A DNA stretch of 64,000 nucleotides, taken from contig NC_134030.1 of assembly GCF_964204645.1 (NCBI RefSeq), positions 11,181,947-11,245,946 on the forward strand, given 5' to 3'. Below the pieces are notes generated by a model that did no database searches, was not told the origin of the DNA, and was given only the letters and a program-made list of their open reading frames with translations. Each line of letters begins with the position of its first letter. The first letter of the stretch is position 1. The position numbers and the translations under genes were made by a program. Positions 1 through 64,000 of this stretch are shown piece by piece. The stretch is from Tubulanus polymorphus. Lineage: Eukaryota > Animalia > Nemertea.

Positions 1-38
1 GACTGGGGTTGGGCCAGTAATCGCAAGCAAAGGTCATG

Positions 39-142
39 CAGTGAACCGACCTAGGCTACAATATTGTAGCCTCGGTCAGTGTTTACAAAAAAAGTTGTGC
101 AGTGAACCGACCTAGGTTACAATATTGTAGCCTCGGTCAGTG
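39..142. repeat. Two copies of a ~44-bp unit containing a ~30-bp palindrome (core AGGCTACAATATTGTAGCCT)
   Basis: Direct repeat at 39-82 and 99-142, each copy self-complementary. Confidence 0.85.
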
Positions 143-308
143 CTAACAGCTGAATCACAAGTTCTATGCAAACCCGCACTGCTTTTAGGTAACAAATTAT
201 CTATCATTCATTTGACCGAAGCATAACCGTTTTCTTTTTTCAGCTTTACAATTGATTCCATGAATTTAATAATTCCATTTTCGAATAATAATGTGTTTAG
301 AACGCACT

Positions 309-1499
309 TCACGTTCCTCCCCCAAACAATTCAAACTCGAACGGAACGGCCCTGGTAATTGGTGTTCGTTGCAGCTCTGGATGCGCATACATCATGATTG
401 GGCGTCCTGTCGGCATGTCTATTCTTTGCTTCCTTATCTTGTTACAATTCCAAACATTCACCACCTGATCGTGAACGTGCTGAAGAAGTTTTTGAGTTAT
501 ATGGCCACATAATTCAAAACCATGACTATATTAACATGATCGAACCATATATCGATGTAGATTACAAGCTGCCAGAATGTATCGAATCGTAACACTTTCG
601 GTACCTTGTATTCAACAAAACCATTAAACAGAGATATACAGAGAAACTATTTGAGAGAAGATATTCCAACCTGAATAACATGCATGAAACAAAACTGCAG
701 AAGATTCTTATCTATAAAGTCACCAGTGTGATAGCCGTCATCTTGTAGCCTTTTAAATAGATCCAACCAAAAGTTAACGCTTTCTTTCCTTAGAATACCC
801 CACCAAATCTCCATTCTCTGGTTTGCTGTGCTTTTGCCCCTCAGATAACTGTGATGTCCAGCATATCGATCGATGTGATCGTTTCTGAGAAATATTTGCA
901 TTTGCTGGATAAAAGGATTCTCCGTTCCATCATCTGCCCTTAATCTAGATGGGCAACCATCTTTGGACTCTACTGCCTCTAAGAAATACCCACATATGAC
1001 ACGGGGATCGTTGTTCGTTGTCCAAACTTCCAACCAGATAATTAATCTTGAGAATCCATCAATGCATCCACTTACACAAAAACCAAATGGTTTTGGCTTA
1101 TCATATCCGTCGACATTCCAAATTGCGTTAGGCCCAGGATTTTCATACAAACGCCGCCGGAGTCGTTTTGTTATTCTTTGCTTCACTCCTTCTGGGTCTA
1201 ATATGCCGAGCAGCAGTCGCACCACATTCTGGGGAATTCTCAGGCCATGCTGTGTACACTTAAAGTGCATCCATCGATATCCATGTAAATGACCTGATTT
1301 CTCCAACTGATGTATGATATACAGAGCTACGGTGATGATATCGGAGTAATCCTTTCTGCGGAACAAACCCAACTGAGCTCCTATCCGTCGCACAGTACGG
1401 TTACTAATTTTGATGTCAAAATCCTTACACAAACAGTATTATATTTCTGCGTTGCTGAAACCCTAGAAAAAGTTTCCTGAATATCTCATGGCGATCCAT
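309..1499 (-). pseudogene. IS3EU-type DDE integrase-core transposase, two exons (about 1499-671 and 479-309), decayed 5' end
   Basis: ORF 647-1432 has RRRLYENPGPNAIWNVDGYDK, CIDGFSRLIIWL, RADDGTEN and STANQRMEIWW (DDE core). A phase-0 GT..AG intron (670-480) joins it to HVHDQVVNVWNCNKIRKQ..PTGRPIMMYAHPEL, the usual C-terminus of this family. A frameshift and a stop lie upstream of 1432. Confidence 0.75.
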
Positions 1500-1554
1500 T
1501 ACAGTTAGTATTACGAAATGGGTACAGCGTCTACTCTTTCTCTTAATATACCAA

Positions 1555-1900
1555 CTCGAAAAATCATTTTGTGAAGTCGACTTACAAACTCGAAAAGTCT
1601 ACTTATTAACTCAAAAAGTCGACTTTTTAAACTCGAAAAGTCGACTTACTAACTCGAAAAGTCTTAAAAGGCTTAATAACTCGAAAAGTCGACTTTTAAA
1701 AGTCGAAAAGTCGACTCATTAACTCGAAAAGTCGACTTATTAAAGTCGAAACGTCGACTTATTAAGTACTCGAAAATACGACTTTTTAAACTCGAAAAGT
1801 CGACTTAATAACTCGAAAAGTCGACTTACTAAGTCGAAAAGTCGACTTAATCACTCGAAAAGTTGACTTTTCAAAGTCGAAAAGTCGACTTTTTAAACTG
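1555..1900. repeat. Minisatellite of ~21-22-bp units (AACTCGAAAAGTCGACTT..), subterminal to the IS3EU-type element, which ends ..TTCCGTA at 1936
   Basis: About 15 degenerate tandem copies with palindromic core AAGTCGACTT; TACGG terminus on the - strand at 1936. Confidence 0.85.
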
Positions 1901-2771
1901 AAAATAAAATGTTGTTGGCCGTATTGCTCTTCCGTAATAACGTAACCAAGCTAACAAAAAAAAGTTCAAAGAACATTTTCTAAAAGTTTTTCACTAACAT
2001 TTTAACGTTAACGTTTAGCGTTTATTATAAGGTACAGAGGACGTTTTGATAACGTTGAACTGATGGTTACTTCATAACCTCTCCGCAGCCATTGATCTTG
2101 ATAAAAACGTTCCAATAACGTTGGTATGACGTTTCAAAATAACCACGCTGTCCTCTTTCATGAGCTCGAATAAATTTCAATTAACGTTAATATTTGAATA
2201 ATTTTGTCTAACTTCTATTTTGTAACTACGTATATGCATATATGATATCGAAATTATTCTCCCGTTAGTTAGTCCTCCAGTGCACAGTCGTCGTCGAATA
2301 CATCGTAGCTGGCTGCCTTTGCGATTCCTAAAATACAAAGGAAATAACAAAGAAACTTGTATTTTCATAGTTGTGTTAAGCCTTGAAGTTCATTTCGATC
2401 ATAAGTGTATACGGGGATTGTTATGATTATTATTGGAGCACAACAGTTTGGTCATTTCACCGATATAAAACCCTACGAAAGGGTCTCTAACATGGGGTTT
2501 CTACATGAAAGATTGTTTCATAAACATCCTATCGGTATTTTTCCGTATGTTTACGGTATCAAAATTTGTGGATTGAATAACGTACCTTAGCCAATAAACG
2601 ATTTTTTTAATCCATTGAACACGCCGTATAAAGCTGATTGCTGAACAATGGCGGACACTACCTGCTTTGATATATAACGATCTCCATCGGTTTCGAATCC
2701 CATATTTTTCTTTACTCCCGAAAGTTTGAATCTTGCTTTCCGATGGTATTAGAACGTATGAATCCGCATAG

Positions 2772-3703
2772 TATGGTGGCTGATAAGGGCCGTGAAAATA
2801 TTTCCAAACAAAAAATAATTTTGTCATAAAAAATAATTTTCCATCGAAAAATATTTCGTGAGTGAAAATAATTCCGCTATGAAAAATAAATTTCCATCAA
2901 AATATATTCGTAAGCGAAAATAGTTTTCTTATGAAAATAATCGCCTTCAAAATATATGCTGAGCAAAAATAGTTCTGCTATGAAAAATAAATCGTCTTCC
3001 TTCAAAATATATTCCGATACTAAAATATGTTTGCAGTGTAAGAAATAATTGTGGGTTTTCCGCTAGTGCGCGCTCGCTTGTGATTGAACTGTCTCACTTA
3101 AACTTATTTCATCCATGCTACTAGCCCTAAGTATAGTATCACTGCGTGCATGAACTACACAGGGCATACCGCAAGGCTCTCATGTAAAATCAGAGCGCTT
3201 GGGTAGAGCATTGGTTTTGATCCGAAAAAGTCGTGACGAATTCTTGTGACCTAACGTTAGGAAGGATGGGATGGTGGTGCCGTCATCGGGTCCATGTGAA
3301 CACAAATTAGGGCCAAAAATTTGTACAGTCAAAATCAAATTAAATTAGGGCTCTTGATTTTGATTCCTCCGGTCCATCTAGAAATAACCATTTTTGGTCA
3401 ATGTAATGGACTCCGCATATCAATAAAAATGGCCAAAATAACGGATACAAGTTTGTTGTAGCCGTAGGATCGAAAACTAAGACATCTTTTACTTGATGTC
3501 CCGTTCAACACACTACATAAACACTACATACTTGACGGTACAAACACTGCTGCGTGAAAACGGAAAAACCCGAAATTATTTTGAAGGCGATTTATTAAGT
3601 AATTATTTTTACTCGCGAAATATTTTTTGATGGAAATTTATTTTTCATGACGAAATAATTTTTTTGTCAGGAAATATTTTCATGGGCCTTATCAGCTACC
3701 ATA
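2772..3703. mobile_element. Non-autonomous IS3EU-type MITE
   Basis: ~100-bp imperfect TIRs (TATGGTGGCTGATAAGG.. / ..CCTTATCAGCTACCATA), exact 6-bp TSD GCATAG at 2766-2771 and 3704-3709, TAY..RTA termini. Confidence 0.9.
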
Positions 3704-3887
3704 GCATAGGGATTTGCTTAAAATGGGCAATATTGATCAATATTGATGATATCTGACTTAGCTAATCATTTGCTGCAGGGTCTTGGATGACAAGTTTATA
3801 AAACCTTCAGAAAACGTTATCGCCTGAACGTTACATTATAAACTATCACACAACTTTCACGAACGTTTCCGAACGTTGTGTGCGAGC

Positions 3888-4276
3888 TGGGAAAATTCCT
3901 GGTATGCAAGTGAGGGCGCCAGATCGCCAGAACGCCAGAACGCCAGAACGAAAATATGACATCGAATTTCCTTTAAAAAATCCGTTTCGGTGCGCCAAAA
4001 CAAAGAATATTCCGTTTTTGCTCCCAAAACATTCAACAATGAACAAGCATTCAGCCACTGTAAATTTTTTTTTCAATTCGGCGCGCTGACCGTGAGTTTA
4101 ATTTGCATATATTTGAACATATAGAATTATTCTACGTGGTGGAATTCTTTGTTTTGGTGCGCCAAAATGGACTTTAAAAAGGAAATTCGACGTTTTTTTG
4201 TCTTAGTGTTATGGCGCTCTGGTTCCCTCATTCGCATATCAGGACTTTTACGTTATGGCCCTTATCAGCCACCATA
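3888..4276. mobile_element. Foldback remnant with the same IS3EU-type right terminus
   Basis: Ends GGCCCTTATCAGCCACCATA, the exact reverse complement of 2772-2791; internal inverted arms at about 3895-4012 and 4141-4250. Confidence 0.65.
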
Positions 4277-4639
4277 GAAATCAGCATTTACGATTTAAAA
4301 TTGTACATGAAGATCGATTTCTGTGACGATTTTAGTTGAGTTGGATTGGGATGGAATTTCTACTTGCACTTCATTGAAAATTCATCAAATTACATTATAT
4401 TCAATTTAATTTCATTTCGCATTCAACTTCATAAGAAGAATAGAAACGATTGATCTGAGGTATTCGATCCTGCCATCTCCCTGTCTGTGTTAGTACTGTT
4501 ACATTGTGTAAATTATATTGAGATGGGAGAGTATTTTGACAACCCGTAGATTACATCATAGTCAACACTTGGCGCGTGGAGCAGATGGCTAGTAAAAGGC
4601 TAAAATGAAAGATACATTGTGATACTATTTCTTTTGCAG

Positions 4640-4900
4640 GAATTAAATGGGTAGATCTCTTTTATTCTGGACAACGATCCATGACGGTATCAGGCTATCT
4701 CTGTCAAAACTGGGCGAGTTCAGATCCGCATGTACCAGGGTACACTGTTTCAGAGATTCTTAGGCAAATGCCCGAAAGCTTTATCCATGATGCACAGAAC
4801 TATTGCCGCGAGGTTGGGCAAGTGGGCGTGCCATGGTGTTATACCGTCAATAATGAAAGATGGGAACGTTGTGGGATTACGGTGGCTTATGGAAATACCG
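4640..4900 (+). CDS. Exon: kringle domain 1 (first Cys missing)
   Basis: [36 protein letters not shown]; tttgcag acceptor, gtaag donor. Confidence 0.85.
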
Positions 4901-7900
4901 GTAAGATTTTTGAATTTCGTAGGCGTTAAGATAATAACAGCGACATATATACTTGCACATGTTTTTCATATTACACTCCAAAATATACAGTTGCCAAATT
5001 GCCTTACATTTGAAGATGTATTCGGTTTAGCTGCTGGGTTTAGAGAAAAACAAGAAAAATACTTACGAAAAAAATATTGGCGCCCGGTGGAAAAATGGAA
5101 AATGTAGTAGTATATACATATAGGTGAAATGTAATATGGAGGTTTGTGTATTTGGCAAATTTTCATGTAACTAGGGGTCCAGGGACACCAGGGACTCCTC
5201 CGGGTCATCTCTGGTATGGCGGTGATGAAAAATATGGCGGTTGGTTCAGTAGATCTGAACTTTCGATGTACATATATCAAGATATCAGTAATCTTAAGGA
5301 CATTCCATCGATTTTATCGGAGTAGGAAACTGCTTTTAGTGGAAATAGTGTTGAAAATGGAAGAAGGATGATTATAATCGAAAGAGGCAAAATAATAGGC
5401 AAAGTAGCAGACACGCTAAATCTCGGGTAGCCAGTCCACCCAGAGTCTTCTGACTTACTATGTAATTAGCTTTCCAGCCTAGCCCTAAATGGTTAACAAA
5501 CAAGGGTGAAGAGGTTCCAGATTTGAAAGCTACAGGCCGTAAAATAACATTCATTCAACATATTTCATTTTTTCGGTAAGAATTAAGTATTTCAATATAT
5601 CAGACAATCGGAAGAAAAGTCTCCAGTTGTAGGTAATTCTGGTGATTTCTTTGTGGGAGACATCTACAATTCCGACACTATGTCGTTTGTTTATCGAACG
5701 CTATGATCATTTCGCCACTCGTTGAAATTTTTAAAAAAGCGATGCGTGCGGCTATTTTTCTAAAACTGATGGTCGGTCTACGCTTTCAAATTTCGCTAAA
5801 GTAATTTTTAGGAATAGAATTTGATTTTTACTTACGCCCTGTCCATAGGACACTACCACATTTTCAATAAATTCGTTTCAGTTGCCTGTCACTGTATGAC
5901 TGCCATATGATGAAGTGTGAGACGAATATGTGCACGGCATATTAGTACACACATTTTTTTGAATCGAAATTTATTTTTCATACAGGTAATTTTGTATTTT
6001 CCGATCAACCTGGTAAGGCTACACTTAGCATAGGTCATTATTACGATACGGACATCTGTATCGGGCTTTGGTACGTAAAGAAGAACGTTGGCAAAGTTTT
6101 CGACCTGGTGTTGCAGTACGATGACGATCTAAATGACGTTTACTTATACTCGGAATACAGCCGAACGGAGCAATGGACATTCACCGATATAGATGTGGTC
6201 AACTCAGTGAAACAAAAATTCGCGGTAATTACATTAACAGATCATAACAACATTGAAACTTGAGTGAGACCGTTTTGCTGACATTCTACTTTTGTGTATC
6301 AGTTATTCTCAGCCAATCTAGCATGCCTAATGACTATTTTCTAATCAATGAATAAGAACACGAATCTAACAGTTGATCTTATTCAGGGATCTTTCAGGGA
6401 ACTTGTCGACCTTTACGGCCCTTTCTTTCGCTTAAGGTGTTCGTGTCAGGCTAAGAGTGTTATCAAATTTTTAATCCTTATTTACCGGGCACTTTCTTTG
6501 TTTGATACTCTGTTTTCTGTGGTGTGATATGTTTTTTAATGAGGGTGTGATACATGTTTCAGGTAACGATACTAATGAATAAGGATAATAATGACGTAAT
6601 AGCGATAGACGACATTGGGGTTGCAACGAAGAGCTGTTTCTCAAAGCCATATGGTATATTTCACACTCCTTTCGCTTTTTCCATTGCATTTGGAATTATG
6701 AACGAAATACTGATTGTACGGAATACATAGTAATTCCAATGAAAAACATGTATGTGTAATTTCAGGTACTAGAGCAATAGCAACGAATAATCGCAATTCC
6801 CCGAATAGATGGGTCGATGTTGATCAATCACGCGTCTATATCCATCTACAGGAATTCATGTCATTCTGGCATTGTGAAGAATTTTGCAAGACGCATTTTT
6901 CCGGGGCTGAATTGGGTCCATTCCGTTTGAGTCAATTAGACGAAATACAACTTCGCTTCAACGATAAATTCACAGGTATACTTACTATAATTTTAAGGTT
7001 GCGGCAACAGTTATGTATTCGATGACTCATTTCAATTTCAGCAACACAATACAACATTTATGCACGATTGATTGCTATATTCAATAAAGGCATTCTTCTG
7101 TTTAATGCAGATATTAAAAGGGAATACTATCCGGCTTGGATTAACAACAGAGTGTTCTCACATCGCCCTTTGTTCGGTATCCACAAGGCTGGTAGGCAGT
7201 GCTTAGGCGCCAATGCTTCAGGAATAGTCGTGTACGATTGTAATAAAAAGTTACCTTGCCTTTGTCAAATATATACAGGTAGGACCTGCGGCATCTCCTG
7301 ATATTAGATACACAGCCCCGTAGCGTAACCAATCTCATGCAGTTCGTTTCGTGAAAATACCTTTTTTGAGGGGTTCACCTTAAATCACTTGACCTTCCCA
7401 CGCTACGGGCCTGATACATACGTATAATGCTTCCAATATGATTAAAATAGACTATATGGTATACGGTAAAAATGTCCCGGGAGAAATGTCCCCGGAAAAA
7501 AATGTCCCGGAAAATATGTACCCGGAAAAATGTCCCAGAGAAAAAATGTTCCCGAAAAAAAATGTCCCAGTCTATGATTACTAACTTAATGTAGTTAATT
7601 TCGCATCATAATAACACTAGAGAACAAACATGGTAATACATTTTAATTACAATTTTAACATTTTATAACAAATAATGGCTCTTCTATGATTTAGATATTT
7701 GTATTACAAATTTAAAATGTCCTTAAATTTGACGTATTAATTGAAGTAACTGTGCATTTACTTTATAACTTTTCATAATTTCCTCCATTAATGATATGTA
7801 ATTTAGTAACTGCGCATTCAATTCAATAGTAAGATCTTCTTAAATTTGACGTATCATGTAATGAGTTCACATGTACTCAATAGGCAAAATTAATCAATGC

Positions 7901-10900
7901 TAAAATTTTAGGCCTATAATTCTCATGTTCACTCAATGAATTCTTTTTAATGGTTAGTGTGCAATTTACACAATTACCAAGTTTGTTCTCCCGATTAACA
8001 TTGATGTGTAATTTGCTAAATTATTAATGATTGACTGCCGGGACATTTTTTCTACCTCATGGGACAATTTTTCCCTTGGACATATTTTCCGGGGACATTA
8101 TTTCCCGGGACATTTTTACCTACATCTGACTATATACACGTGGAGGTACATTAAGTAACGATAAAACTAAGTACATTTACCGAGTGTATAATATCTATAT
8201 AATAATCTGTTCACGGCTGGATGGTAACCAGCGAGTTTTGGTCTCGAAGTCGATGTCAACTTAATCGACATCTAAAGGTTAAATGAAGTAGTTGAATTAG
8301 TAGTAGTTTAGCATGGGAGAAGTCTGTAAAATAGTTGGCTGGCTAGAAAATAGATTTGTTCAATCGGTGAGCCATTCGGACTTTCTTGGTACCGTTGGAA
8401 AGCCAACATCATTGGGGCTTCGGACGGAAATCTCAGCAATAACTCACAAACTATGATATATAGCCTTGACATTTCAAAACTGGAAACAATTTCAAATAAT
8501 TGCCAACAATCATCTAAATTGACCCAAAATGTTAGAAAAAGAAATTATAGATGGTTTAACGACAAGTGTCACTTCAGTGATACTATTCCAATAAACAATT
8601 CCAGCAGCTGTGTTATCCAGAAAGAGGTCTAGTCGTTTATAGTTCCTGTACGGCGAAAAACCTTGTCGTAAACGCCGTTTCAAGCGCTCCGGAGAAGCTT
8701 TCTATATTGCATCTATCATTTCGATCCAGTTGACAGCCTTAGGCGCAGCAAAATAGGCAAACAGTCTTTAGTGTTGGTAAGGCCTTCAATTTGATGTACG
8801 GGGACCACTGAGTGAAACACACATTCTCCTCAAACAACTTAGACCTTTAAAGCTACCCGTATCTAAATTTTATTTGGAATGTAAATAGTCCCTCAATGTA
8901 ACAAATCTACTTCGCAATGTCCCAACTGGACCACACTCATCGATAACTGACGATGCGAGCTACTAACATAGCTCGTGTCTACACAAAATATCGAGTTGCA
9001 GGACTACTAACTCTGAAAAGAGAACTAACACAACACGACAGGTATTGTATCCCAGTTTTATTGATGTACTCCTCAACTAACTACGAACTAACTCAACCCC
9101 CGGCAAACCCCAACTGCGTATGCTCATCTACCAATCATAATCTTTCGAATTCACACTCTCAAACTAACATAACACATTCACTCCTTACAGGTTGGAACGA
9201 AACTTGCTCATGAAATCAAAATCAAAATGTATACGGTATTTTGGGGCTATGAAAATTAGGCCAACCTTTAACGAGCTTTATATACAGGGGAAAATATGTT
9301 GATCGAATAATTATTCAAGAGCTCACTTGCTCTTCCCTAACATAACCCCTATATATATTATCCTTAGCATAACCCGATGGTTTTTTTACACCTGACTATG
9401 ATCTTCTGTGGAAGTTCAAAATCAATTTTGATTCGATAAATGAATTTGGTTTTTATCTTTGCACGTTGCGTTTATAGTGGGTTCTAATAATGTTACGTAT
9501 CATTTCTCAATGTCCGAGTGTGATTATTTTCTTAGTATCATCATTTCAATATTTTCAGGCTCTGGTGATGGGGTAGATATACTATCGAATTCTCATGCGG
9601 CGTCGTTATACATATCGCAAAATGGCACAACAACCGAATGGGAACCACTGCCGGGGAACCAACAATGCATAGACTTAAGAAGCGGATCTGTGCTTAAATA
9701 TGAGCTGCCTAAGCCTCACGTGATTCGTGAAATCCGAATAAGTAACGTCCAAGGTGCGTTGCTTCAATGTAACTTTAATGTTCATGTTTCGAAAAAACCT
9801 CTGAGATTTACTGTGGATTTTTTTTCTAGCTGCATTTATGGGAGTAAATGAGACAGATATTATCAATATTATTAATGAGGAAAAGAAAGGCCAGTGTAAA
9901 TTGACGCATTCCGGTGAGACTTATCGGGGTACCATATCACGGACATATACGGGAATCAAATGTCAAGCTTGGGCAACACAAGATCCACACGTATTCGACC
10001 AGGACGCGAACCACTTCCCGGAAAAAGACTTCGAAAAAGCGAAGAACTACTGCCGTAATCCTGACGGTGAGCCAGGTCCTTGGTGTTATACAACTGATCC
10101 TGATGTGCGCTGGGAGCTTTGTGAAATCTACCCTTGTAGCTGTAAGTGTATTCGAAAAATAATGCAACAAAAATAAAGTGACTGGTTTTCATCTAAGATC
10201 TAAATACGTAACATATGTAAATACGTAGTACACTTATTTCAGCTGACCTTGGTTCCGGTATACACTATACCTATATAAAAGGTTCGTTGAATTGATATAC
10301 AGTTGCTGTTGCTTAATCTGAGGAATTCGTATGCAGCGAAGTCTCATTCAAGGCCCGTAAATATAAATGCAAAAATTTTATAAATTTTTCACTGAATTCG
10401 TAAATATCATTTGTCTATATTTGACACACGCTGCATCTCTTGTTTTCAACTTCGTATCATTGATAATTTGTTTGTGACTTCCATGATTTTACTTTGGTAG
10501 CCGATATTTTCTCACGATTTCTGAAGTTTTCTCGCGCGAGAAAACCAAACTTTTTGAATTCTGCCGAGAGAAAAACAAACTTTTTGATTTCCCGCGCGAG
10601 AAAACCAAACGGGTTTATGTGAATATTCTATCGTTGCTTTTAGCCGTACAGAAAATCGTTTAGTATGGCCCGAATCAGCCGCCATATTATACGTGTTTCT
10701 AATAACCTACGTTGTTTATGAACGCATTTCTAATCATTGTAACTTTCTTGGGAGGGTGGTTCATTGAAATATTTGCTGTTTCTCCAAAGATGAGAGGTTA
10801 GCGGATTTGACGACTTATATGTAAACAACTCCTCATTTACTTCATTAGGATTGTCAGATTCGTGAATATATTCGAGCTATTTCTTCGTTCATTTGTATTA

Positions 10901-13900
10901 ATTTTCATTCATCGAGTTGATTTTTCATCTATTATTTATCTGACTTTTCACAAGCTTGCCCCGATGGATGGGATCACAGTGACGGTGGGCATTGCTACCT
11001 GTTTTCAGAGCAACAGTTCACCAAACGCGATGCGGAACGATACTGTCAAGATAAAGATCCACGCAATAGCCATGTATGTCAGTCTTATTTCGAGGATTCC
11101 GCAGTTAGATTTGCAACGGTGACCTTGTTTGGATTGAAACTATTTTCTATCTTTATCGGTAGTTACTTCACATCAACGGGCCGGATGAAATGAATTTCAT
11201 AATGATTATTCTCAAACTTATATCAGTGAAGAACGTATGGATACAAGGGTCATCGGAAAACGATTTCACATTTCAGAGCTCCTTAGGAGGTAAACAAAAT
11301 CATCCCCATCGATATTATCACAAATAACACAATTGTATGGTGCATGTTGATCAATGAATGTGAATATATGGCTATTGTATGAAGAATCTAATCATCGTTT
11401 AGGAAAAAAGTATCGATTTGACTCTTTATTGTGGAACGCTATAACGGGGGATTGGATCCCGACTAACGCAAAGAACACAACGATGGCAATCGCCGTCTGC
11501 GAGACATTAAAACGTAAGTATAACGTAGGTTGATGTGCACGTATGGGTAAGTCAAACCCACCGATTAATCTTGCTCGGTTTAATCCGGATCTTGGTCTAA
11601 TCGGACAATCTTGCCGTCCATTAGTTAATTGATATATAAACAATTTACTTTTAATCAGGATTTTCAGTAAACCGGATAAATTTTGTTGGTACGAAATCAT
11701 CCAAATTCAGCGGATACTACCAACTGTACATGTTATTGTAGTCACATGTGCATGTATGTGTGTATATATTGCGTGCGCGCGTGTACTGCAGGTTGTTTTG
11801 TAAACCGCACACCAACTATCACGTCAGAAGGCGCCACTGGGATATCAGGCGAAATAATACCTGTAATGGGGTTTGAGTGTAAATGAAATAAAGTATATAA
11901 ATCAATTCGATCAAATTAGTTCATTTTCAAATAGCCTAACTTAAATTGCAATTTTCGGGACAATTCAACAGCTAGGTGAATCACGCATTGAAATAAACTG
12001 ATTATTCTATAGAATTCATATGTGGCACGATTTTCATACACGCATTCGAATTTGACAAATTATTGTTAGATTTTAATTGAGTTTTGAAATTCATAGTTGA
12101 TTTCGTACTGTACACTATAGCGAACTGTAGTGAAATGTTGCTTACCATAGTAGCGTTCCGGTGGGTCTGTCTAAAGAACATACGTCTAACTGCCCGTTGT
12201 TTTTTTCGTTTCGGGTGAAATATAAAATCCAGTTCGGGTTTTAGCTGATATCGAAGATTACTTTAAAGTGGGTTCGAGCGCCAAAATGTGCAATTGACAA
12301 CTACATTATCTTAAGCCAGGACAGATGGATAGCGGGCCTAGGCCACACATCCAATAAACCATAAGCTTAGGGGGCCTACTGGACAGCACTATTACCCCCT
12401 TCATTTAAACCACTGCTACATGATATCATCCCACAGGTTTCAATAAAATATCAATTCTGTAACAGAGGAGAGGGGTATAATTGTAATAATAGATAATCAA
12501 TTTTGAACTGTAGTTTTAATTTTCTTAATTGAAATTTTACTACAAAAACCAGAAATGTGAACAAAATCTTATCAGATTTTTGTCACATATTTTATTTATT
12601 CCAAAACAGATTCATACAGTTGATCATTCCATACCTTGTACATGTTTTAAGATACAAATATATCTTTATTTGAAGTGAATGAAACTTATAAGTGGTTATG
12701 ATACATCACAGCAGAGAAAAGCACTATTAATCACACTATAGCCTTACATGTGCATAGCCTTGATGTAAATGGTTTTTTATAAATAATATGTTCCATTCTT
12801 TAAATTGTTTAATCGATAACGAATGCACTGAGTGAGAACCTTATTGAGAGCCTTATTGACAGGACAGCGGTATATCGCTCGGACACACGCGAGCTCCTTA
12901 GTACACACAGTATTATGGGGCGCCACGCTCAGGACTGGGTGAAGTCCTGAAATGAATCATTCAAGTAGCATCTAAAACACTAAAATCAAAATCGGAACGA
13001 AAAATCCAAAGGGCGGTTAGAGGTATGTGCTTTAGACAGACCCGTTGCGGGTACCCCATTCAATTCAATTTCAATTCAGACTATTGCACAGTAATGTTTA
13101 TGGATAACATTATTAACTTTTTACGGTAAGGAGCAGCAAATTTAATATTGGCTGTGTTTTAGCAATTCTTTGTATTTAGCATAAAAATCCGTGAAGCCAA
13201 TTAAACAGTTCCAAAATTCTCATTTTAGGCCTACCAGCTCATTTTCTTCCTGATGAATGTGTCAATATTTTGCTATAGGTTTAGATTTTGTTCAATGCTC
13301 TATCCAATCATTCCAGCCATGAATGCCGATAGGCCTAGATGATGAGACAGCACAAATACTCATCAGAAAGTGACGAACACTGATTTATTGAATTTCTGCC
13401 ATATAATGTATTTTTAGAACAAATAAACGTTGACTATTTTATCATACGGGAGTCTCCTACAATTTTGAGGTCTCTGAAAAATTTCAAGCTCAAACATTCC
13501 GAACTGAATATTTTCTGAAAAATTTAGTTTAAAAACAGAAAATGTCAAAACTTTATTGGCAATTAACTGTTTTTAAAACGGTAAATGGTTCTAGAAGATG
13601 TAAAAACCTTTTGAGTATGTGCAATTAAGTGGACACCTTCCGCTCCTTTGCTTACCCAGATACCGTAACGTATAGTACCTAAATATACATTATTGTTGTG
13701 GTTTTACGTCAAGAAACAGCCATGTTCCTTGGCCCCTGGGCCATTCATGTAAATAGTAAAAATATGCTTTTTTGCCTTCTGACTTTTCTATTTTTCAACT
13801 TGTAACATTGTTACGAATAAAGATATATATATATTTTACCAGACCTTGACTAAGTTATATAATATTTTAACGTTACCTTAAAATATTAATGTAAGTATCC

Positions 13901-16900
13901 ATCGACGAAGTATCTAACGAAATTAAAAAAGGAGCACACTTATTTATAGGTGCCACAGAAATAGTTCAAATCATTATCCACAACAATAAACCGTTCCTAT
14001 TCTCACTACGTGGCGCTGCGGACATACGGAAGAAATCAGTTTGGCTTTTGTCATCCTCGCTGTCAGATGTGCTTTTACTGTTGTGGTGATTCACAGTTTG
14101 GCATTGTTCTGTGACCATGTGTACTTATGTTGAACTGTGTGGCTTCCCTTTTGCAGTTCGGAGCCTGTCGTCTGGGGTATTCCGCTGTGTGTGGAATAGG
14201 GGATAGTCCACTGTGTGTGGATGGCCAATGTGTTTGGACTTTGAGAATTTTTGATTATTTTGATTGCCCACTTCGGTGGTCGGATCCAATGTGTTTGGAC
14301 ATATTTTTTGATACGTATATTTTGATTGCCCACTTCGTTGGTTGGATCCAATGTGTTTGGACAAATTCTATAGATACGTATATTTTGATTGCCCACTTCG
14401 GTGGTCGGATCCAATGTGTTTGGACAAATTTTCTATGGATACGTATATTTTGATTGCCCATTTCGGTGGTCGGATCCAATGTGTTTGGACAAATTCTATA
14501 GATACGTATATTTCGATTGCCCACTTTGTTCACTTTGTGTGGACTAGAGGATGCGTGCCTTGCAGGACTGTGTGTCCTGTTGCCTACTGTGTGCGGGCTG
14601 GGGGTCTGTGTGCCCCGGAGTCCGCTGTGTGTGAGAAAAGATTGGAAGAATCGTTACGTTTAATAAAGAGTGATAATGAATAAGTGGATTTTAGGGCAGG
14701 GAAAACTCGAGCAGAGAAAACACGAGAGGTCAGGGTTGTTGGCTCTCCATATTCAATGTGTGTTTCGGTATAGTACGTTTGTGAGATTTATCGGTCAGGG
14801 AGTTCGCCTATTATTTCGGTTTTCTGATCCGTTCCGGTGATTTAATTAAGCGCATTTTCGTTTCCGTGGGGAGTTTAGTCGCGCTCAACGCCTGATTTAG
14901 TTTGCTCCGTTCGTGCGGGACGTGTGTCTAATACCTTACATTTTGCAGTTTTTCGCAGCTTCGTGTTGCGTTTGCCCTTGTATTCCACGGGTTTTTTTTG
15001 TTGGTCAATTTGTCTTTTACCGTTTTCCGAGGTGGAAATGAAATTGCAAAAGATTTGGTGAGCTCGACCTATCGACCTCTGGTATGAAACAACATATACC
15101 ATATCACTTAGTCTTCACCCAAGTTGTCGCTTATCGGTCGTTTTGCTGTCAACATTGATTCATAATACAGACAGATCAACTCACCGTTGAGTGAACGTCG
15201 CATGTGTGGCAGACAAGTGGCCTATATTGGTCGACCATTAAATAAATATAGAAATATAATAAAACTTAAACGATCAGATTGAACGATCCTACACCTGGAA
15301 TTAGATAATTTTGATTGTACCGATTAGGTTTTATATTTCACATACAACTTGCTCGTCGATCATTCAATTTTTCATCATGACACCATTACTGGTCACTGTG
15401 CATATATCGTAATTAAAGTAAACTTGAATCACTTCTTACTTTTTAACCATAGCTAAATGATCATTATACTCGCTCACTTCTATCAATTTCAGAATAAAAT
15501 GAAAACCATGGGCATATCTCGTTGGCTTTATACCTGGGCCCGTACTGAGATTAATACTAGTTTATAGAATGGGGCCCCAATTTTTTCAATGTTTTACACT
15601 TACCGGAATACATATATTATGATTTATCGAATTCTGAATTCGGCAGGGATTTATAGAATTGTTTTTATTTCAGAAAATCGAGTTTTTATCTATGGGAATT
15701 TGGAGCAGCATCAATCGGACAAACATAGTTACAATTTCGAACTCTTTGGCACACGTCGAATTCTTGTTACTACGATACCGCAACAGCTATCTGGAATAAT
15801 CTTTTCCATCGGTTATCGAAGTAATACGCATGGCGGCGCCATGCTTGCCAAATTAAAACGCGGAACTGTGTTGGATAAAAAATCGAATTGGAAATTTATC
15901 TTTCCAAAAAATGCAAACTTGCCTCATTTTTCAAGTAAATCTGAATATTGTACAGCCTCATTCACTGCAAACTCAACAAAGCATCAGCGGATAGTTGTGG
16001 AAAGTATTGTACGTATTTCCATAAAAAAGGGCTGGAGACCATCGACGATGGAACGATTGAAATTGCCAGTGTCAGGTGGCGATATGATAGCGCTACTCCC
16101 TCTCGGTGACGCTAATTTTGAATCATCGGAAGACCATAATATCACAAACCGGCCGGGTATGATATTTGATGCCATGGAAATATGTGATATTACCGATAAT
16201 GTGTTATGCGCAAGGAACATGACACGGGCATCTGTGAAAATATTTTTTTTCATCGAAGATGAGTATTCAGGTCTGTATTCTATTTGAGATTTTCGAGGTT
16301 GAATCGGTGTCTTAGGATTTTTTTAAAGACATTTTTTTATAAACCTAAAACTACTTGGAATTAACCTAAAAAGCCTTTTAATGGATACGTCTTCAAGTCG
16401 CTCCCAAACTAGGATTTGTGTGAAATTATACTTTTCTCCAAAAATATCTTTCAGGTAAACCTCACGTCCCTCGTGCAACGAATGAGGGTGCAGTACAGAT
16501 AATGACGAATAACGAACAGCATCAAACAGATTGCCGAATAGTTCCTCATCTGTATCCCCAATCTGATAGGGAGGTCATTCATGTGTGCCACGCGAACGAT
16601 GTTTCAAGCCTGATATTCAAAATAACAACGAATGTCACAATCTGTAGTATTTCCGCGTTTGGTTATCCAGGTAGAGTAAAAATGAGTAATGGAACGGTTT
16701 TGCTCTCAATCTGTAAAATCTTGCGAGCATCTAGCCTCAAGGCCTTTAGAATCTAGTGACACAACGTCATATTGGCGATGGCGGGCAACTAAAGCAAGGA
16801 GGCAAGATAAAAACATCGAAACAACGAGACGTGTTTCGTTGTTCAGTTCGACGGCTATTGCATACATGAAACAATGGGGAATCACAACAAATGTACAAAT

Positions 16901-19900
16901 GAAATAAACTTATTTCATTTTCAGATTTTGGCATACTTTCTTTTTAATTGATTTATTGAAGAAAAATTTATTCAGTTTCATTGAAATATAAATGGTATCG
17001 AACGCGGAAGACCGAGTAATTACTAGCGAAGTTGGTGGATCCTTGCTGCCATACGTAAAATCCTCAAGTGCCACAGGAGGTCGTAGGTGTCCCATACTGA
17101 CCAAGCGAAAATCAAACATGTTTGATTTGATCTGATTTGAACATTTTCTTTTTCAAAATTTGATTCCACAAACATTGATATTCGTTTCTCTTAAACGTAA
17201 ACGACACAAGGAGACGTTCAGTAACATGTTTCTGTCTTCTGTTATCGTGTTTCCCTGCGTTGTGTGCATTTTGCCTAAGTAGTTTAGAAGTATTAAGCTG
17301 AAAACGCACACGAAGTTTCCGCTCAAATAACAAGATATGGGCGAGTAACAATTGCTCATCAACATTTTTGCAACCGAAACGAACCGAGCGCTTTGCCAGG
17401 CGCCTCCAGCTGGTGGCGCCGCCAATATCTCTTTTGTTCTCTCAGCCAATCACTGTTGAGTACAAGTTCTTTTCTCTTCCACATCCCGAGCGTGAAAGGT
17501 TACGTTTTATTTTTGTCCTTATTTACCCCCCTTTGATCCTATTTTGCTAGGCCATCCGTGTCTAAATTCTATTCACACAATACGGCAGGATGTCAAGGAA
17601 CATTGTGATAGTTGGACATAGCTATATCAGGCGTTTGAAAGACTTTATTGAGGGAAATCATTCCACGTATTCAATCGTGAAGCCGGACTGTGGCCTGAAT
17701 GTGGAGCGTTTTAATTATTCAACACCTCGGTTGATCGGTATTGGGGGTGCAACGATCGATACTTTGGTCAATCGCGACATCCTGTCTTCCATAAATGAAT
17801 GCCAACCCTCATTAGTGATTTTACAGATAGGGTCGAACGACCTATGCAATCGGTACCTTACGCCAACATTCGTTGGGATGAAAGTTTTTCAATACGCGAC
17901 ATCGGTGGCCGAGCAGACTGGTGCTTTAGTGTACATTTGTGATCCTATATGCCGTATACCAGTTATAGAAATTTTAGTCGAGAAGCCGGGGATAAGAGAG
18001 AGTTTTTGAGATGCAGGAGTTCTTGCACACCGTCTGCGACGGTTGCAAGAATGCTTTTTCCTGGCGTCATCGCGGGTTTTGGAATTCGCGACATAACGTT
18101 TTTGCCCAAGATGGGGTCCACCTTAACCTGCAGGGACAGTTGATGTTTTATCGATCGCTACGTGGCGCCATTGTGAATGCCCATCACAAACTAAAAGACG
18201 ACCGGTGGCCAACTGCCGGTTCGTCCCAGTAAAACTGATAATCTGTGGAGAAACGACCGGTGGCCAACTGCCGGTTCGTCCCAGTAAAACTGATAATCTG
18301 TGTAGAAACGACTCTTACCGTTAAATTATTTGCGGGGCCTTAATTTACCTTTTATCTAACAGGTGGTCTCTGATTCTGACAGCAGGTTATATGACCTTAA
18401 TTGCCCTGTGTTTTTCGGTTATCAGGTGGTCTATTTTTGTTATTAATTTCATGGCCTTAATTGTCCTGTTATTCGGCAGGTGGTTTATGTTTATAGCTAT
18501 ACATTAAGGACTTAATTTTCCTGTTCAATGGGGACGGGTGTCCAGATGTTCGTATTTTCAACGTTTCAGGAGCCCACGTGCAGGGTTTGATTGCCCCGTC
18601 ATCACGGATAGTCGAAACGCTTGTTGTCCAATTATTTTATCGACGTTTAGACATGCAAAATACTCACTTTTCAGAACAACGAGTTAGTTTAATTTCCGTC
18701 GTGTATGCCGGGTACCCTTAGGGCTCATGTTTTTTTGGGATTAATTGTCCCGCCATTTGGTTAGGTGCCTTAAATTTATTGGTCTCATAGCGTCCTCAAG
18801 TGTGGTCTGCTTGTGACATATACGTTACTGTTTCTAATTTTAGGCTTAAAATCCTACCAGCGTCTATGCGGGTACCCTTCCTGAGTGAATTTTAATTACT
18901 ATATCCAAGAAAATTTTTGTTTTTGTTGTGTTGTAGTGTAGTAGAATTCATTCAAAATGAATCGTGGCAAAAGATCGTCGTCGGCAACCCAACGCGGTGC
19001 GAAACGTAGCCGAGTTTCAGCTGCGTCAACTAGTAGTACCCGAAGTTCAGCCGCACCGACGCGTAGTAGCCGAGTTTCAACTGCGTCGACGAGTATGCAG
19101 GAAAAAGAGGCAAGGGTCGACCGCCTCTTGGACACTCTGGAGAGGGCAGTGGCATTGTTGCCCCAAATTCAACAGGACGATGCCAATTCCGACAGATGAA
19201 GGTAATGGGGGCACTGCAGTGCTGCCCAACATGGGTCAGGAAACGCCTGCCCTGTCCATCGCCCCATCCAAGGCGGCCGCCTTGAAGTCGATCGAACAAT
19301 GGTTGCGTGCGTATGAAATATTTTGTGCGGTGCATCTTCGTAGTTGTCCGGCTGACGCCATACCTTTACTAAAATATGGCCGCAGTGTACAAAATTTGGC
19401 CGCCCAAGGGGAGGACTGGTCATTTTACGACATGAATTTCCGGGCAGAACGTTTCTCACCTGAGGGGGCCACTCGCAGTTGGGACACCGTCGATTGGGAG
19501 CTTTGGATGGAGTCCAAAACTCGACGCCCCTCCAGCCAGTCCTTTCGCAACAGCTCCTCGCAATCGCTCGCCAAAGTCTGTTTTGCGTACAACAGCTTCT
19601 CTGGGTGTACCCGGAAATCCTGCATCTATGCACACAGATGTAAATTTTGCAGGGGCTCACACTCGGCAGTCAATTGTGCCCGGTCAGCCGGCACTGGCAA
19701 CCAGCGTCCCGAAAGACCCAAGGCTGCCAAGCCTCCCCACACCGGTTGGAATAACTAAACTTCTACCCTACATTTTTGATTACGACTCTGAGCAACGCGA
19801 TTTACTAATCAACGGTTTTCAACACGGTTTCCGCATCGACAGTTTTTTCGGGGGACCAATCGCAAGCCGCGGTATCACAAATTTAAAGTCGGCTAGGGAT

Positions 19901-22900
19901 CATCCCGATGTGGTTCGGGAAAAGATTACGAAAGAACTTAATTTAGGGAGAGTTAGGGGTCTCTTCAGTGACCCATTTATGCCAGATGGTGCTCCGATTC
20001 ATGTTTCGCCCCTCGGCGTCGTGCCTAAAAGCTCGGGGGGTTTAGGGTTATCCATCACCTGTCCTACCCAAAGGGTTCTTCGGTTAACGACTTTGTCCCC
20101 GTGGATGCATCCACCATTAAAAATTCAACTATTCAAGATCAATCGATATAATCAAATCTCTGGGTCCGGACGTTTACCTTGCAAAAACAGATATCGAATC
20201 CGCGTTTCGCATTATCCCCATAAGCGAGTTTGACACCATTGTTGGGCTTTACCTTGGACGGCAAGTTTTATGTTGATGCTGTTTTGTCGATGGGGGCCTC
20301 TAGTTCGTGCGCTATTTTCGATCGTTTCTCGTCTCTTTTAAAGTGGGTAGCTCTTCATAAGTTAGGGTGCTCTTTCGCTGTACATATTCTTGACGATTTT
20401 CTGCTCATTGCAAAAGGCGAGCTCAAGTGCAAGCATGATCTAAACAACTTTCTACGACTATGTCACGAGATAGGTGTGCCCATTAAGCTAGATAAGACGT
20501 TCCCACCCGTTCGCCAGTTAACGTTCGCCGGAATCATGATCGATGCCGTTTTGCGGGAGGCGCGTTTACCTGAAGATAAATTACTCAAATGCCGCACCTT
20601 AGTGGATCAATTTTTAGATAAGTGTAAGGTAACTTTACGCCAATTACAATCGTTGATTGGCACTCTGAACTTTGCATGTGCCGTTATAGTGCCTGGCCGT
20701 CCCTTTCTCCGGAGACTGATTGATCTGACGGTCGGCGTGCCTCATAAGTCATTTCACATTACGCTCACGGCCGAGTCCAAAAAAGATCTCCACGTCTGTC
20801 GTGTTTTTCTCGCAGGCTTCAACGGCAAGTCGTTTTTCATAGACGACAGGAGATTGACTAACGAACGGTTGAACCTTTATACCGACTCGGGGCTATATTT
20901 GGGCCCCATTGGTTCAGTGGCGCCTGGCCGACCAGACGGCCAAAAATTACTCCATTGCAGTTCTAGAGCTGTACCAAATTGTAGCGGCTCTGGCCGTTTG
21001 GGGTGAGCAATGGCAGAATAAGACCATATGTTTTCATTCTGACAATCAAGCGGTTGTTCATGTCATCAATCGTCAGTCTTCACGGGACAGAGCCATGATG
21101 ACCCTTGTCCGGAAAATGGTATCGTAATTTGTTTAAAACGTAACATTGTTTTCCTCAGTGAGCATATACCAGGCCATCTTAATATTCTACCGGACTTCCT
21201 CTCTCGTTTTCAGTACCGCAGATTCCACTGGGCGGCACCGTGGGTCGACTCGGTCCCAACGGAGGTCCCTCGTCCTTGGCTCCCGGCAGGTATAGGCCCA
21301 CTATAGACAAACTGCTGGCTGCTGCGCTTAGTCCAGCTACGACCAGAGCATACGATCGCGCGTGGGGTAGGCTTGCCACTTTCGGTGCTCATTCGGGTAC
21401 CGACATATCTATACCAGTGGCCGCGACCACAATTAACTTATTCATCGCTCACTTGCACGAAACTATCAGCGTCCGCCATATCCTCATCCTTTTCGGCTAT
21501 TTCTTATTTTCATAAAATACGAGGGGCCCCGATCCCTGCAGATCATTTGTAACACAGAAACTAGTAGCGGGCGTGAGGAATTTGTCTCACAACCGCGACG
21601 TCCGATTGCCCATTACTCCCGTCATTATGTCTCGCTTGCTCGGTCATCTTTCTTCGTCGGAGGAGGCCTTGTCCAGTAGCCGCTTAGTGCAGTCAGTTAT
21701 GATCGTGGCATTTTGTGGATATTTTCGCATCGGCGAGTTATTACCCAGGGCTCTTGCCTCAGCGGGGGACGTGATACAGCTTCGAGATGTCACCGTCACG
21801 CCTTCTGGTCTTCAGATTATCGTACGCAAATTCAAACATAGCTCTCGCGTTGGCCCGCAGGTCATTCAGGCCGAATATTTGTCGCTACCCGTAGACATGG
21901 ATTTGGCTCTCATTATCTCGGATTATTTACGTTACAGAGGGCCCTTCCCTGGTCCGCTCTTTATAGATTGTTCCGGTAAGCCGTGGCTGCGCCGTGCGTT
22001 CGAGAGGCGTCTCGCAGTCTTGCTACATGGCTGCAAGCTTTCCACTTCCCTTTACAAGGGCCACTCTTTTCGCATCGGAGCGGCTACCAGCGCAGCAGCC
22101 AGGGGGTCCCCGATGCGCAGATAAGGGCAGCTGGCCGCTGGGGGTCGGAAGCTTACCGCAAGTTTATAAGGCTGTCTAGGTAGTCTCTGTGGGCTCAGCC
22201 ACATATGGGTGGCTGTGTGGCATTTTCTGAGCCCACTTTGGCGTATTAACTCATTAATTAATTAGGTCAAACAGCTAGGGCGTTTGACTTCGTCTTAATA
22301 TTACGTAACTCTGTATTATTCATCTCCATAACTAGGTCAAAACAGCTAGGGCGTTTTGGCCATAATTTTATGATTTTATGTTTATAATATCATTGTCTAA
22401 ATATTAGTTAATAAGTTTGTAATGGTTTTTTGTATACGTCAAAAACAGCTAGGGCGTTTTTGACATTTCTAATTTTTATGTTTTGTATATAATAAACGTC
22501 AAGTAGCTAGGGCGCTTGGCCTTTTCATCATAAACGTCAAGCAGCTAAGGCGCTTGGCCTTTTCATCTTCGGGTCGTTTCTGTTGCAAAAATTTGATTCC
22601 GCGTTCTGTGTTTTCTGTGTGTCCATCTGCCTTATGCGTATAGATCCTAGCGAACATGAACAAATGTGTCGATAAGCCGATCAATATCGACCATTATATT
22701 TCTCTATTTTTAATTTTTTTCAAAGCATATCAATGATGCTGCTGAACAGAAAGCTAATTATTCTGCTTTGCAGGTATAATCAATTTTTTTTCTGTGAATA
22801 GATAAAGTGGTGTTTAGGAACGTCTTGAAAAACCAAAGGTTTAGAATTGGAAACGTAGAACTTGGTTCACACGACAACCAATCGGTAAACAGCATGTTGT

Positions 22901-25900
22901 TCACCGGGAAGTCGTGGGTACAGTTTGATATGGGAGCATTACACTATGTAAATTCAGGTTATTATTATACTGTGCATCGTGTTAGTCTACTAGTCTCAAG
23001 ACAAAAAGATAGTACTTTTTAAAATGACATTACTTGGCTGGTTCAAATTTAAATTTCTTGTTATTCAACGTTATGCGTAAAAAGTGTGCTTTCTTTTATA
23101 GTGGTTTTAGCAACAGATAACGTAACCATTCGTGGCATCGCCGTTCGAGTAACGACTTCCACGTTCTGGAAGGCGGATCTGTTTATATGCGATGGTATAC
23201 AACATAATGATTCATATCAAATCGAAATTCACTGCACTGTTCCAAAATTTGGACGTTTTGTAACAATTTTTCAAAAGAAGGGACATGACGAACTAATCTA
23301 TCGTATATATCACGTGCAAGTTTTTGGAATAGGTGCGTATTTTCAGTCCACAATCCTCACAGATTGTCTGATGGAAACAAACTTTTACGTAGTGGAATTA
23401 GTATTCATTTCATTAAGGAAAACTCCCAAGAAATTTGAGACCAAATAAAAGAGTTTTGACTCAATAATTCCATGCCCCATTATCAAAATCATCATAGAAT
23501 AGAATCGAAATATCAAACACTCCCTTTTTCTTGTATAGCGGGTGTCTCTCAATTAAATCAGACGGTCATTTTTTTGGAAATCGTAGTGTGTATTTTCCGT
23601 ATTATCTAGGGTTCGAACGTATGGAGGATGCCTTAGGGATCGGGTCAAACCTAGTAACAGACGACCAGATTACATCAAGTTCTGGTATCCCGGGAGACGT
23701 CAAGATGGTTCCTCCAAACACTGCCTGGTGTGCTACCAATGAACTTCAAATGTACCTGCAGGTAAATGATACTCTGGGAGAGGACAATCACGTGTGATGG
23801 CAGTGAGAGCGTAAGCGTACACGCAGTCGTTCCACGGTGTTCTCATATCGTGGAATGACGGAATCGCGGAATTTTTTAAAAACAAGGAATTTCTTCACTT
23901 TCACTATAAATAGATATCGGGATTTCCCGCGGGGATACCCATGTCAGATAAGGCACCGGACCAATCGATGCACTCAGTTAGCTTCCAAATACACTGTTAG
24001 CACGCAATTTTATCTGACATTATTCTGTGATATCGTTCACTGGCTGCCAGTTACCAGCCGCAGCAGCAGTCAGAATGTAGTCGGACAAAGAGATCGGCAC
24101 CAGGTCAAACATCGGTTATCAAAGTTAATCGACATTTTGCGATCTTAGTAGATTTGAGCACGGTCGCCCTTTAGACCCAAGGAATCAACACGAAGAAGCA
24201 ACTAAGTAACAGATTTCTCTTCACAAATAACGGAGTTTAAAAGATATTATCTTATAGATAATCAACACGGAGAAGCAACTAAGTAACAGATCTCTCTTCA
24301 CAAATAACGGAGTTTAAAAGATATTATCTTATAGATAATCTTTAATATCATTCAACTTTTATCTCTTCTAGATACACCGCACTCTCATTAATCACAAGTT
24401 AGATGCACGTGACGCATTAAAAACCGATGCCAGAATCAGTGAATCTGTTTTCGTCTGATATCGTCCATTTTGGGATAATTCTCTTAACCGTTTATAAACA
24501 TACCTCAGTTTGGTCTTAATACGACCAGTGAAACAGTGCAGGCTAAATAAACCATCGTATCCATTTTAAAATGCAACATTTATTAAATCAGTTAAACGTT
24601 TATTAATGGTATCATACACAGAACTCGTGGATGTGGTCCTACCCGACGCACTACTTTGGGTACAGACCTGATGCACACGTTTAAATGATCGGTTCAGCAG
24701 TCAATGTTGATAGATTAATTGCCTACGTAGGTAATTTATTTTCTCGTTGGGAAGTAACGTTAATTTGTTGAGTGATGATAGCAATAGATTAGCACATATG
24801 CCTACCAGGTACCGGTGAAAACATCCGTCCGGTGGCTTTTCCAACAAGGGGTATCCCGTGGAAAAGCACAGTTACTATGTATAGTGAAAATGAAGAAATA
24901 CCGTGTTTTTGGAAAATTCCGCGATTCCGTGATTCAGCGATATGTCAACACCGGTCTTTTTCCAGTGTGAATTTATTGTAAAATATCCATTTCGATTTTT
25001 CGTGCAGAGGAAACGGGGTTCGACAAAATTACTACTTAAGCTTCTGGGCCCGGTTTCACGAAAAAGTTAAACTCAAAAAGCTGTTTATCTTGAAATTGGT
25101 ACTATTATCCAAATTATAGTGTACGCGACATTCTATATGTATTAGGTTGATTTCCGGCGAGAAATATTTATGACCATGTTTTCAACTAAAGTTCCTTCTG
25201 GAAATGAAGTGCGTTTCGTTGATGGTCTGGCATTTATGTGGAAGGAAACATCAACCGGAAAAAGAATATGGTATACGGAACCACCATTTAAGCACAGGGT
25301 AAATTGCAAGGTCAAAGCTCGTTATACCGCCATCCGTAATACCGCAAAATTCACCTATTGCCAAGAATTTCCTTTTGCACGGTACATTTTGTACGTAAGT
25401 GTATGTAAATAGCTTTCCTTATACCACCTCTCACCATCCGCCATAACGCCAACGAAATCGTCGAACAGTCCTATTCAAACGCATAGAGAAAACACTCGTT
25501 ATACTGTTGTGGTGGAGTTACCACCATTTGTTATTGTTCTTCACCAACTGTTATGTTGCTGAATGTCCACCAGTATTGTGTGCAGTGTTGGCAAATCTTC
25601 TTACTTGCGTTGTTGGTCGCACCCGCTTGTAATCCTCTTTGTAGAACAACTCAAACGACCTCTTGAGTAATTATCTATTCGTATTTATTCTCTCTTACCC
25701 AGTTGTGTACAATCTTTCTCCCTCAAGTATTTGTCTCTCTAAAACCTCCCTCTCTTCTCTTCAGCCTTCTCAAACCTCTAAGCTTTCTACTAACAAGATG
25801 ACTTCAAAGTCCTGGGGTTCGAAGGAGCAAAGTCTGATGTACAAATTATAAATCACATATAAGAAAGGCAAATTATGAAGAGAAATTGATATTCCATTAG

Positions 25901-28900
25901 ATAAGTTTTTTTAAGAAAATTCAATTTGTTTTCCGTTTGCATTGCGCACGTGGTTATGTTATTGTTTACATCTGACGTCATCGATAAAATAAGGCGCGCA
26001 GCTGAGCCTGCCTGTCAATCAACATAATTGGTTTACACTAAAAATGCGCTTACTTAAAAAACTATGTAGTGTATCAATCTAGAATTTTCGGCACAATATC
26101 CGATACTAAATACCTTACTTTAAAGGTTTATTTGGTGTAAATCGTATCACAAATATTTCTGATATTTTGTTCTTAACTTTTGAAGTGGAAGCCGGTGTCG
26201 GCATCATCAACGTGTGTATGGCTGTACGTACGGGTACTGGCGCTTTAACAGGCTCAGCATTGATGGTGTATTTATGCACGAGTAGATGTAATGATTTGTT
26301 TTAACCAACCGCTAAATCGGCATTCATTACGCATGATTTTAGAAAATGATATTATTCAGAGTATTTGAATATATCTATCATGATAATTATAATATTCTTA
26401 AGACAAGTGAATTACGTATGTGGACCTATTTCATTGAGGCGTATCACTCAATCTGAAAAAAAATCTTCCGATCCTGTCACGTGACTTCATGACTGCAACT
26501 TGACGATAAGCTTTGGTTCTCATTCTTCGAACCAAAACCATCTTCTTTTAGATCGTTTACTATTTAGTAACGAGTTCAGGCCCTCTTCTCTTTTGCGCAT
26601 GGCTTGGTATTTACGGATTGTTACGTATTCATACGTCAAGATAACAGCAACACTAGCCGTAAACTCCAGCCTCCGAACTAAACTGTCTAAATAGGTGGGC
26701 GGCAGAATCAAAATTTAATTAATTTAATTTAATTTAATAAATTTAAACGAGTTTAATGCATCCGAGAGACAACCAAAATTGTTATCGTTTATATGATAGT
26801 TTATTTGTTACCAAGCATTTTTAGCAACAATGCAACCTTGATTTGTGGTATCAGTCACCATGGAAACTGCGTCTGAACATAGCCATTGTTGGAATAATTT
26901 TTCTGTTTTGGCAGGTTTTTGTTGTGCCCATAGAAACCGTAGTAACGAACTATCAAGTAAAATATAATTTTGCAAAGAATGCCCAAAAACTATATCTTTC
27001 AGTAAAGATAACTGAATAATTTACCTCCATCGAAAAGAGCGGCTCAATATCATTTGGAATCGATATTTTGTTTGCTATTCTCCTTCGTCATATATGGCAA
27101 ACAAACGCATTAGAAATATTGTATTGATAATAGTTATTCCAACAATGGCTGCGTTTAGACGCAGTTTCCATGATGACTGATACCATAAATCAATGTTGCA
27201 TTGTTGCTAAAAATGATTGGCAACAAATGAACTATCATATAAACGATAAACATTTTGGATGTCTCTCGGTTGCATTAAACTCGTTAAAAAAGCTACATTT
27301 TTCGATTCTGCCACCCTTCTAAAACTACTAAACTATCTTCCAAAAATTATACCGCAAACGATTTTGCGTCAACGATCTTTTCCATCTGTTATGTTAAGAA
27401 TCGATACGTGTGGTTGGCTGTATCACACATCTACAGGATCATTTTTTTCTATCATCCAAATGAAATAAACTAACGCCTTCACGCTTCCTAAATTAAGATT
27501 AATTGATGTCAATTCTGGATTTGGTCAATAGTTATGTCTTGTATACTTTGTCAACTCTCGTGATCACCATTTCGTTTTGCACCACATTCGTTATACCGCC
27601 AAAATCTTTACAGCCCCGAGGCTTACGTTATAACGAGCTTTGAATGTATATGATATATCATGCCTTTTACATGCGTCAAATATTTCAAATTTGTGTACAC
27701 TTGGAATAGAACCGTACTTCGATAATTTTATTTCAGAATGAATTAAACCCGCTACTGCGTCGTGATTTGAATGATTGCATATATCGGTCATTTTTAGAAA
27801 TATTTACCTTTTACAGAAAATATTTTCACCAGCTGGCGTCATAGAGAATTCTATGGAGATGTTTTTTGGTCTTCAGCGACCTATAAAAACTACTCTAGTT
27901 CAGTTCTTTGTAGTATCATTCCACAACATCGCTTGCTTGCAACTAGAAGTGCATGGATGGTTTATTGGTGGAAATCGTGAGTATGTCCTGGAACATTTTA
28001 GCTCGACTTCTGTTAAATGGACAACAAAGGAAAATCACTGGTTGTCGAACAGTTATTATGATTCATCATATGAATCTTTTTCTTTTTCGATCTTAAAATA
28101 GGGATTGTCCCCATTATTTATTTATTTGGCTGGTAAATTTTGTTTGATTTTTCGATTGAGTGTCCCTTACAGACCCACCACACCTGCCGGGAGCGAAACA
28201 GGGGGTTTGATTTTGAAATCGGAAATCTTATGAATGAATCTTAACGAGAATTCTAACCGTTGGCATACATATCGAAAGATTTATGAAAAGAATTATCTTT
28301 TGTGTTATTTTCTAGTAAGTGGGCATTTCAAAACTGGAATCGTCGATTATAAGTTGTGGCAAATTGGTTATGAGTGGACCATCGCTGCTCCGGAGAATTT
28401 ATATTACCTCATCGAATATCCTATTCAACACATCCCAAGACCAGTTACGATGGTAATCCCGAGATTCAAAGCAATTTTCCTACTTCGCTCGATTTATCAT
28501 ATCGCTGATATTCGAATATGGGCTTTGACCTTATAGTTATCGTATGGTTGAATTGTTTCCGTGACCTACGACACAACATTGAAAGTGATTCGCCATACTG
28601 ATTTCCCCAAAACAATCATTATTCCATGATACAGATCTAGTAGACTAGAATACCCGCCCAAGGCGGATGGCATGGGGGGCAAATGTGAAAAAAAGAAGTT
28701 ACAGCAAGAATAAGTTATTTTTTTGAATGAGCTTTCTTACAAATAACTGAGAAATAAAAAAAAACAAAATGTCTAAAAATTTCAAAAAATCAAAACTTTG
28801 TAGGTGAACTTGGCATCCACTGTTAGATTTCATCCGTCTTATTTCGAATTTATCAATGCATACCGTCGATCATGATTGATTTACAATGTATTTTAAGGAA

Positions 28901-31900
28901 AGATTCAAAGATAATTGGTTTAGAAATTCGACCACTACCACGCGGGTATTTGAGGTTCATCACATTGGTCTTGACGGCAGTAAGAAAACCAGTACATTCG
29001 ATGAACTACCGACGTTGGTTGTGAACAGAAATGAAACTCTCCTCTTTCGGATAATTGTCAGACTTTCCGACAGCATATTTTCCGCCAAAGGTTTTTGGCT
29101 TAGATTAAATGTGACAGAAATAGGTAGGAACTTCAATCCCCGGTGTCGTCGCTTCAGGTATAAACGGAATCGTGGAACCTTCCAATAACGAATCGCTTGG
29201 GCATATGGGTACCGGGAAGTTTAATACACTACTACAGATTCGAACCATAAAGTAATAGACCGGATTTTCAAATAAAAGGCCTTATTCAACAGTCTTTCTC
29301 GTGACGGCATATCACGATGAACCATGTCATTTGACAAGTAATATTGGACTTTCACTATGCCACATTAGTAAGCGTTAGAACTACTTTAAGATAAACTGCT
29401 GTCACGAGGCCAACTATACCGGCTCACACCTGATGGTGGCAAGAGTCGCATAGTGTAGTGTACTTTGCTAATTTCTTTAGCAAATTGACAACACAGAAAT
29501 GAAAGTCCCGCAGCCTTAAAAGACTTCAGGCACCCAAATATCAGGAACTGTGGGTAGTACTACAATTTTCAATAAGGTATGAGGGGATTAAGCTTTCAAA
29601 TCAGAATACAAGCTATATATACTATCTTGCCACGCTAGAGGTGCACGTATACAATTGGTACGGCGGTAGAGTACCGCTATTACAATTCTGATAAAATTCA
29701 AACTGCAGGTAGAGAAAGATTGAGTGAAGACTGCTGTTAGGCATGACTTAAAACCGATTAGAAACATTTTGTACACTAAATAATCTTTGATTATCATTGA
29801 AAGAAATATACCCGAGATATTCCGGATAATACAATTGTTTTGATAGCTTATATTCGACGTTATTGAACTAATTCCGCAGAATCTATATACTTAGTGAAGA
29901 CATCGGTACAAAGAAGGGATGAATCTAACTTTTTACTGAAAATTATGAAATTGTATCCATCATCTTTTCTTTTATCGTATCTTACTTTATTCTTTGAAGA
30001 TTGCCCAGGATACGGATTCTTCGATGGGACTGATTCTTCTATTCGGAAGCTGGAAAAAGAATGTAGTATATTTGCGTCACCGCTGTTCCCGGTCAGGCAT
30101 GGGCGGTCATTATCCATCACATGGCACATCAAACTTAGATTATTTAGTAACTTCATTAAACTTACCTTCTACCAATTCGAATTAAAATCGTCTTCTGGTG
30201 GGTGCGCCGTTAACTACTTGGGCGTTTTACAAATAACAGGCTCCTTTGAACGGTTCTGTAACAACCATTTGCCACCTAGCGCTATTTTCAGTGATTGGCA
30301 TATGTTGACAATCAATATGACTGTTAGCGGATCATCTCCGAGAGGAACGGGATTTTTAGCAAATTACCAATCACTCGCCACTGTATACGATAAATATCTC
30401 GGAGGAAATGAATCAGGCTAGTGAAATGTGACGCAAGCTTTAGCATGTAGTAATGCAAACAGTGACGGAAATTTTATTCACTTAATTAATTAAGATATTG
30501 AAAAGACCATTATTGTGTCTTTCTTTTCTCTCCTAAAGCCATTCATTGGTTATGATTTAAATGAACGTCTAAATTTTTTCACATACATGATCATTCGTAT
30601 TTTTATCCGCAATTCGTATATGTTAACTTCATCGGTCTCTCTCATTGTAGCATCCAAATGTGAATCAAATTGGGTGTACCATGACGGCAATTGTTTGGGT
30701 CTACGGTCGGCTAATGAGAGCTCGTTTTTGAAGATTTTTGCTGCCAACAGACTTTGTGAAGCGGAAGGTGGTTTTCTTGCAAGCATTAAAAATGCAGACG
30801 AGGCTAAAACAATTCACTTCATCCTGATTTCCAACTTTCGGGGTCGGAAAACTCTGAGAAAAGTCTATATTGGTGATGACAAATGATTTCCATTTCTGGT
30901 TTTTTTCGTTATGGGTAACTATGTGTATAAATCCATCTTTAACCTTTATCCCATTATTCCATTTAGGTTTGTATGATAAAACTAACACTCGAGACTTCCA
31001 ATGGCTTGACAATAGTGCAGTAGGATTTACAGCATGGTGAGTTTATTCAGCAGCGTTTTTGTTTTAACACACTTGGTTCGCGTACTTCAATAATCACTAA
31101 ACATAATTTCCAAATTATAAGATTCTTTAATTCTATTATGAGCCACAACTAACAGCCATTTTCAGATGGAATAATCACAAATTAGTAGAATTTATCAAAT
31201 CTAATGTGTATTACAATTCAAAATTGTTATGATATCACTATCATCTAATCTTTACACATTATTTCATATTTCGTCCACAACAACTGGTCTTTAGGGCCAT
31301 GGGGCAGCCTGATGGAGGAGCATTAGAGAGGTGTGTCTATTTAGATCAAAGGTCACTGAAACCTGATGTGTCCCGGTCAAATTGGTTCGATTTTCCGTGT
31401 GGTCGACCGACTACGAATCACTATATTTGCAAGAAACCGAGCGCAAGATTACCATCAGATGAAAGAGGTAAAAAGATTCTCGATCATTTGGGTAAAGACA
31501 TTTCCTACAAAATTTCTATGACATACTTCCAACGTCTTTAGAGCGTATGTTCAATTGGACGCAGCTTCTAACGATGCCGTCAGGTAACGATTCCATGTGC
31601 GCTGATTATGGATTGGTTCCATGTAAGAATGGAGAATGTATACACAAAACTGACGTTTGTAATGGTATCGAAAATTGTCGAGATTCATCGGATGAAACAA
31701 ATTGCGGTAATTATAGTAACAGTTTGTGCTAACATTCTAATAAATATATCGATAATAATATAGGTAATAATAAAAATAATAATGGTGATAATGTTATGTC
31801 GGAGTTGTGGCGATGTCGCTGTCAAAATACATATAAACGTACTATAGATAACATAATAACGAGATTCTATTCATTACCGTTAGAAAGTAGCAACCACGCT

Positions 31901-34900
31901 GTGAATTTTTCCAAAGGCATTTCTTCACTATCAAACACGCTTATTTCGGAAGACTTAAATCCGGATATCGATCAAATCAGGGTATTGATAATCATCTGTC
32001 CAATCAAATATGATTTTTATTCGGATTTCCCATAAACTGGATTAATTCTATTGGTCCCAAAACATCCGATCGCCAATGATCGGGTGAGTTATGTAGCAGT
32101 AGGGGACGATTGTCGTATAAAGAGAAAATAAGGTTTTCAATTTCACACATTTTGCATTGCTCAATAGGTACCAATACTTCGTGATGATTTCCAAAATTAA
32201 TTCAATGATGTGATCTTTAGTCCATCCAAATAGTATATATACCTGCTTATTTTCTTGAATCGAAGTATTTTTCGTCATCAATGTTTCAGCAACACACTGT
32301 CCTGGAAATAGGTTTCAATGTGGTAACGGGCGATGCATATCCTTATCATACCTGTGTGATTTCAGAAACGACTGTGGGGATGGATCTGATGAATCATTTT
32401 GTCGTTAAGTCTTTATTTTCGTTAAATGATTAAAATTTCCGATGATAACAGAAACAGCTAATGTTTTCAATGATTGACAATGAAACATAATTCATAATGA
32501 ATTCAAGAAAATCGCTGAAATATTTTGCTATTTGATATTGTAGATCACCCAGCGTGTAATGCTGCAGAGTACGAGTGTCAAAGTGGCCAATGCATCCCAA
32601 ATATGAAACATTATGACCACGTAACGGACTGTATCGATGGATCAGATGAGGTACCCGATACAGGTAACATCACTCGACACCGAATGAAATTTCTCTTAAA
32701 TGAACTGTTACCAAAAGTATTCCAATCACTTGAGTAACAGGAAAAAATTGACCCAAAAGTGACGCCTTAATGAATAATTGTGACATATTTCCGATAATGA
32801 CAAGCGTAATATTAATAATATAACATTAGTGATCAAGTTATTTAGATTTCCATATATCGCAATTGAATCGAATTGACCAGCAACCATGATTCTAGCCTGA
32901 ATTGAGACGTATTGCAATAAGTCATGAAATTCAGTTTCAAATACACAATTGTAACGGCATAATACACAAAATGTAAGGGTCAAGCTGCTAGAGTACGAAA
33001 CGACGAAATTGCGAGATATGAAACGGAATTACGAAATGCAAAACGAAATTACGAAATATTAATTTTTTTGCGAGTAGTGCTTAAGTACGTGAAACGAAAT
33101 AAGAAACAAATGGTCATATTTCAAACACGACCATACTATAGTCACAGCTCGCGATGACGCCACGGGACTGTCCAAAGTTGGGCGGTACAAGTAAATGATC
33201 TTTTGAAAGTATTCAGGAATTCTATCTTCTTAAACTGAAAGGTGTTTAGCCTATTGACATTTTGAGACGGTCACAAAGTTGATATGATAAATTATACATC
33301 GGAATCTATAGTGTGTGGTCGTTATTTCATTTCATCCATCGTGGATCAAACAATATGATTTGCTTTAAGGAACCAGAAAGTCACCTGATAGCGTGAATTC
33401 AAAGTGAGCGTTTCCAGGAAATCAATAATGAAGCCTAAGCCTAAAAAATGAATATCTTGTTTCTCCGCCGCGGCCAGGTCATTTTGTAAATTCCTATAAA
33501 ATGTTTTGATCTGGTCATTTCTATAGCTGCCGGGTCTGTTATTGTATGCCTGATCATTGAAAAAAGTAATGTACAGGGCGGAGGTGGCCGACCGACCCAC
33601 ATTTTAAGCTCAGCAGAGTGGAGCAACAAGCTTTGGGTATCATTATTTAGCCTAAACACAGCAGGATGTGTTTGCACACTTCGTTCCCTAACCCGTAATT
33701 TATTGATCGGTTCCTTCAAGTTATATGAGCATGCGTAGATCATTTTCCCCTCACAGGGATTCGAACCTGCTGATATCGCTAAACTCGGCCAAGGCGTTGA
33801 ACCCCGCCATATTAGACCGATTGCGTATGTTTAATTAAGCCAGCTGCATGAGTCTGCCAATTTCGTTTCGAACATGTATTCCATTTCACAATTTAGCAGG
33901 ACACGCGAAAGAATGGCCATTTCGTTTCGTACTTCAGCATTTCGTTATTTCGTTTCATATTTCGTTTTTTTCGGTTTTTTCTTTCGTAGAATGCAACGGG
34001 TTCCAGTGTTACGATGGATCGTGTCATCCGTCCGCTTGGAAATGTGACGTAACGTTAGATTGTTCGGGTGCATTTCGAGAAGATGAAACCGGTTGTACTA
34101 AACGTAAGCGAAATACCGGACCGTGCTTTCATGGAACATATTCTGGCGTGGAAACTTTCCACTAATGATCGATTACCAAGTGATTCAATTACCGTCTTTC
34201 ATCGTTTGTTTTCGAGGAATACCGCAAGATGGATTCACTGAATGCGCCAACGGTTTCGTTTACAACTCTTCGCAAAACTGTATGTACGACTTGGATCAAT
34301 ACGGATATTCAACACCATGTCGGGATTATTCACATCTCATTGACTGCGGTAATAAAAAACCTCTTGCCACTCTAATCGTCCATTAGATCTTCTTAATTAT
34401 AACATGGAATTTGAAAATGCAATCATATCACATCAACGGCTGGTGAGATAATGTCGAAAAAATTAAATGAATTTTGCTTTATTTCATATGCTGCGTTGTC
34501 TGTCCAGTTTTATCCGCTTCGTTTGGTCCCATTTACTTACATGTAGTGCAAATAAGGGCTACAGTTATTCTTGCAACCAATAATACTTCTTGAAAAGAAT
34601 ACACATAACTTTTTTGTATGGTATAAAACCCGTCGGAGATCATACAGATTTGATACCGAGATTGCGTAAATGTTATAGCAAGTTTTATGTTTTAATCAAT
34701 GAATAAGACCTATCTCTACTTTCAGCACGTTTTATTTGTCCACCTGGCTATTTCAAATGTTCTACTAGCTACTGTATCGCAGCAAAGTTCGTTTGCAATG
34801 GACAACCAGAATGTCCTAACAAAGAGGATGAACACAACTGTGGTATGCCGTCATCTATGATGAGATGCGAAAATCTACCAACAGACAAGTGAATCACAAA

Positions 34901-37619
34901 ATATCTTTATTTCTTTGATTTACAGACACATACGTATGCCCTGGTATGTACAGATGTTCTTCGACAAAACAGTGTGTGCCTCTGAACGAAGTGTGTGACA
35001 GGATAAATCAGTGTCCGAGCAACGATGACGAACGATTTTGCGACATGGAAATTCCTAGTCCCTGTATCGGGTACGGTTATTCCTTGTCTTGTCATTCAAT
35101 GGAACAAAGCCATCTACCACCCAACGGCAATTACTTTGTCGCCAGGTCGATTGGTTTATTCAACAATACACAGTTGAGTCTAAACTCCGCTACATTTCGT
35201 TCGTTCACTTATTTGACTTACCTCGACCTAAGGTTGTGCGGTGTGAAAGAAATATCGACGGGAATCGTATCATATTTACTTAATCTTCTTTTTCTTGATC
35301 TTCGTGATAATCCGTTGGTGATTATTCAAGTCAATAGTTTGAGTCTTGCAAATCTTCGATCTGTCCAGCTCTACGGGAATAAAATCCTTTCCACAATAGA
35401 ACATGGCACATTTTCGAACACATCCGCTCTGGAAAAACTCGATCTGCACGGAACAAACCTTACTGTTCTAACATCAGGTATGTTTCTAGGACTCTCATCA
35501 GTAAAATCATTGAATCTCAGTGGCAGCAATCTTGTTGAAATACAGGATGGTGCATTTGAAGGTCTCGGCAATGTATCGCATTTGGATATATCTAACAATG
35601 ACATACAGACATTTAGCAGTGTGATTTTCATTGAACTTAGATCTCTGAGTTATTTACGAAGTGATCATTATAAGTTCTGCTGTATGGCTGAAGGTGTCTT
35701 GGAAGCTAACTGTTACCCTCCAAAAAATATATTTTCATCTTGCTCTGATTTGATGAGCAGCTACGTCTTACGGGTTAGCCTGTGGATCGTTGGGACCGTA
35801 GCTCTAGTAGGAAATCTCGTAGCTGTACTGATTCGCTTTTGTTACGATCCGTTGTTGTCAGCAAATGGTCGATTAACTCTAAGTCTTGCGCTATCAGACT
35901 TCGCGATGGGTATGTATATGTACGTTATCGCTAGCGCCGATACTTACTTTCGTGGTACCTACATCATACACGATGAAAAGTGGAGAAATGGAGCATTGTG
36001 CAAGTTTGCAGGATTTCTCGCGACATTATCTAGTGAAGTATCCATGATAATGTTGTTAATCATGTCTTTAGACAGATTCGTGGCAGTCGTATTTCCTTTC
36101 TCCCAATTGAAACTGACACCTAGACGGGCTTCAATTTGCATCTTTTTTACGTGGTTGTCTGGTTTTGTCATTGCTGTTTTGCCTCTTCTACCCATTCAAT
36201 ACTTCGACAAATTCTACTCGCGTTCTGGAGTGTGCTTGTCTCTACATCTAACGTCTGAAAAGCGTCCTGGTTGGGAGTATGCTGTTGCGGTGTTTATTGG
36301 ATTAAACTGCGTGGGGTTCATTGTTATAGCCGCGTGTTACGTATGCATGTACAACGTTATATCTAGATCTAGCCAAAAAAGACACCAAATGAAGTCCCAA
36401 GTTACAGAAGTAGCTGTCGCAAGAAAGATGATGTTAATAATACTCACAGATTTCTGTGCTTGGATGCCGATAATCATACTAGGTAGGTGCGGCATCATAG
36501 CACAGGTTATTCACGTCACTTAAGTTATACATGTTGTGCAGTTGTTCTTCGTGCAGCTTGAACTTATCGAATGTCATTCTAAGGCTACATAGCTGCACCT
36601 TTAATGCTTCTTATTTAAATTTTAGGAACGCTTGCAGTTAGTGGTCAGGTTACGATTCCGGGTGACGTTTACGCATGGATAGCCGTATTTGTATTGCCGA
36701 TAAACAGTGCTATTAATCCCTTGCTGTACACCATAGCAGGCTACAGATCTATGTAAGTCGTCTTGCAATAAAAAATACCTTTGATCAAGATAGCCAGATT
36801 ACATTGCATTGGAATATGTAAACCGACTGCGAATGTATTATCTTTTCAGTAGAGAAAATGCAAGAAAACGGAAGTTCGATGCACTACGTAAGTTTTCGAT
36901 TCAATAAATCAATTCTTAGTACAATTTATCCATAATCGTAGACATTATAGATGTAAGATTTAAGAGATCCAACGAATCCGTGCCATGCCATGTCTTTTTC
37001 AGAAAACGACCTTAGAGATGGAAGTACTAAAGATGTAACACTTTTGTTACCGAATGTTCTACCCATAGTTAGTCATGAGAACCTGAGTCATTTGTCAACA
37101 TTATCGTCGTTCTTTCGCAACGAGAGAAATGTGGATCTACGCACGGCACTTATTATACTGCGCCGACTCGCAAATGCGATACATGAAATCCATTCTAGAG
37201 ATATGTCTCTGAAAACGCTAGACGTAAACATAATACTTGTCGGAAATAAAAAGGTAGACACATTTTCCACAATATGTACGCCTATCTGTAAAAAGTAATT
37301 AAATAGCTTTAGGGCTGCAGCAACTACATTGTATGTTTTACTCATCCTGATTCCACATCCAAGAGGAAACCAGTTTAATTCCCCTCCCCCATCCAGTACC
37401 GTAGCAAACAAATATTTATGAAGTCACCCCTAAATCTATGAATCAATGGCAGAATTTTCTATCGTGTTTCAGAACACTCATGATGGCAAACTGGACGTTT
37501 TTCTCACCACTGATAGGGTACACGGGTTAAACGGCATTGCAGAAGATATCTTACAGTTTGGTAAAATTGTGCTGTTTATTTTGCGTAAAATGAGTACTTT
37601 CAAGAAACGAATGGAGTAG
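4640..37619 (+). CDS. GRL101: Giant multi-exon GRL101-like LDLa/LRR GPCR (type C LGR) with mosaic ectodomain and kinase-like tail; 5' end not located
   Basis: About 35 same-strand exons with canonical acceptors/donors and compatible phases (mostly phase 1 between domains), running to a TAG at 37617-37619. The link between 30000 and 37619 is strong. The link to exons upstream of 30000 is inferred from phase only. Confidence 0.7.
5986..6653 (+). CDS. Exons 5986-6224 and 6563-6653: MAM-like domain
   Basis: [21 protein letters not shown] joined in phase 0 to [20 protein letters not shown]; IAIDDI..C is the MAM C-terminal signature. Confidence 0.7.
6766..7278 (+). CDS. Exons 6766-6975 and 7111-7278: divergent C-type lectin domain 1
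   Basis: [39 protein letters not shown]. Confidence 0.75.
7458..8127. mobile_element. MITE with AAAAATGTCCC(GG) subterminal repeats
   Basis: GGTAAAAATGTCCCGGGA.. / ..TCCCGGGACATTTTTACC TIRs; inverted homologous copy at 55448-55998. Confidence 0.8.
9559..10281 (+). CDS. Exons 9559-9753 (unassigned), 9830-10141 (kringle domain 2) and 10243-10281 (possible linker)
   Basis: [53 protein letters not shown] is a canonical six-Cys kringle. Confidence 0.85.
10955..11513 (+). CDS. Exons 10955-11073, 11163-11289 and 11403-11513: C-type lectin domain 2
   Basis: [49 protein letters not shown]; phases compatible. Confidence 0.8.
12163..13043. mobile_element. Intronic TIR element (GGG..CCC termini, Harbinger/ISL2EU-like)
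   Basis: GGGTCTGTCTAAAGAACATACGTCTAACTGCCC matches the reverse complement of GGGCGGTTAGAGGTATGTGCTTTAGACAGACCC; TSD unclear. Confidence 0.7.
14225..14527. repeat. Tandem repeat, ~61-bp unit, about 5 copies
   Basis: Repeats of CCAATGTGTTTGGACAAATT..TTTTGATTGCCCACTTCGGTGGTCGGAT. Confidence 0.9.
15674..16670 (+). CDS. Exons 15674-16270 (unassigned ~199-aa domain) and 16455-16670 (F-type-lectin/galactose-binding-like half domain)
   Basis: Long stop-free frames between tttcag acceptors and G|GT donors; second exon ends in [15 protein letters not shown]. Confidence 0.6.
17590..18232 (+). pseudogene. SGNH/GDSL hydrolase (esterase) ORF of the retrotransposon, frameshifted near 17970-18010
   Basis: Blocks [17 protein letters not shown] and DGVHL. 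Confidence 0.85.
18957..19758 (+). pseudogene. Gag-like ORF with CCCH/CCHC zinc fingers, frameshifted near 19190
   Basis: [23 protein letters not shown] and [29 protein letters not shown]. Confidence 0.8.
19730..21300 (+). pseudogene. Reverse transcriptase-RNase H, several frameshifts
   Basis: [53 protein letters not shown] and HSDNQAVV spread over ORFs 19583, 20230 and 20909. Confidence 0.9.
21290..22183 (+). pseudogene. Tyrosine recombinase, frameshifted
   Basis: [45 protein letters not shown]. Confidence 0.9.
22802..23332 (+). CDS. Exons 22802-22957 and 23102-23332: F-type-lectin/discoidin-fold domain
   Basis: [25 protein letters not shown]. Confidence 0.7.
23610..27976 (+). CDS. Exons 23610-23761, 25146-25298 and 27817-27976: FA58C/discoidin domain
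   Basis: [21 protein letters not shown]|[17 protein letters not shown]; phase-0 joins. Confidence 0.8.
23835..24953. mobile_element. Intronic MITE with ~110-bp TIRs (hAT-like CGGTGTT termini) and an internal ~77-bp tandem duplication (24183-24340)
   Basis: CGGTGTTCTCATATCGTGGAATGACGGAATCGCGGAATTTT matches the reverse complement of AAAATTCCGCGATTCCGTGATTCAGCGATATGTCAACACCG. Confidence 0.8.
26693..27318. mobile_element. Foldback MITE with ~200-bp TIRs
   Basis: 26693-26900 is the approximate reverse complement of 27132-27318. Confidence 0.85.
28316..30416 (+). CDS. Exons 28316-28452 and 28898-29123 (divergent CUB) and 30000-30416 (CUB)
   Basis: [21 protein letters not shown]; [39 protein letters not shown]. 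Confidence 0.8.
30651..31467 (+). CDS. Exons 30651-30872, 30967-31036 and 31295-31467: C-type lectin domain 3 with QPD motif
   Basis: [57 protein letters not shown]. Confidence 0.9.
31542..34842 (+). CDS. Six single-exon LDLa repeats (31542-31706, 32290-32403, 32544-32663, 33990-34103, 34217-34348, 34726-34842)
   Basis: C..F.C.NG.CI....CD...DC.DGSDE..C patterns; one is the GRL101-type variant CMYDLD..G...CRDYSHL..C; all phase 1-1. Confidence 0.9.
32994..33988. mobile_element. Degenerate inverted-repeat element with (ACGAAAT)n ends and a tRNA-derived SINE-like fragment (about 33740-33830, - strand)
   Basis: ACGAAA-rich left arm versus TTTCGT-rich right arm; GGTTCGAATCCC B-box on the - strand. 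Confidence 0.5.
34926..36752 (+). CDS. GRL101: Exons 34926-36482 and 36626-36752: LDLa7, LRRs, hinge and rhodopsin-class 7TM of a GRL101/RXFP-like receptor
   Basis: LxxLxLxxN repeats; type C LGR hinge KFCC..CYPP..SSCSDLM; SLDRF in TM3, TDFCAWMP in TM6, [13 protein letters not shown] in TM7. Confidence 0.95.
36850..37619 (+). CDS. Exons 36850-36887, 37003-37253 and 37473-37619: cytoplasmic tail with kinase C-lobe-like (pseudokinase) segment, then stop
   Basis: In-phase splice chain from TM7; [45 protein letters not shown]. Confidence 0.7.
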
Positions 37620-38015
37620 AGATTTTATCGAATGCCCATTTTTCTCACATTGTTTATCTTATTTTTTGCCAGAGTTAACCTAAAACGGCGAAAAACAAAT
37701 TTTCTTTGTATGTTGTTCGCAATTGGTAATATATACATGGAGCTAAGTAATGTTAGCAGTGTTTACTTTGTTGACTGAATGAAGGCGTTAGTGAAGAGAA
37801 AAAATGATCTTCCCATCCTCCCCAGCAGGGTGAGTCTCGATGCCATCAAGCTCGTTGGCATCGATACTCGCCCCGCCAAGGTACGAAAGCCTGCAACACC
37901 TGCGCGAGTGCGCAGTTACTACGAACGAAAAACAAGCCGGTGTCCGGGAGAACCACATTATTATCGATCATATTTTCTCTTTACAATTGGTAGTCGACAT
38001 TCCTCAGAAATAATA

Positions 38016-38955
38016 ACTAGGGGTCCAGGGACACCATGCCCACTTGGGAAGTGGTTTCAGACGCCCTATCCAATGACCTTGAAAAATCCAATGACCTTGA
38101 AACTAACCACGATCATAGAACATGTCAGCAGCTACAATTTTGTAATTGAATGTGGTAACAAAATATGCCTAGTTACCAATATGATATGGAAATATGAAGT
38201 AATGCTACTATTCAACGACCCCTGGTGACCAAATGCAAAGCCCAAGCCCTTGCAACTCACCATAATCATAGAACATGTCATGAGCTACAACTTTGTAATT
38301 GATCGTGGTATCAAAATATGCCTAGGTACCAGCAATAATAAGGAAATACTAAATCATTCTACTATTCAACACCCTTTGTGACCATGTGCGAAGCCCAATG
38401 ACCTTGAAATTCACCATAATCATAGAACATGTTATCAGCTACAACTTTGCAATTGATCATGGTAAGAAAATAGGTATAGGTACCAATACAATAAGGAAAT
38501 AATAACTAAGTTATTCTACAATTCAATGCCCCCTGGTGGCCATATACAAAAACCAATGACCTTGAAACTCACCACGATCATAGACCATGTCATGAGCTAC
38601 AACTTTCCAATTGATTATGGTAGCAAAATGTGCATAGGTACGAATATAATATAGAAATACCAAATTATTGTATTGTTCAACGCCCCATTTGTTTGGCCAT
38701 ATACAAAAACCAATGACCTTGGGCCCTTAATAGATACAAATATATACGAACGATCGAGGTAATTGATAGAAGCATCTTCAAATTTCCCTCGAAAACTTCA
38801 AAAATGTGTAAGAAGTGCTGATTTTGGCGAACAACAATGGCTGCCAGTCGGCCATCTTGAATCTGACAGGGCCAGTTTTTGGCCTGAAGATGTGTCTAGG
38901 GTAGATACACGTATAAACCAAATTGAGACATTACCTTGAAGCGTCTTCAAAACTT
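38016..38955 (-). mobile_element. Helentron-associated non-autonomous element (HINE/DINE-1-like) with ~155-bp internal tandem repeats
   Basis: ACTAGGGGTCCAGGGACACCATGCCCACTTGGGA end and about 4 internal repeats; same family at 5170-5290, 41575-41825, 42690-46294 and 59843-60402. Confidence 0.75.
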
Positions 38956-41574
38956 TGTAACTCTCACGAACTATCTAGATGGTTATCTCTCGACCTCAAT
39001 AGCTTCAAGACCCATCTCAAAACAACTTTGTTCCATGCAGCATACCATTAACTCTCGGAAAGCGAATTGGATTTAACATTTTTTGGCAGAATAAAATTTG
39101 ATTGAATTTGTAATTCGAGCACATGGCTAATTAGCATATCAAGGTCATACACCCGATTTGGGAAAAGCTATTTTTTCGCGAACCTTGCGCAATTCTCAAG
39201 GGTGAATTTTCTGTAGAGCAAATAAAAATTCCTCCCAAACACCAAATCAACTAAAGATTTCATAGAAATCGATCTTGAAATACAATTTTAAATCTTAAAA
39301 TAAAACCCGGAAGTAAACAGTAGACGATACCGCGGGTTCACGTGAACACCTGATTTCTGTAAACGAAATGTTGGTTGTGACAAAATTGTTCAGACGGTTT
39401 CAGGTGGTAATTAGTACGGAAACGTAACGACCATGGTCGACTTATTCGATGAAATCAGGCCTATGTGATATCCAAATTTTGACTTTTTTATTCTCCAGAC
39501 CTCCCTGATACAGAAATAAAAAATTTTGGTGGTACGAAAGTGCAATCACAGCGCCGACGGCGACAGAGCCGTGTCAGAGATCGGCGGAGTGAAAATTGAG
39601 GTGGACGAACACGAAGAAGTAGGCTATTGTGCTACTTGAATCGATAAAACTCCTGGCGCGACCCCGACGCTTTTCGTTGATTAAGTAATACAAATATCAT
39701 GCAATGGGTTTTCACAATCTACCGCCGGTACGTATTTACCGGATTTCAATATCACTCCAAAATTCAAAGAAACCTCGAAATATCGAACCGGAACACTTCC
39801 GGTAGATATCCGCGGCTGCCCAACCGGGAAACTTATTTGTTTGAATAGATATTGATAGGATCCATCATCTTCACCCGTCAAGGGATTCGAACCCACCAGA
39901 ATCGGGTCGGGCCAATCACAGCTCTTGTAACAAACCACATTAGGCTTCTGTGGAATTTCCCAGTAAATGGGCCAATCAGCGAACACGTAGCGAACGCGGA
40001 AGTATTGTCGCGTGTTGATACATGACGTCATGCGCAAAAGCGCCAGTAATGAAATCACGATAATTCACGTGAACAGCTGCTGATATTTTCAGATAAACCA
40101 ATCACAGGGAAGACACAACTTCTTGATTGGCTGATAAAAATTGAAATTTTCCCGATTTAATTTTCGTGAAAAATGCAGAAAACATTTTTATGAAACCCTA
40201 TTTCAAAATTCTGCTCGCTACGATTCCGAGAATGGATTACGCTTAAATACGTGATTTGTTCGAATATGCCCTCACTTGGCAAGCAAAATGGCCTTTTGTG
40301 TGGAAACCATGTCATTTTAATTCGCTCCATTTGTAAAGCAATAGGCTCAGCCTACGGCTGGCCTAAAATGAGTAGGAGGCCATTCAAAGTTAAAACGTTT
40401 TTAGTTAGTTCTCTTGAGACAGACTTCAAGTGGATTTAGGGGTTAGACTAGTCCTTCCCTTCAGAATTTGAATGTGCCCGCCAAAAAAGTATTTGAATAG
40501 ATTTTCTAAGCAAAAATAAATGCAAATGGCATAAACATACCCCTTTCGGTCCTATATAAACGAAGGGCCAAAAGAACCCCACCAATGTTGCCCTTGCACT
40601 TAGACAACCTTAAAATAATAAAAGTAGTCACGAAGTAATAATGGCAAGTTGAGTAAAATATTTACTAAACAAATTTTATAAGGATATGATCTGTAGTCAA
40701 AATTTGACATTTAATGTGTGTCTGCCAGATGATGTTTCTTCTAGGCTGTTTATACCCTAAAAATAATAAATTTTTATACAAGTCCCCCTAGACAACAATT
40801 ATTTCAGAGTCTATAAAACATGAATACTTGAATGTACAATCTAATGGCATAGCTGGCTTCAGTTTTTAAAAAAATCATTCGATAAAACGGCATATTTTTA
40901 CTTAAAAATAATCAAAAAAGTTTTGGGGCCAAAAAATTGGAATTTGTTGTCAGGTTTGTTTAAACATGTGCGCGATGCACGTGGTTATATCATTGTTTAC
41001 ATCTGACGTGATCGGCATATCGCAAGCCCCGCCCCACGTATCAATCAAATGGTGCATGGGCAAAATGTTAAAAGAACCCTACTAAAAAACTATGCAGTGT
41101 TACAATCGTTAAGGCGTGCGTGAATGTTGAGCGGACCATTGCGATAATTTTCAACGCTGTGAACATATCAGAGGGCCCCTGTGTACTCACACGGAATTAA
41201 CTTAAGTCACCATATGTTGACACTCACCTTTAGACTGCATACGAGCCTCTAAAGTTAACATCCACGATATAACGATTTTAAGAATGGCGCTTCTGTCAAT
41301 CATCACTACACCCTACGTCATCAGCAACACGTGATGCGTGATGTCAAGTAAACGGCGTGAAGAGCATTTTTCCAGGAGGGCACGGCAAAAATTTCCCAAC
41401 TCTCTTAAACCAAATTTAATCCCAACTTGAAGACACCATTTCTAATGCGAAATGTGTGGAAATGTCTAACTTAAGTGGCTTTAAAACGACCTAAAACGTC
41501 TGTCAACAAAATCGGAAGTGCGTCATCAACCGGCAAACCGATCACATAAGGACGTTCGTCTAACGAACGTCCTA

Positions 41575-41825
41575 GAAACGTGTAAAAAGTGCTGATTTTG
41601 GAGAAAAACAATGGCTGCCATTGATTCTGACAGGACCAGTTTTTGGGCTGAAGATGTGTCAAGGGTAGATACATGTGTTACCCAAATATCAAGTCATTAC
41701 ATTGAAGCGTCTTCAAAACTTCCCAAAATAACTGGAGTCCGTCTACGGACGGACGGACGAACGAATGGACGAAGGACGAAAAGTGAACGCAATAGCCCGC
41801 TGTGACTGAAGTCCCAAGTGGGCTA
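41575..41825 (-). mobile_element. HINE terminal fragment
   Basis: (GGAC)n microsatellite followed by a TAGCCC..GGGCTA hairpin. Confidence 0.75.
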
Positions 41826-42689
41826 GAAAACATTAAGATTCAATCAAAAGTCAAGAAAATTATAATTTGCAGAGACTCCTCACTCGAAAATATTTTCTCG
41901 CTATGAAACAAGCCGAATCTGAATAATTAAAAAGTTTATTTAACCATTTCCTTTATGTATTCAAAGATTGAAATTTCTAATTGTATTTAATCAACCTAAC
42001 GACCTATATAGGCCTGAAGGTGTATATTCACTACTTCTACGTAATGTAGTTGGCACCGTTACATTTTGACATCAAAAGCGGAAAACAATAAATCACCAAG
42101 ATTATCGTACGATTTCACGTGCGACGTTGAATCCGTTATTACCACAGTTTGAATTGATTTGAATGATCCGATGCGTAGGCAGTATACTTGTTAATTAATG
42201 GAAGCATGATTTTAGATGAATTTACAAATAGTTCAATAACATCATTCAAAGCGCAAAATCCCTTGCTTCACGAAAAGACCATTGATTATTGTATTATTGA
42301 AGTCTCCTCCGCAACTCCGGATCTGGAAAAACCAAAAAGCAATTTAAAAACAACTTACTCCATTAAGCCAATACGGAAATTATTATGTATTCGAATTATC
42401 TTTCCCTGATTTTCGATGTCGGAATAAAATGTATGCATTAACTACTAGATGGATTTTAGATGACATGCTTTACAATTCGCAATCGCACTCACTCTTCACC
42501 CATCACCCTACCTGCTTGTGTTAATTGTGGTAAACCGTCCACTTCATTTTTGCAGAATTCAACGGCTAAAAGGATAGACAATATATATGCACAATTAGCG
42601 TTACTCTTTATACAACAAACTGCTAGAAAATCTAACTTACTTATTTCGCGTAATATCTCCTCGAACTTCTTGCCTGAAATCGAGAACAA

Positions 42690-45600
42690 ACTAGGGGTCC
42701 AGGGACACCATGCCCACTTGGGAAGTGGTTTCAAATGCTCAAAAATTGTAATATTCAACGCCCCCTGGTGACCATATACAAAACCAATGACCTTGAAACT
42801 AACCACAATCATAGAACATGTCAGCAGCTACGATTTTGTAATTGATTGTGATAACAAAATATGCCTCGTTACCAATTTAATATGCAAATACAAAGTTATT
42901 CTACTATTCAACGCCCCCTGGTGACCATATTCAAAACCCAATGTCCTTGACATGTCATGAGCTACAACTTTGCAATTGGTCATGGTAACAAAATTTGCCT
43001 AGGTACCAATATAATAAGGAAATACTAAGTTATTCTATTATTCAACGCCCCCTAGTGGCCATATAAAATAACTTATGTCCTTGAAACTCACCACAATCAT
43101 AGACGATGTCATGAGCTACAACTTTGCAATTGATTAAACTAACAAAATATGCATTGGTACAAATATAATATAGAAATACTAAGATATTGTATTATTCAAC
43201 GCCCCCAGGTGGCAATATACAAAAGCCAATGAACTCGAAACTCACCACAATCATAGAACACGTCATAAGCTACAAATTTCTTATTCATTATGGTTACAAA
43301 ATATGCTTAGGCATCAATGTAATGTCGAAAAACTTTTTCCCACCTACGAATGAGTACTGATGACACCAAGATGGCCGCCAATTGCGTCATAATTGGCTGA
43401 TCAAAAATACCTATCCCAGGTATAAAACATCCCTTTCCAAAGAATACCCATCAGCAATTGCAATGAGAAATAGCAGAGCATTAGGAAGGTACATGACTCA
43501 GAATTCGGGCCAAAATTGACATTTTTGGGCACTTAAATGGTCATAGGACGGCCATCTTGAGTCCGATCGACCCAATTTTTGTTGTGCTGATGGGCCCTGG
43601 GGGGGGGGGGGGGGTTCAAGTATATACGAAAGAGCAATTACCTTATATGTGTTTTTGAACTTTTTGAAGGAAATTTTGAAGAAGCTTTGATCAAAGCTTC
43701 TTCAAAATTTCCCTCAAAAAGTTCAAAAACATGTAACTAGGGGTCCAGGGACACCATGCCCACTTGGAAAGTGGTTTCAAATGCTCAACAATATAACAAT
43801 TTCAACATTCAACGCCCCCTGGTGACCATTTACAAAAAACAATGACCTTGAAACTCACCACAATCATAGAACATGTCAACAGCTACGATTTTGTAATTGA
43901 TTGTGATAACAAAATATGCCTCGTTACCAATTTAATATGGAAATACTAAGTCATTCTACTATTCAACGCCCCTGGTGACCATATTCAAAACCCAATGACC
44001 TCGAAACTCACCACAATCATAGAACATGTCATGAACTACAACTTTGCAATTGATCATGGTAACAAAATATGCCTAGGTATCAATATAATTAGGAAATACT
44101 AAGTTATTCTACTATTCAACGCCCCCTGGTGACCATATAGAAAAACTTATGTCCTTAAAACTCGCAACAATCATAGATGATGTCATGAGCTACAACTTTG
44201 CAATTGATTAAACTAACAAAATATGCATTGGTACAAATATAATATAGAAATACTAAGATATTGTATTATTCAACGCCCCCAGGTGGCAATATACAAAAGC
44301 CAATGAACTCGAAACTCACCACAATCATAGAACACGTCATAAGCTACAAATTTCTTATTCATTATGGTTACAAAATATGCTTAGGTATCAATGTAATGTC
44401 GAAAAACTTTTTCCCACCTACGAATGAGTACTGATGACACCAAGATGGCCGCCAATTGCGTCATAATTGGCTGATCAAAAATACCTATCCCAGGTATAAA
44501 ACATCCCTTTCCAAAGAATACCCATCAGCAATTGCAATGAGAAATAGCAGAGCATTAGGAAGGTACATGACTCAGAATTCGGGCCAAAATTGACATTTTT
44601 GGGCACTTAAATGGTCATAGGACGGCCATCTTGAGTCCGATCGACCCAATTTTTGTTGTGCTGATGGGCCCTGGGGGGGGGGGGGGTTCAAGTATATACG
44701 AAAGAGCAATTACCTTATATGTGTTTTTGAACTTTTTGAAGGAAATTTTGAAGAAGCTTTGATCAAAGCTTCTTCAAAATTTCCCTCAAAAAGTTCAAAA
44801 ACATGTAACTAGGGGTCCAGGGACACCATGCCCACTTGGAAAGTGGTTTCAAATGCTCAACAATATAACAATTTCAACATTCAACGCCCCCTGGTGACCA
44901 TTTACAAAAAACAATGACCTTGAAACTCACCACAATCATAGAACATGTCAACAGCTACGATTTTGTAATTGATTGTGATAACAAAATATGCCTCGTTACC
45001 AATTTAATATGGAAATACTAAGTCATTCTACTATTCAACGCCCCTGGTGACCATATTCAAAACCCAATGACCTCGAAACTCACCACAATCATAGAACATG
45101 TCATGAACTACAACTTTGCAATTGATCATGGTAACAAAATATGCCTAGGTATCAATATAATTAGGAAATACTAAGTTATTCTACTATTCAACGCCCCCTG
45201 GTGACCATATAGAAAAACTTATGTCCTTAAAACTCGCAACAATCATAGATGATGTCATGAGCTACAACTTTCCAATTGATTGTGGTTACAAAATATGCAT
45301 AGGTACGAATATAATAAAGAAATGCTAAGATATTGTATTATTCAACGCCCCCTGGTGGCCATATACGAAATCCAATTACCTTGAAACTCACCACAATCAT
45401 AGAACACGTTATGAGCTACAACTTTCTAATCGATTGTGGTATCAAAATACGCTTAGGTATCAATATAATGTGGAAAAACTTTTTCCCACTTACGAAAGAG
45501 TACTGGTGACACCAAGATGGTCGCCAATTGCGTCATAATTGGCTGATGAAAAATACCTGTCTCAGTTATAAAACATCCCTTTCCAAAGAATACCAATCAC

Positions 45601-46294
45601 AAATTGTAATGAGAAATGGCAAACCAGTAGGAAGCTACAGGACTCTAATTGACATTTTTGGGCACTAAAAAGGTCATAGGACGGCCATCTTGAGTCCGAC
45701 CGACCCAATTTTTGTTATGTTGATGGGCCCTGGGGGGATTCACATATATCCGAAAGATCAAGGTAATTGATCAAAGCGTCTTCAAATTTTCCCTCAAAAA
45801 GTTCAAAATGTGTAAAAAGTGCTGATTTTGACGAACAACAATGGCTGCCAGTCGGCCATCTTGATTCTGACAGGGCCAGTTTTTGGGCTGAAGATGTGTC
45901 TAGGGTAGATACATGTGTAACCCAAATATCAAGACGTTACCTTGAAGTGTCTTCAAAACTTCCCAATATAACTGGATTCCGTCTACGGACGGACGGACGA
46001 ACGGACGGACGGACAGACGGACGAAAAGTGAACGCAATAGCCCGCTGGGACTAAAGTCCCAAGTGGGCTAAAAAGTGCTGATTTTAGCGATTAACAATGG
46101 CTGCCAGTCGGCCATCTTGATTCTGACAGGGCCAGTTTTCGGGCTGAAGATGTGTCTAGGTTAGATACATGTGTAACCCAAATATCAAGACATTACATTG
46201 AAGCGTCTTCAAAACTTCCCAAAATAACTGGATTCCGTCTACGGACGAAAAGTGAACGCAATAGCCCGCTGGGACTTAAGTCCCAAGTGGGCTA
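42690..46294 (-). mobile_element. Head-to-tail array of HINE copies (starts at 42690, 43736 and 44808) with duplicated terminal segment
   Basis: Near-identical period of ~1.07 kb; subterminal IR GCCCACTTGGGA/TCCCAAGTGGGC; (GACG)n; terminal hairpin. Confidence 0.85.
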
Positions 46295-46381
46295 AAAATG
46301 TATGAACGCATTCTAAAAAATACTTTGTGAAAATGTTAAGAAAATGACGTTCGGTCCAAAATGACTAAAAAATGGCGATAA

Positions 46382-46392
46382 ATACATACATA

Positions 46393-46448
<56 letters not shown>

Positions 46449-46450
46449 CA
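46382..46450. repeat. (ATAC)n(GCAC)n(AC)n microsatellite
   Basis: Visible directly. Confidence 0.95.
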
Positions 46451-48246
46451 TTATTACGGTCCAAATAGGCGGAGTCATCTGTATACAGAAACTGCCGATC
46501 TGATATCTTTGTACATGTGTATTACATAACGCTTCTCTCTTTTCACTAGATTAAAAGTAAGTTTGTGAGGTTTTTCTTTCTTTCTTGGGTCCTAACCCTC
46601 AAGGGACGGCCCGTTGGCTTTGTTAGGCTTGCATGATTTGTATTACCTTTGACGTTGTCATTTCGTAGTTTTTTCACTTTTTCACCTAGAAGATCGAATG
46701 ACAATAACTAGAACCAGACACATATCTAACACAACAATGAGTCCACTATGGACATGTTTAGTTAGTTGCTATCTATTATCAAACTTTGCTACCAACCTTT
46801 GAACTTATCCACCCTTTCTAAAATGTATTTCACTGAAATATAAAAAAAAAGAAAAATATCTGGCATCTACAACTACGTCAACAATTTCATTTACTTGACA
46901 CGTTTTAAGTCAAATGCCCTCTATATAGGATATTTTTGAAAATTCATGTGTATGTATTATAATGGGAAACATTTACAATTGATAGATATATATGGTGATT
47001 TGAATTGTAGTTCAACTAGTACTGAAATTGAGACTTCAAACAATTTCTGTTGGTACGTATACACAGCAGTTCGGCGTACTTTTTTGCTTTGCTCGTCAAA
47101 CACTGTCTAAACAAAACTAGATCTACGTCGGAATAAGAACAATAAACTTAGCTTAACATAGATACATTCTAAAACAGTTCTTGATGAGATAAGCGCTATA
47201 CCGTATATCAATCTAACGGTTTCCAGTCTATCATTCTACACCACGAACCAATATAATCCTTCATGGGATCCTATCCTTTGGAAATTTCTTGAAAATTTCT
47301 CAATTCTATGTATAATATAATAGCCGCACTCAGACAAGTACGGGAGTCCTGTCGACATGAGAAAAGATGATTTTGTTCTGATTTATGAATTAAGAAAATA
47401 AATTCAGGTATTTTCTGATGAGATATAACCCATTAGAAAATCGATATATTAATTGAAATAACGTTTGCCCATATACCGACGAGATATATCTTGTCGAAAA
47501 ATCTAAATCATTAAATCATAAATACATTCCAAATTATTAAACAGTGCCTTCCTGGGCCATCTTTTCGAATAAAAAAACATTCGTTCGATTTTCGAATTCA
47601 AAAACAGAAATACGTGCGATTTTCGAATAAAGAAAACGAAATATATATTCGATCTATGAACAAAAATCTTGTCACCCGGAGTACCGAGCACAACACACAA
47701 TACGGATGGACTCTTAACGAATCCATTATGGTTCACTCATGGGTTTTTGTGTGTACTTGGCCCTGATCACGGCTTAGTCGAAGAACGTATTACTGGAGGA
47801 CGATTGAGTAGACAAATAGATTATTACCGAGTTTTTACAGACTTGACTGGTTGTATTTTTCCTCGATCCGACTATACATAAACTAGGTACTATCTACATA
47901 AACATGTATATACGAAACTATTATTTCGAAACTAAACCCCGCAAACAATAAAGGGCATTTGACCTATGCTTCGATTGCTTGATCCAAAATCAAGATTTCC
48001 TTACCCACTTTTTCCGTGCTGAACTTTTCTTTAGTGTTGAAGAGAATGAAAAGTAGAAAATGGATGACATATTTCAACAGCTACTCATGAAACGTGTTAT
48101 TATGCATGGATTTAGGTCTGCCATATCAAGTTGATTATTCTGATCAAGTACAGTAGCTATATCCATCTAAGTGCAACACTTACCCGATAGCAAATGGAGT
48201 TTAGTTCCAATAGACCCTGAAGAATTATATTTATAATGAAAGTGAA

Positions 48247-48349
<103 letters not shown>

Positions 48350-50046
48350 TGGTGGAAGCGAGCCTGTGTTTCAAAATCGATGAGATGATCTTACGCTGGT
48401 TCGAAGAAACAATATCTAGTTAAAACTAATCAATTATCGATTTCATATTTTGACAGAAACCTCTAACTTTCATGACCAATGGCTTACCTTTATTAGTATG
48501 TAGATAGTCTTTAGCTGTGGTCATGGCAGTTTTCTCTAAAAAGGATACTTATCGTTAACCGTGTTTAACTGATGACGATCATGTTTGTATGATGAACATG
48601 AATGTCAAACGAATGATAAATGATCGATTCGTTTTAATTAGAAACTTTGATTATTGGGCACAGAAAAAAGTGCATTCTTACCAGCAGTATCATCGGTCTC
48701 TGAAACCAATTTTCATAGATAAATTACATTGTTTAATATTAAAAACTTTTCGAGATACCTTGATTAATAGTTGGAACAGGCGGAAACTTACGTGACAAAT
48801 AAATCATTCCCCGTGCTTCTATTATTTCTGAAGAGAAGAAACACCCGAAATGAGACCAGCAACACCCAATGCACAATTACTACTATAACACACTATTTCG
48901 ACCTAAAAGTAACTTTACCTGGTGGACAATTATCAACTACGTCAATGGCAGGCCGATAAAGCTCCCGCAGTTTCTTCTCCAATTCTAGATATGAAAAACA
49001 TTTACCAAAACGGATTTAAAACTCACTACCAATAAATGTGTACGAATAGATACCAGTTGGCCAAAAGATCGTTAGAATTAACTAGTGGATAGTTGACATA
49101 GTGGCAATTAAAATTTCATTGTTACTATGGTATTTATCCGTTGATTATCTTTAACCAACCTTTGAGCAACTGACTCCAGGATCCAGTTTCAAAGTTGTGC
49201 GTTCAGATTTGACTTAGTTATAACTCATAGAAAATGAACTGATTTTAACTCAAAGTCAACTCTAACTCACAATTTTGGAGCTAGATACAGTAAAATAAAA
49301 AGCAACACATTTTGTACCTTTGTTATGATACATATTATCGCATCGAAAATCAAAGTTGTAATCTGAAATACAAATGGACAGTGGTGAATTATGCTCGCGG
49401 CGTTTTCTAGAGACAAAGTTTAATCATAGCATTTTACCAAGTTCTGCGATGGCATTTTTGACCAATTCTGAAAGAAAAATATAAGAAGATAATGAGCGTT
49501 ATATAGTCATATAGTGACAAATAATCACCCCAAAAAATCAATTTCAAGGAAACTGTATATAGAACACATAGGTCCACTAACCTTGAACCTAAGAAATTTA
49601 CGGCGAACTAATGAGCATTCACATCGATTAAGATGGAAATCGACTACTGCAATTTACAGATTAAATTTTAAAATCGAAACTCGAAAATCTAAATGATACG
49701 ACGTTTCGAACTAATAGAGATCCTCGTCAGACGAAGGTGATGATGATCCCAATTAGTGCGCGTTCGAAACGTCGCGCATTAGGCGTCATCATGTCTCAGT
49801 CTCAGTCGCAGCCGAGGGATATCAGAGCGTCATGACGAAATTCAAGCAAACAGAACAATGCTTCCCACACGATTCCCTTGCAAACACGTGATCACTACGG
49901 ACGAGCCCGTGACGAAATAGAGAATGAGCATTATTTACAACCTAAACAATACAAGTTCACCTGTTCGGTGTTTTCTATATGCAATTGCGTAAAATTCATC
50001 GGCATATTCATATGCACGTTTTATTGACCAAAATAAGCACTGGTGT

Positions 50047-50170
50047 GAGATATTGACTAAAACCAGGGGTATATATACGGAGAACAGGTTAATTAAGTAA
50101 AATTGAGTTAATTTTACTCAAATTACCTGTTTTCCTCTGTATATATACCAGTTTTTAGTCAATATCTCAT
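50047..50170. repeat. ~124-bp imperfect foldback hairpin
   Basis: TGAGATATTGACTAAAA..GTATATATAC..CAGGT / ACCTG..GTATATATAC..TTTTAGTCAATATCTCA. Confidence 0.8.
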
Positions 50171-50623
50171 ACCTTTTTACCAATATCTCATATCTCATGT
50201 TTTGTGACTTTCTCAAAATGCATCAAAAATTGAACTAATTTTTGGTTCATAAGTCTTCAAATATTCATAAATGAACAGTTGATAGACATCGTGCGCATGC
50301 GCGAAGGGGAAAGGCTGTCTGCTAACAGCTCCGATCAATTTCGGATTTTTGGACCGTAAAACTAGCTAACGGACTGTGTATTCACTACATATTATCAGAT
50401 TCGGCCCAAGGAACCATCAGAAATTGCTGAAGCGCTGCGACAACGTAAATTGGTTGCATTTGCAGTAGTTTTAAGTCGGTTAGAGACGTTGATTTTGACA
50501 CTTGGCAACACGTGTGTTTACACCGGAAGTAAACAAACCAGCGCTCACAGAAATCCATACGCAGAGGAAATAGGACAACTTCATTTCATTATTAACTGAC
50601 AAGTTAGCCGTTTGAAACCAACT

Positions 50624-52218
50624 ATGATGGCTTCGGGATTAAACGAAGGGAATAAGTATTCAATACGTAATAATGAAGCTAACGAAACGAACAGTATTGA
50701 CGAAATAAACATTTTGGATGTTTCAAGTAGCAACCAGGTGGTGCTAGCGTCGATTCGCGAAAACCAGGAAAACTCTAAAAATTCACGTAGGACATCGCTA
50801 GCACTGGAGCTATCAAATCATCAGGACGCGGCAGGTACATCGAATGTTTACTATTGTTCACCTACTAACACCACTACTAACAACACATCCCCCAGTACCG
50901 TTGTTACTAATACACTACTAAATCCGACTCACGACGACTGGCCCGATGATAACAACAGAAATGAAGAGTGGCAGGATGACTGGAGATCCGAGGGGGACGA
51001 TAGCTCTGATCCCGAACACTTGACCACGCCAAAATTGAAGAATCAACAGAGAGTCAAATATCACCTCTCCGGTTCCTCACGTACTAGACAGTTCATCAGA
51101 CCGCAGCAAGGGATATCATCTACATCAGCTAGTTTCAGTAGACCAACATATCTGGCAGCTGAATCGGATACACCGATAGGGTTCTCCCCGATAACTAAGA
51201 TAAGAATATCCAAAAACACTTCAAACATGCCAGAAAACAGTATGGATATTGAGATCGGGCCCCATAAAGGAGACAAACCCATCCAGCAAGCTAGTAAAAA
51301 AAGGAAGATGAATATATGTCTATCTTGTGGGGACAGTGGACGCAATATCAGTTGTTCGATATGTCAAGGCAACTGGTGCGAAACCTGCGTCAGAACGATG
51401 TACGAAGATTTTGACCTGAAAAATTTGATGTGCTTCATCTGCAAGCCATGCAAGGAGGATCTTCCTAACCTAAGCAGAACAAGAAATGAGTTTAGTCCTG
51501 AAATTACCGGTACTCATAGTTTCTCACCGGAGGACTTAGCTTGCATGAAAGATATTTTCAAAGCTGGAATCAAAGAGGTTGCCGATCAAAAAGTAGACAA
51601 GGACGACTTCAAGCAACTTCTAACTGAATTCAGTAAGCTCAACACAAAGGTTGAAACGATGAGCACAAACCTTGAAAAGTCTGGGACCAAGAGGATACAG
51701 GAAATTGAAGAGAAAGTAACACAAAATATAGAAAGCGATATTTGTGATATAACCGATAGTATCCTGGAGTCAAGACAGAGACGTACCCACCTGATCCTGT
51801 ACAACGTCCCCGAATGCAATGACCCGGACTGGAAAGTTAGATTAAAAACAGATAGTGATGCTGTCGAACGATTTCTCACTATTACTCTGGGAGCATCAGT
51901 CGAAAAACCAAAGCACCTGATGAGATTGGGATCCCAACGTACAGACGGGTCAGACAGACCTCTTAGAGTAATATTGAATACGGAATGGGAAAAAGATTCA
52001 TGCTTAGATCGCTATCTCAACAAACTTCGATAAAATAGGGATACTTTAGGAAATATCAGAATGAGCGAAAATAAATCAAAACTAGAAATGAAAAAGTACA
52101 AGATACTACGTGACGAACTCCAAAGAAGACAGCAAAATGGGGAGAAAAACTTGACAATCAGAAATTACCGAATAGTTGAACAACGAGCCAACAACAGGAG
52201 AGATAACAGCTTTCGATA
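50624..52218 (+). pseudogene. LINE ORF1: PHD-like finger, coiled coil and RRM-like region; premature stop at 52031-52033
   Basis: CLSC..CSIC...WCETC..CKPC; RRTHLILYNVPE..RLG..RPLRVIL; frame continues after the TAA (ELQRRQQNGEKNLTIR). Confidence 0.8.
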
Positions 52219-52399
52219 AAAGGGATGTAGACCAACAGCCAATCAAAGTTTGCATCCCAGAAAACACCAGAAAAATTTACAAAAATCAGGACGATCAAAA
52301 AACGCATGAAACGAAAACTGAAAAAATTCATAAAATTCGAGATAATAAATTCCAAGTAATCGAACGGAACTCCAATCAAAACGCCAGTCGACAAATTCA

Positions 52400-55233
52400 A
52401 CTGGAGAAATTAACTTGTTTAATGACTAATGCCGATCAATTGCCTAATAAAATAGACGAACTGGAGCTTATGGTAAATCAGTACTCGCCTCACATAATTG
52501 GGATCAGTGAAGTGAAGGCTAAAAACCCGAGAAGTACTACACGAAACAAGCCACCAAATATCAGGGGCTATGACTGTTTCAGCAATCTCGAGTCAGAGGC
52601 AGATAGCAGGGGAATATGCCTGTACATAAAAAGTGTGCTTTCCCCAGTACCCTTTCAGCTGAAGACAAAGTTCTCCGAAAATGTTTGGGCTTCGGTTAAC
52701 CTAGAAAATGACAGAAAACTACATGTAGGATGTATATATAGGAGCCCAAACTCAAACGACGAAAATAACAATAAACTTCTGAAAATGCTAGATGAAATTT
52801 CACAACAAAATGCAGAAATGGTATTTTCGGAGACTTCAACTATGGTGAAATTGAATGGGGAACACCTGAATGTAGCAAACCACCAGGACACCGTGCCTCA
52901 AAATTCCTGAATGCTACTCAGGATGCTTTCCTAACTCAACATCAGCTCGAACCATCTCGTTTCCGCGAAAACAACCAACCTAGCAATTTGGATCTTATCT
53001 TCACGAACAGAGAAGGAAAGATATCCTCGATAGAACACACTTCTGGTCTTGGAAAGAGTGACCACAACATTATAACATTTGATTATAATTCATCAGTCTC
53101 CTACACAAGAAATATCCAGGATAAGGTGCAATACTCCAAAGGTGATTATGATAAACTACGACGATTAACTCAGCGAAACTGGGCTGATGAAATGAAAAAT
53201 ATGAGTGTCGAGGAAAGTTGGGAGCACTTCAAATCAATAATAAAAGAGGCAGGGGAAAAGTCTATTCCTACTTCAAAATATAGTGGCGAAAGCAAACCTA
53301 GGCCACTCTGGATGACCCCGGATACTTTGAAATCAGTGAAAGAAAAGAAGAAGTCAAGGAGGAAATATTTAAAAACGAAATGTGACCAAGATTATGCTCA
53401 ATATAACACCGTCAGAAATAAAACCAGAAGAGATCTAAGGAACGCTAAGAGGAACTTGGAAAAGAACATAGCCGAAACAGCCAAAACTAATCCAAAGGCT
53501 TTTTGGCAATATGCAAATAGTAAACTAACAAATAAGCAAGATATACCGCCTCTATACACATCCTTAGACCAAAACACCCTTACTGATTCCGATGACATAA
53601 AAGCGGAAGTTTTTGCCGACTATTTCGCATCCGTATTCGTTAACGAAGACTTGCGGAATATTCCTGTTTTACATGATGTGCCAGAGCGCCCAAAACTAGA
53701 AAATATAGAAATCAAAGAAGACAAAGTTTTAAAATTATTAGAGAAAATCAAGGTCAACAAATCTCCAGGTCCAGATCGACTCCACCCCAGAGTACTCTTT
53801 GAAGCTAGAGAAAACCTTTATATACCTCTTACAGCCATTTTCAACAAGTCGTTACTAAGTGGTGAAATACCAAAAGACTGGAAACTCGGGTGTGTTACCC
53901 CGTTGTTCAAAAAGGGAGATAAACATAAAGTTGAAAATTACAGACCCGTAAGTTTAACTTCCCTCGCATCCAAGCTTATGGAGACGCTAATTAGAGACGC
54001 TGTGACGAAACATCTGGAAGAAAATGAATTGTTATCGAACGACCAACATGGATTCAGGTCGGGAAGGTCTACCACCACAAATCTGTTAGATTCACTTGAC
54101 GATTGGACTGAAGCACTGGATAATGGATATGCAATCGATTGTATATACCTTGATTTTCAAAAAGCATTCGATACAGTGGCCCACCATAGATTAAACTTAA
54201 AGATAAAGCACATTGGTATAACAGGCATCATCGGTCGATGGATTGAAAATTTTCTTAAAGACAGAAAACAATGCGTTCGGGTAAATAACAGATGTTCATC
54301 GTGGAGAGAGATCAAAAGTGGTGTACCGCAAGGTAGTGTATTGGGACCTACACTATTCACAATATACATAAACGACCTTCCAGGGGTAAGAAGTGTCCCT
54401 ACAAAGCTCTTTGCTGACGACACGAAGTTGTATAACATCATCAGATCAAGAAACGATTGTGAAAAACTGCAGGAAAGTGTTCTAAACGTAACAAATTGGT
54501 CGAACACATGGGACCTAAGTTCCACCCAGAAAAGGCAAGCAGGCTCAGAATTGGACCCGAAACGAATCCTTTCAACTACAGCTTGAGTGGTGTACCTATA
54601 AAAAGAAGTACCGCCGAAAAAGACCTCGGAGTGATTATAGATGATAAAATTAACTTTAAAACCCATATAACCGATTCTGCTAACAAAGCTAACAGAGTAC
54701 TCTACACGATAAAAAGAACGATGCACTTCCAAGACACTCGTGCTTTTCTGCTACTGTATAAATCACTAGTGCGTCCTATACTAGAATACGGAGTGTGTGT
54801 TTGGGCACCAAACTCTATCGCCGAGATTGACAAACTCGAAAGTATCCAGAGGAGAGCTACGAAGATGATTAGAAATATTAGACATCTTCCATATGAACAA
54901 CGATTACAAGTACTAAATCTCCCCAGCCTATCTTATAGAAGACTGCGTGGAGATATGATCGAAACCTACAAGTATCTCCATAAAATAAATCGCGCAAGCT
55001 CCATCGTCCATCTAGACCCTAGACCAAGAGAAACACGAGGGCACTCTCTTAAACTGGAGAAACGTAGAAGCAAAAAATCTATACGAGCGAACTTCTTCAG
55101 CAATCGAATAGTGAATATCTGGAATTCTCTACCTGATGATGTTGTATCATGCGAATCACTAGACCTATTCAAGAAAAAACTCGACAAGCAATGGACAAAT
55201 TACGAACTGAAATTTAATTATAAAGCAAAATGA
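52400..55233 (+). pseudogene. LINE ORF2: APE endonuclease plus reverse transcriptase, frameshifts near 52820 and 54520
   Basis: TNADQL, ISEVK, IYRSP, SDH; NYRPVSLTS, QHGF, DFQKAFD, GVPQGSVLGP, FADD; CR1-type C-terminus RGHSLKL..FFSNR..WNSLP. Confidence 0.93.
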
Positions 55234-55447
55234 ACTGAAACTAGTCTATCCCCTTTTAGCAGCGCACTACGACGCAGATAACGGACTATGTACAGCTAAC
55301 CAGTGCAAGATCGCAGAGCGGTCACTCACTTATATGCTGATACTGATACTGATAAATATTGTTGAAACATGTCGACTCGGCCGTAAAATCAACCTGCTAT
55401 TAACAGACCCGATTGAGGGATAATGTCGGACATTAGAGAACATAATG

Positions 55448-55998
55448 CCCCCGAAAAAAAGCTCCCGGGAAAAAATGTCCCGGAAAATATGTCCCCGGAA
55501 AAAATGTCACAGGAAAAAATGTCCCCGGAGAAAAATGTCCCATAAGGTAGAAAAAATGTCTCAGTCTATCATTACTAATTTAGTAAATTTCACGTTAAAA
55601 TAACACCAGAGAACAAACTTGTTAATTGTCTAAATTGCAAACTAACCATAAAAAAGAGTTCATTGAGTGACCATCGAAATTATTGGCCTAGAATTTTGGC
55701 ATTAATTAATTTTACCTATTGAGAACATGTGAACTCATTACATGATACTTCAAATTTAAGGAGATGTTACATTTATAATACAAATAATTATATCAAAGTA
55801 GAGCCATTTTGTAATCAAATGTTAAAATTGTTATTAAAATGTATTACCTAGTTTGTTCTCTGGTGTTATTATGATGTGAAATTAGCTACATTACCAAGTT
55901 AGTAATGATAGACTGGGACATTTTTCCCGGGGACTTTTTTTCCCTGGGACATTTTTTTCCGGGGAAATATTTTCCCGGGACATTTTTACCGTATACCC
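55448..55998. mobile_element. MITE, inverted relative of 7458-8127
   Basis: AAAAATGTCCC repeats; ends CATTTTTACCGTATACC; internal sequence homologous to the first copy. Confidence 0.8.
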
Positions 55999-58212
55999 TA
56001 GTTTATACGTCCATGGTGTAACTTAGAATAATGGTCTTGGCAATGCACGGAAATGGACTGAAATGAACAATTTACTTTGTTTTGCTCATTTAACTACTTG
56101 TAATGGTTAGCGGTAAAAATCCCCTGAATTAAAATCCCCTTGGTTAAAATCCCCTTGTAATCAATTCACTAGAACTATGGTCGATCCTAACAATGAGTCT
56201 GACCTGCTATTTTAAACTGCAGTTCACAAAGAACTCTTTCTGAAAATTATATTGCTAAGATATTCCTAGTCTTCATCCTTCAGCATGAACTCTAGATTTT
56301 GGGCCTGGATATATTTCGGATTCATTAAATGATATCATGGGTGTGGGTCGTGTGGGATGTTTGGGCGGAGGTATCATGCCCCGGTTTCACGTGTAAAACA
56401 AACAGAAAGAAAATATATGCATACATGTGTCATTGTATTATATAAATTAAGCTGTTGACTAGTTTTAATAAACCCCTATAGATGAACAATTCTTTTACCT
56501 AGGGGATTTTTACGGTTGTAGGTAAAAATCCCCTGGGTAAAAATCCCCTAGGTAAAAATCCCGAAAATCCCCCAGGTAAAAATCCCCTAGGTAAAAATCC
56601 CCGATTATTCAAAGTAGGTAAAAATCCCCCACCTTTTGAATGGAGTCCAAATTAGATACAATTTTAAGGTCAATTTATTCGTATTAATATATTCTATTTA
56701 TTATTTACATTATAATTGCGTTACATAGAAATATCATGTATAGAAGTTATCGCATTTGAATGAAAACTACAAAATTAGAAGTTAATTAATTCACAAAATC
56801 GCATCACATTAAAAATTACAAATTGGTAGTTCATTAATACTGTATCGCACAAAATATAAGTTAAAAAGAAAAAAATCGCACAGTTCAAACATATTTAGGG
56901 TTTTCTGTTTCTTCACAGAAAACCCTATTGAAATTCGCGTGATTATTATTATTTTTTTTTCCCTTTTCCACATAGTTTTTGTTAAAAGTGTAAAGGCTTC
57001 CTTACCTTACCGCTGTCGCCGATACAATCCGTATGATGTCCTTCAGCTCACTTCAATCTCCAGATACTGCATGGGAATTTTGATAAATCCACGTTATAAA
57101 GGCACTGTCGAGCCGTAAACATCAGAAATTTGGCTCCATTCAATTAGTAGCCATGTTGAGTTTTCTTACCGATATTTCTCTCTTCTTTTCGAGGAAGAGC
57201 TATCGAATAATTCCCTCTCTTCTCCACAATCAATTTCAAAGTCAATTTTATGAATTTATTGCTCAGCGGGTCCGAGTCCAAGAGTTTACGAGTCCGGCGT
57301 TCGCGTGTCTGACAGGTTTACGGGCATTTGTTTGTTACCTCTTTAATATTTTTGATTTCTTGTTATTCCGGTTATTTTATTTAAGTATATTGCTGATCAG
57401 TTCATGTAACCAAAAGCGTCAATAAACAGACTTTGAATTGATCAAGTTTAAATCAAGGTCGTTTGAGTCGCGGAAGGCTACTAGAATTACGTTCGTCTTC
57501 GTCTCAGTCAGGCATCAGACCACAATTAGGTTAGTAGCTCGAAGATGCGTAGGGCCGGACCCCAAAAATGGTACCTAGAGTGAAGAAAAGGTCCCCTATA
57601 AATGTTGCCATAATTTCTGCAAATGGGATAGGTAACGAATTTCGGTTATATGTATGAAATCCATTGATCCTGAGAGACAGCTTGATGATGAAATAAGGGA
57701 TTCCCTGGACTTTTTTTGCTTGGAGTAAGGGTACCAAACACGGTGGGGGATTCCCTTAGATATTTGGCTCGGATGTACTGGCATACCTGTACTGGGATAC
57801 CCCTCCTTTCTAAAGGTTTGATTATTTCAAAAGTTAGGTTGGGTATGTGGGGCGAAAACCACTTCAATGCGTAGCTAAGATGCTGGCCTATGAGCCATAA
57901 GCAGGATTTCCCCTGAATTTACGCGCTTATATATGAACTAAACTCTCGAATTTCTTGTTTTTACTATAGGATATAGAAGATTTTGGAATAGTGGTCTGAG
58001 CTCAGAGAGAAAACAAACGACAGAAAAGTATCAGGTGATTATCGATAGCCTACAACGGTACACACAGTTGACAAACAGTGGTAGGCCTGTGCCGGTTGGT
58101 GCGTACTGGGACTAAATATACTGGTTGGTCAGTTGGTTCGGTTGTGAAGTGTGGAAGCTAAGATTATAAGAAAGCCTACCGGTATTTATTTGTCTATAGG
58201 CCTATTATATAG

Positions 58213-58800
58213 AAGCCAATACCATTTTAAGTACGTAGTTGTTAACCGCACGTGACTGTACGGTGATCTCCACAGGTTAACCGCGTACGTGAGGTCCCTA
58301 CTAAGTATATAATGCCATACGTGAGTTCCTAGTAGCCAATACCATTTTAAGTACGAAATTGTAACGCGTACGTGACTGTACGGTGATATCCACAGGTTAA
58401 CCGTACGTGAGTTCCCTACTTACGCCGTACGTGAGTTCCTAGTAGCCAATACCATTTTAAGTACGAAATTGTAACGCGTACGTGACTGTACGGTGATATC
58501 CACAGGTTAACCGTACGTGAGTTCCCTAAAAACGCTGTACGTGAGTTCCTATAATCTGCAAACGCGCATGCGTAAAAGAATAGAGTTTGGGTTAGGTGAG
58601 GCTAGGCTATTTGTAAATCAAATTTCATCGACCACCAGTTACGTTCTGTGGCACAGTGGGTAAATCACTGGACTACTACTGGATTTTTTTTTCGTTTGGT
58701 TTCGAATCCCAATATTGCAAGTCTGACCGTCAACGTACTCACATATGGCTAACCTGTAGAAATCACCGTACAGTCACGTACAGGTAACAACAGCGTTTTA
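58213..58800. repeat. Tandem ~110-120-bp units with an inverted copy, enclosing a tRNA-like A/B-box fragment (58645-58712)
   Basis: CGTGACTGTACGGTGAT(A/C)TCCACAGGTTAACC x3 and its reverse complement at about 58735-58782; TGGCACAGTGG..GTTTCGAATCC. Confidence 0.65.
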
Positions 58801-59842
58801 AGTATTAAGTGAGTACGACAAGCCTACCATGCCTATGTACTACAAACACAACTTTTTCCCTCTCGTCGGCCCTACAGTGATGTTACTATAACTGGTGCCA
58901 TTATAATATGGATAGGATTTGGTCAGGACTAGCCTAAAGTCTAATTCAGTTTATGTACTAATTCACTCCATAGGCCTATTTTTAAAACAATACAGTGAAA
59001 TATTCACACGCAGAAAGGCTAATTGATTTGAGCCATGTGATTAAGTTTGGCCAGGCCTTCTCTGACCTGCTGACATTAATAGTCAAACCAAAACGTTCAT
59101 GTGGTCACGGCTTGTATTACCAGAAATCATTGTAGGCCTGTACATTTTGCTGTTGGTAGGTACGGTATACCGATTTCTCCATTCTTGACTGATAAGTGTA
59201 CGGTACAGCTGTACGCATTATATAATTGTTCCAATGGGAATAGGGCCTATTGATTGGGCTTATTATTTCCTGCTTTAGAGTACTGAAATAAACCTAATGT
59301 TCATTCAAATATCCAACATCGGTGAAAGTTTGATTAATACTGTATACATGTACTGTAGGTTTTCATGTTGTATGAATATTTTGCAGTTCAAATGGGTATG
59401 ATGCTGATTCCAATGTCAAACGCATGAAGTTAGATGGTCAAGGACAGTCAACACCAAGATATCTCTGTTCGACCGATGTTGTACCATAGAAGATCTGATT
59501 CTTACAACTCAAGGAAAGTGATTCAACACGATCGACATAACACTGGAATAGGTTTGCAGTAACTAACCGTTCATTTCATTTAGTCCTATGTACTTTTTAG
59601 CCAATTTGGATTTGATTGTAATTGAAACTCTGGAACTGTTAACAAAAGACAACAAGTAAGACAAGTTGAAAAAACACAAGTTATGCTTGATTCTCATGTT
59701 CAAATTTAATTCAAATTTATTTTATTACATCATATTTACAAAGCATATCATTGGTTCATACAGTAATAAAAATTAGGGCAGAACAAATATTATTACAGAA
59801 ACTCCAAAAAGGCAATGAATTTCTATGACTAAATGAACATTA

Positions 59843-60402
59843 TTTTTAGCCCACTTGGGACTTTAGTCCCAGCGGGCTATTGCGTTCACTTTTCGTCCGT
59901 CGTCCGTCCGTAGACGGAAATCAGTTATTTTAGGAAATTTTGAAGACGCTTCAATGTAATGTCTTGATATTTGGGTTTCACATGTATCTACCCTAGACAC
60001 ATCTTCAGCTCAAAAACTGGCCCTGTCAGAATCAAGATGGCCGACTGGCAGCCATTGTTGTTCGCCAAAATCAACACTTTTTACACATTTTTGAACTTGT
60101 TGAGGGAAATTTTGAAGATGCTTTGATCAATTACCTTGATCTTTCGGATATATGTGAATGCCCCTGGGCCCATCAGCATAACAAAAATTGGGATACGGAC
60201 TCAAGATGGCCGTCCTATGACCTTTTTTAGTGCCCAAAAATGTCAATTTTGGCCCGAATTCTGAGTTTGCCATTTCTCATTGCAATTTGTGATGGGTATT
60301 CTTTGAAAAGGGATGTTTTATACCTTTGATACCTGAATTGTTAGATTGTTGAGCATTTGGAACCACTTCCCAAGTGGGCATGGTGTCCCTGGACCCCTAG
60401 TT
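59843..60402 (+). mobile_element. Short HINE copy lacking central repeats, opposite orientation
   Basis: TTTTTAGCCCACTTGGGACTTTAGTCCCAGCGGGCTA start, (GTCC)n, ends CCCTGGACCCCTAGTT. Confidence 0.85.
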
Positions 60403-61096
60403 CTAATAACTCAGATCAAGAGTGACTCTCCCGTTTAATAGGAAACACACGCAGCTAGTGGAATAGGTTTGATTTACACACATGTTGCAGGTATCAATTG
60501 TTTATCACTGTAGAATTTGTAATCCATAAAAGCCAAAATAAACATCAGCCGGAAACCCAGACAAAATCAATTCATAATTTATTGATTGAATCTACACTAC
60601 GATATATGTATTTATTCAAATATTTCAATAAAAACATTAACTTCTTAAATCTTATCTATTCTAAATCATAATACGTTCTTATCTGTGAATTCACTCAATC
60701 TATCGGCTCAGCAGGTGCTTAAGATGAGTTCTTAATAGGACAGATCCATTTTTAAGGATGGTGATAATACAGTATCATGATGTTTGAATGCCAAAATAAG
60801 TGCCTGGTCAAATATATTAATATTTGCGATTGTACGTCCACGTATGTTCGGTTTCAAAGCTGAATCATATTTGACGTTTACACAGTGGTTGCATATTAGG
60901 TTCGAATCTGTCAATGCATTTTATTTTATGTATCGATATTTCAATTTACTAATTCCCATCATTCTGAATGGCTTTACAGAAAACCCGTCATCGCTGCTTT
61001 GCAGCTATATTATGATTTTAATTTTCAAAAAGCATTCTAAATTAAAAGTTTATTTATATCGCACAGCTTAAATAATATATCACAAGTTAAAAATGG

Positions 61097-61588
61097 CTCA
61101 TCAAATAGGTAAAAGATATTACATTTTGAAGTTTAAAAAGTATCTTAGATTTTGTTTCTTTTTAAATACCCAAGACAGAACAAATTAATACCAACTAATT
61201 ACTCATTGATATTGAGTAGCTTGTCACTCATTAATTGAGTAAGTTAGCTTGTCACTCATTAATTGAGTAAGTTAGCTTGTCACTCATTAATTGAGTAAGT
61301 TAGCTAAGCAGATTGTCACTCATTAATTGAGTAAGTTAGCTTGTCACTTATTAATTGAGTAAGTTAGCTAAGCAGATTGTCACTCATTAATTGAGTAAGT
61401 TTGCTAATCAGATTGCCACTCATTAATTGAGTAAGTTAGCTTGTCACCCATTAATTGAGTAAGTTAGCTAAGCAATTATTCATAATAAATAGTGTAACTA
61501 TGCAAGCAGGTGAGCTAACTTACTCAATTAATGAGTGACAATACTTTTTAAACTTCAAAAATGTAATATCTTTTACCTATTTGATGAG
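61097..61588. repeat. Foldback element with ~48-bp TIRs enclosing a 28/37-bp minisatellite (TTGTCACTCATTAATTGAGTAAGTTAGC)
   Basis: CTCATCAAATAGGTAAAAGATATTACATTTT matches AAAATGTAATATCTTTTACCTATTTGATGAG; about 8 tandem units plus one inverted unit. Confidence 0.85.
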
Positions 61589-61941
61589 AATTAAAAGCAT
61601 GATATGTTTGAACTGTGCGATGACCTCTTTTTTTTCTTTTTAACTTATACATTTATTTTCTGCGATACAGTATAAATGAACTACCAATTTGTATTTTTTG
61701 TGATTTATTATGTGATGCGATTTTGTAAATTAATTAACTTCTAATTTTATATTTTTCATTCAAATATGATAGCTTCTATATTCATGATATTTCTATTTAA
61801 CGCAATTATAATGTAACTAAATAGAAGATATTAATACGAATAAATTGACCTTAAAATTGTATCTAATCTGGACTCCATTCAAAAGGTGGGGGATTTTTAC
61901 CTACTTTTAATAATAACGGAAATAATAATAACGCGGAACGA

Positions 61942-64000
61942 TTGAAACTCTGTTTCTTAAATATTAAAGGATTATTCAGTCGGAAAGCTGGTACACGGAC
62001 ATGTAAACTGGACCTTCCGGAAATCCAGGCTTTATTAGACGTGAATGATATAATCGCATTCGAGGAAACCTGGAACGCTAAAGACACCGTATTTTCAGTA
62101 CCCAGTGGATATACGTTTTTTTCAAAGTACGAGAATGAAAAATCCTCGCGCGCGTCGAAATTCTGGCGGATTGTTGCTACTTTTTAAATCCGAATTACGG
62201 CAGGGTATTGAATTATTAGAAAATAACCATCCTGATATTTTATGGGTGAAATTATCAAAGAATTCTTTAATTTTGAAAGAGATATGTTTATTTGTTTAGT
62301 GTATGTAGCTTGTGATAATCGTAGCACGGATGACTTCTTTCATGATCTGAGTTGTCAGATACTTGCTCATCAACTTGATGGCAATGTATTGGTGGCTGGT
62401 GACATAAATGCACGGACCAATGTATACTCGGGTCTCCCTCCCGATCCGGATGCTATTAATATGCAATTCCTTGAGTTCGAACATGGGGTACGAAAATTAC
62501 TTGAAGACCATGATATTGACACAACTAGATCATCTCAAGATAATACTGTTAGACCAGATATTAGAGGCATGAATATGATAAACATGTGCATAGGTTGTAA
62601 TTTGTTAATACTAAACGGTAGGGCATTTCAGGATAAATCGGTTGGAAAGTTTACGTGTCATCAACCAGGTGGCAAAAGTGTGGTCGATTATGTATTAGCC
62701 GATTTTAACATGATTGATATACTGTCTGACTTCCACGTGTCTGACGAATTACCTTTCTCTGACCACGCGATAATTTCTTTTAGTTTGCAGGCTAGGATTG
62801 ATAAACACGATAATACCGCAAATACAAATTTTACGTCCCATAACAAAACTACTTGTCACAAATTCAAATGGCGTAAAGAAAGGGAAGTTGAATTTGCTCA
62901 GTATATGCATTCAGACGATACCCAATCTTACCTCAACGATATTATAAACAATGCAATTAATAGAGAACATAATGAGTTTTCAATTAACGAATTGGTTAAC
63001 GATTTTTCAAAATTCTTCCAGACTGCGGTCGAAAAAGTTCATGGTTCATTTCAAAATTCGAGGAACATGAATAACAATAGGCCTATATCATGGTATGACG
63101 GCCCGTGCAGAAAAGCACGAAACGTGTTCAGCCGGGCAGTGCACCGACACAGATTATACCCGAATGATTTAAACCGATTTCTGGTCAAAGAAGCACGGGA
63201 TAAATACAAGTCCACTTTAAATAGTGCTGAAGCATTGTATGATGAACGTATGCTGGATGACCTGCTGAAAGCGCTAGATTCAAATAACCACAGAGATCTA
63301 TGGTCCAAATTTAAAGAGCACAATGAATACGTTGATACTCAACTAAGCACTGATAACTTATATGAGCATTTTAAAAGTATCTCGTATGAAGATCGCCCTC
63401 CACTGGATGTTGATATCGACGTATCTGATCACATACTTGATCAGCAAATCACATTGGAGGAGGTTAATAGAGCATTTAAAATGCCAAAAAGAAATAAATC
63501 TGCAGGAATAGATGGTATAAAAGGCGAGGTATTTATCGCTGGTGGCAACCCAATTGTTACTCAACTTACTATTCTTTTTAATATTATATTAGATAGTGGA
63601 CGCTATCCCGAATCATGGAGCACTGGCTATATTGTTCCACTACACAAGGGTGGTTCAAACAATTCAGCAAATAATTACAGGGGCATAACCATCTTGTCGG
63701 TATTTGGCAAACTCTTCTAAATAATTTTGAATACTAGATTAACTTCATGGTGTGAGGCATACTCTGTTCTATCGGAGGCGCAAGCTGGCTTTAGGCCAAC
63801 TTATAGTACAACGGACCAAATATTTGTATTGAATTCGGTTATAAATCACCTGTTAAACAAGAATTGCAAACTATACGCGGCCTTCATTGATTTTTCGAAG
63901 GCGTTTGATTTGGTTGACCGCTCGTTATTACTACAACAACTCTCTATGAGTGGGATCTCGGGTAAAATATTATGTATTATCAAATCTATGTATATGTCCA
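61942..64000 (+). pseudogene. LINE ORF2 (APE plus start of RT), RTE-X-like, disrupted, runs off the window end
   Basis: LNIKGL, FEETW, AGDINAR, SVVDY, SDH; GIDGI..E, NYRGITILS, then past the stop at 63718 QAGFR..STTDQIFVL..FIDFSKAFD; frameshifts near 62150 and 62270. Confidence 0.9.

Follow-up and report, generated by a model that had tools for sequence, protein, structure and literature searches.

The question raised by this locus is whether a long series of exons for extracellular modules belongs to the same gene as the rhodopsin-class GPCR encoded downstream of it, and if so what such a receptor might do. The window analyzed here is a 64,000-nt stretch of the genome of the nemertean Tubulanus polymorphus. 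It had been predicted to contain about 35 exons that splice into a single frame of ~2,550 aa, and an exon-by-exon reading of the genomic DNA bears this out. Between 4640 and 37619 there are 34 plus-strand exons that join in phase (Table 1), giving a coding length of 7,625 nt (2,541 codons) that is open up to its first stop, a TAG. All splice sites are AG acceptors and GT donors, the sole exception being the GC donor at 30416, and the introns fall into phase 1 (25), phase 0 (six) and phase 2 (two). Exons were joined in order to count stops, and domain and homology searches were run exon by exon. An alternative acceptor exists at 11385 for exon 11403-11513. An acceptor at 22774 was discarded because it leads to an in-frame stop, a GT donor at 30420 because its phase is wrong, and a candidate exon at 26915 because it does not match the discoidin register. 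The start of the gene lies 33 kb or more before the window, so that start codon and signal peptide fall outside it; its first MAM exon is at C6:11148801-11148917.

Table 1. Features of the receptor gene and a retrotransposon in one of its introns, in window coordinates
Feature	Position	Strand	Evidence
Kringle 1 (exon 1 in window, phase 1-1)	4640..4900	+	Pfam Kringle E 3.3e-11
MAM-like domain, degenerate, middle and end	5986-6224, 6563-6653	+	motifs only (IAIDDI..C); kept in paralogues
C-type-lectin-like domain 1 (CTL1), degenerate	6766-6975, 7111-7278	+	Cys pattern; kept in paralogues
Exon, possibly N-half of galactose-binding-like domain	9559..9753	+	38-42% conserved in paralogues; domain assignment below significance
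Linker and kringle 2 (phase 1-1)	9830..10141	+	Pfam E 1.1e-25
C-type-lectin-like domain 2 (CTL2)	10955-11073, 11163-11289, 11403-11513	+	hhalign 89%
All-beta jelly-roll-like module, 198 aa	15674..16270	+	AF2 pLDDT 64; best Z 7.5
Exon with motif like C-half of F-lectin-like domain	16455..16670	+	45-51% conserved in paralogues; hhalign not significant
DIRS/Ngaro-like retrotransposon, frameshifted, non-coding for receptor	~17300..22600 (ends approximate)	+	within intron 16671-22801
F-type-lectin-like domain, degenerate	22802-22957, 23102-23332	+	best PDB match FBP32, E 0.25
Discoidin/FA58C domain	23610-23761, 25146-25298, 27817-27976	+	hhalign 93% and 91%
CUB1, degenerate	28316-28452, 28898-29123	+	hhalign 7.5%
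CUB2 (GC donor)	30000-30416	+	hhalign 99%
C-type lectin 3 (CTL3), membrane-proximal, QPD	30651-30872, 30967-31036, 31295-31467	+	hhalign 98%
Five LDLa-type repeats and one family-specific Cys module	31542-31706, 32290-32403, 32544-32663, 33990-34103, 34217-34348, 34726-34842	+
Sixth LDLa, LRRs, short hinge, rhodopsin-type 7TM	34926-36482, 36626-36752	+
Cytoplasmic tail with truncated, catalytically dead protein-kinase-fold domain	36850-36887, 37003-37253, 37473-37619	+	stop 37617-37619

The window copy has introns of 4-6 kb, and these might suggest that the upstream exons form a separate gene for a secreted protein. Comparison with paralogues makes that hardly tenable. Exon order is kept in four full-length paralogous loci of the same genome, with 33 of the 34 exons colinear, and a chance assembly of the exon chain is therefore ruled out. 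In a compact copy on C7 the introns are just 68-448 nt long, with splice positions and phases as in the window copy; every exon is in phase, a single signal exon opens the chain, and no terminal exon interrupts it. From this shared order, splicing and phase we conclude at the sequence level that the 34 exons and the upstream MAM exon belong to one gene. It belongs to a small subfamily of intron-rich genes in a genome that holds at least 83 related 7TM exons; the comparison was made among intron-containing copies, leaving aside the many intronless ones. In alignments the outer exons are 31-74% identical to those of the paralogues (mostly 35-60%) and the LDLa and 7TM exons 54-92%.

The family itself is real, but the window copy could be a 5'-damaged or silent duplicate. 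A search of the 56 kb that precede its first MAM exon revealed no signal-peptide exon, the first intron is ~38 kb long with large mobile elements inside, and a sixth family copy, on C10, lacks its 3' half in the DNA examined. Yet the 34 exons and the upstream MAM exon are all open with intact splice sites, despite a divergence of 30-65% from the paralogues in many exons, and we consider such damage or silencing unlikely.

The ectodomain had been predicted as a mosaic, and its parts differ in how well they can be recognized. Both kringles (Pfam E 3e-11 and 1e-25) are secure, as are CTL2, discoidin, CUB2 and CTL3 (hhalign 89-99%). LDLa, LRR and 7TM are likewise well supported, through their similarity to relatives whose domains have Pfam assignments. 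MAM, CTL1 and CUB1 give weak or motif-only matches: the first MAM exon covers profile positions 1-38 with Pfam E 0.016, short of the cut-off, CTL1 compared with the CTL2 exon gives hhalign 23%, and CUB1 gives 7.5%. The MAM, CTL1 and F-lectin-like domains are split over several exons and were scored per exon rather than as joined domains; single-exon Pfam scans of the degenerate outer modules returned no match, and a PDB search with MAM-like exons 5986..6653 returned none of significance. Kringle 1 appears to be inserted within the MAM-like domain, between its first and second exons. Two F-lectin-like domains were proposed, of which one has a weak PDB match to FBP32 and the other is a motif only. 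Exons 9559 and 16455 were tried as halves of one F-lectin parted by nested inserts, and rejected at hhalign 1-2%. The 15674..16270 module is the most divergent exon of the gene; its fold matches include many CBM-type sandwiches but are not decisive, and an ESM Atlas search gave no usable match.

Most outer modules are degenerate and do not have canonical sugar-binding motifs; EPN/QPD is absent from CTL2. The likeliest candidate for a genuine sugar-binding site among the modules is CTL3, where the alignment has QPD in the window copy, QPN in the C7 copies and EPN in those on C10 and C60, with WFD or WYD where WND is expected. The CUB-CTL-LDLa block adjoining the core is conserved and the outer modules are variable, to the point that one paralogue is without both kringles and kringle 2 is absent from the paralogue C7-minus. 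The presence or absence of whole kringle exons between paralogues supports the proposed phase-1 exon shuffling.

The expectation of a GRL101-like signaling core is upheld by the 7TM and LRR relatives and by six LDLa repeats; the seventh repeat of the original prediction is the family-specific Cys module at 34217-34348. The 7TM has DRF in TM3 and NPxxY in TM7. Its best relatives, with E values down to 1e-121, all carry Pfam 7tm_1, and several are named GRL101 or GRL101-like; they occur in Lineus, molluscs, chelicerates, echinoderms and hemichordates. Over its full length, exon 34926 aligns with relatives that carry LRR_8. In a quick tree of a set without RXFP/LGR3/LGR4 or Lymnaea references, the protein falls among GRL101-like proteins, in a loose grouping with Lineus P0005. 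A 7TM of the relaxin-receptor/GRL101 type, an adjoining LRR and multiple LDLa before it are the traits of a type C2 LGR, and by these the predicted receptor of ~2,600 aa is probably one. Type C1 LGRs (RXFP1/2, LGR3/4) have one or two N-terminal LDLa, whereas here there are six, with ~1,550 aa ahead. Adhesion GPCRs have a secretin-type 7tm_2 with GAIN/GPS, whereas all relatives scanned have 7tm_1, an LRR-hinge precedes TM1, and no GPS/GAIN cleavage site was seen in the window protein.

What had been listed as a plain tail is a kinase-derived domain. It was assessed through proteins of other species, and the profile built from them matches exon 37003 with E 1.6e-10 and exon 37473 with E 2.6e-4. 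Searched against the PDB, this profile finds kinases in all 60 matches listed (best E 1e-9), including TYK2, VRK3 and BRAF, and PK_Tyr_Ser-Thr is matched by 7 of 28 tails. The domain is predicted to fold with pLDDT 86 over about 120 aa, and the predicted structure of the Lineus tail has Z 11.4 to the RNase L kinase domain. It runs from an alphaC-like helix to alphaF, with neither the N-lobe sheet, for which it is too short, nor alphaG-I. HRD or DFG is found in none of the 28 tails, and the window exon has MSLKTLD at the catalytic-loop position. Because Gly-loop, VAIK region, HRD and DFG are all missing, the predicted domain is a remnant of a protein kinase, a C-lobe core fold unable to catalyze. 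The pseudokinases VRK3, RNase L, PAN3 and PEAK3 likewise keep this core fold without catalytic motifs, but the window tail is only ~120 residues and is fused to a rhodopsin-class 7TM. It is conserved across the phyla of starfish, hemichordates, tick, oyster and Lineus relatives.

Since 1994 GRL101 has remained an orphan, and roles as a receptor for IGF, in chemoreception and in immunity have variously been claimed for it. The Lymnaea protein and arthropod LGR5 share with the window receptor multiple LDLa, LRRs, a short hinge and a relaxin-receptor-type 7TM. Lymnaea GRL101 has twelve LDLa rather than six, and the window receptor adds about 1,550 N-terminal residues (MAM, kringles, lectins, discoidin, CUB). 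RXFP1/RXFP2 follow the same LDLa-LRR-7TM logic, but with one LDLa, a short ectodomain and known relaxin-family ligands. The mosaic is less singular than had been implied. The GRL101-like receptors of the Biomphalaria sudanica SudRes2 region, for which immune recognition was proposed, have the order CTL-LDLa-LRR-7TM and clustered paralogues, but a single CTL and no reported CUB, discoidin, kringle, MAM or tail domain (PMC12297450). Near-equivalent giant architectures of 2,300-2,800 aa exist as uncharacterized, purely computational RefSeq models in Lineus longissimus (XP_064641999.1), Acanthaster planci (XP_022097833.1, XP_022098818.1), Saccoglossus, Ptychodera, Dermacentor and Ostrea. These combine kringle, discoidin, CUB and CTL modules variously, in an order different from the window's and with no MAM found; ApeC occurs in the tick and oyster models and EGF in those of starfish. 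The Acanthaster models have two kringles, three F5/8, EGF, three CUB, two CTL, LDLa, LRR, 7TM and the kinase-like tail. The receptor type, GRL101, is already known. The kinase remnant is absent from the published accounts of GRL101 and LGR5 searched, and we found no description of it for GRL101 receptors in the literature covered, which included few subscription journals.

We know of no ligand for any GRL101. We give slightly better than even weight to a single type C2 LGR of ~2,600 aa that senses a glycan or protein ligand in a surveillance role, with the kinase remnant as a docking module. The outer modules would bind a large extracellular ligand, either a glycan or a glycoprotein, whose source could be microbes, parasites, prey or matrix; sugar contact would be likeliest at the membrane-proximal QPD/EPN lectin. 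Much as relaxin receptors do, the protein might then relay binding through LDLa, LRR and hinge to its 7TM and activate G proteins, the remnant serving as a folded docking or oligomerization module. Surveillance, by immune or chemical sensing, would be its most likely role, and both pattern recognition and chemosensation are plausible. A schistosome-resistance GWAS region contains CTL-bearing GRL101 genes, although the top variants in Biomphalaria sit outside them, in a neighboring Zn-RING-IAP gene (PMC12297450), and snail tentacles express expanded GRL101 genes (PMC6573481).

The core could instead serve a peptide hormone: in line with Veenstra's proposal for GRL101/LGR5, an insulin/IGF-like peptide would bind the LRRs, leaving the outer modules an accessory role such as localization or matrix anchoring. 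The LDLa-LRR-7TM core is indeed the best conserved part, and its 7TM and LRR are kin to receptors for relaxin, gonadulin and dilp7 (PMC8286064; PMC7357564). But so many related 7TM exons in one genome, and outer modules that differ among relatives, exceed what one hormone needs, and we rate this as rather improbable. We think it still harder to credit an adhesion or scavenger-like endocytic receptor for self ligands (matrix, lipoprotein, gamete coats) that signals through the 7TM. Receptors for adhesion and uptake typically carry MAM, CUB, discoidin, kringle and LDLa, and these modules were also acquired, independently, by adhesion GPCRs of amphioxus (PMC2246102), but no GPS/GAIN cleavage site was seen and the lectin motif varies between copies.

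Broader than the surveillance reading, and put forward only tentatively, is the idea that GRL101-type receptors are an unrecognized pan-bilaterian class of hybrid sensors, acting as invertebrate pattern-recognition GPCRs. They would join an exchangeable, exon-shuffled (even nested) lectin/CUB/kringle ectodomain to a rhodopsin 7TM, with a miniature pseudokinase, itself conserved, for scaffold-type output independent of G proteins. A rhodopsin-class GPCR that keeps an intracellular kinase-fold remnant in animals as far apart as ticks and starfish would, if true, bring to light an overlooked signaling element, and the remnant's small size and confident predicted fold make it directly testable. 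For ligand finding, natural comparisons are offered by paralogues that have or lack whole kringle exons and carry different EPN/QPD motifs.

The retrotransposon within the gene matches SGNH/GDSL (E 4e-4) and RVT_1 (E 2e-5), and its RNase H and tyrosine-recombinase-like frames were recognized by eye.

The gene was rebuilt from sequence exon by exon, giving 34 stop-free exons on the plus strand from 4640 to a stop codon at 37617-37619 (window G000:C6:11181947-11245946; genome 268 Mb). Acceptors are AG and donors GT, with one GC donor (30416), and phases are compatible throughout the chain. The coding total of 7,625 nt (2,541 codons) agrees well with the ~35 exons and ~2,550 aa originally predicted, and 25 of the 33 introns are phase 1. 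The full receptor would be about 2,600 aa in length; its nearest relative in the databases is a protein of the nemertean Lineus longissimus.

The genome contains at least 83 related LRR-7TM exons, four of them with 66-69% identity (two on contig C7, and one each on C10 and C60). The C60 locus is close to that on C10 and may be its haplotype. All four paralogue loci repeat the exon order and strand of the window gene, and three have 33 of its 34 exons, the exception being a 12-aa exon. In the compact plus-strand copy on C7, 32 of 33 exons (all but the terminal one) have a same-phase splice site at the equivalent position or close to it, and the introns of 68-448 nt leave no space for a gene boundary. 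Colinearity, splice phases and short introns thus bear out the prediction that 4640-37619 is a single gene, as judged from sequence. Each paralogue begins with a signal-peptide exon, followed by an exon encoding the beginning of a MAM-like domain. The first MAM exon of the window copy lies 33 kb upstream (C6:11148801-11148917, Pfam MAM E = 0.016); its signal-peptide exon was not found in the upstream search. A sixth locus (C10:13.75 Mb) has 5' exons only within the stretch of DNA examined.

Domain searches, run exon by exon, firmly identify two kringles, the second and third C-type-lectin-like domains (CTL2 and CTL3), discoidin, CUB2, six LDLa-type repeats accompanied by a Cys module specific to the family, LRR and 7tm_1. 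Support for MAM, CTL1, F-lectin-like and CUB1 is weak or by motif only. The model of an unassigned 198-aa exon is an all-beta sandwich; its CBM-like matches score in the middle range, with Z reaching 7.5. Kringle 1 appears to be inserted within the MAM-like domain, because the first and second MAM exons flank it; no MAM-like domain with a nested kringle was seen in the database relatives compared. Neither kringle exon has any match in the minus-strand C7 copy. This directly shows gain or loss of the kringle exons (phase 1-1) as whole units, in keeping with the predicted exon shuffling at phase-1 introns. Loss is the more parsimonious, although homogenization of the C7 copies blurs the direction. 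Identity between copies is mostly 35-60% in outer exons and 54-92% in LDLa/7TM exons. The membrane-proximal lectin motif is QPD in the window copy, QPN in C7 and EPN in C10 and C60; EPN is the motif for mannose and QPD that for galactose (PMC5379193).

The two C7 paralogues lie tail to tail (19436000-19463000, L007-L010) and are homogenized from CUB to 7TM, with 96% identity over 5 kb and 99% over 1 kb, while outer exons and tail are divergent, a pattern indicative of patchy gene conversion.

The defining features of type C2 LGRs (GRL101) are multiple LDLa repeats, LRRs and a 7TM resembling that of relaxin receptors (PMC8286064, PMC4079206, PMC11863921). GRL101 genes with CTL are described in the Biomphalaria schistosome-resistance region (PMC12297450), and apple snails have GRL101 expansions expressed in the tentacle (PMC6573481). 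'Uncharacterized' giant mosaics in RefSeq include Acanthaster proteins (kringle x2, F5/8 x3, EGF, CUB x3, CTL x2), ApeC-bearing proteins of tick and oyster, and Saccoglossus entries with CUB x6. The mosaic class is therefore widespread and partly published, and the uniqueness implied by the original prediction does not hold. The ectodomain by itself is less surprising than was supposed; the fresh point is a conserved pseudokinase tail. Clusters on C9, C12, C6 and C10 contain dozens of related receptors, each with its LDLa-LRR-7TM in one open frame of ~1,090 aa, whereas the subfamily of the window gene is intron-rich.

A block of ~120 aa that follows TM7 is common to about thirty relatives from the nemertean, molluscs, chelicerates, echinoderms and hemichordates; it contains an invariant His and a helix with the pattern 'DI..FG.L'. 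Against the PDB, all 60 of the matches listed for its profile are protein kinases, including TYK2 (E = 1e-9), VRK3 (3e-9) and BRAF, and 7 of 28 tails individually match PK_Tyr_Ser-Thr. Modelled with AlphaFold (pLDDT 86), the Lineus tail resembles kinase folds, most closely that of RNase L (Z = 11.4, rmsd 3.8, 119 aligned); Foldseek again gives kinases, at E of only about 2e-3. Window exons 37003 and 37473, both outside the training set, match the tail profile with E = 1.6e-10 and 2.6e-4. Half-set profiles score held-out tails at 8-99 bits and exon 37003 at 20-30 bits, compared with ≤5.5 for shuffled or reversed controls. HRD and DFG are absent from all 28 tails; with the N-lobe sheet lacking as well, the tail is a dead, miniaturized kinase remnant. 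It is present in 36 of 119 relatives, and in 35 of the 48 reaching ≥150 aa past the TM6 region, counts that are partly circular as most tail-bearing relatives were in the profile. Their scatter over an unrooted quick tree suggests an old fusion with later losses. The cross-species profile finds few tail copies in the Tubulanus genome, a lower bound, and the large receptor expansion there may lack the tail. Its best match (E = 1.6e-14) is a GRL101-like gene with 38% identity (C3:25810121-25813420, minus strand), possibly a conserved ancestral-type copy. The type C2 LGR/GRL101 literature consulted, mostly outside subscription journals, does not describe a kinase remnant.

In relaxin receptors the LDLa-LRR-hinge passes the signal to the 7TM. 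Beyond the anatomy, family membership, module turnover and dead kinase fold that the analysis demonstrates, a large glycan or protein ligand might bind the outer modules, most likely via CTL3, and be relayed in relaxin-receptor fashion to a 7TM that would signal through G proteins, with the kinase remnant as a possible docking site for partners. Surveillance is somewhat the favored role for such a receptor. Reception of an insulin-like hormone is a less probable function, and adhesion or uptake is improbable. Separately from its role, there is a small chance that the window copy is silent.

The DIRS/Ngaro-like element within the gene has further gag-like, RNase H and tyrosine-recombinase-like frames. 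The putative Polinton/adintovirus-like cluster, which lies in the long 5' intron some 8-19 kb before the window starts, has a 1,367-aa polymerase-like frame, and ATPase-, integrase-, capsid- and penton-like frames.

Coordinates of features in and around the receptor gene (window positions unless a contig is given)
Feature	Position	Strand	Basis
Putative Polinton/adintovirus-like element	G000:C6 ~11163000-11174000 (L003-L004)		Cluster of long frames, by eye
Integrase-core frame, mobile-element remnant in intron preceding 4640	650-1438	-	rva_4 E 1e-25
63-bp array	14256-14526		
DIRS/Ngaro-like retrotransposon, frameshifted, within intron 16671-22801	17300-22600	+	SGNH hydrolase Pfam E 4e-4, RT E 2e-5
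Discoidin domain, middle exon	25146-25298	+	Exon-by-exon rebuild
154-bp repeat, dispersed arrays downstream of gene	38088-45480		
(TA)48	48249		
LINE element, several frames	50600-55230	+	Endonuclease Pfam E 3.5e-10, RT E 7.5e-27

What the first reader, a model, noticed from the sequence alone, without database searches (positions are those of the whole stretch)
36850..37619. GPCR cytoplasmic tail resembles a catalytically dead, minimal kinase C-lobe (KIND-like)
Seen: after NPLLYT, three in-phase exons give ..[92 protein letters not shown]. By eye this aligns to kinase alphaD, alphaE (LAxAxxxxHS), a degenerate catalytic loop (HRDLKxxNILV becomes [11 protein letters not shown]), beta8 and alphaF (DVWSFG becomes DILQFG). 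The N-lobe, DFG and activation segment are absent. Inference: a GPCR-pseudokinase fusion whose remnant acts as a built-in interaction scaffold, comparable to KIND domains. Folded domains on rhodopsin-class C-tails are rare in animals.
Basis: partly seen in the sequence, partly recalled or inferred. Interest (0 to 1): 0.8.

Follow-up and report, generated by a model that had tools for sequence, protein, structure and literature searches.

The report
Kinase-derived mini-domain on a GPCR tail
A ribbon-worm cell-surface receptor (a G-protein-coupled receptor) ends in a small, enzymatically dead piece of a protein kinase; the same piece sits on related receptors in mites, spiders, molluscs and an acorn worm, so it looks like an old, apparently undescribed built-in docking module.

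Summary
Confirmed and extended. The three tail exons (36850-36887, 37003-37253, 37473-37619) are GT-AG and in frame, with identical phases in three paralogues, and are under purifying selection. They encode a ~100-aa module that also follows NPxxY in GRL101-like receptors of chelicerates, gastropods, bivalves and a hemichordate. One intron inside it is shared with abalone, scallop, spider and sea urchin. A profile of 24 non-nemertean tails finds only protein kinases among its 60 listed PDB hits (best E 1e-9). An orthologous tail folds confidently (pLDDT 86), and its top 50 structural matches are all kinases (Z up to 11.8). It keeps hinge, alphaD, alphaE, beta7-8 and alphaF. It lacks the N-lobe, the catalytic Asp (0/29), about 25 residues of activation segment, and alphaG-I. 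The outer face of alphaF has turned polar, as expected of a stable stand-alone module. It is not a KIND member (no PF16474 match, half the size). I found no description in the papers searched. A docking or regulatory role is inferred, not shown. No RNA evidence for this locus. Earlier scan notes cover this genome's large GRL101-like family, not this tail.

The parts
30000..30417 (+). CUB domain exon of the ectodomain (exon ends approximate)
   Evidence: Pfam CUB E 2.9e-6
30651..31468 (+). C-type-lectin-like domain over three exons (about 30651-30873, 30968-31018, 31299-31468)
   Evidence: Read by eye from cysteine and IG/W motifs; Pfam blank exon by exon; tail-bearing orthologues carry Lectin_C here
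31543..34843 (+). LDLa repeat exons (about 31543-31707, 32291-32404, 32545-32664, 33992-34350, 34727-34843)
   Evidence: Pfam Ldl_recept_a E 1e-13 to 2e-5
34925..36482 (+). Large exon: last LDLa, LRRs, TM1-TM6 (DRF at 36071, CAWMP at 36455)
   Evidence: Pfam 7tm_1 E 2.7e-25, LRR_8 E 6e-22; motifs
36626..36752 (+). TM7 exon with NPLLY
36850..36887 (+). 38-nt linker exon, basic (5 K/R in 12 residues)
   Evidence: small exon at the same place in paralogues, abalone and scallop
37003..37253 (+). Tail exon 2: linker, hinge/alphaD (about 37101-37118), alphaE (about 37137-37196, invariant His 37191), dead catalytic loop (LKT 37209-37217 in place of HRD), beta7 (about 37233-37241)
   Evidence: motif register from profile-to-kinase alignments
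37473..37619 (+). Tail exon 3: beta8 (about 37491-37508), short loop in place of the activation segment, alphaF (Asp at 37545, Gly at 37560), stop TAG

Best explanation
The gene is a CUB/lectin/LDLa/LRR GRL101-like (type C2 LGR) receptor whose C-terminus carries an autonomously folding ~100-residue module derived from the core of a protein-kinase C-lobe (hinge, alphaD, alphaE, catalytic-loop backbone, beta7-8, alphaF). Shown: homology to kinases, loss of catalytic residues, conservation on related receptors in chelicerates, molluscs, nemerteans and a hemichordate, and purifying selection. Inferred: a kinase or pseudokinase gene was fused behind the 7TM once, in or before the bilaterian ancestor, and then trimmed and re-surfaced. 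Inferred mechanism: the module hangs on a flexible linker after helix 8, cannot bind ATP productively or transfer phosphate, and acts as a protein-docking module that recruits a cytoplasmic partner to the receptor alongside normal G-protein coupling (DRF, CWxP and NPxxY are intact).
For: Profile of 24 non-nemertean tails: all 60 listed PDB hits are kinases, VRK3 E 1.2e-9, TYK2 9e-7, BRAF 2e-5. AlphaFold model of the Saccoglossus tail: pLDDT 85.9; top 50 of 48,161 chains all kinases, Z 8.8-11.8, e.g. TNNI3K Z 10.8, rmsd 2.6 over 92 residues. In the limpet 7TM-plus-tail model the module has pLDDT 85-95 and the linker 52-65. Catalytic Asp 0/29, catalytic Asn 9/29; structural residues kept: alphaD Leu 29/29, alphaE His 29/29, alphaF Asp and Gly 28/29. 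Outward alphaF positions are polar or charged where BRAF has Y, A, I, Y. Phase-0 intron after beta7 shared with abalone, scallop, spider and sea urchin. Tail dN 0.26-0.55 against dS 0.97 to saturated. Two contiguous ORFs join 7TM and tail without introns. NPxxY-to-match distance varies from 37 to 121 residues.
Against: No partner, binding surface or assay is known. The tail evolves about twice as fast as the 7TM and is degenerate or absent in several lineages (Lineus, the large tandem family). The structures are of orthologues, not of this protein. RefSeq models of the C10/C60 paralogue end before the tail exons. No RNA reads for this locus.
Confidence: 0.58

Rival explanations
1. Same origin and fold, but the module works in cis or in oligomers: it packs on the receptor's own cytoplasmic face (damping G-protein, GRK or arrestin access) or dimerises receptors through its long alphaF, as kinase-homology domains regulate receptor guanylyl cyclases (from memory).
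For: Covalent tether long enough to fold back; amphipathic alphaF extended by a conserved MLRxY motif; no conserved acidic patch like the one KIND uses was recognised.
Against: Linker length is very variable. The 7TM-plus-tail model gives pTM only 0.64 and a low-confidence linker, so no fixed packing is predicted.
Confidence: 0.25
2. The module is real in other species, but at this locus the mRNA mostly ends before it (retention of the first tail intron gives a stop one codon later, with AATAAA at 36767), so the tail is a minor isoform or unused.
For: Stop right after the donor and AATAAA at 36767 and 36903; RefSeq models of the C10/C60 paralogue stop 17 residues from the NPxxY Asn.
Against: Open frames, GT-AG sites and phases kept in four paralogues whose synonymous sites are near saturation; dN/dS about 0.2-0.4.
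Confidence: 0.08
3. A folded but functionless relic kept only because an unfolded tail is harmful.
For: Faster evolution than the 7TM; repeated loss or decay in paralogues.
Against: Retention in protostomes and a hemichordate, although simple truncation is available and occurs; a re-surfaced alphaF.
Confidence: 0.06
4. The kinase likeness is convergent or chance (an alpha-alpha-beta-beta-alpha unit).
For: Single tails score below Pfam's cut-off (best E 1.8e-6 among 30); Foldseek E-values only 5e-3 or weaker; window exons are blank in Pfam and PDB.
Against: Profile, language-model and structure searches all return only kinases, with correct order and spacing from alphaD to beta7.
Confidence: 0.03

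Closest known systems
KIND domain (Pfam PF16474; Spir, KNDC1)
   Same: Kinase C-lobe-derived, non-catalytic, no N-lobe; KIND of SPIRE binds the formin FSI motif (PMC11231147), the kind of role inferred here.
   Different: KIND model is 197 positions and runs on past alphaF; this module is about 100 residues and ends about 20 residues after the alphaF Asp. No profile match either way. KIND is on cytoplasmic proteins, not on a GPCR. Probably an independent origin.
GPCR-TK, GPCR-TKL/K and other 7TM-kinase fusions (PMC12716839)
   Same: 7TM followed by a C-terminal kinase-derived domain.
   Different: Those carry Pfam-detectable kinase domains and are reported from choanoflagellates, sponges, oomycetes and amoebozoans; the paper finds GPCR-TKs in no other metazoans. 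This is a rhodopsin-class LGR in Bilateria with a dead half C-lobe.
GRL101-like / type C2 LGRs with lectin domains (PMC12297450, PMC6573481, bioRxiv 10.1101/2021.04.15.440029)
   Same: Multiple LDLa, LRRs, 7tm_1, with CUB and lectin modules in front.
   Different: The passages read do not mention an intracellular domain; PMC4079206 sets LGR C-tails aside as poorly conserved. The tail-less GRL101 group (snails, mites, barnacle, tardigrade, this genome's C8 gene) forms a separate clade (96/89).
Pseudokinases VRK3, TYK2 JH2, KSR; RAF-type kinases
   Same: Best sequence matches; G at the HRD Arg position in 25/29 tails, as in the HGN loop of VRK3.
   Different: These keep a whole bilobal domain. 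The donor family cannot be assigned from this remnant.

Membership tests
KIND domain (PF16474) | Match to the KIND profile | tested here: not met
   PF16474 hits one gene on C3 only, none of the tails; tail profile against that gene's exons: probability under 1%; Pfam scan of 30 tails lists no KIND
KIND domain (PF16474) | About 190 residues, with C-lobe helices beyond alphaF | tested here: not met
   Stop 23 residues after the alphaF Asp here; 18-39 residues in most orthologues; model ends with alphaF
KIND domain (PF16474) | Kinase C-lobe origin without N-lobe or catalytic residues | tested here: met
KIND domain (PF16474) | Binds a protein partner | not testable with these tools
   needs pull-down or proximity labelling
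Pseudokinase | Kinase fold lacking VAIK Lys, HRD Asp and/or DFG Asp | tested here: met
   No N-lobe; HRD is LKT here, Asp 0/29; no DFG here, though D/E closes beta8 in 18/24 orthologues
Pseudokinase | Complete bilobal kinase domain | tested here: not met
   About 100 residues; aligned 92 of 268 in TNNI3K
GRL101-like type C2 LGR | Several LDLa repeats, LRRs and rhodopsin-class 7TM | tested here: met
Tail-less GRL101 clade (probable LGR5 orthologues) | 7TM groups with the snail/mite/barnacle GRL101 clade | tested here: not met
   Window gene groups with nemertean paralogues and Lineus (96/96); that clade holds this genome's C8 gene instead
GPCR-TK / TKL / K fusions | C-terminal kinase domain above Pfam cut-off | tested here: not met
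   Window exons blank; no listed match reached the curated cut-off in the tails shown

The most novel reading that the evidence does not exclude
An undescribed domain family: a re-surfaced, self-folding half of a kinase C-lobe that has sat on one branch of rhodopsin-class LGRs since the bilaterian ancestor and gives these orphan receptors a second, G-protein-independent output through a dedicated partner.
Probability: 0.45. Interest if true: 0.82.

Novelty: new variant of a known kind. Interest (0 to 1): 0.7.

Why it matters
A 2025 survey (PMC12716839) finds GPCR-kinase fusions among animals only in sponges, and LGR C-tails have been set aside as poorly conserved (PMC4079206). This module suggests that bilaterians carry such a fusion in a reduced form that Pfam misses. 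It is also a natural experiment in how small a kinase fold can become and still fold, and a second case, apart from KIND, of a C-lobe turned into a non-catalytic module. It gives a testable handle on orphan GRL101-like receptors, a family linked to chemosensation and schistosome resistance in snails (PMC6573481, PMC12297450) and present in ticks and mites.

Tried and rejected
Pfam and PDB sequence searches with single window exons: blank. Word search with the abalone tail: only two abalone proteins. The joined spliced model was not sent to any search or fold; structures are of database orthologues (Saccoglossus P0103, Patella P0081). Alignment A3 held one non-GPCR row (P0131) and some rows with no 7TM seen; the clean alignment A5 gave the same result, and the second model used an alignment without P0131. 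'DFG' strings in abalone and scallop tails lie in alphaF (DIxDFG), not in the DFG motif. The 7TM tree does not show one clade of tail-bearers: deep branches are unresolved and truncated or tail-less rows are nested inside, so single origin rests on homology and the shared intron. Donor kinase family not resolved. InterPro/SUPERFAMILY and CDD labels could not be checked and may already flag some members as kinase-like; subscription papers were not searched.

Full report
Setting. The window lies on contig C6 of a 268-Mb animal genome. The gene runs on the + strand: CUB, a lectin-like domain (by eye), several LDLa repeats, LRRs and a rhodopsin-class 7TM, a GRL101-like type C2 LGR. DRF, CAWMP and NPLLY are intact.

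Observation. After the TM7 exon (36626-36752) come three exons, 36850-36887, 37003-37253 and 37473-37619, all GT-AG, phases 2, 1, 0, ending in TAG 157 residues after the NPxxY Asn. Searching the genome with each exon found the same tail behind three other genes (C10 with its C60 copy, and two on C7), 36-55% identical. These have the same three introns in the same phases. Across the four, tail dN is 0.26-0.55 while dS is 0.97 to saturated; the 7TM has dN 0.12-0.20 between the distant pairs. Two older paralogues (C3, C1) carry more degenerate tails. Three sampled genes with large single-frame 7TM exons, and the C8 gene, showed no match to the tail. So about six genes out of at least 150 scored GRL101-like 7TMs have it (lower bounds).

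Distribution. Relatives found through the 7TM already showed the tail in abalone and in two environmental contigs where 7TM and tail form one uninterrupted ORF. One large profile search, run because Pfam and the word search left the tail open, gave 97 hits; most top hits have a GRL101-like 7TM, with NPxxY 37-121 residues upstream and the module near the C-terminus. Named members come from mites, a tick, spiders, a sea spider, abalones, a limpet, scallops, an oyster and Saccoglossus. A sea-urchin tail scores weakly (E 9e-6) and Lineus tails are truncated. Full-length members share CUB, LDLa, LRR and 7TM, often with a lectin domain. A phase-0 intron just after beta7 is shared by this gene, abalone, scallop, spider and sea urchin; the phase-1 intron before the module is shared with abalone and scallop. 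In the 7TM tree the tail-less GRL101 group is a separate clade (96/89), while the tail-bearers fall in several well-supported groups with unresolved links. One ancient fusion with many losses is the simplest reading; it is inferred.

Identity of the module. A profile of 24 non-nemertean tails returns only protein kinases among the 60 PDB hits listed (VRK3 E 1.2e-9, TYK2 9e-7, BRAF 2e-5). The same profile ranks the two window exons top of 1208 six-frame segments. The window exon alone returns kinase clusters in the ESM Atlas. AlphaFold on the Saccoglossus tail gives pLDDT 85.9 with strand-helix-helix-strand-strand-long helix. All top 50 structural matches are kinases, Z 8.8-11.8, for example TNNI3K residues 543-689 at rmsd 2.6. 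A limpet 7TM-plus-tail model shows the same unit at pLDDT 85-95 behind a low-confidence linker.

What is kept and lost. Kept: the alphaD Leu and alphaE His (29/29), beta7 hydrophobics, and the alphaF Asp and Gly (28/29) with the following Leu and Met/Leu. By general kinase knowledge these are the C-lobe's structural core. Lost: the N-lobe; the catalytic Asp (0/29; Thr here); the catalytic Asn in most (9/29; Ile here); about 25 residues of activation segment (His-to-Asp spacing 42-52, 45 here, against 70 in BRAF); and alphaG-alphaI. An acidic residue closes beta8 in 18/24 orthologues and may be the DFG Asp remnant; the register is uncertain. In intact kinases alphaF is buried all round; here positions 2, 3, 9, 10 and 13 after the Asp are mostly polar or charged. 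This fits adaptation to life without the missing helices rather than decay. The window protein itself keeps Leu and Phe at positions 9 and 10, so it shows this less clearly than its orthologues.

How it most likely works. Catalysis is excluded by anatomy. A folded unit on a flexible tether, kept under selection in distant phyla, most likely docks a cytoplasmic partner (0.58). It may instead regulate its own receptor or dimerise it (0.25). A mostly tail-less transcript at this locus (0.08), a pure relic (0.06) or chance likeness (0.03) are less likely. No step of the function is shown.

Comparison with what is known. It may work like KIND but is not one: PF16474 finds only the genome's own KIND gene, profile comparisons are blank, and it is half the size. 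GPCR-kinase fusions are described for choanoflagellates, sponges, oomycetes and amoebozoans, with none reported in other metazoans (PMC12716839). The GRL101 passages read discuss ectodomains only. Nine literature searches found no description of this tail; closed-access papers and InterPro labels were not checked.

Limits. The spliced model was searched exon by exon and the joined step left out; folds are of orthologues.

Verdict. A real, well-supported and apparently undescribed kinase-derived mini-domain on a bilaterian GPCR subfamily; function inferred. New variant of a known kind; interest 0.70.

Noticed in passing
G000:C7:19447354-19451829 (L004, L005): Two tail-bearing paralogues face each other tail to tail; their 7TM exons are nearly identical (dS 0.08) while the tail exons are far apart (dS 0.97), suggesting gene conversion limited to the 7TM exon.
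   Followed up: partly
window 36753-36772; paralogues L002, L004, L005: Read-through of the first tail intron meets a stop within a few codons in this gene and both C7 genes, with AATAAA at 36767 here: a tail-less isoform is possible. RefSeq models of the C10/C60 gene end at a short alternative exon and miss the tail.
   Followed up: partly
P0131 / L024: A protein from a sequencing run with one hydrophobic segment followed by a similar dead C-lobe piece that seems to keep alphaH; no 7TM seen. Possibly a separate reduced pseudokinase.
   Followed up: no
L026 (G000:C5:5782500-5784500): A multi-exon KSR/RAF-like pseudokinase (HRD replaced by MGT) that is among the best kinase matches to the tail profile in this genome; a candidate relative of the donor.
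   Followed up: partly
L025 (G000:C10:8114000-8116000): An intronless 363-residue kinase frame with HND in the catalytic loop, also on C36; family not determined.
   Followed up: no
P0064, P0069, P0072, P0074, P0078, P0079: A group of unnamed orthologues has a long acidic insert at the beta7-beta8 turn, where other species have the conserved intron.
   Followed up: no
window 38088-45480: Several arrays of a 153-154-bp tandem repeat begin about 470 bp after the stop codon.
   Followed up: no
window 19436-22121, 50600-55230, 62236-63717: Long frames that look like retroelement genes (reverse transcriptase and recombinase-like; LINE-like); the last matches an endonuclease-RT family.
   Followed up: no
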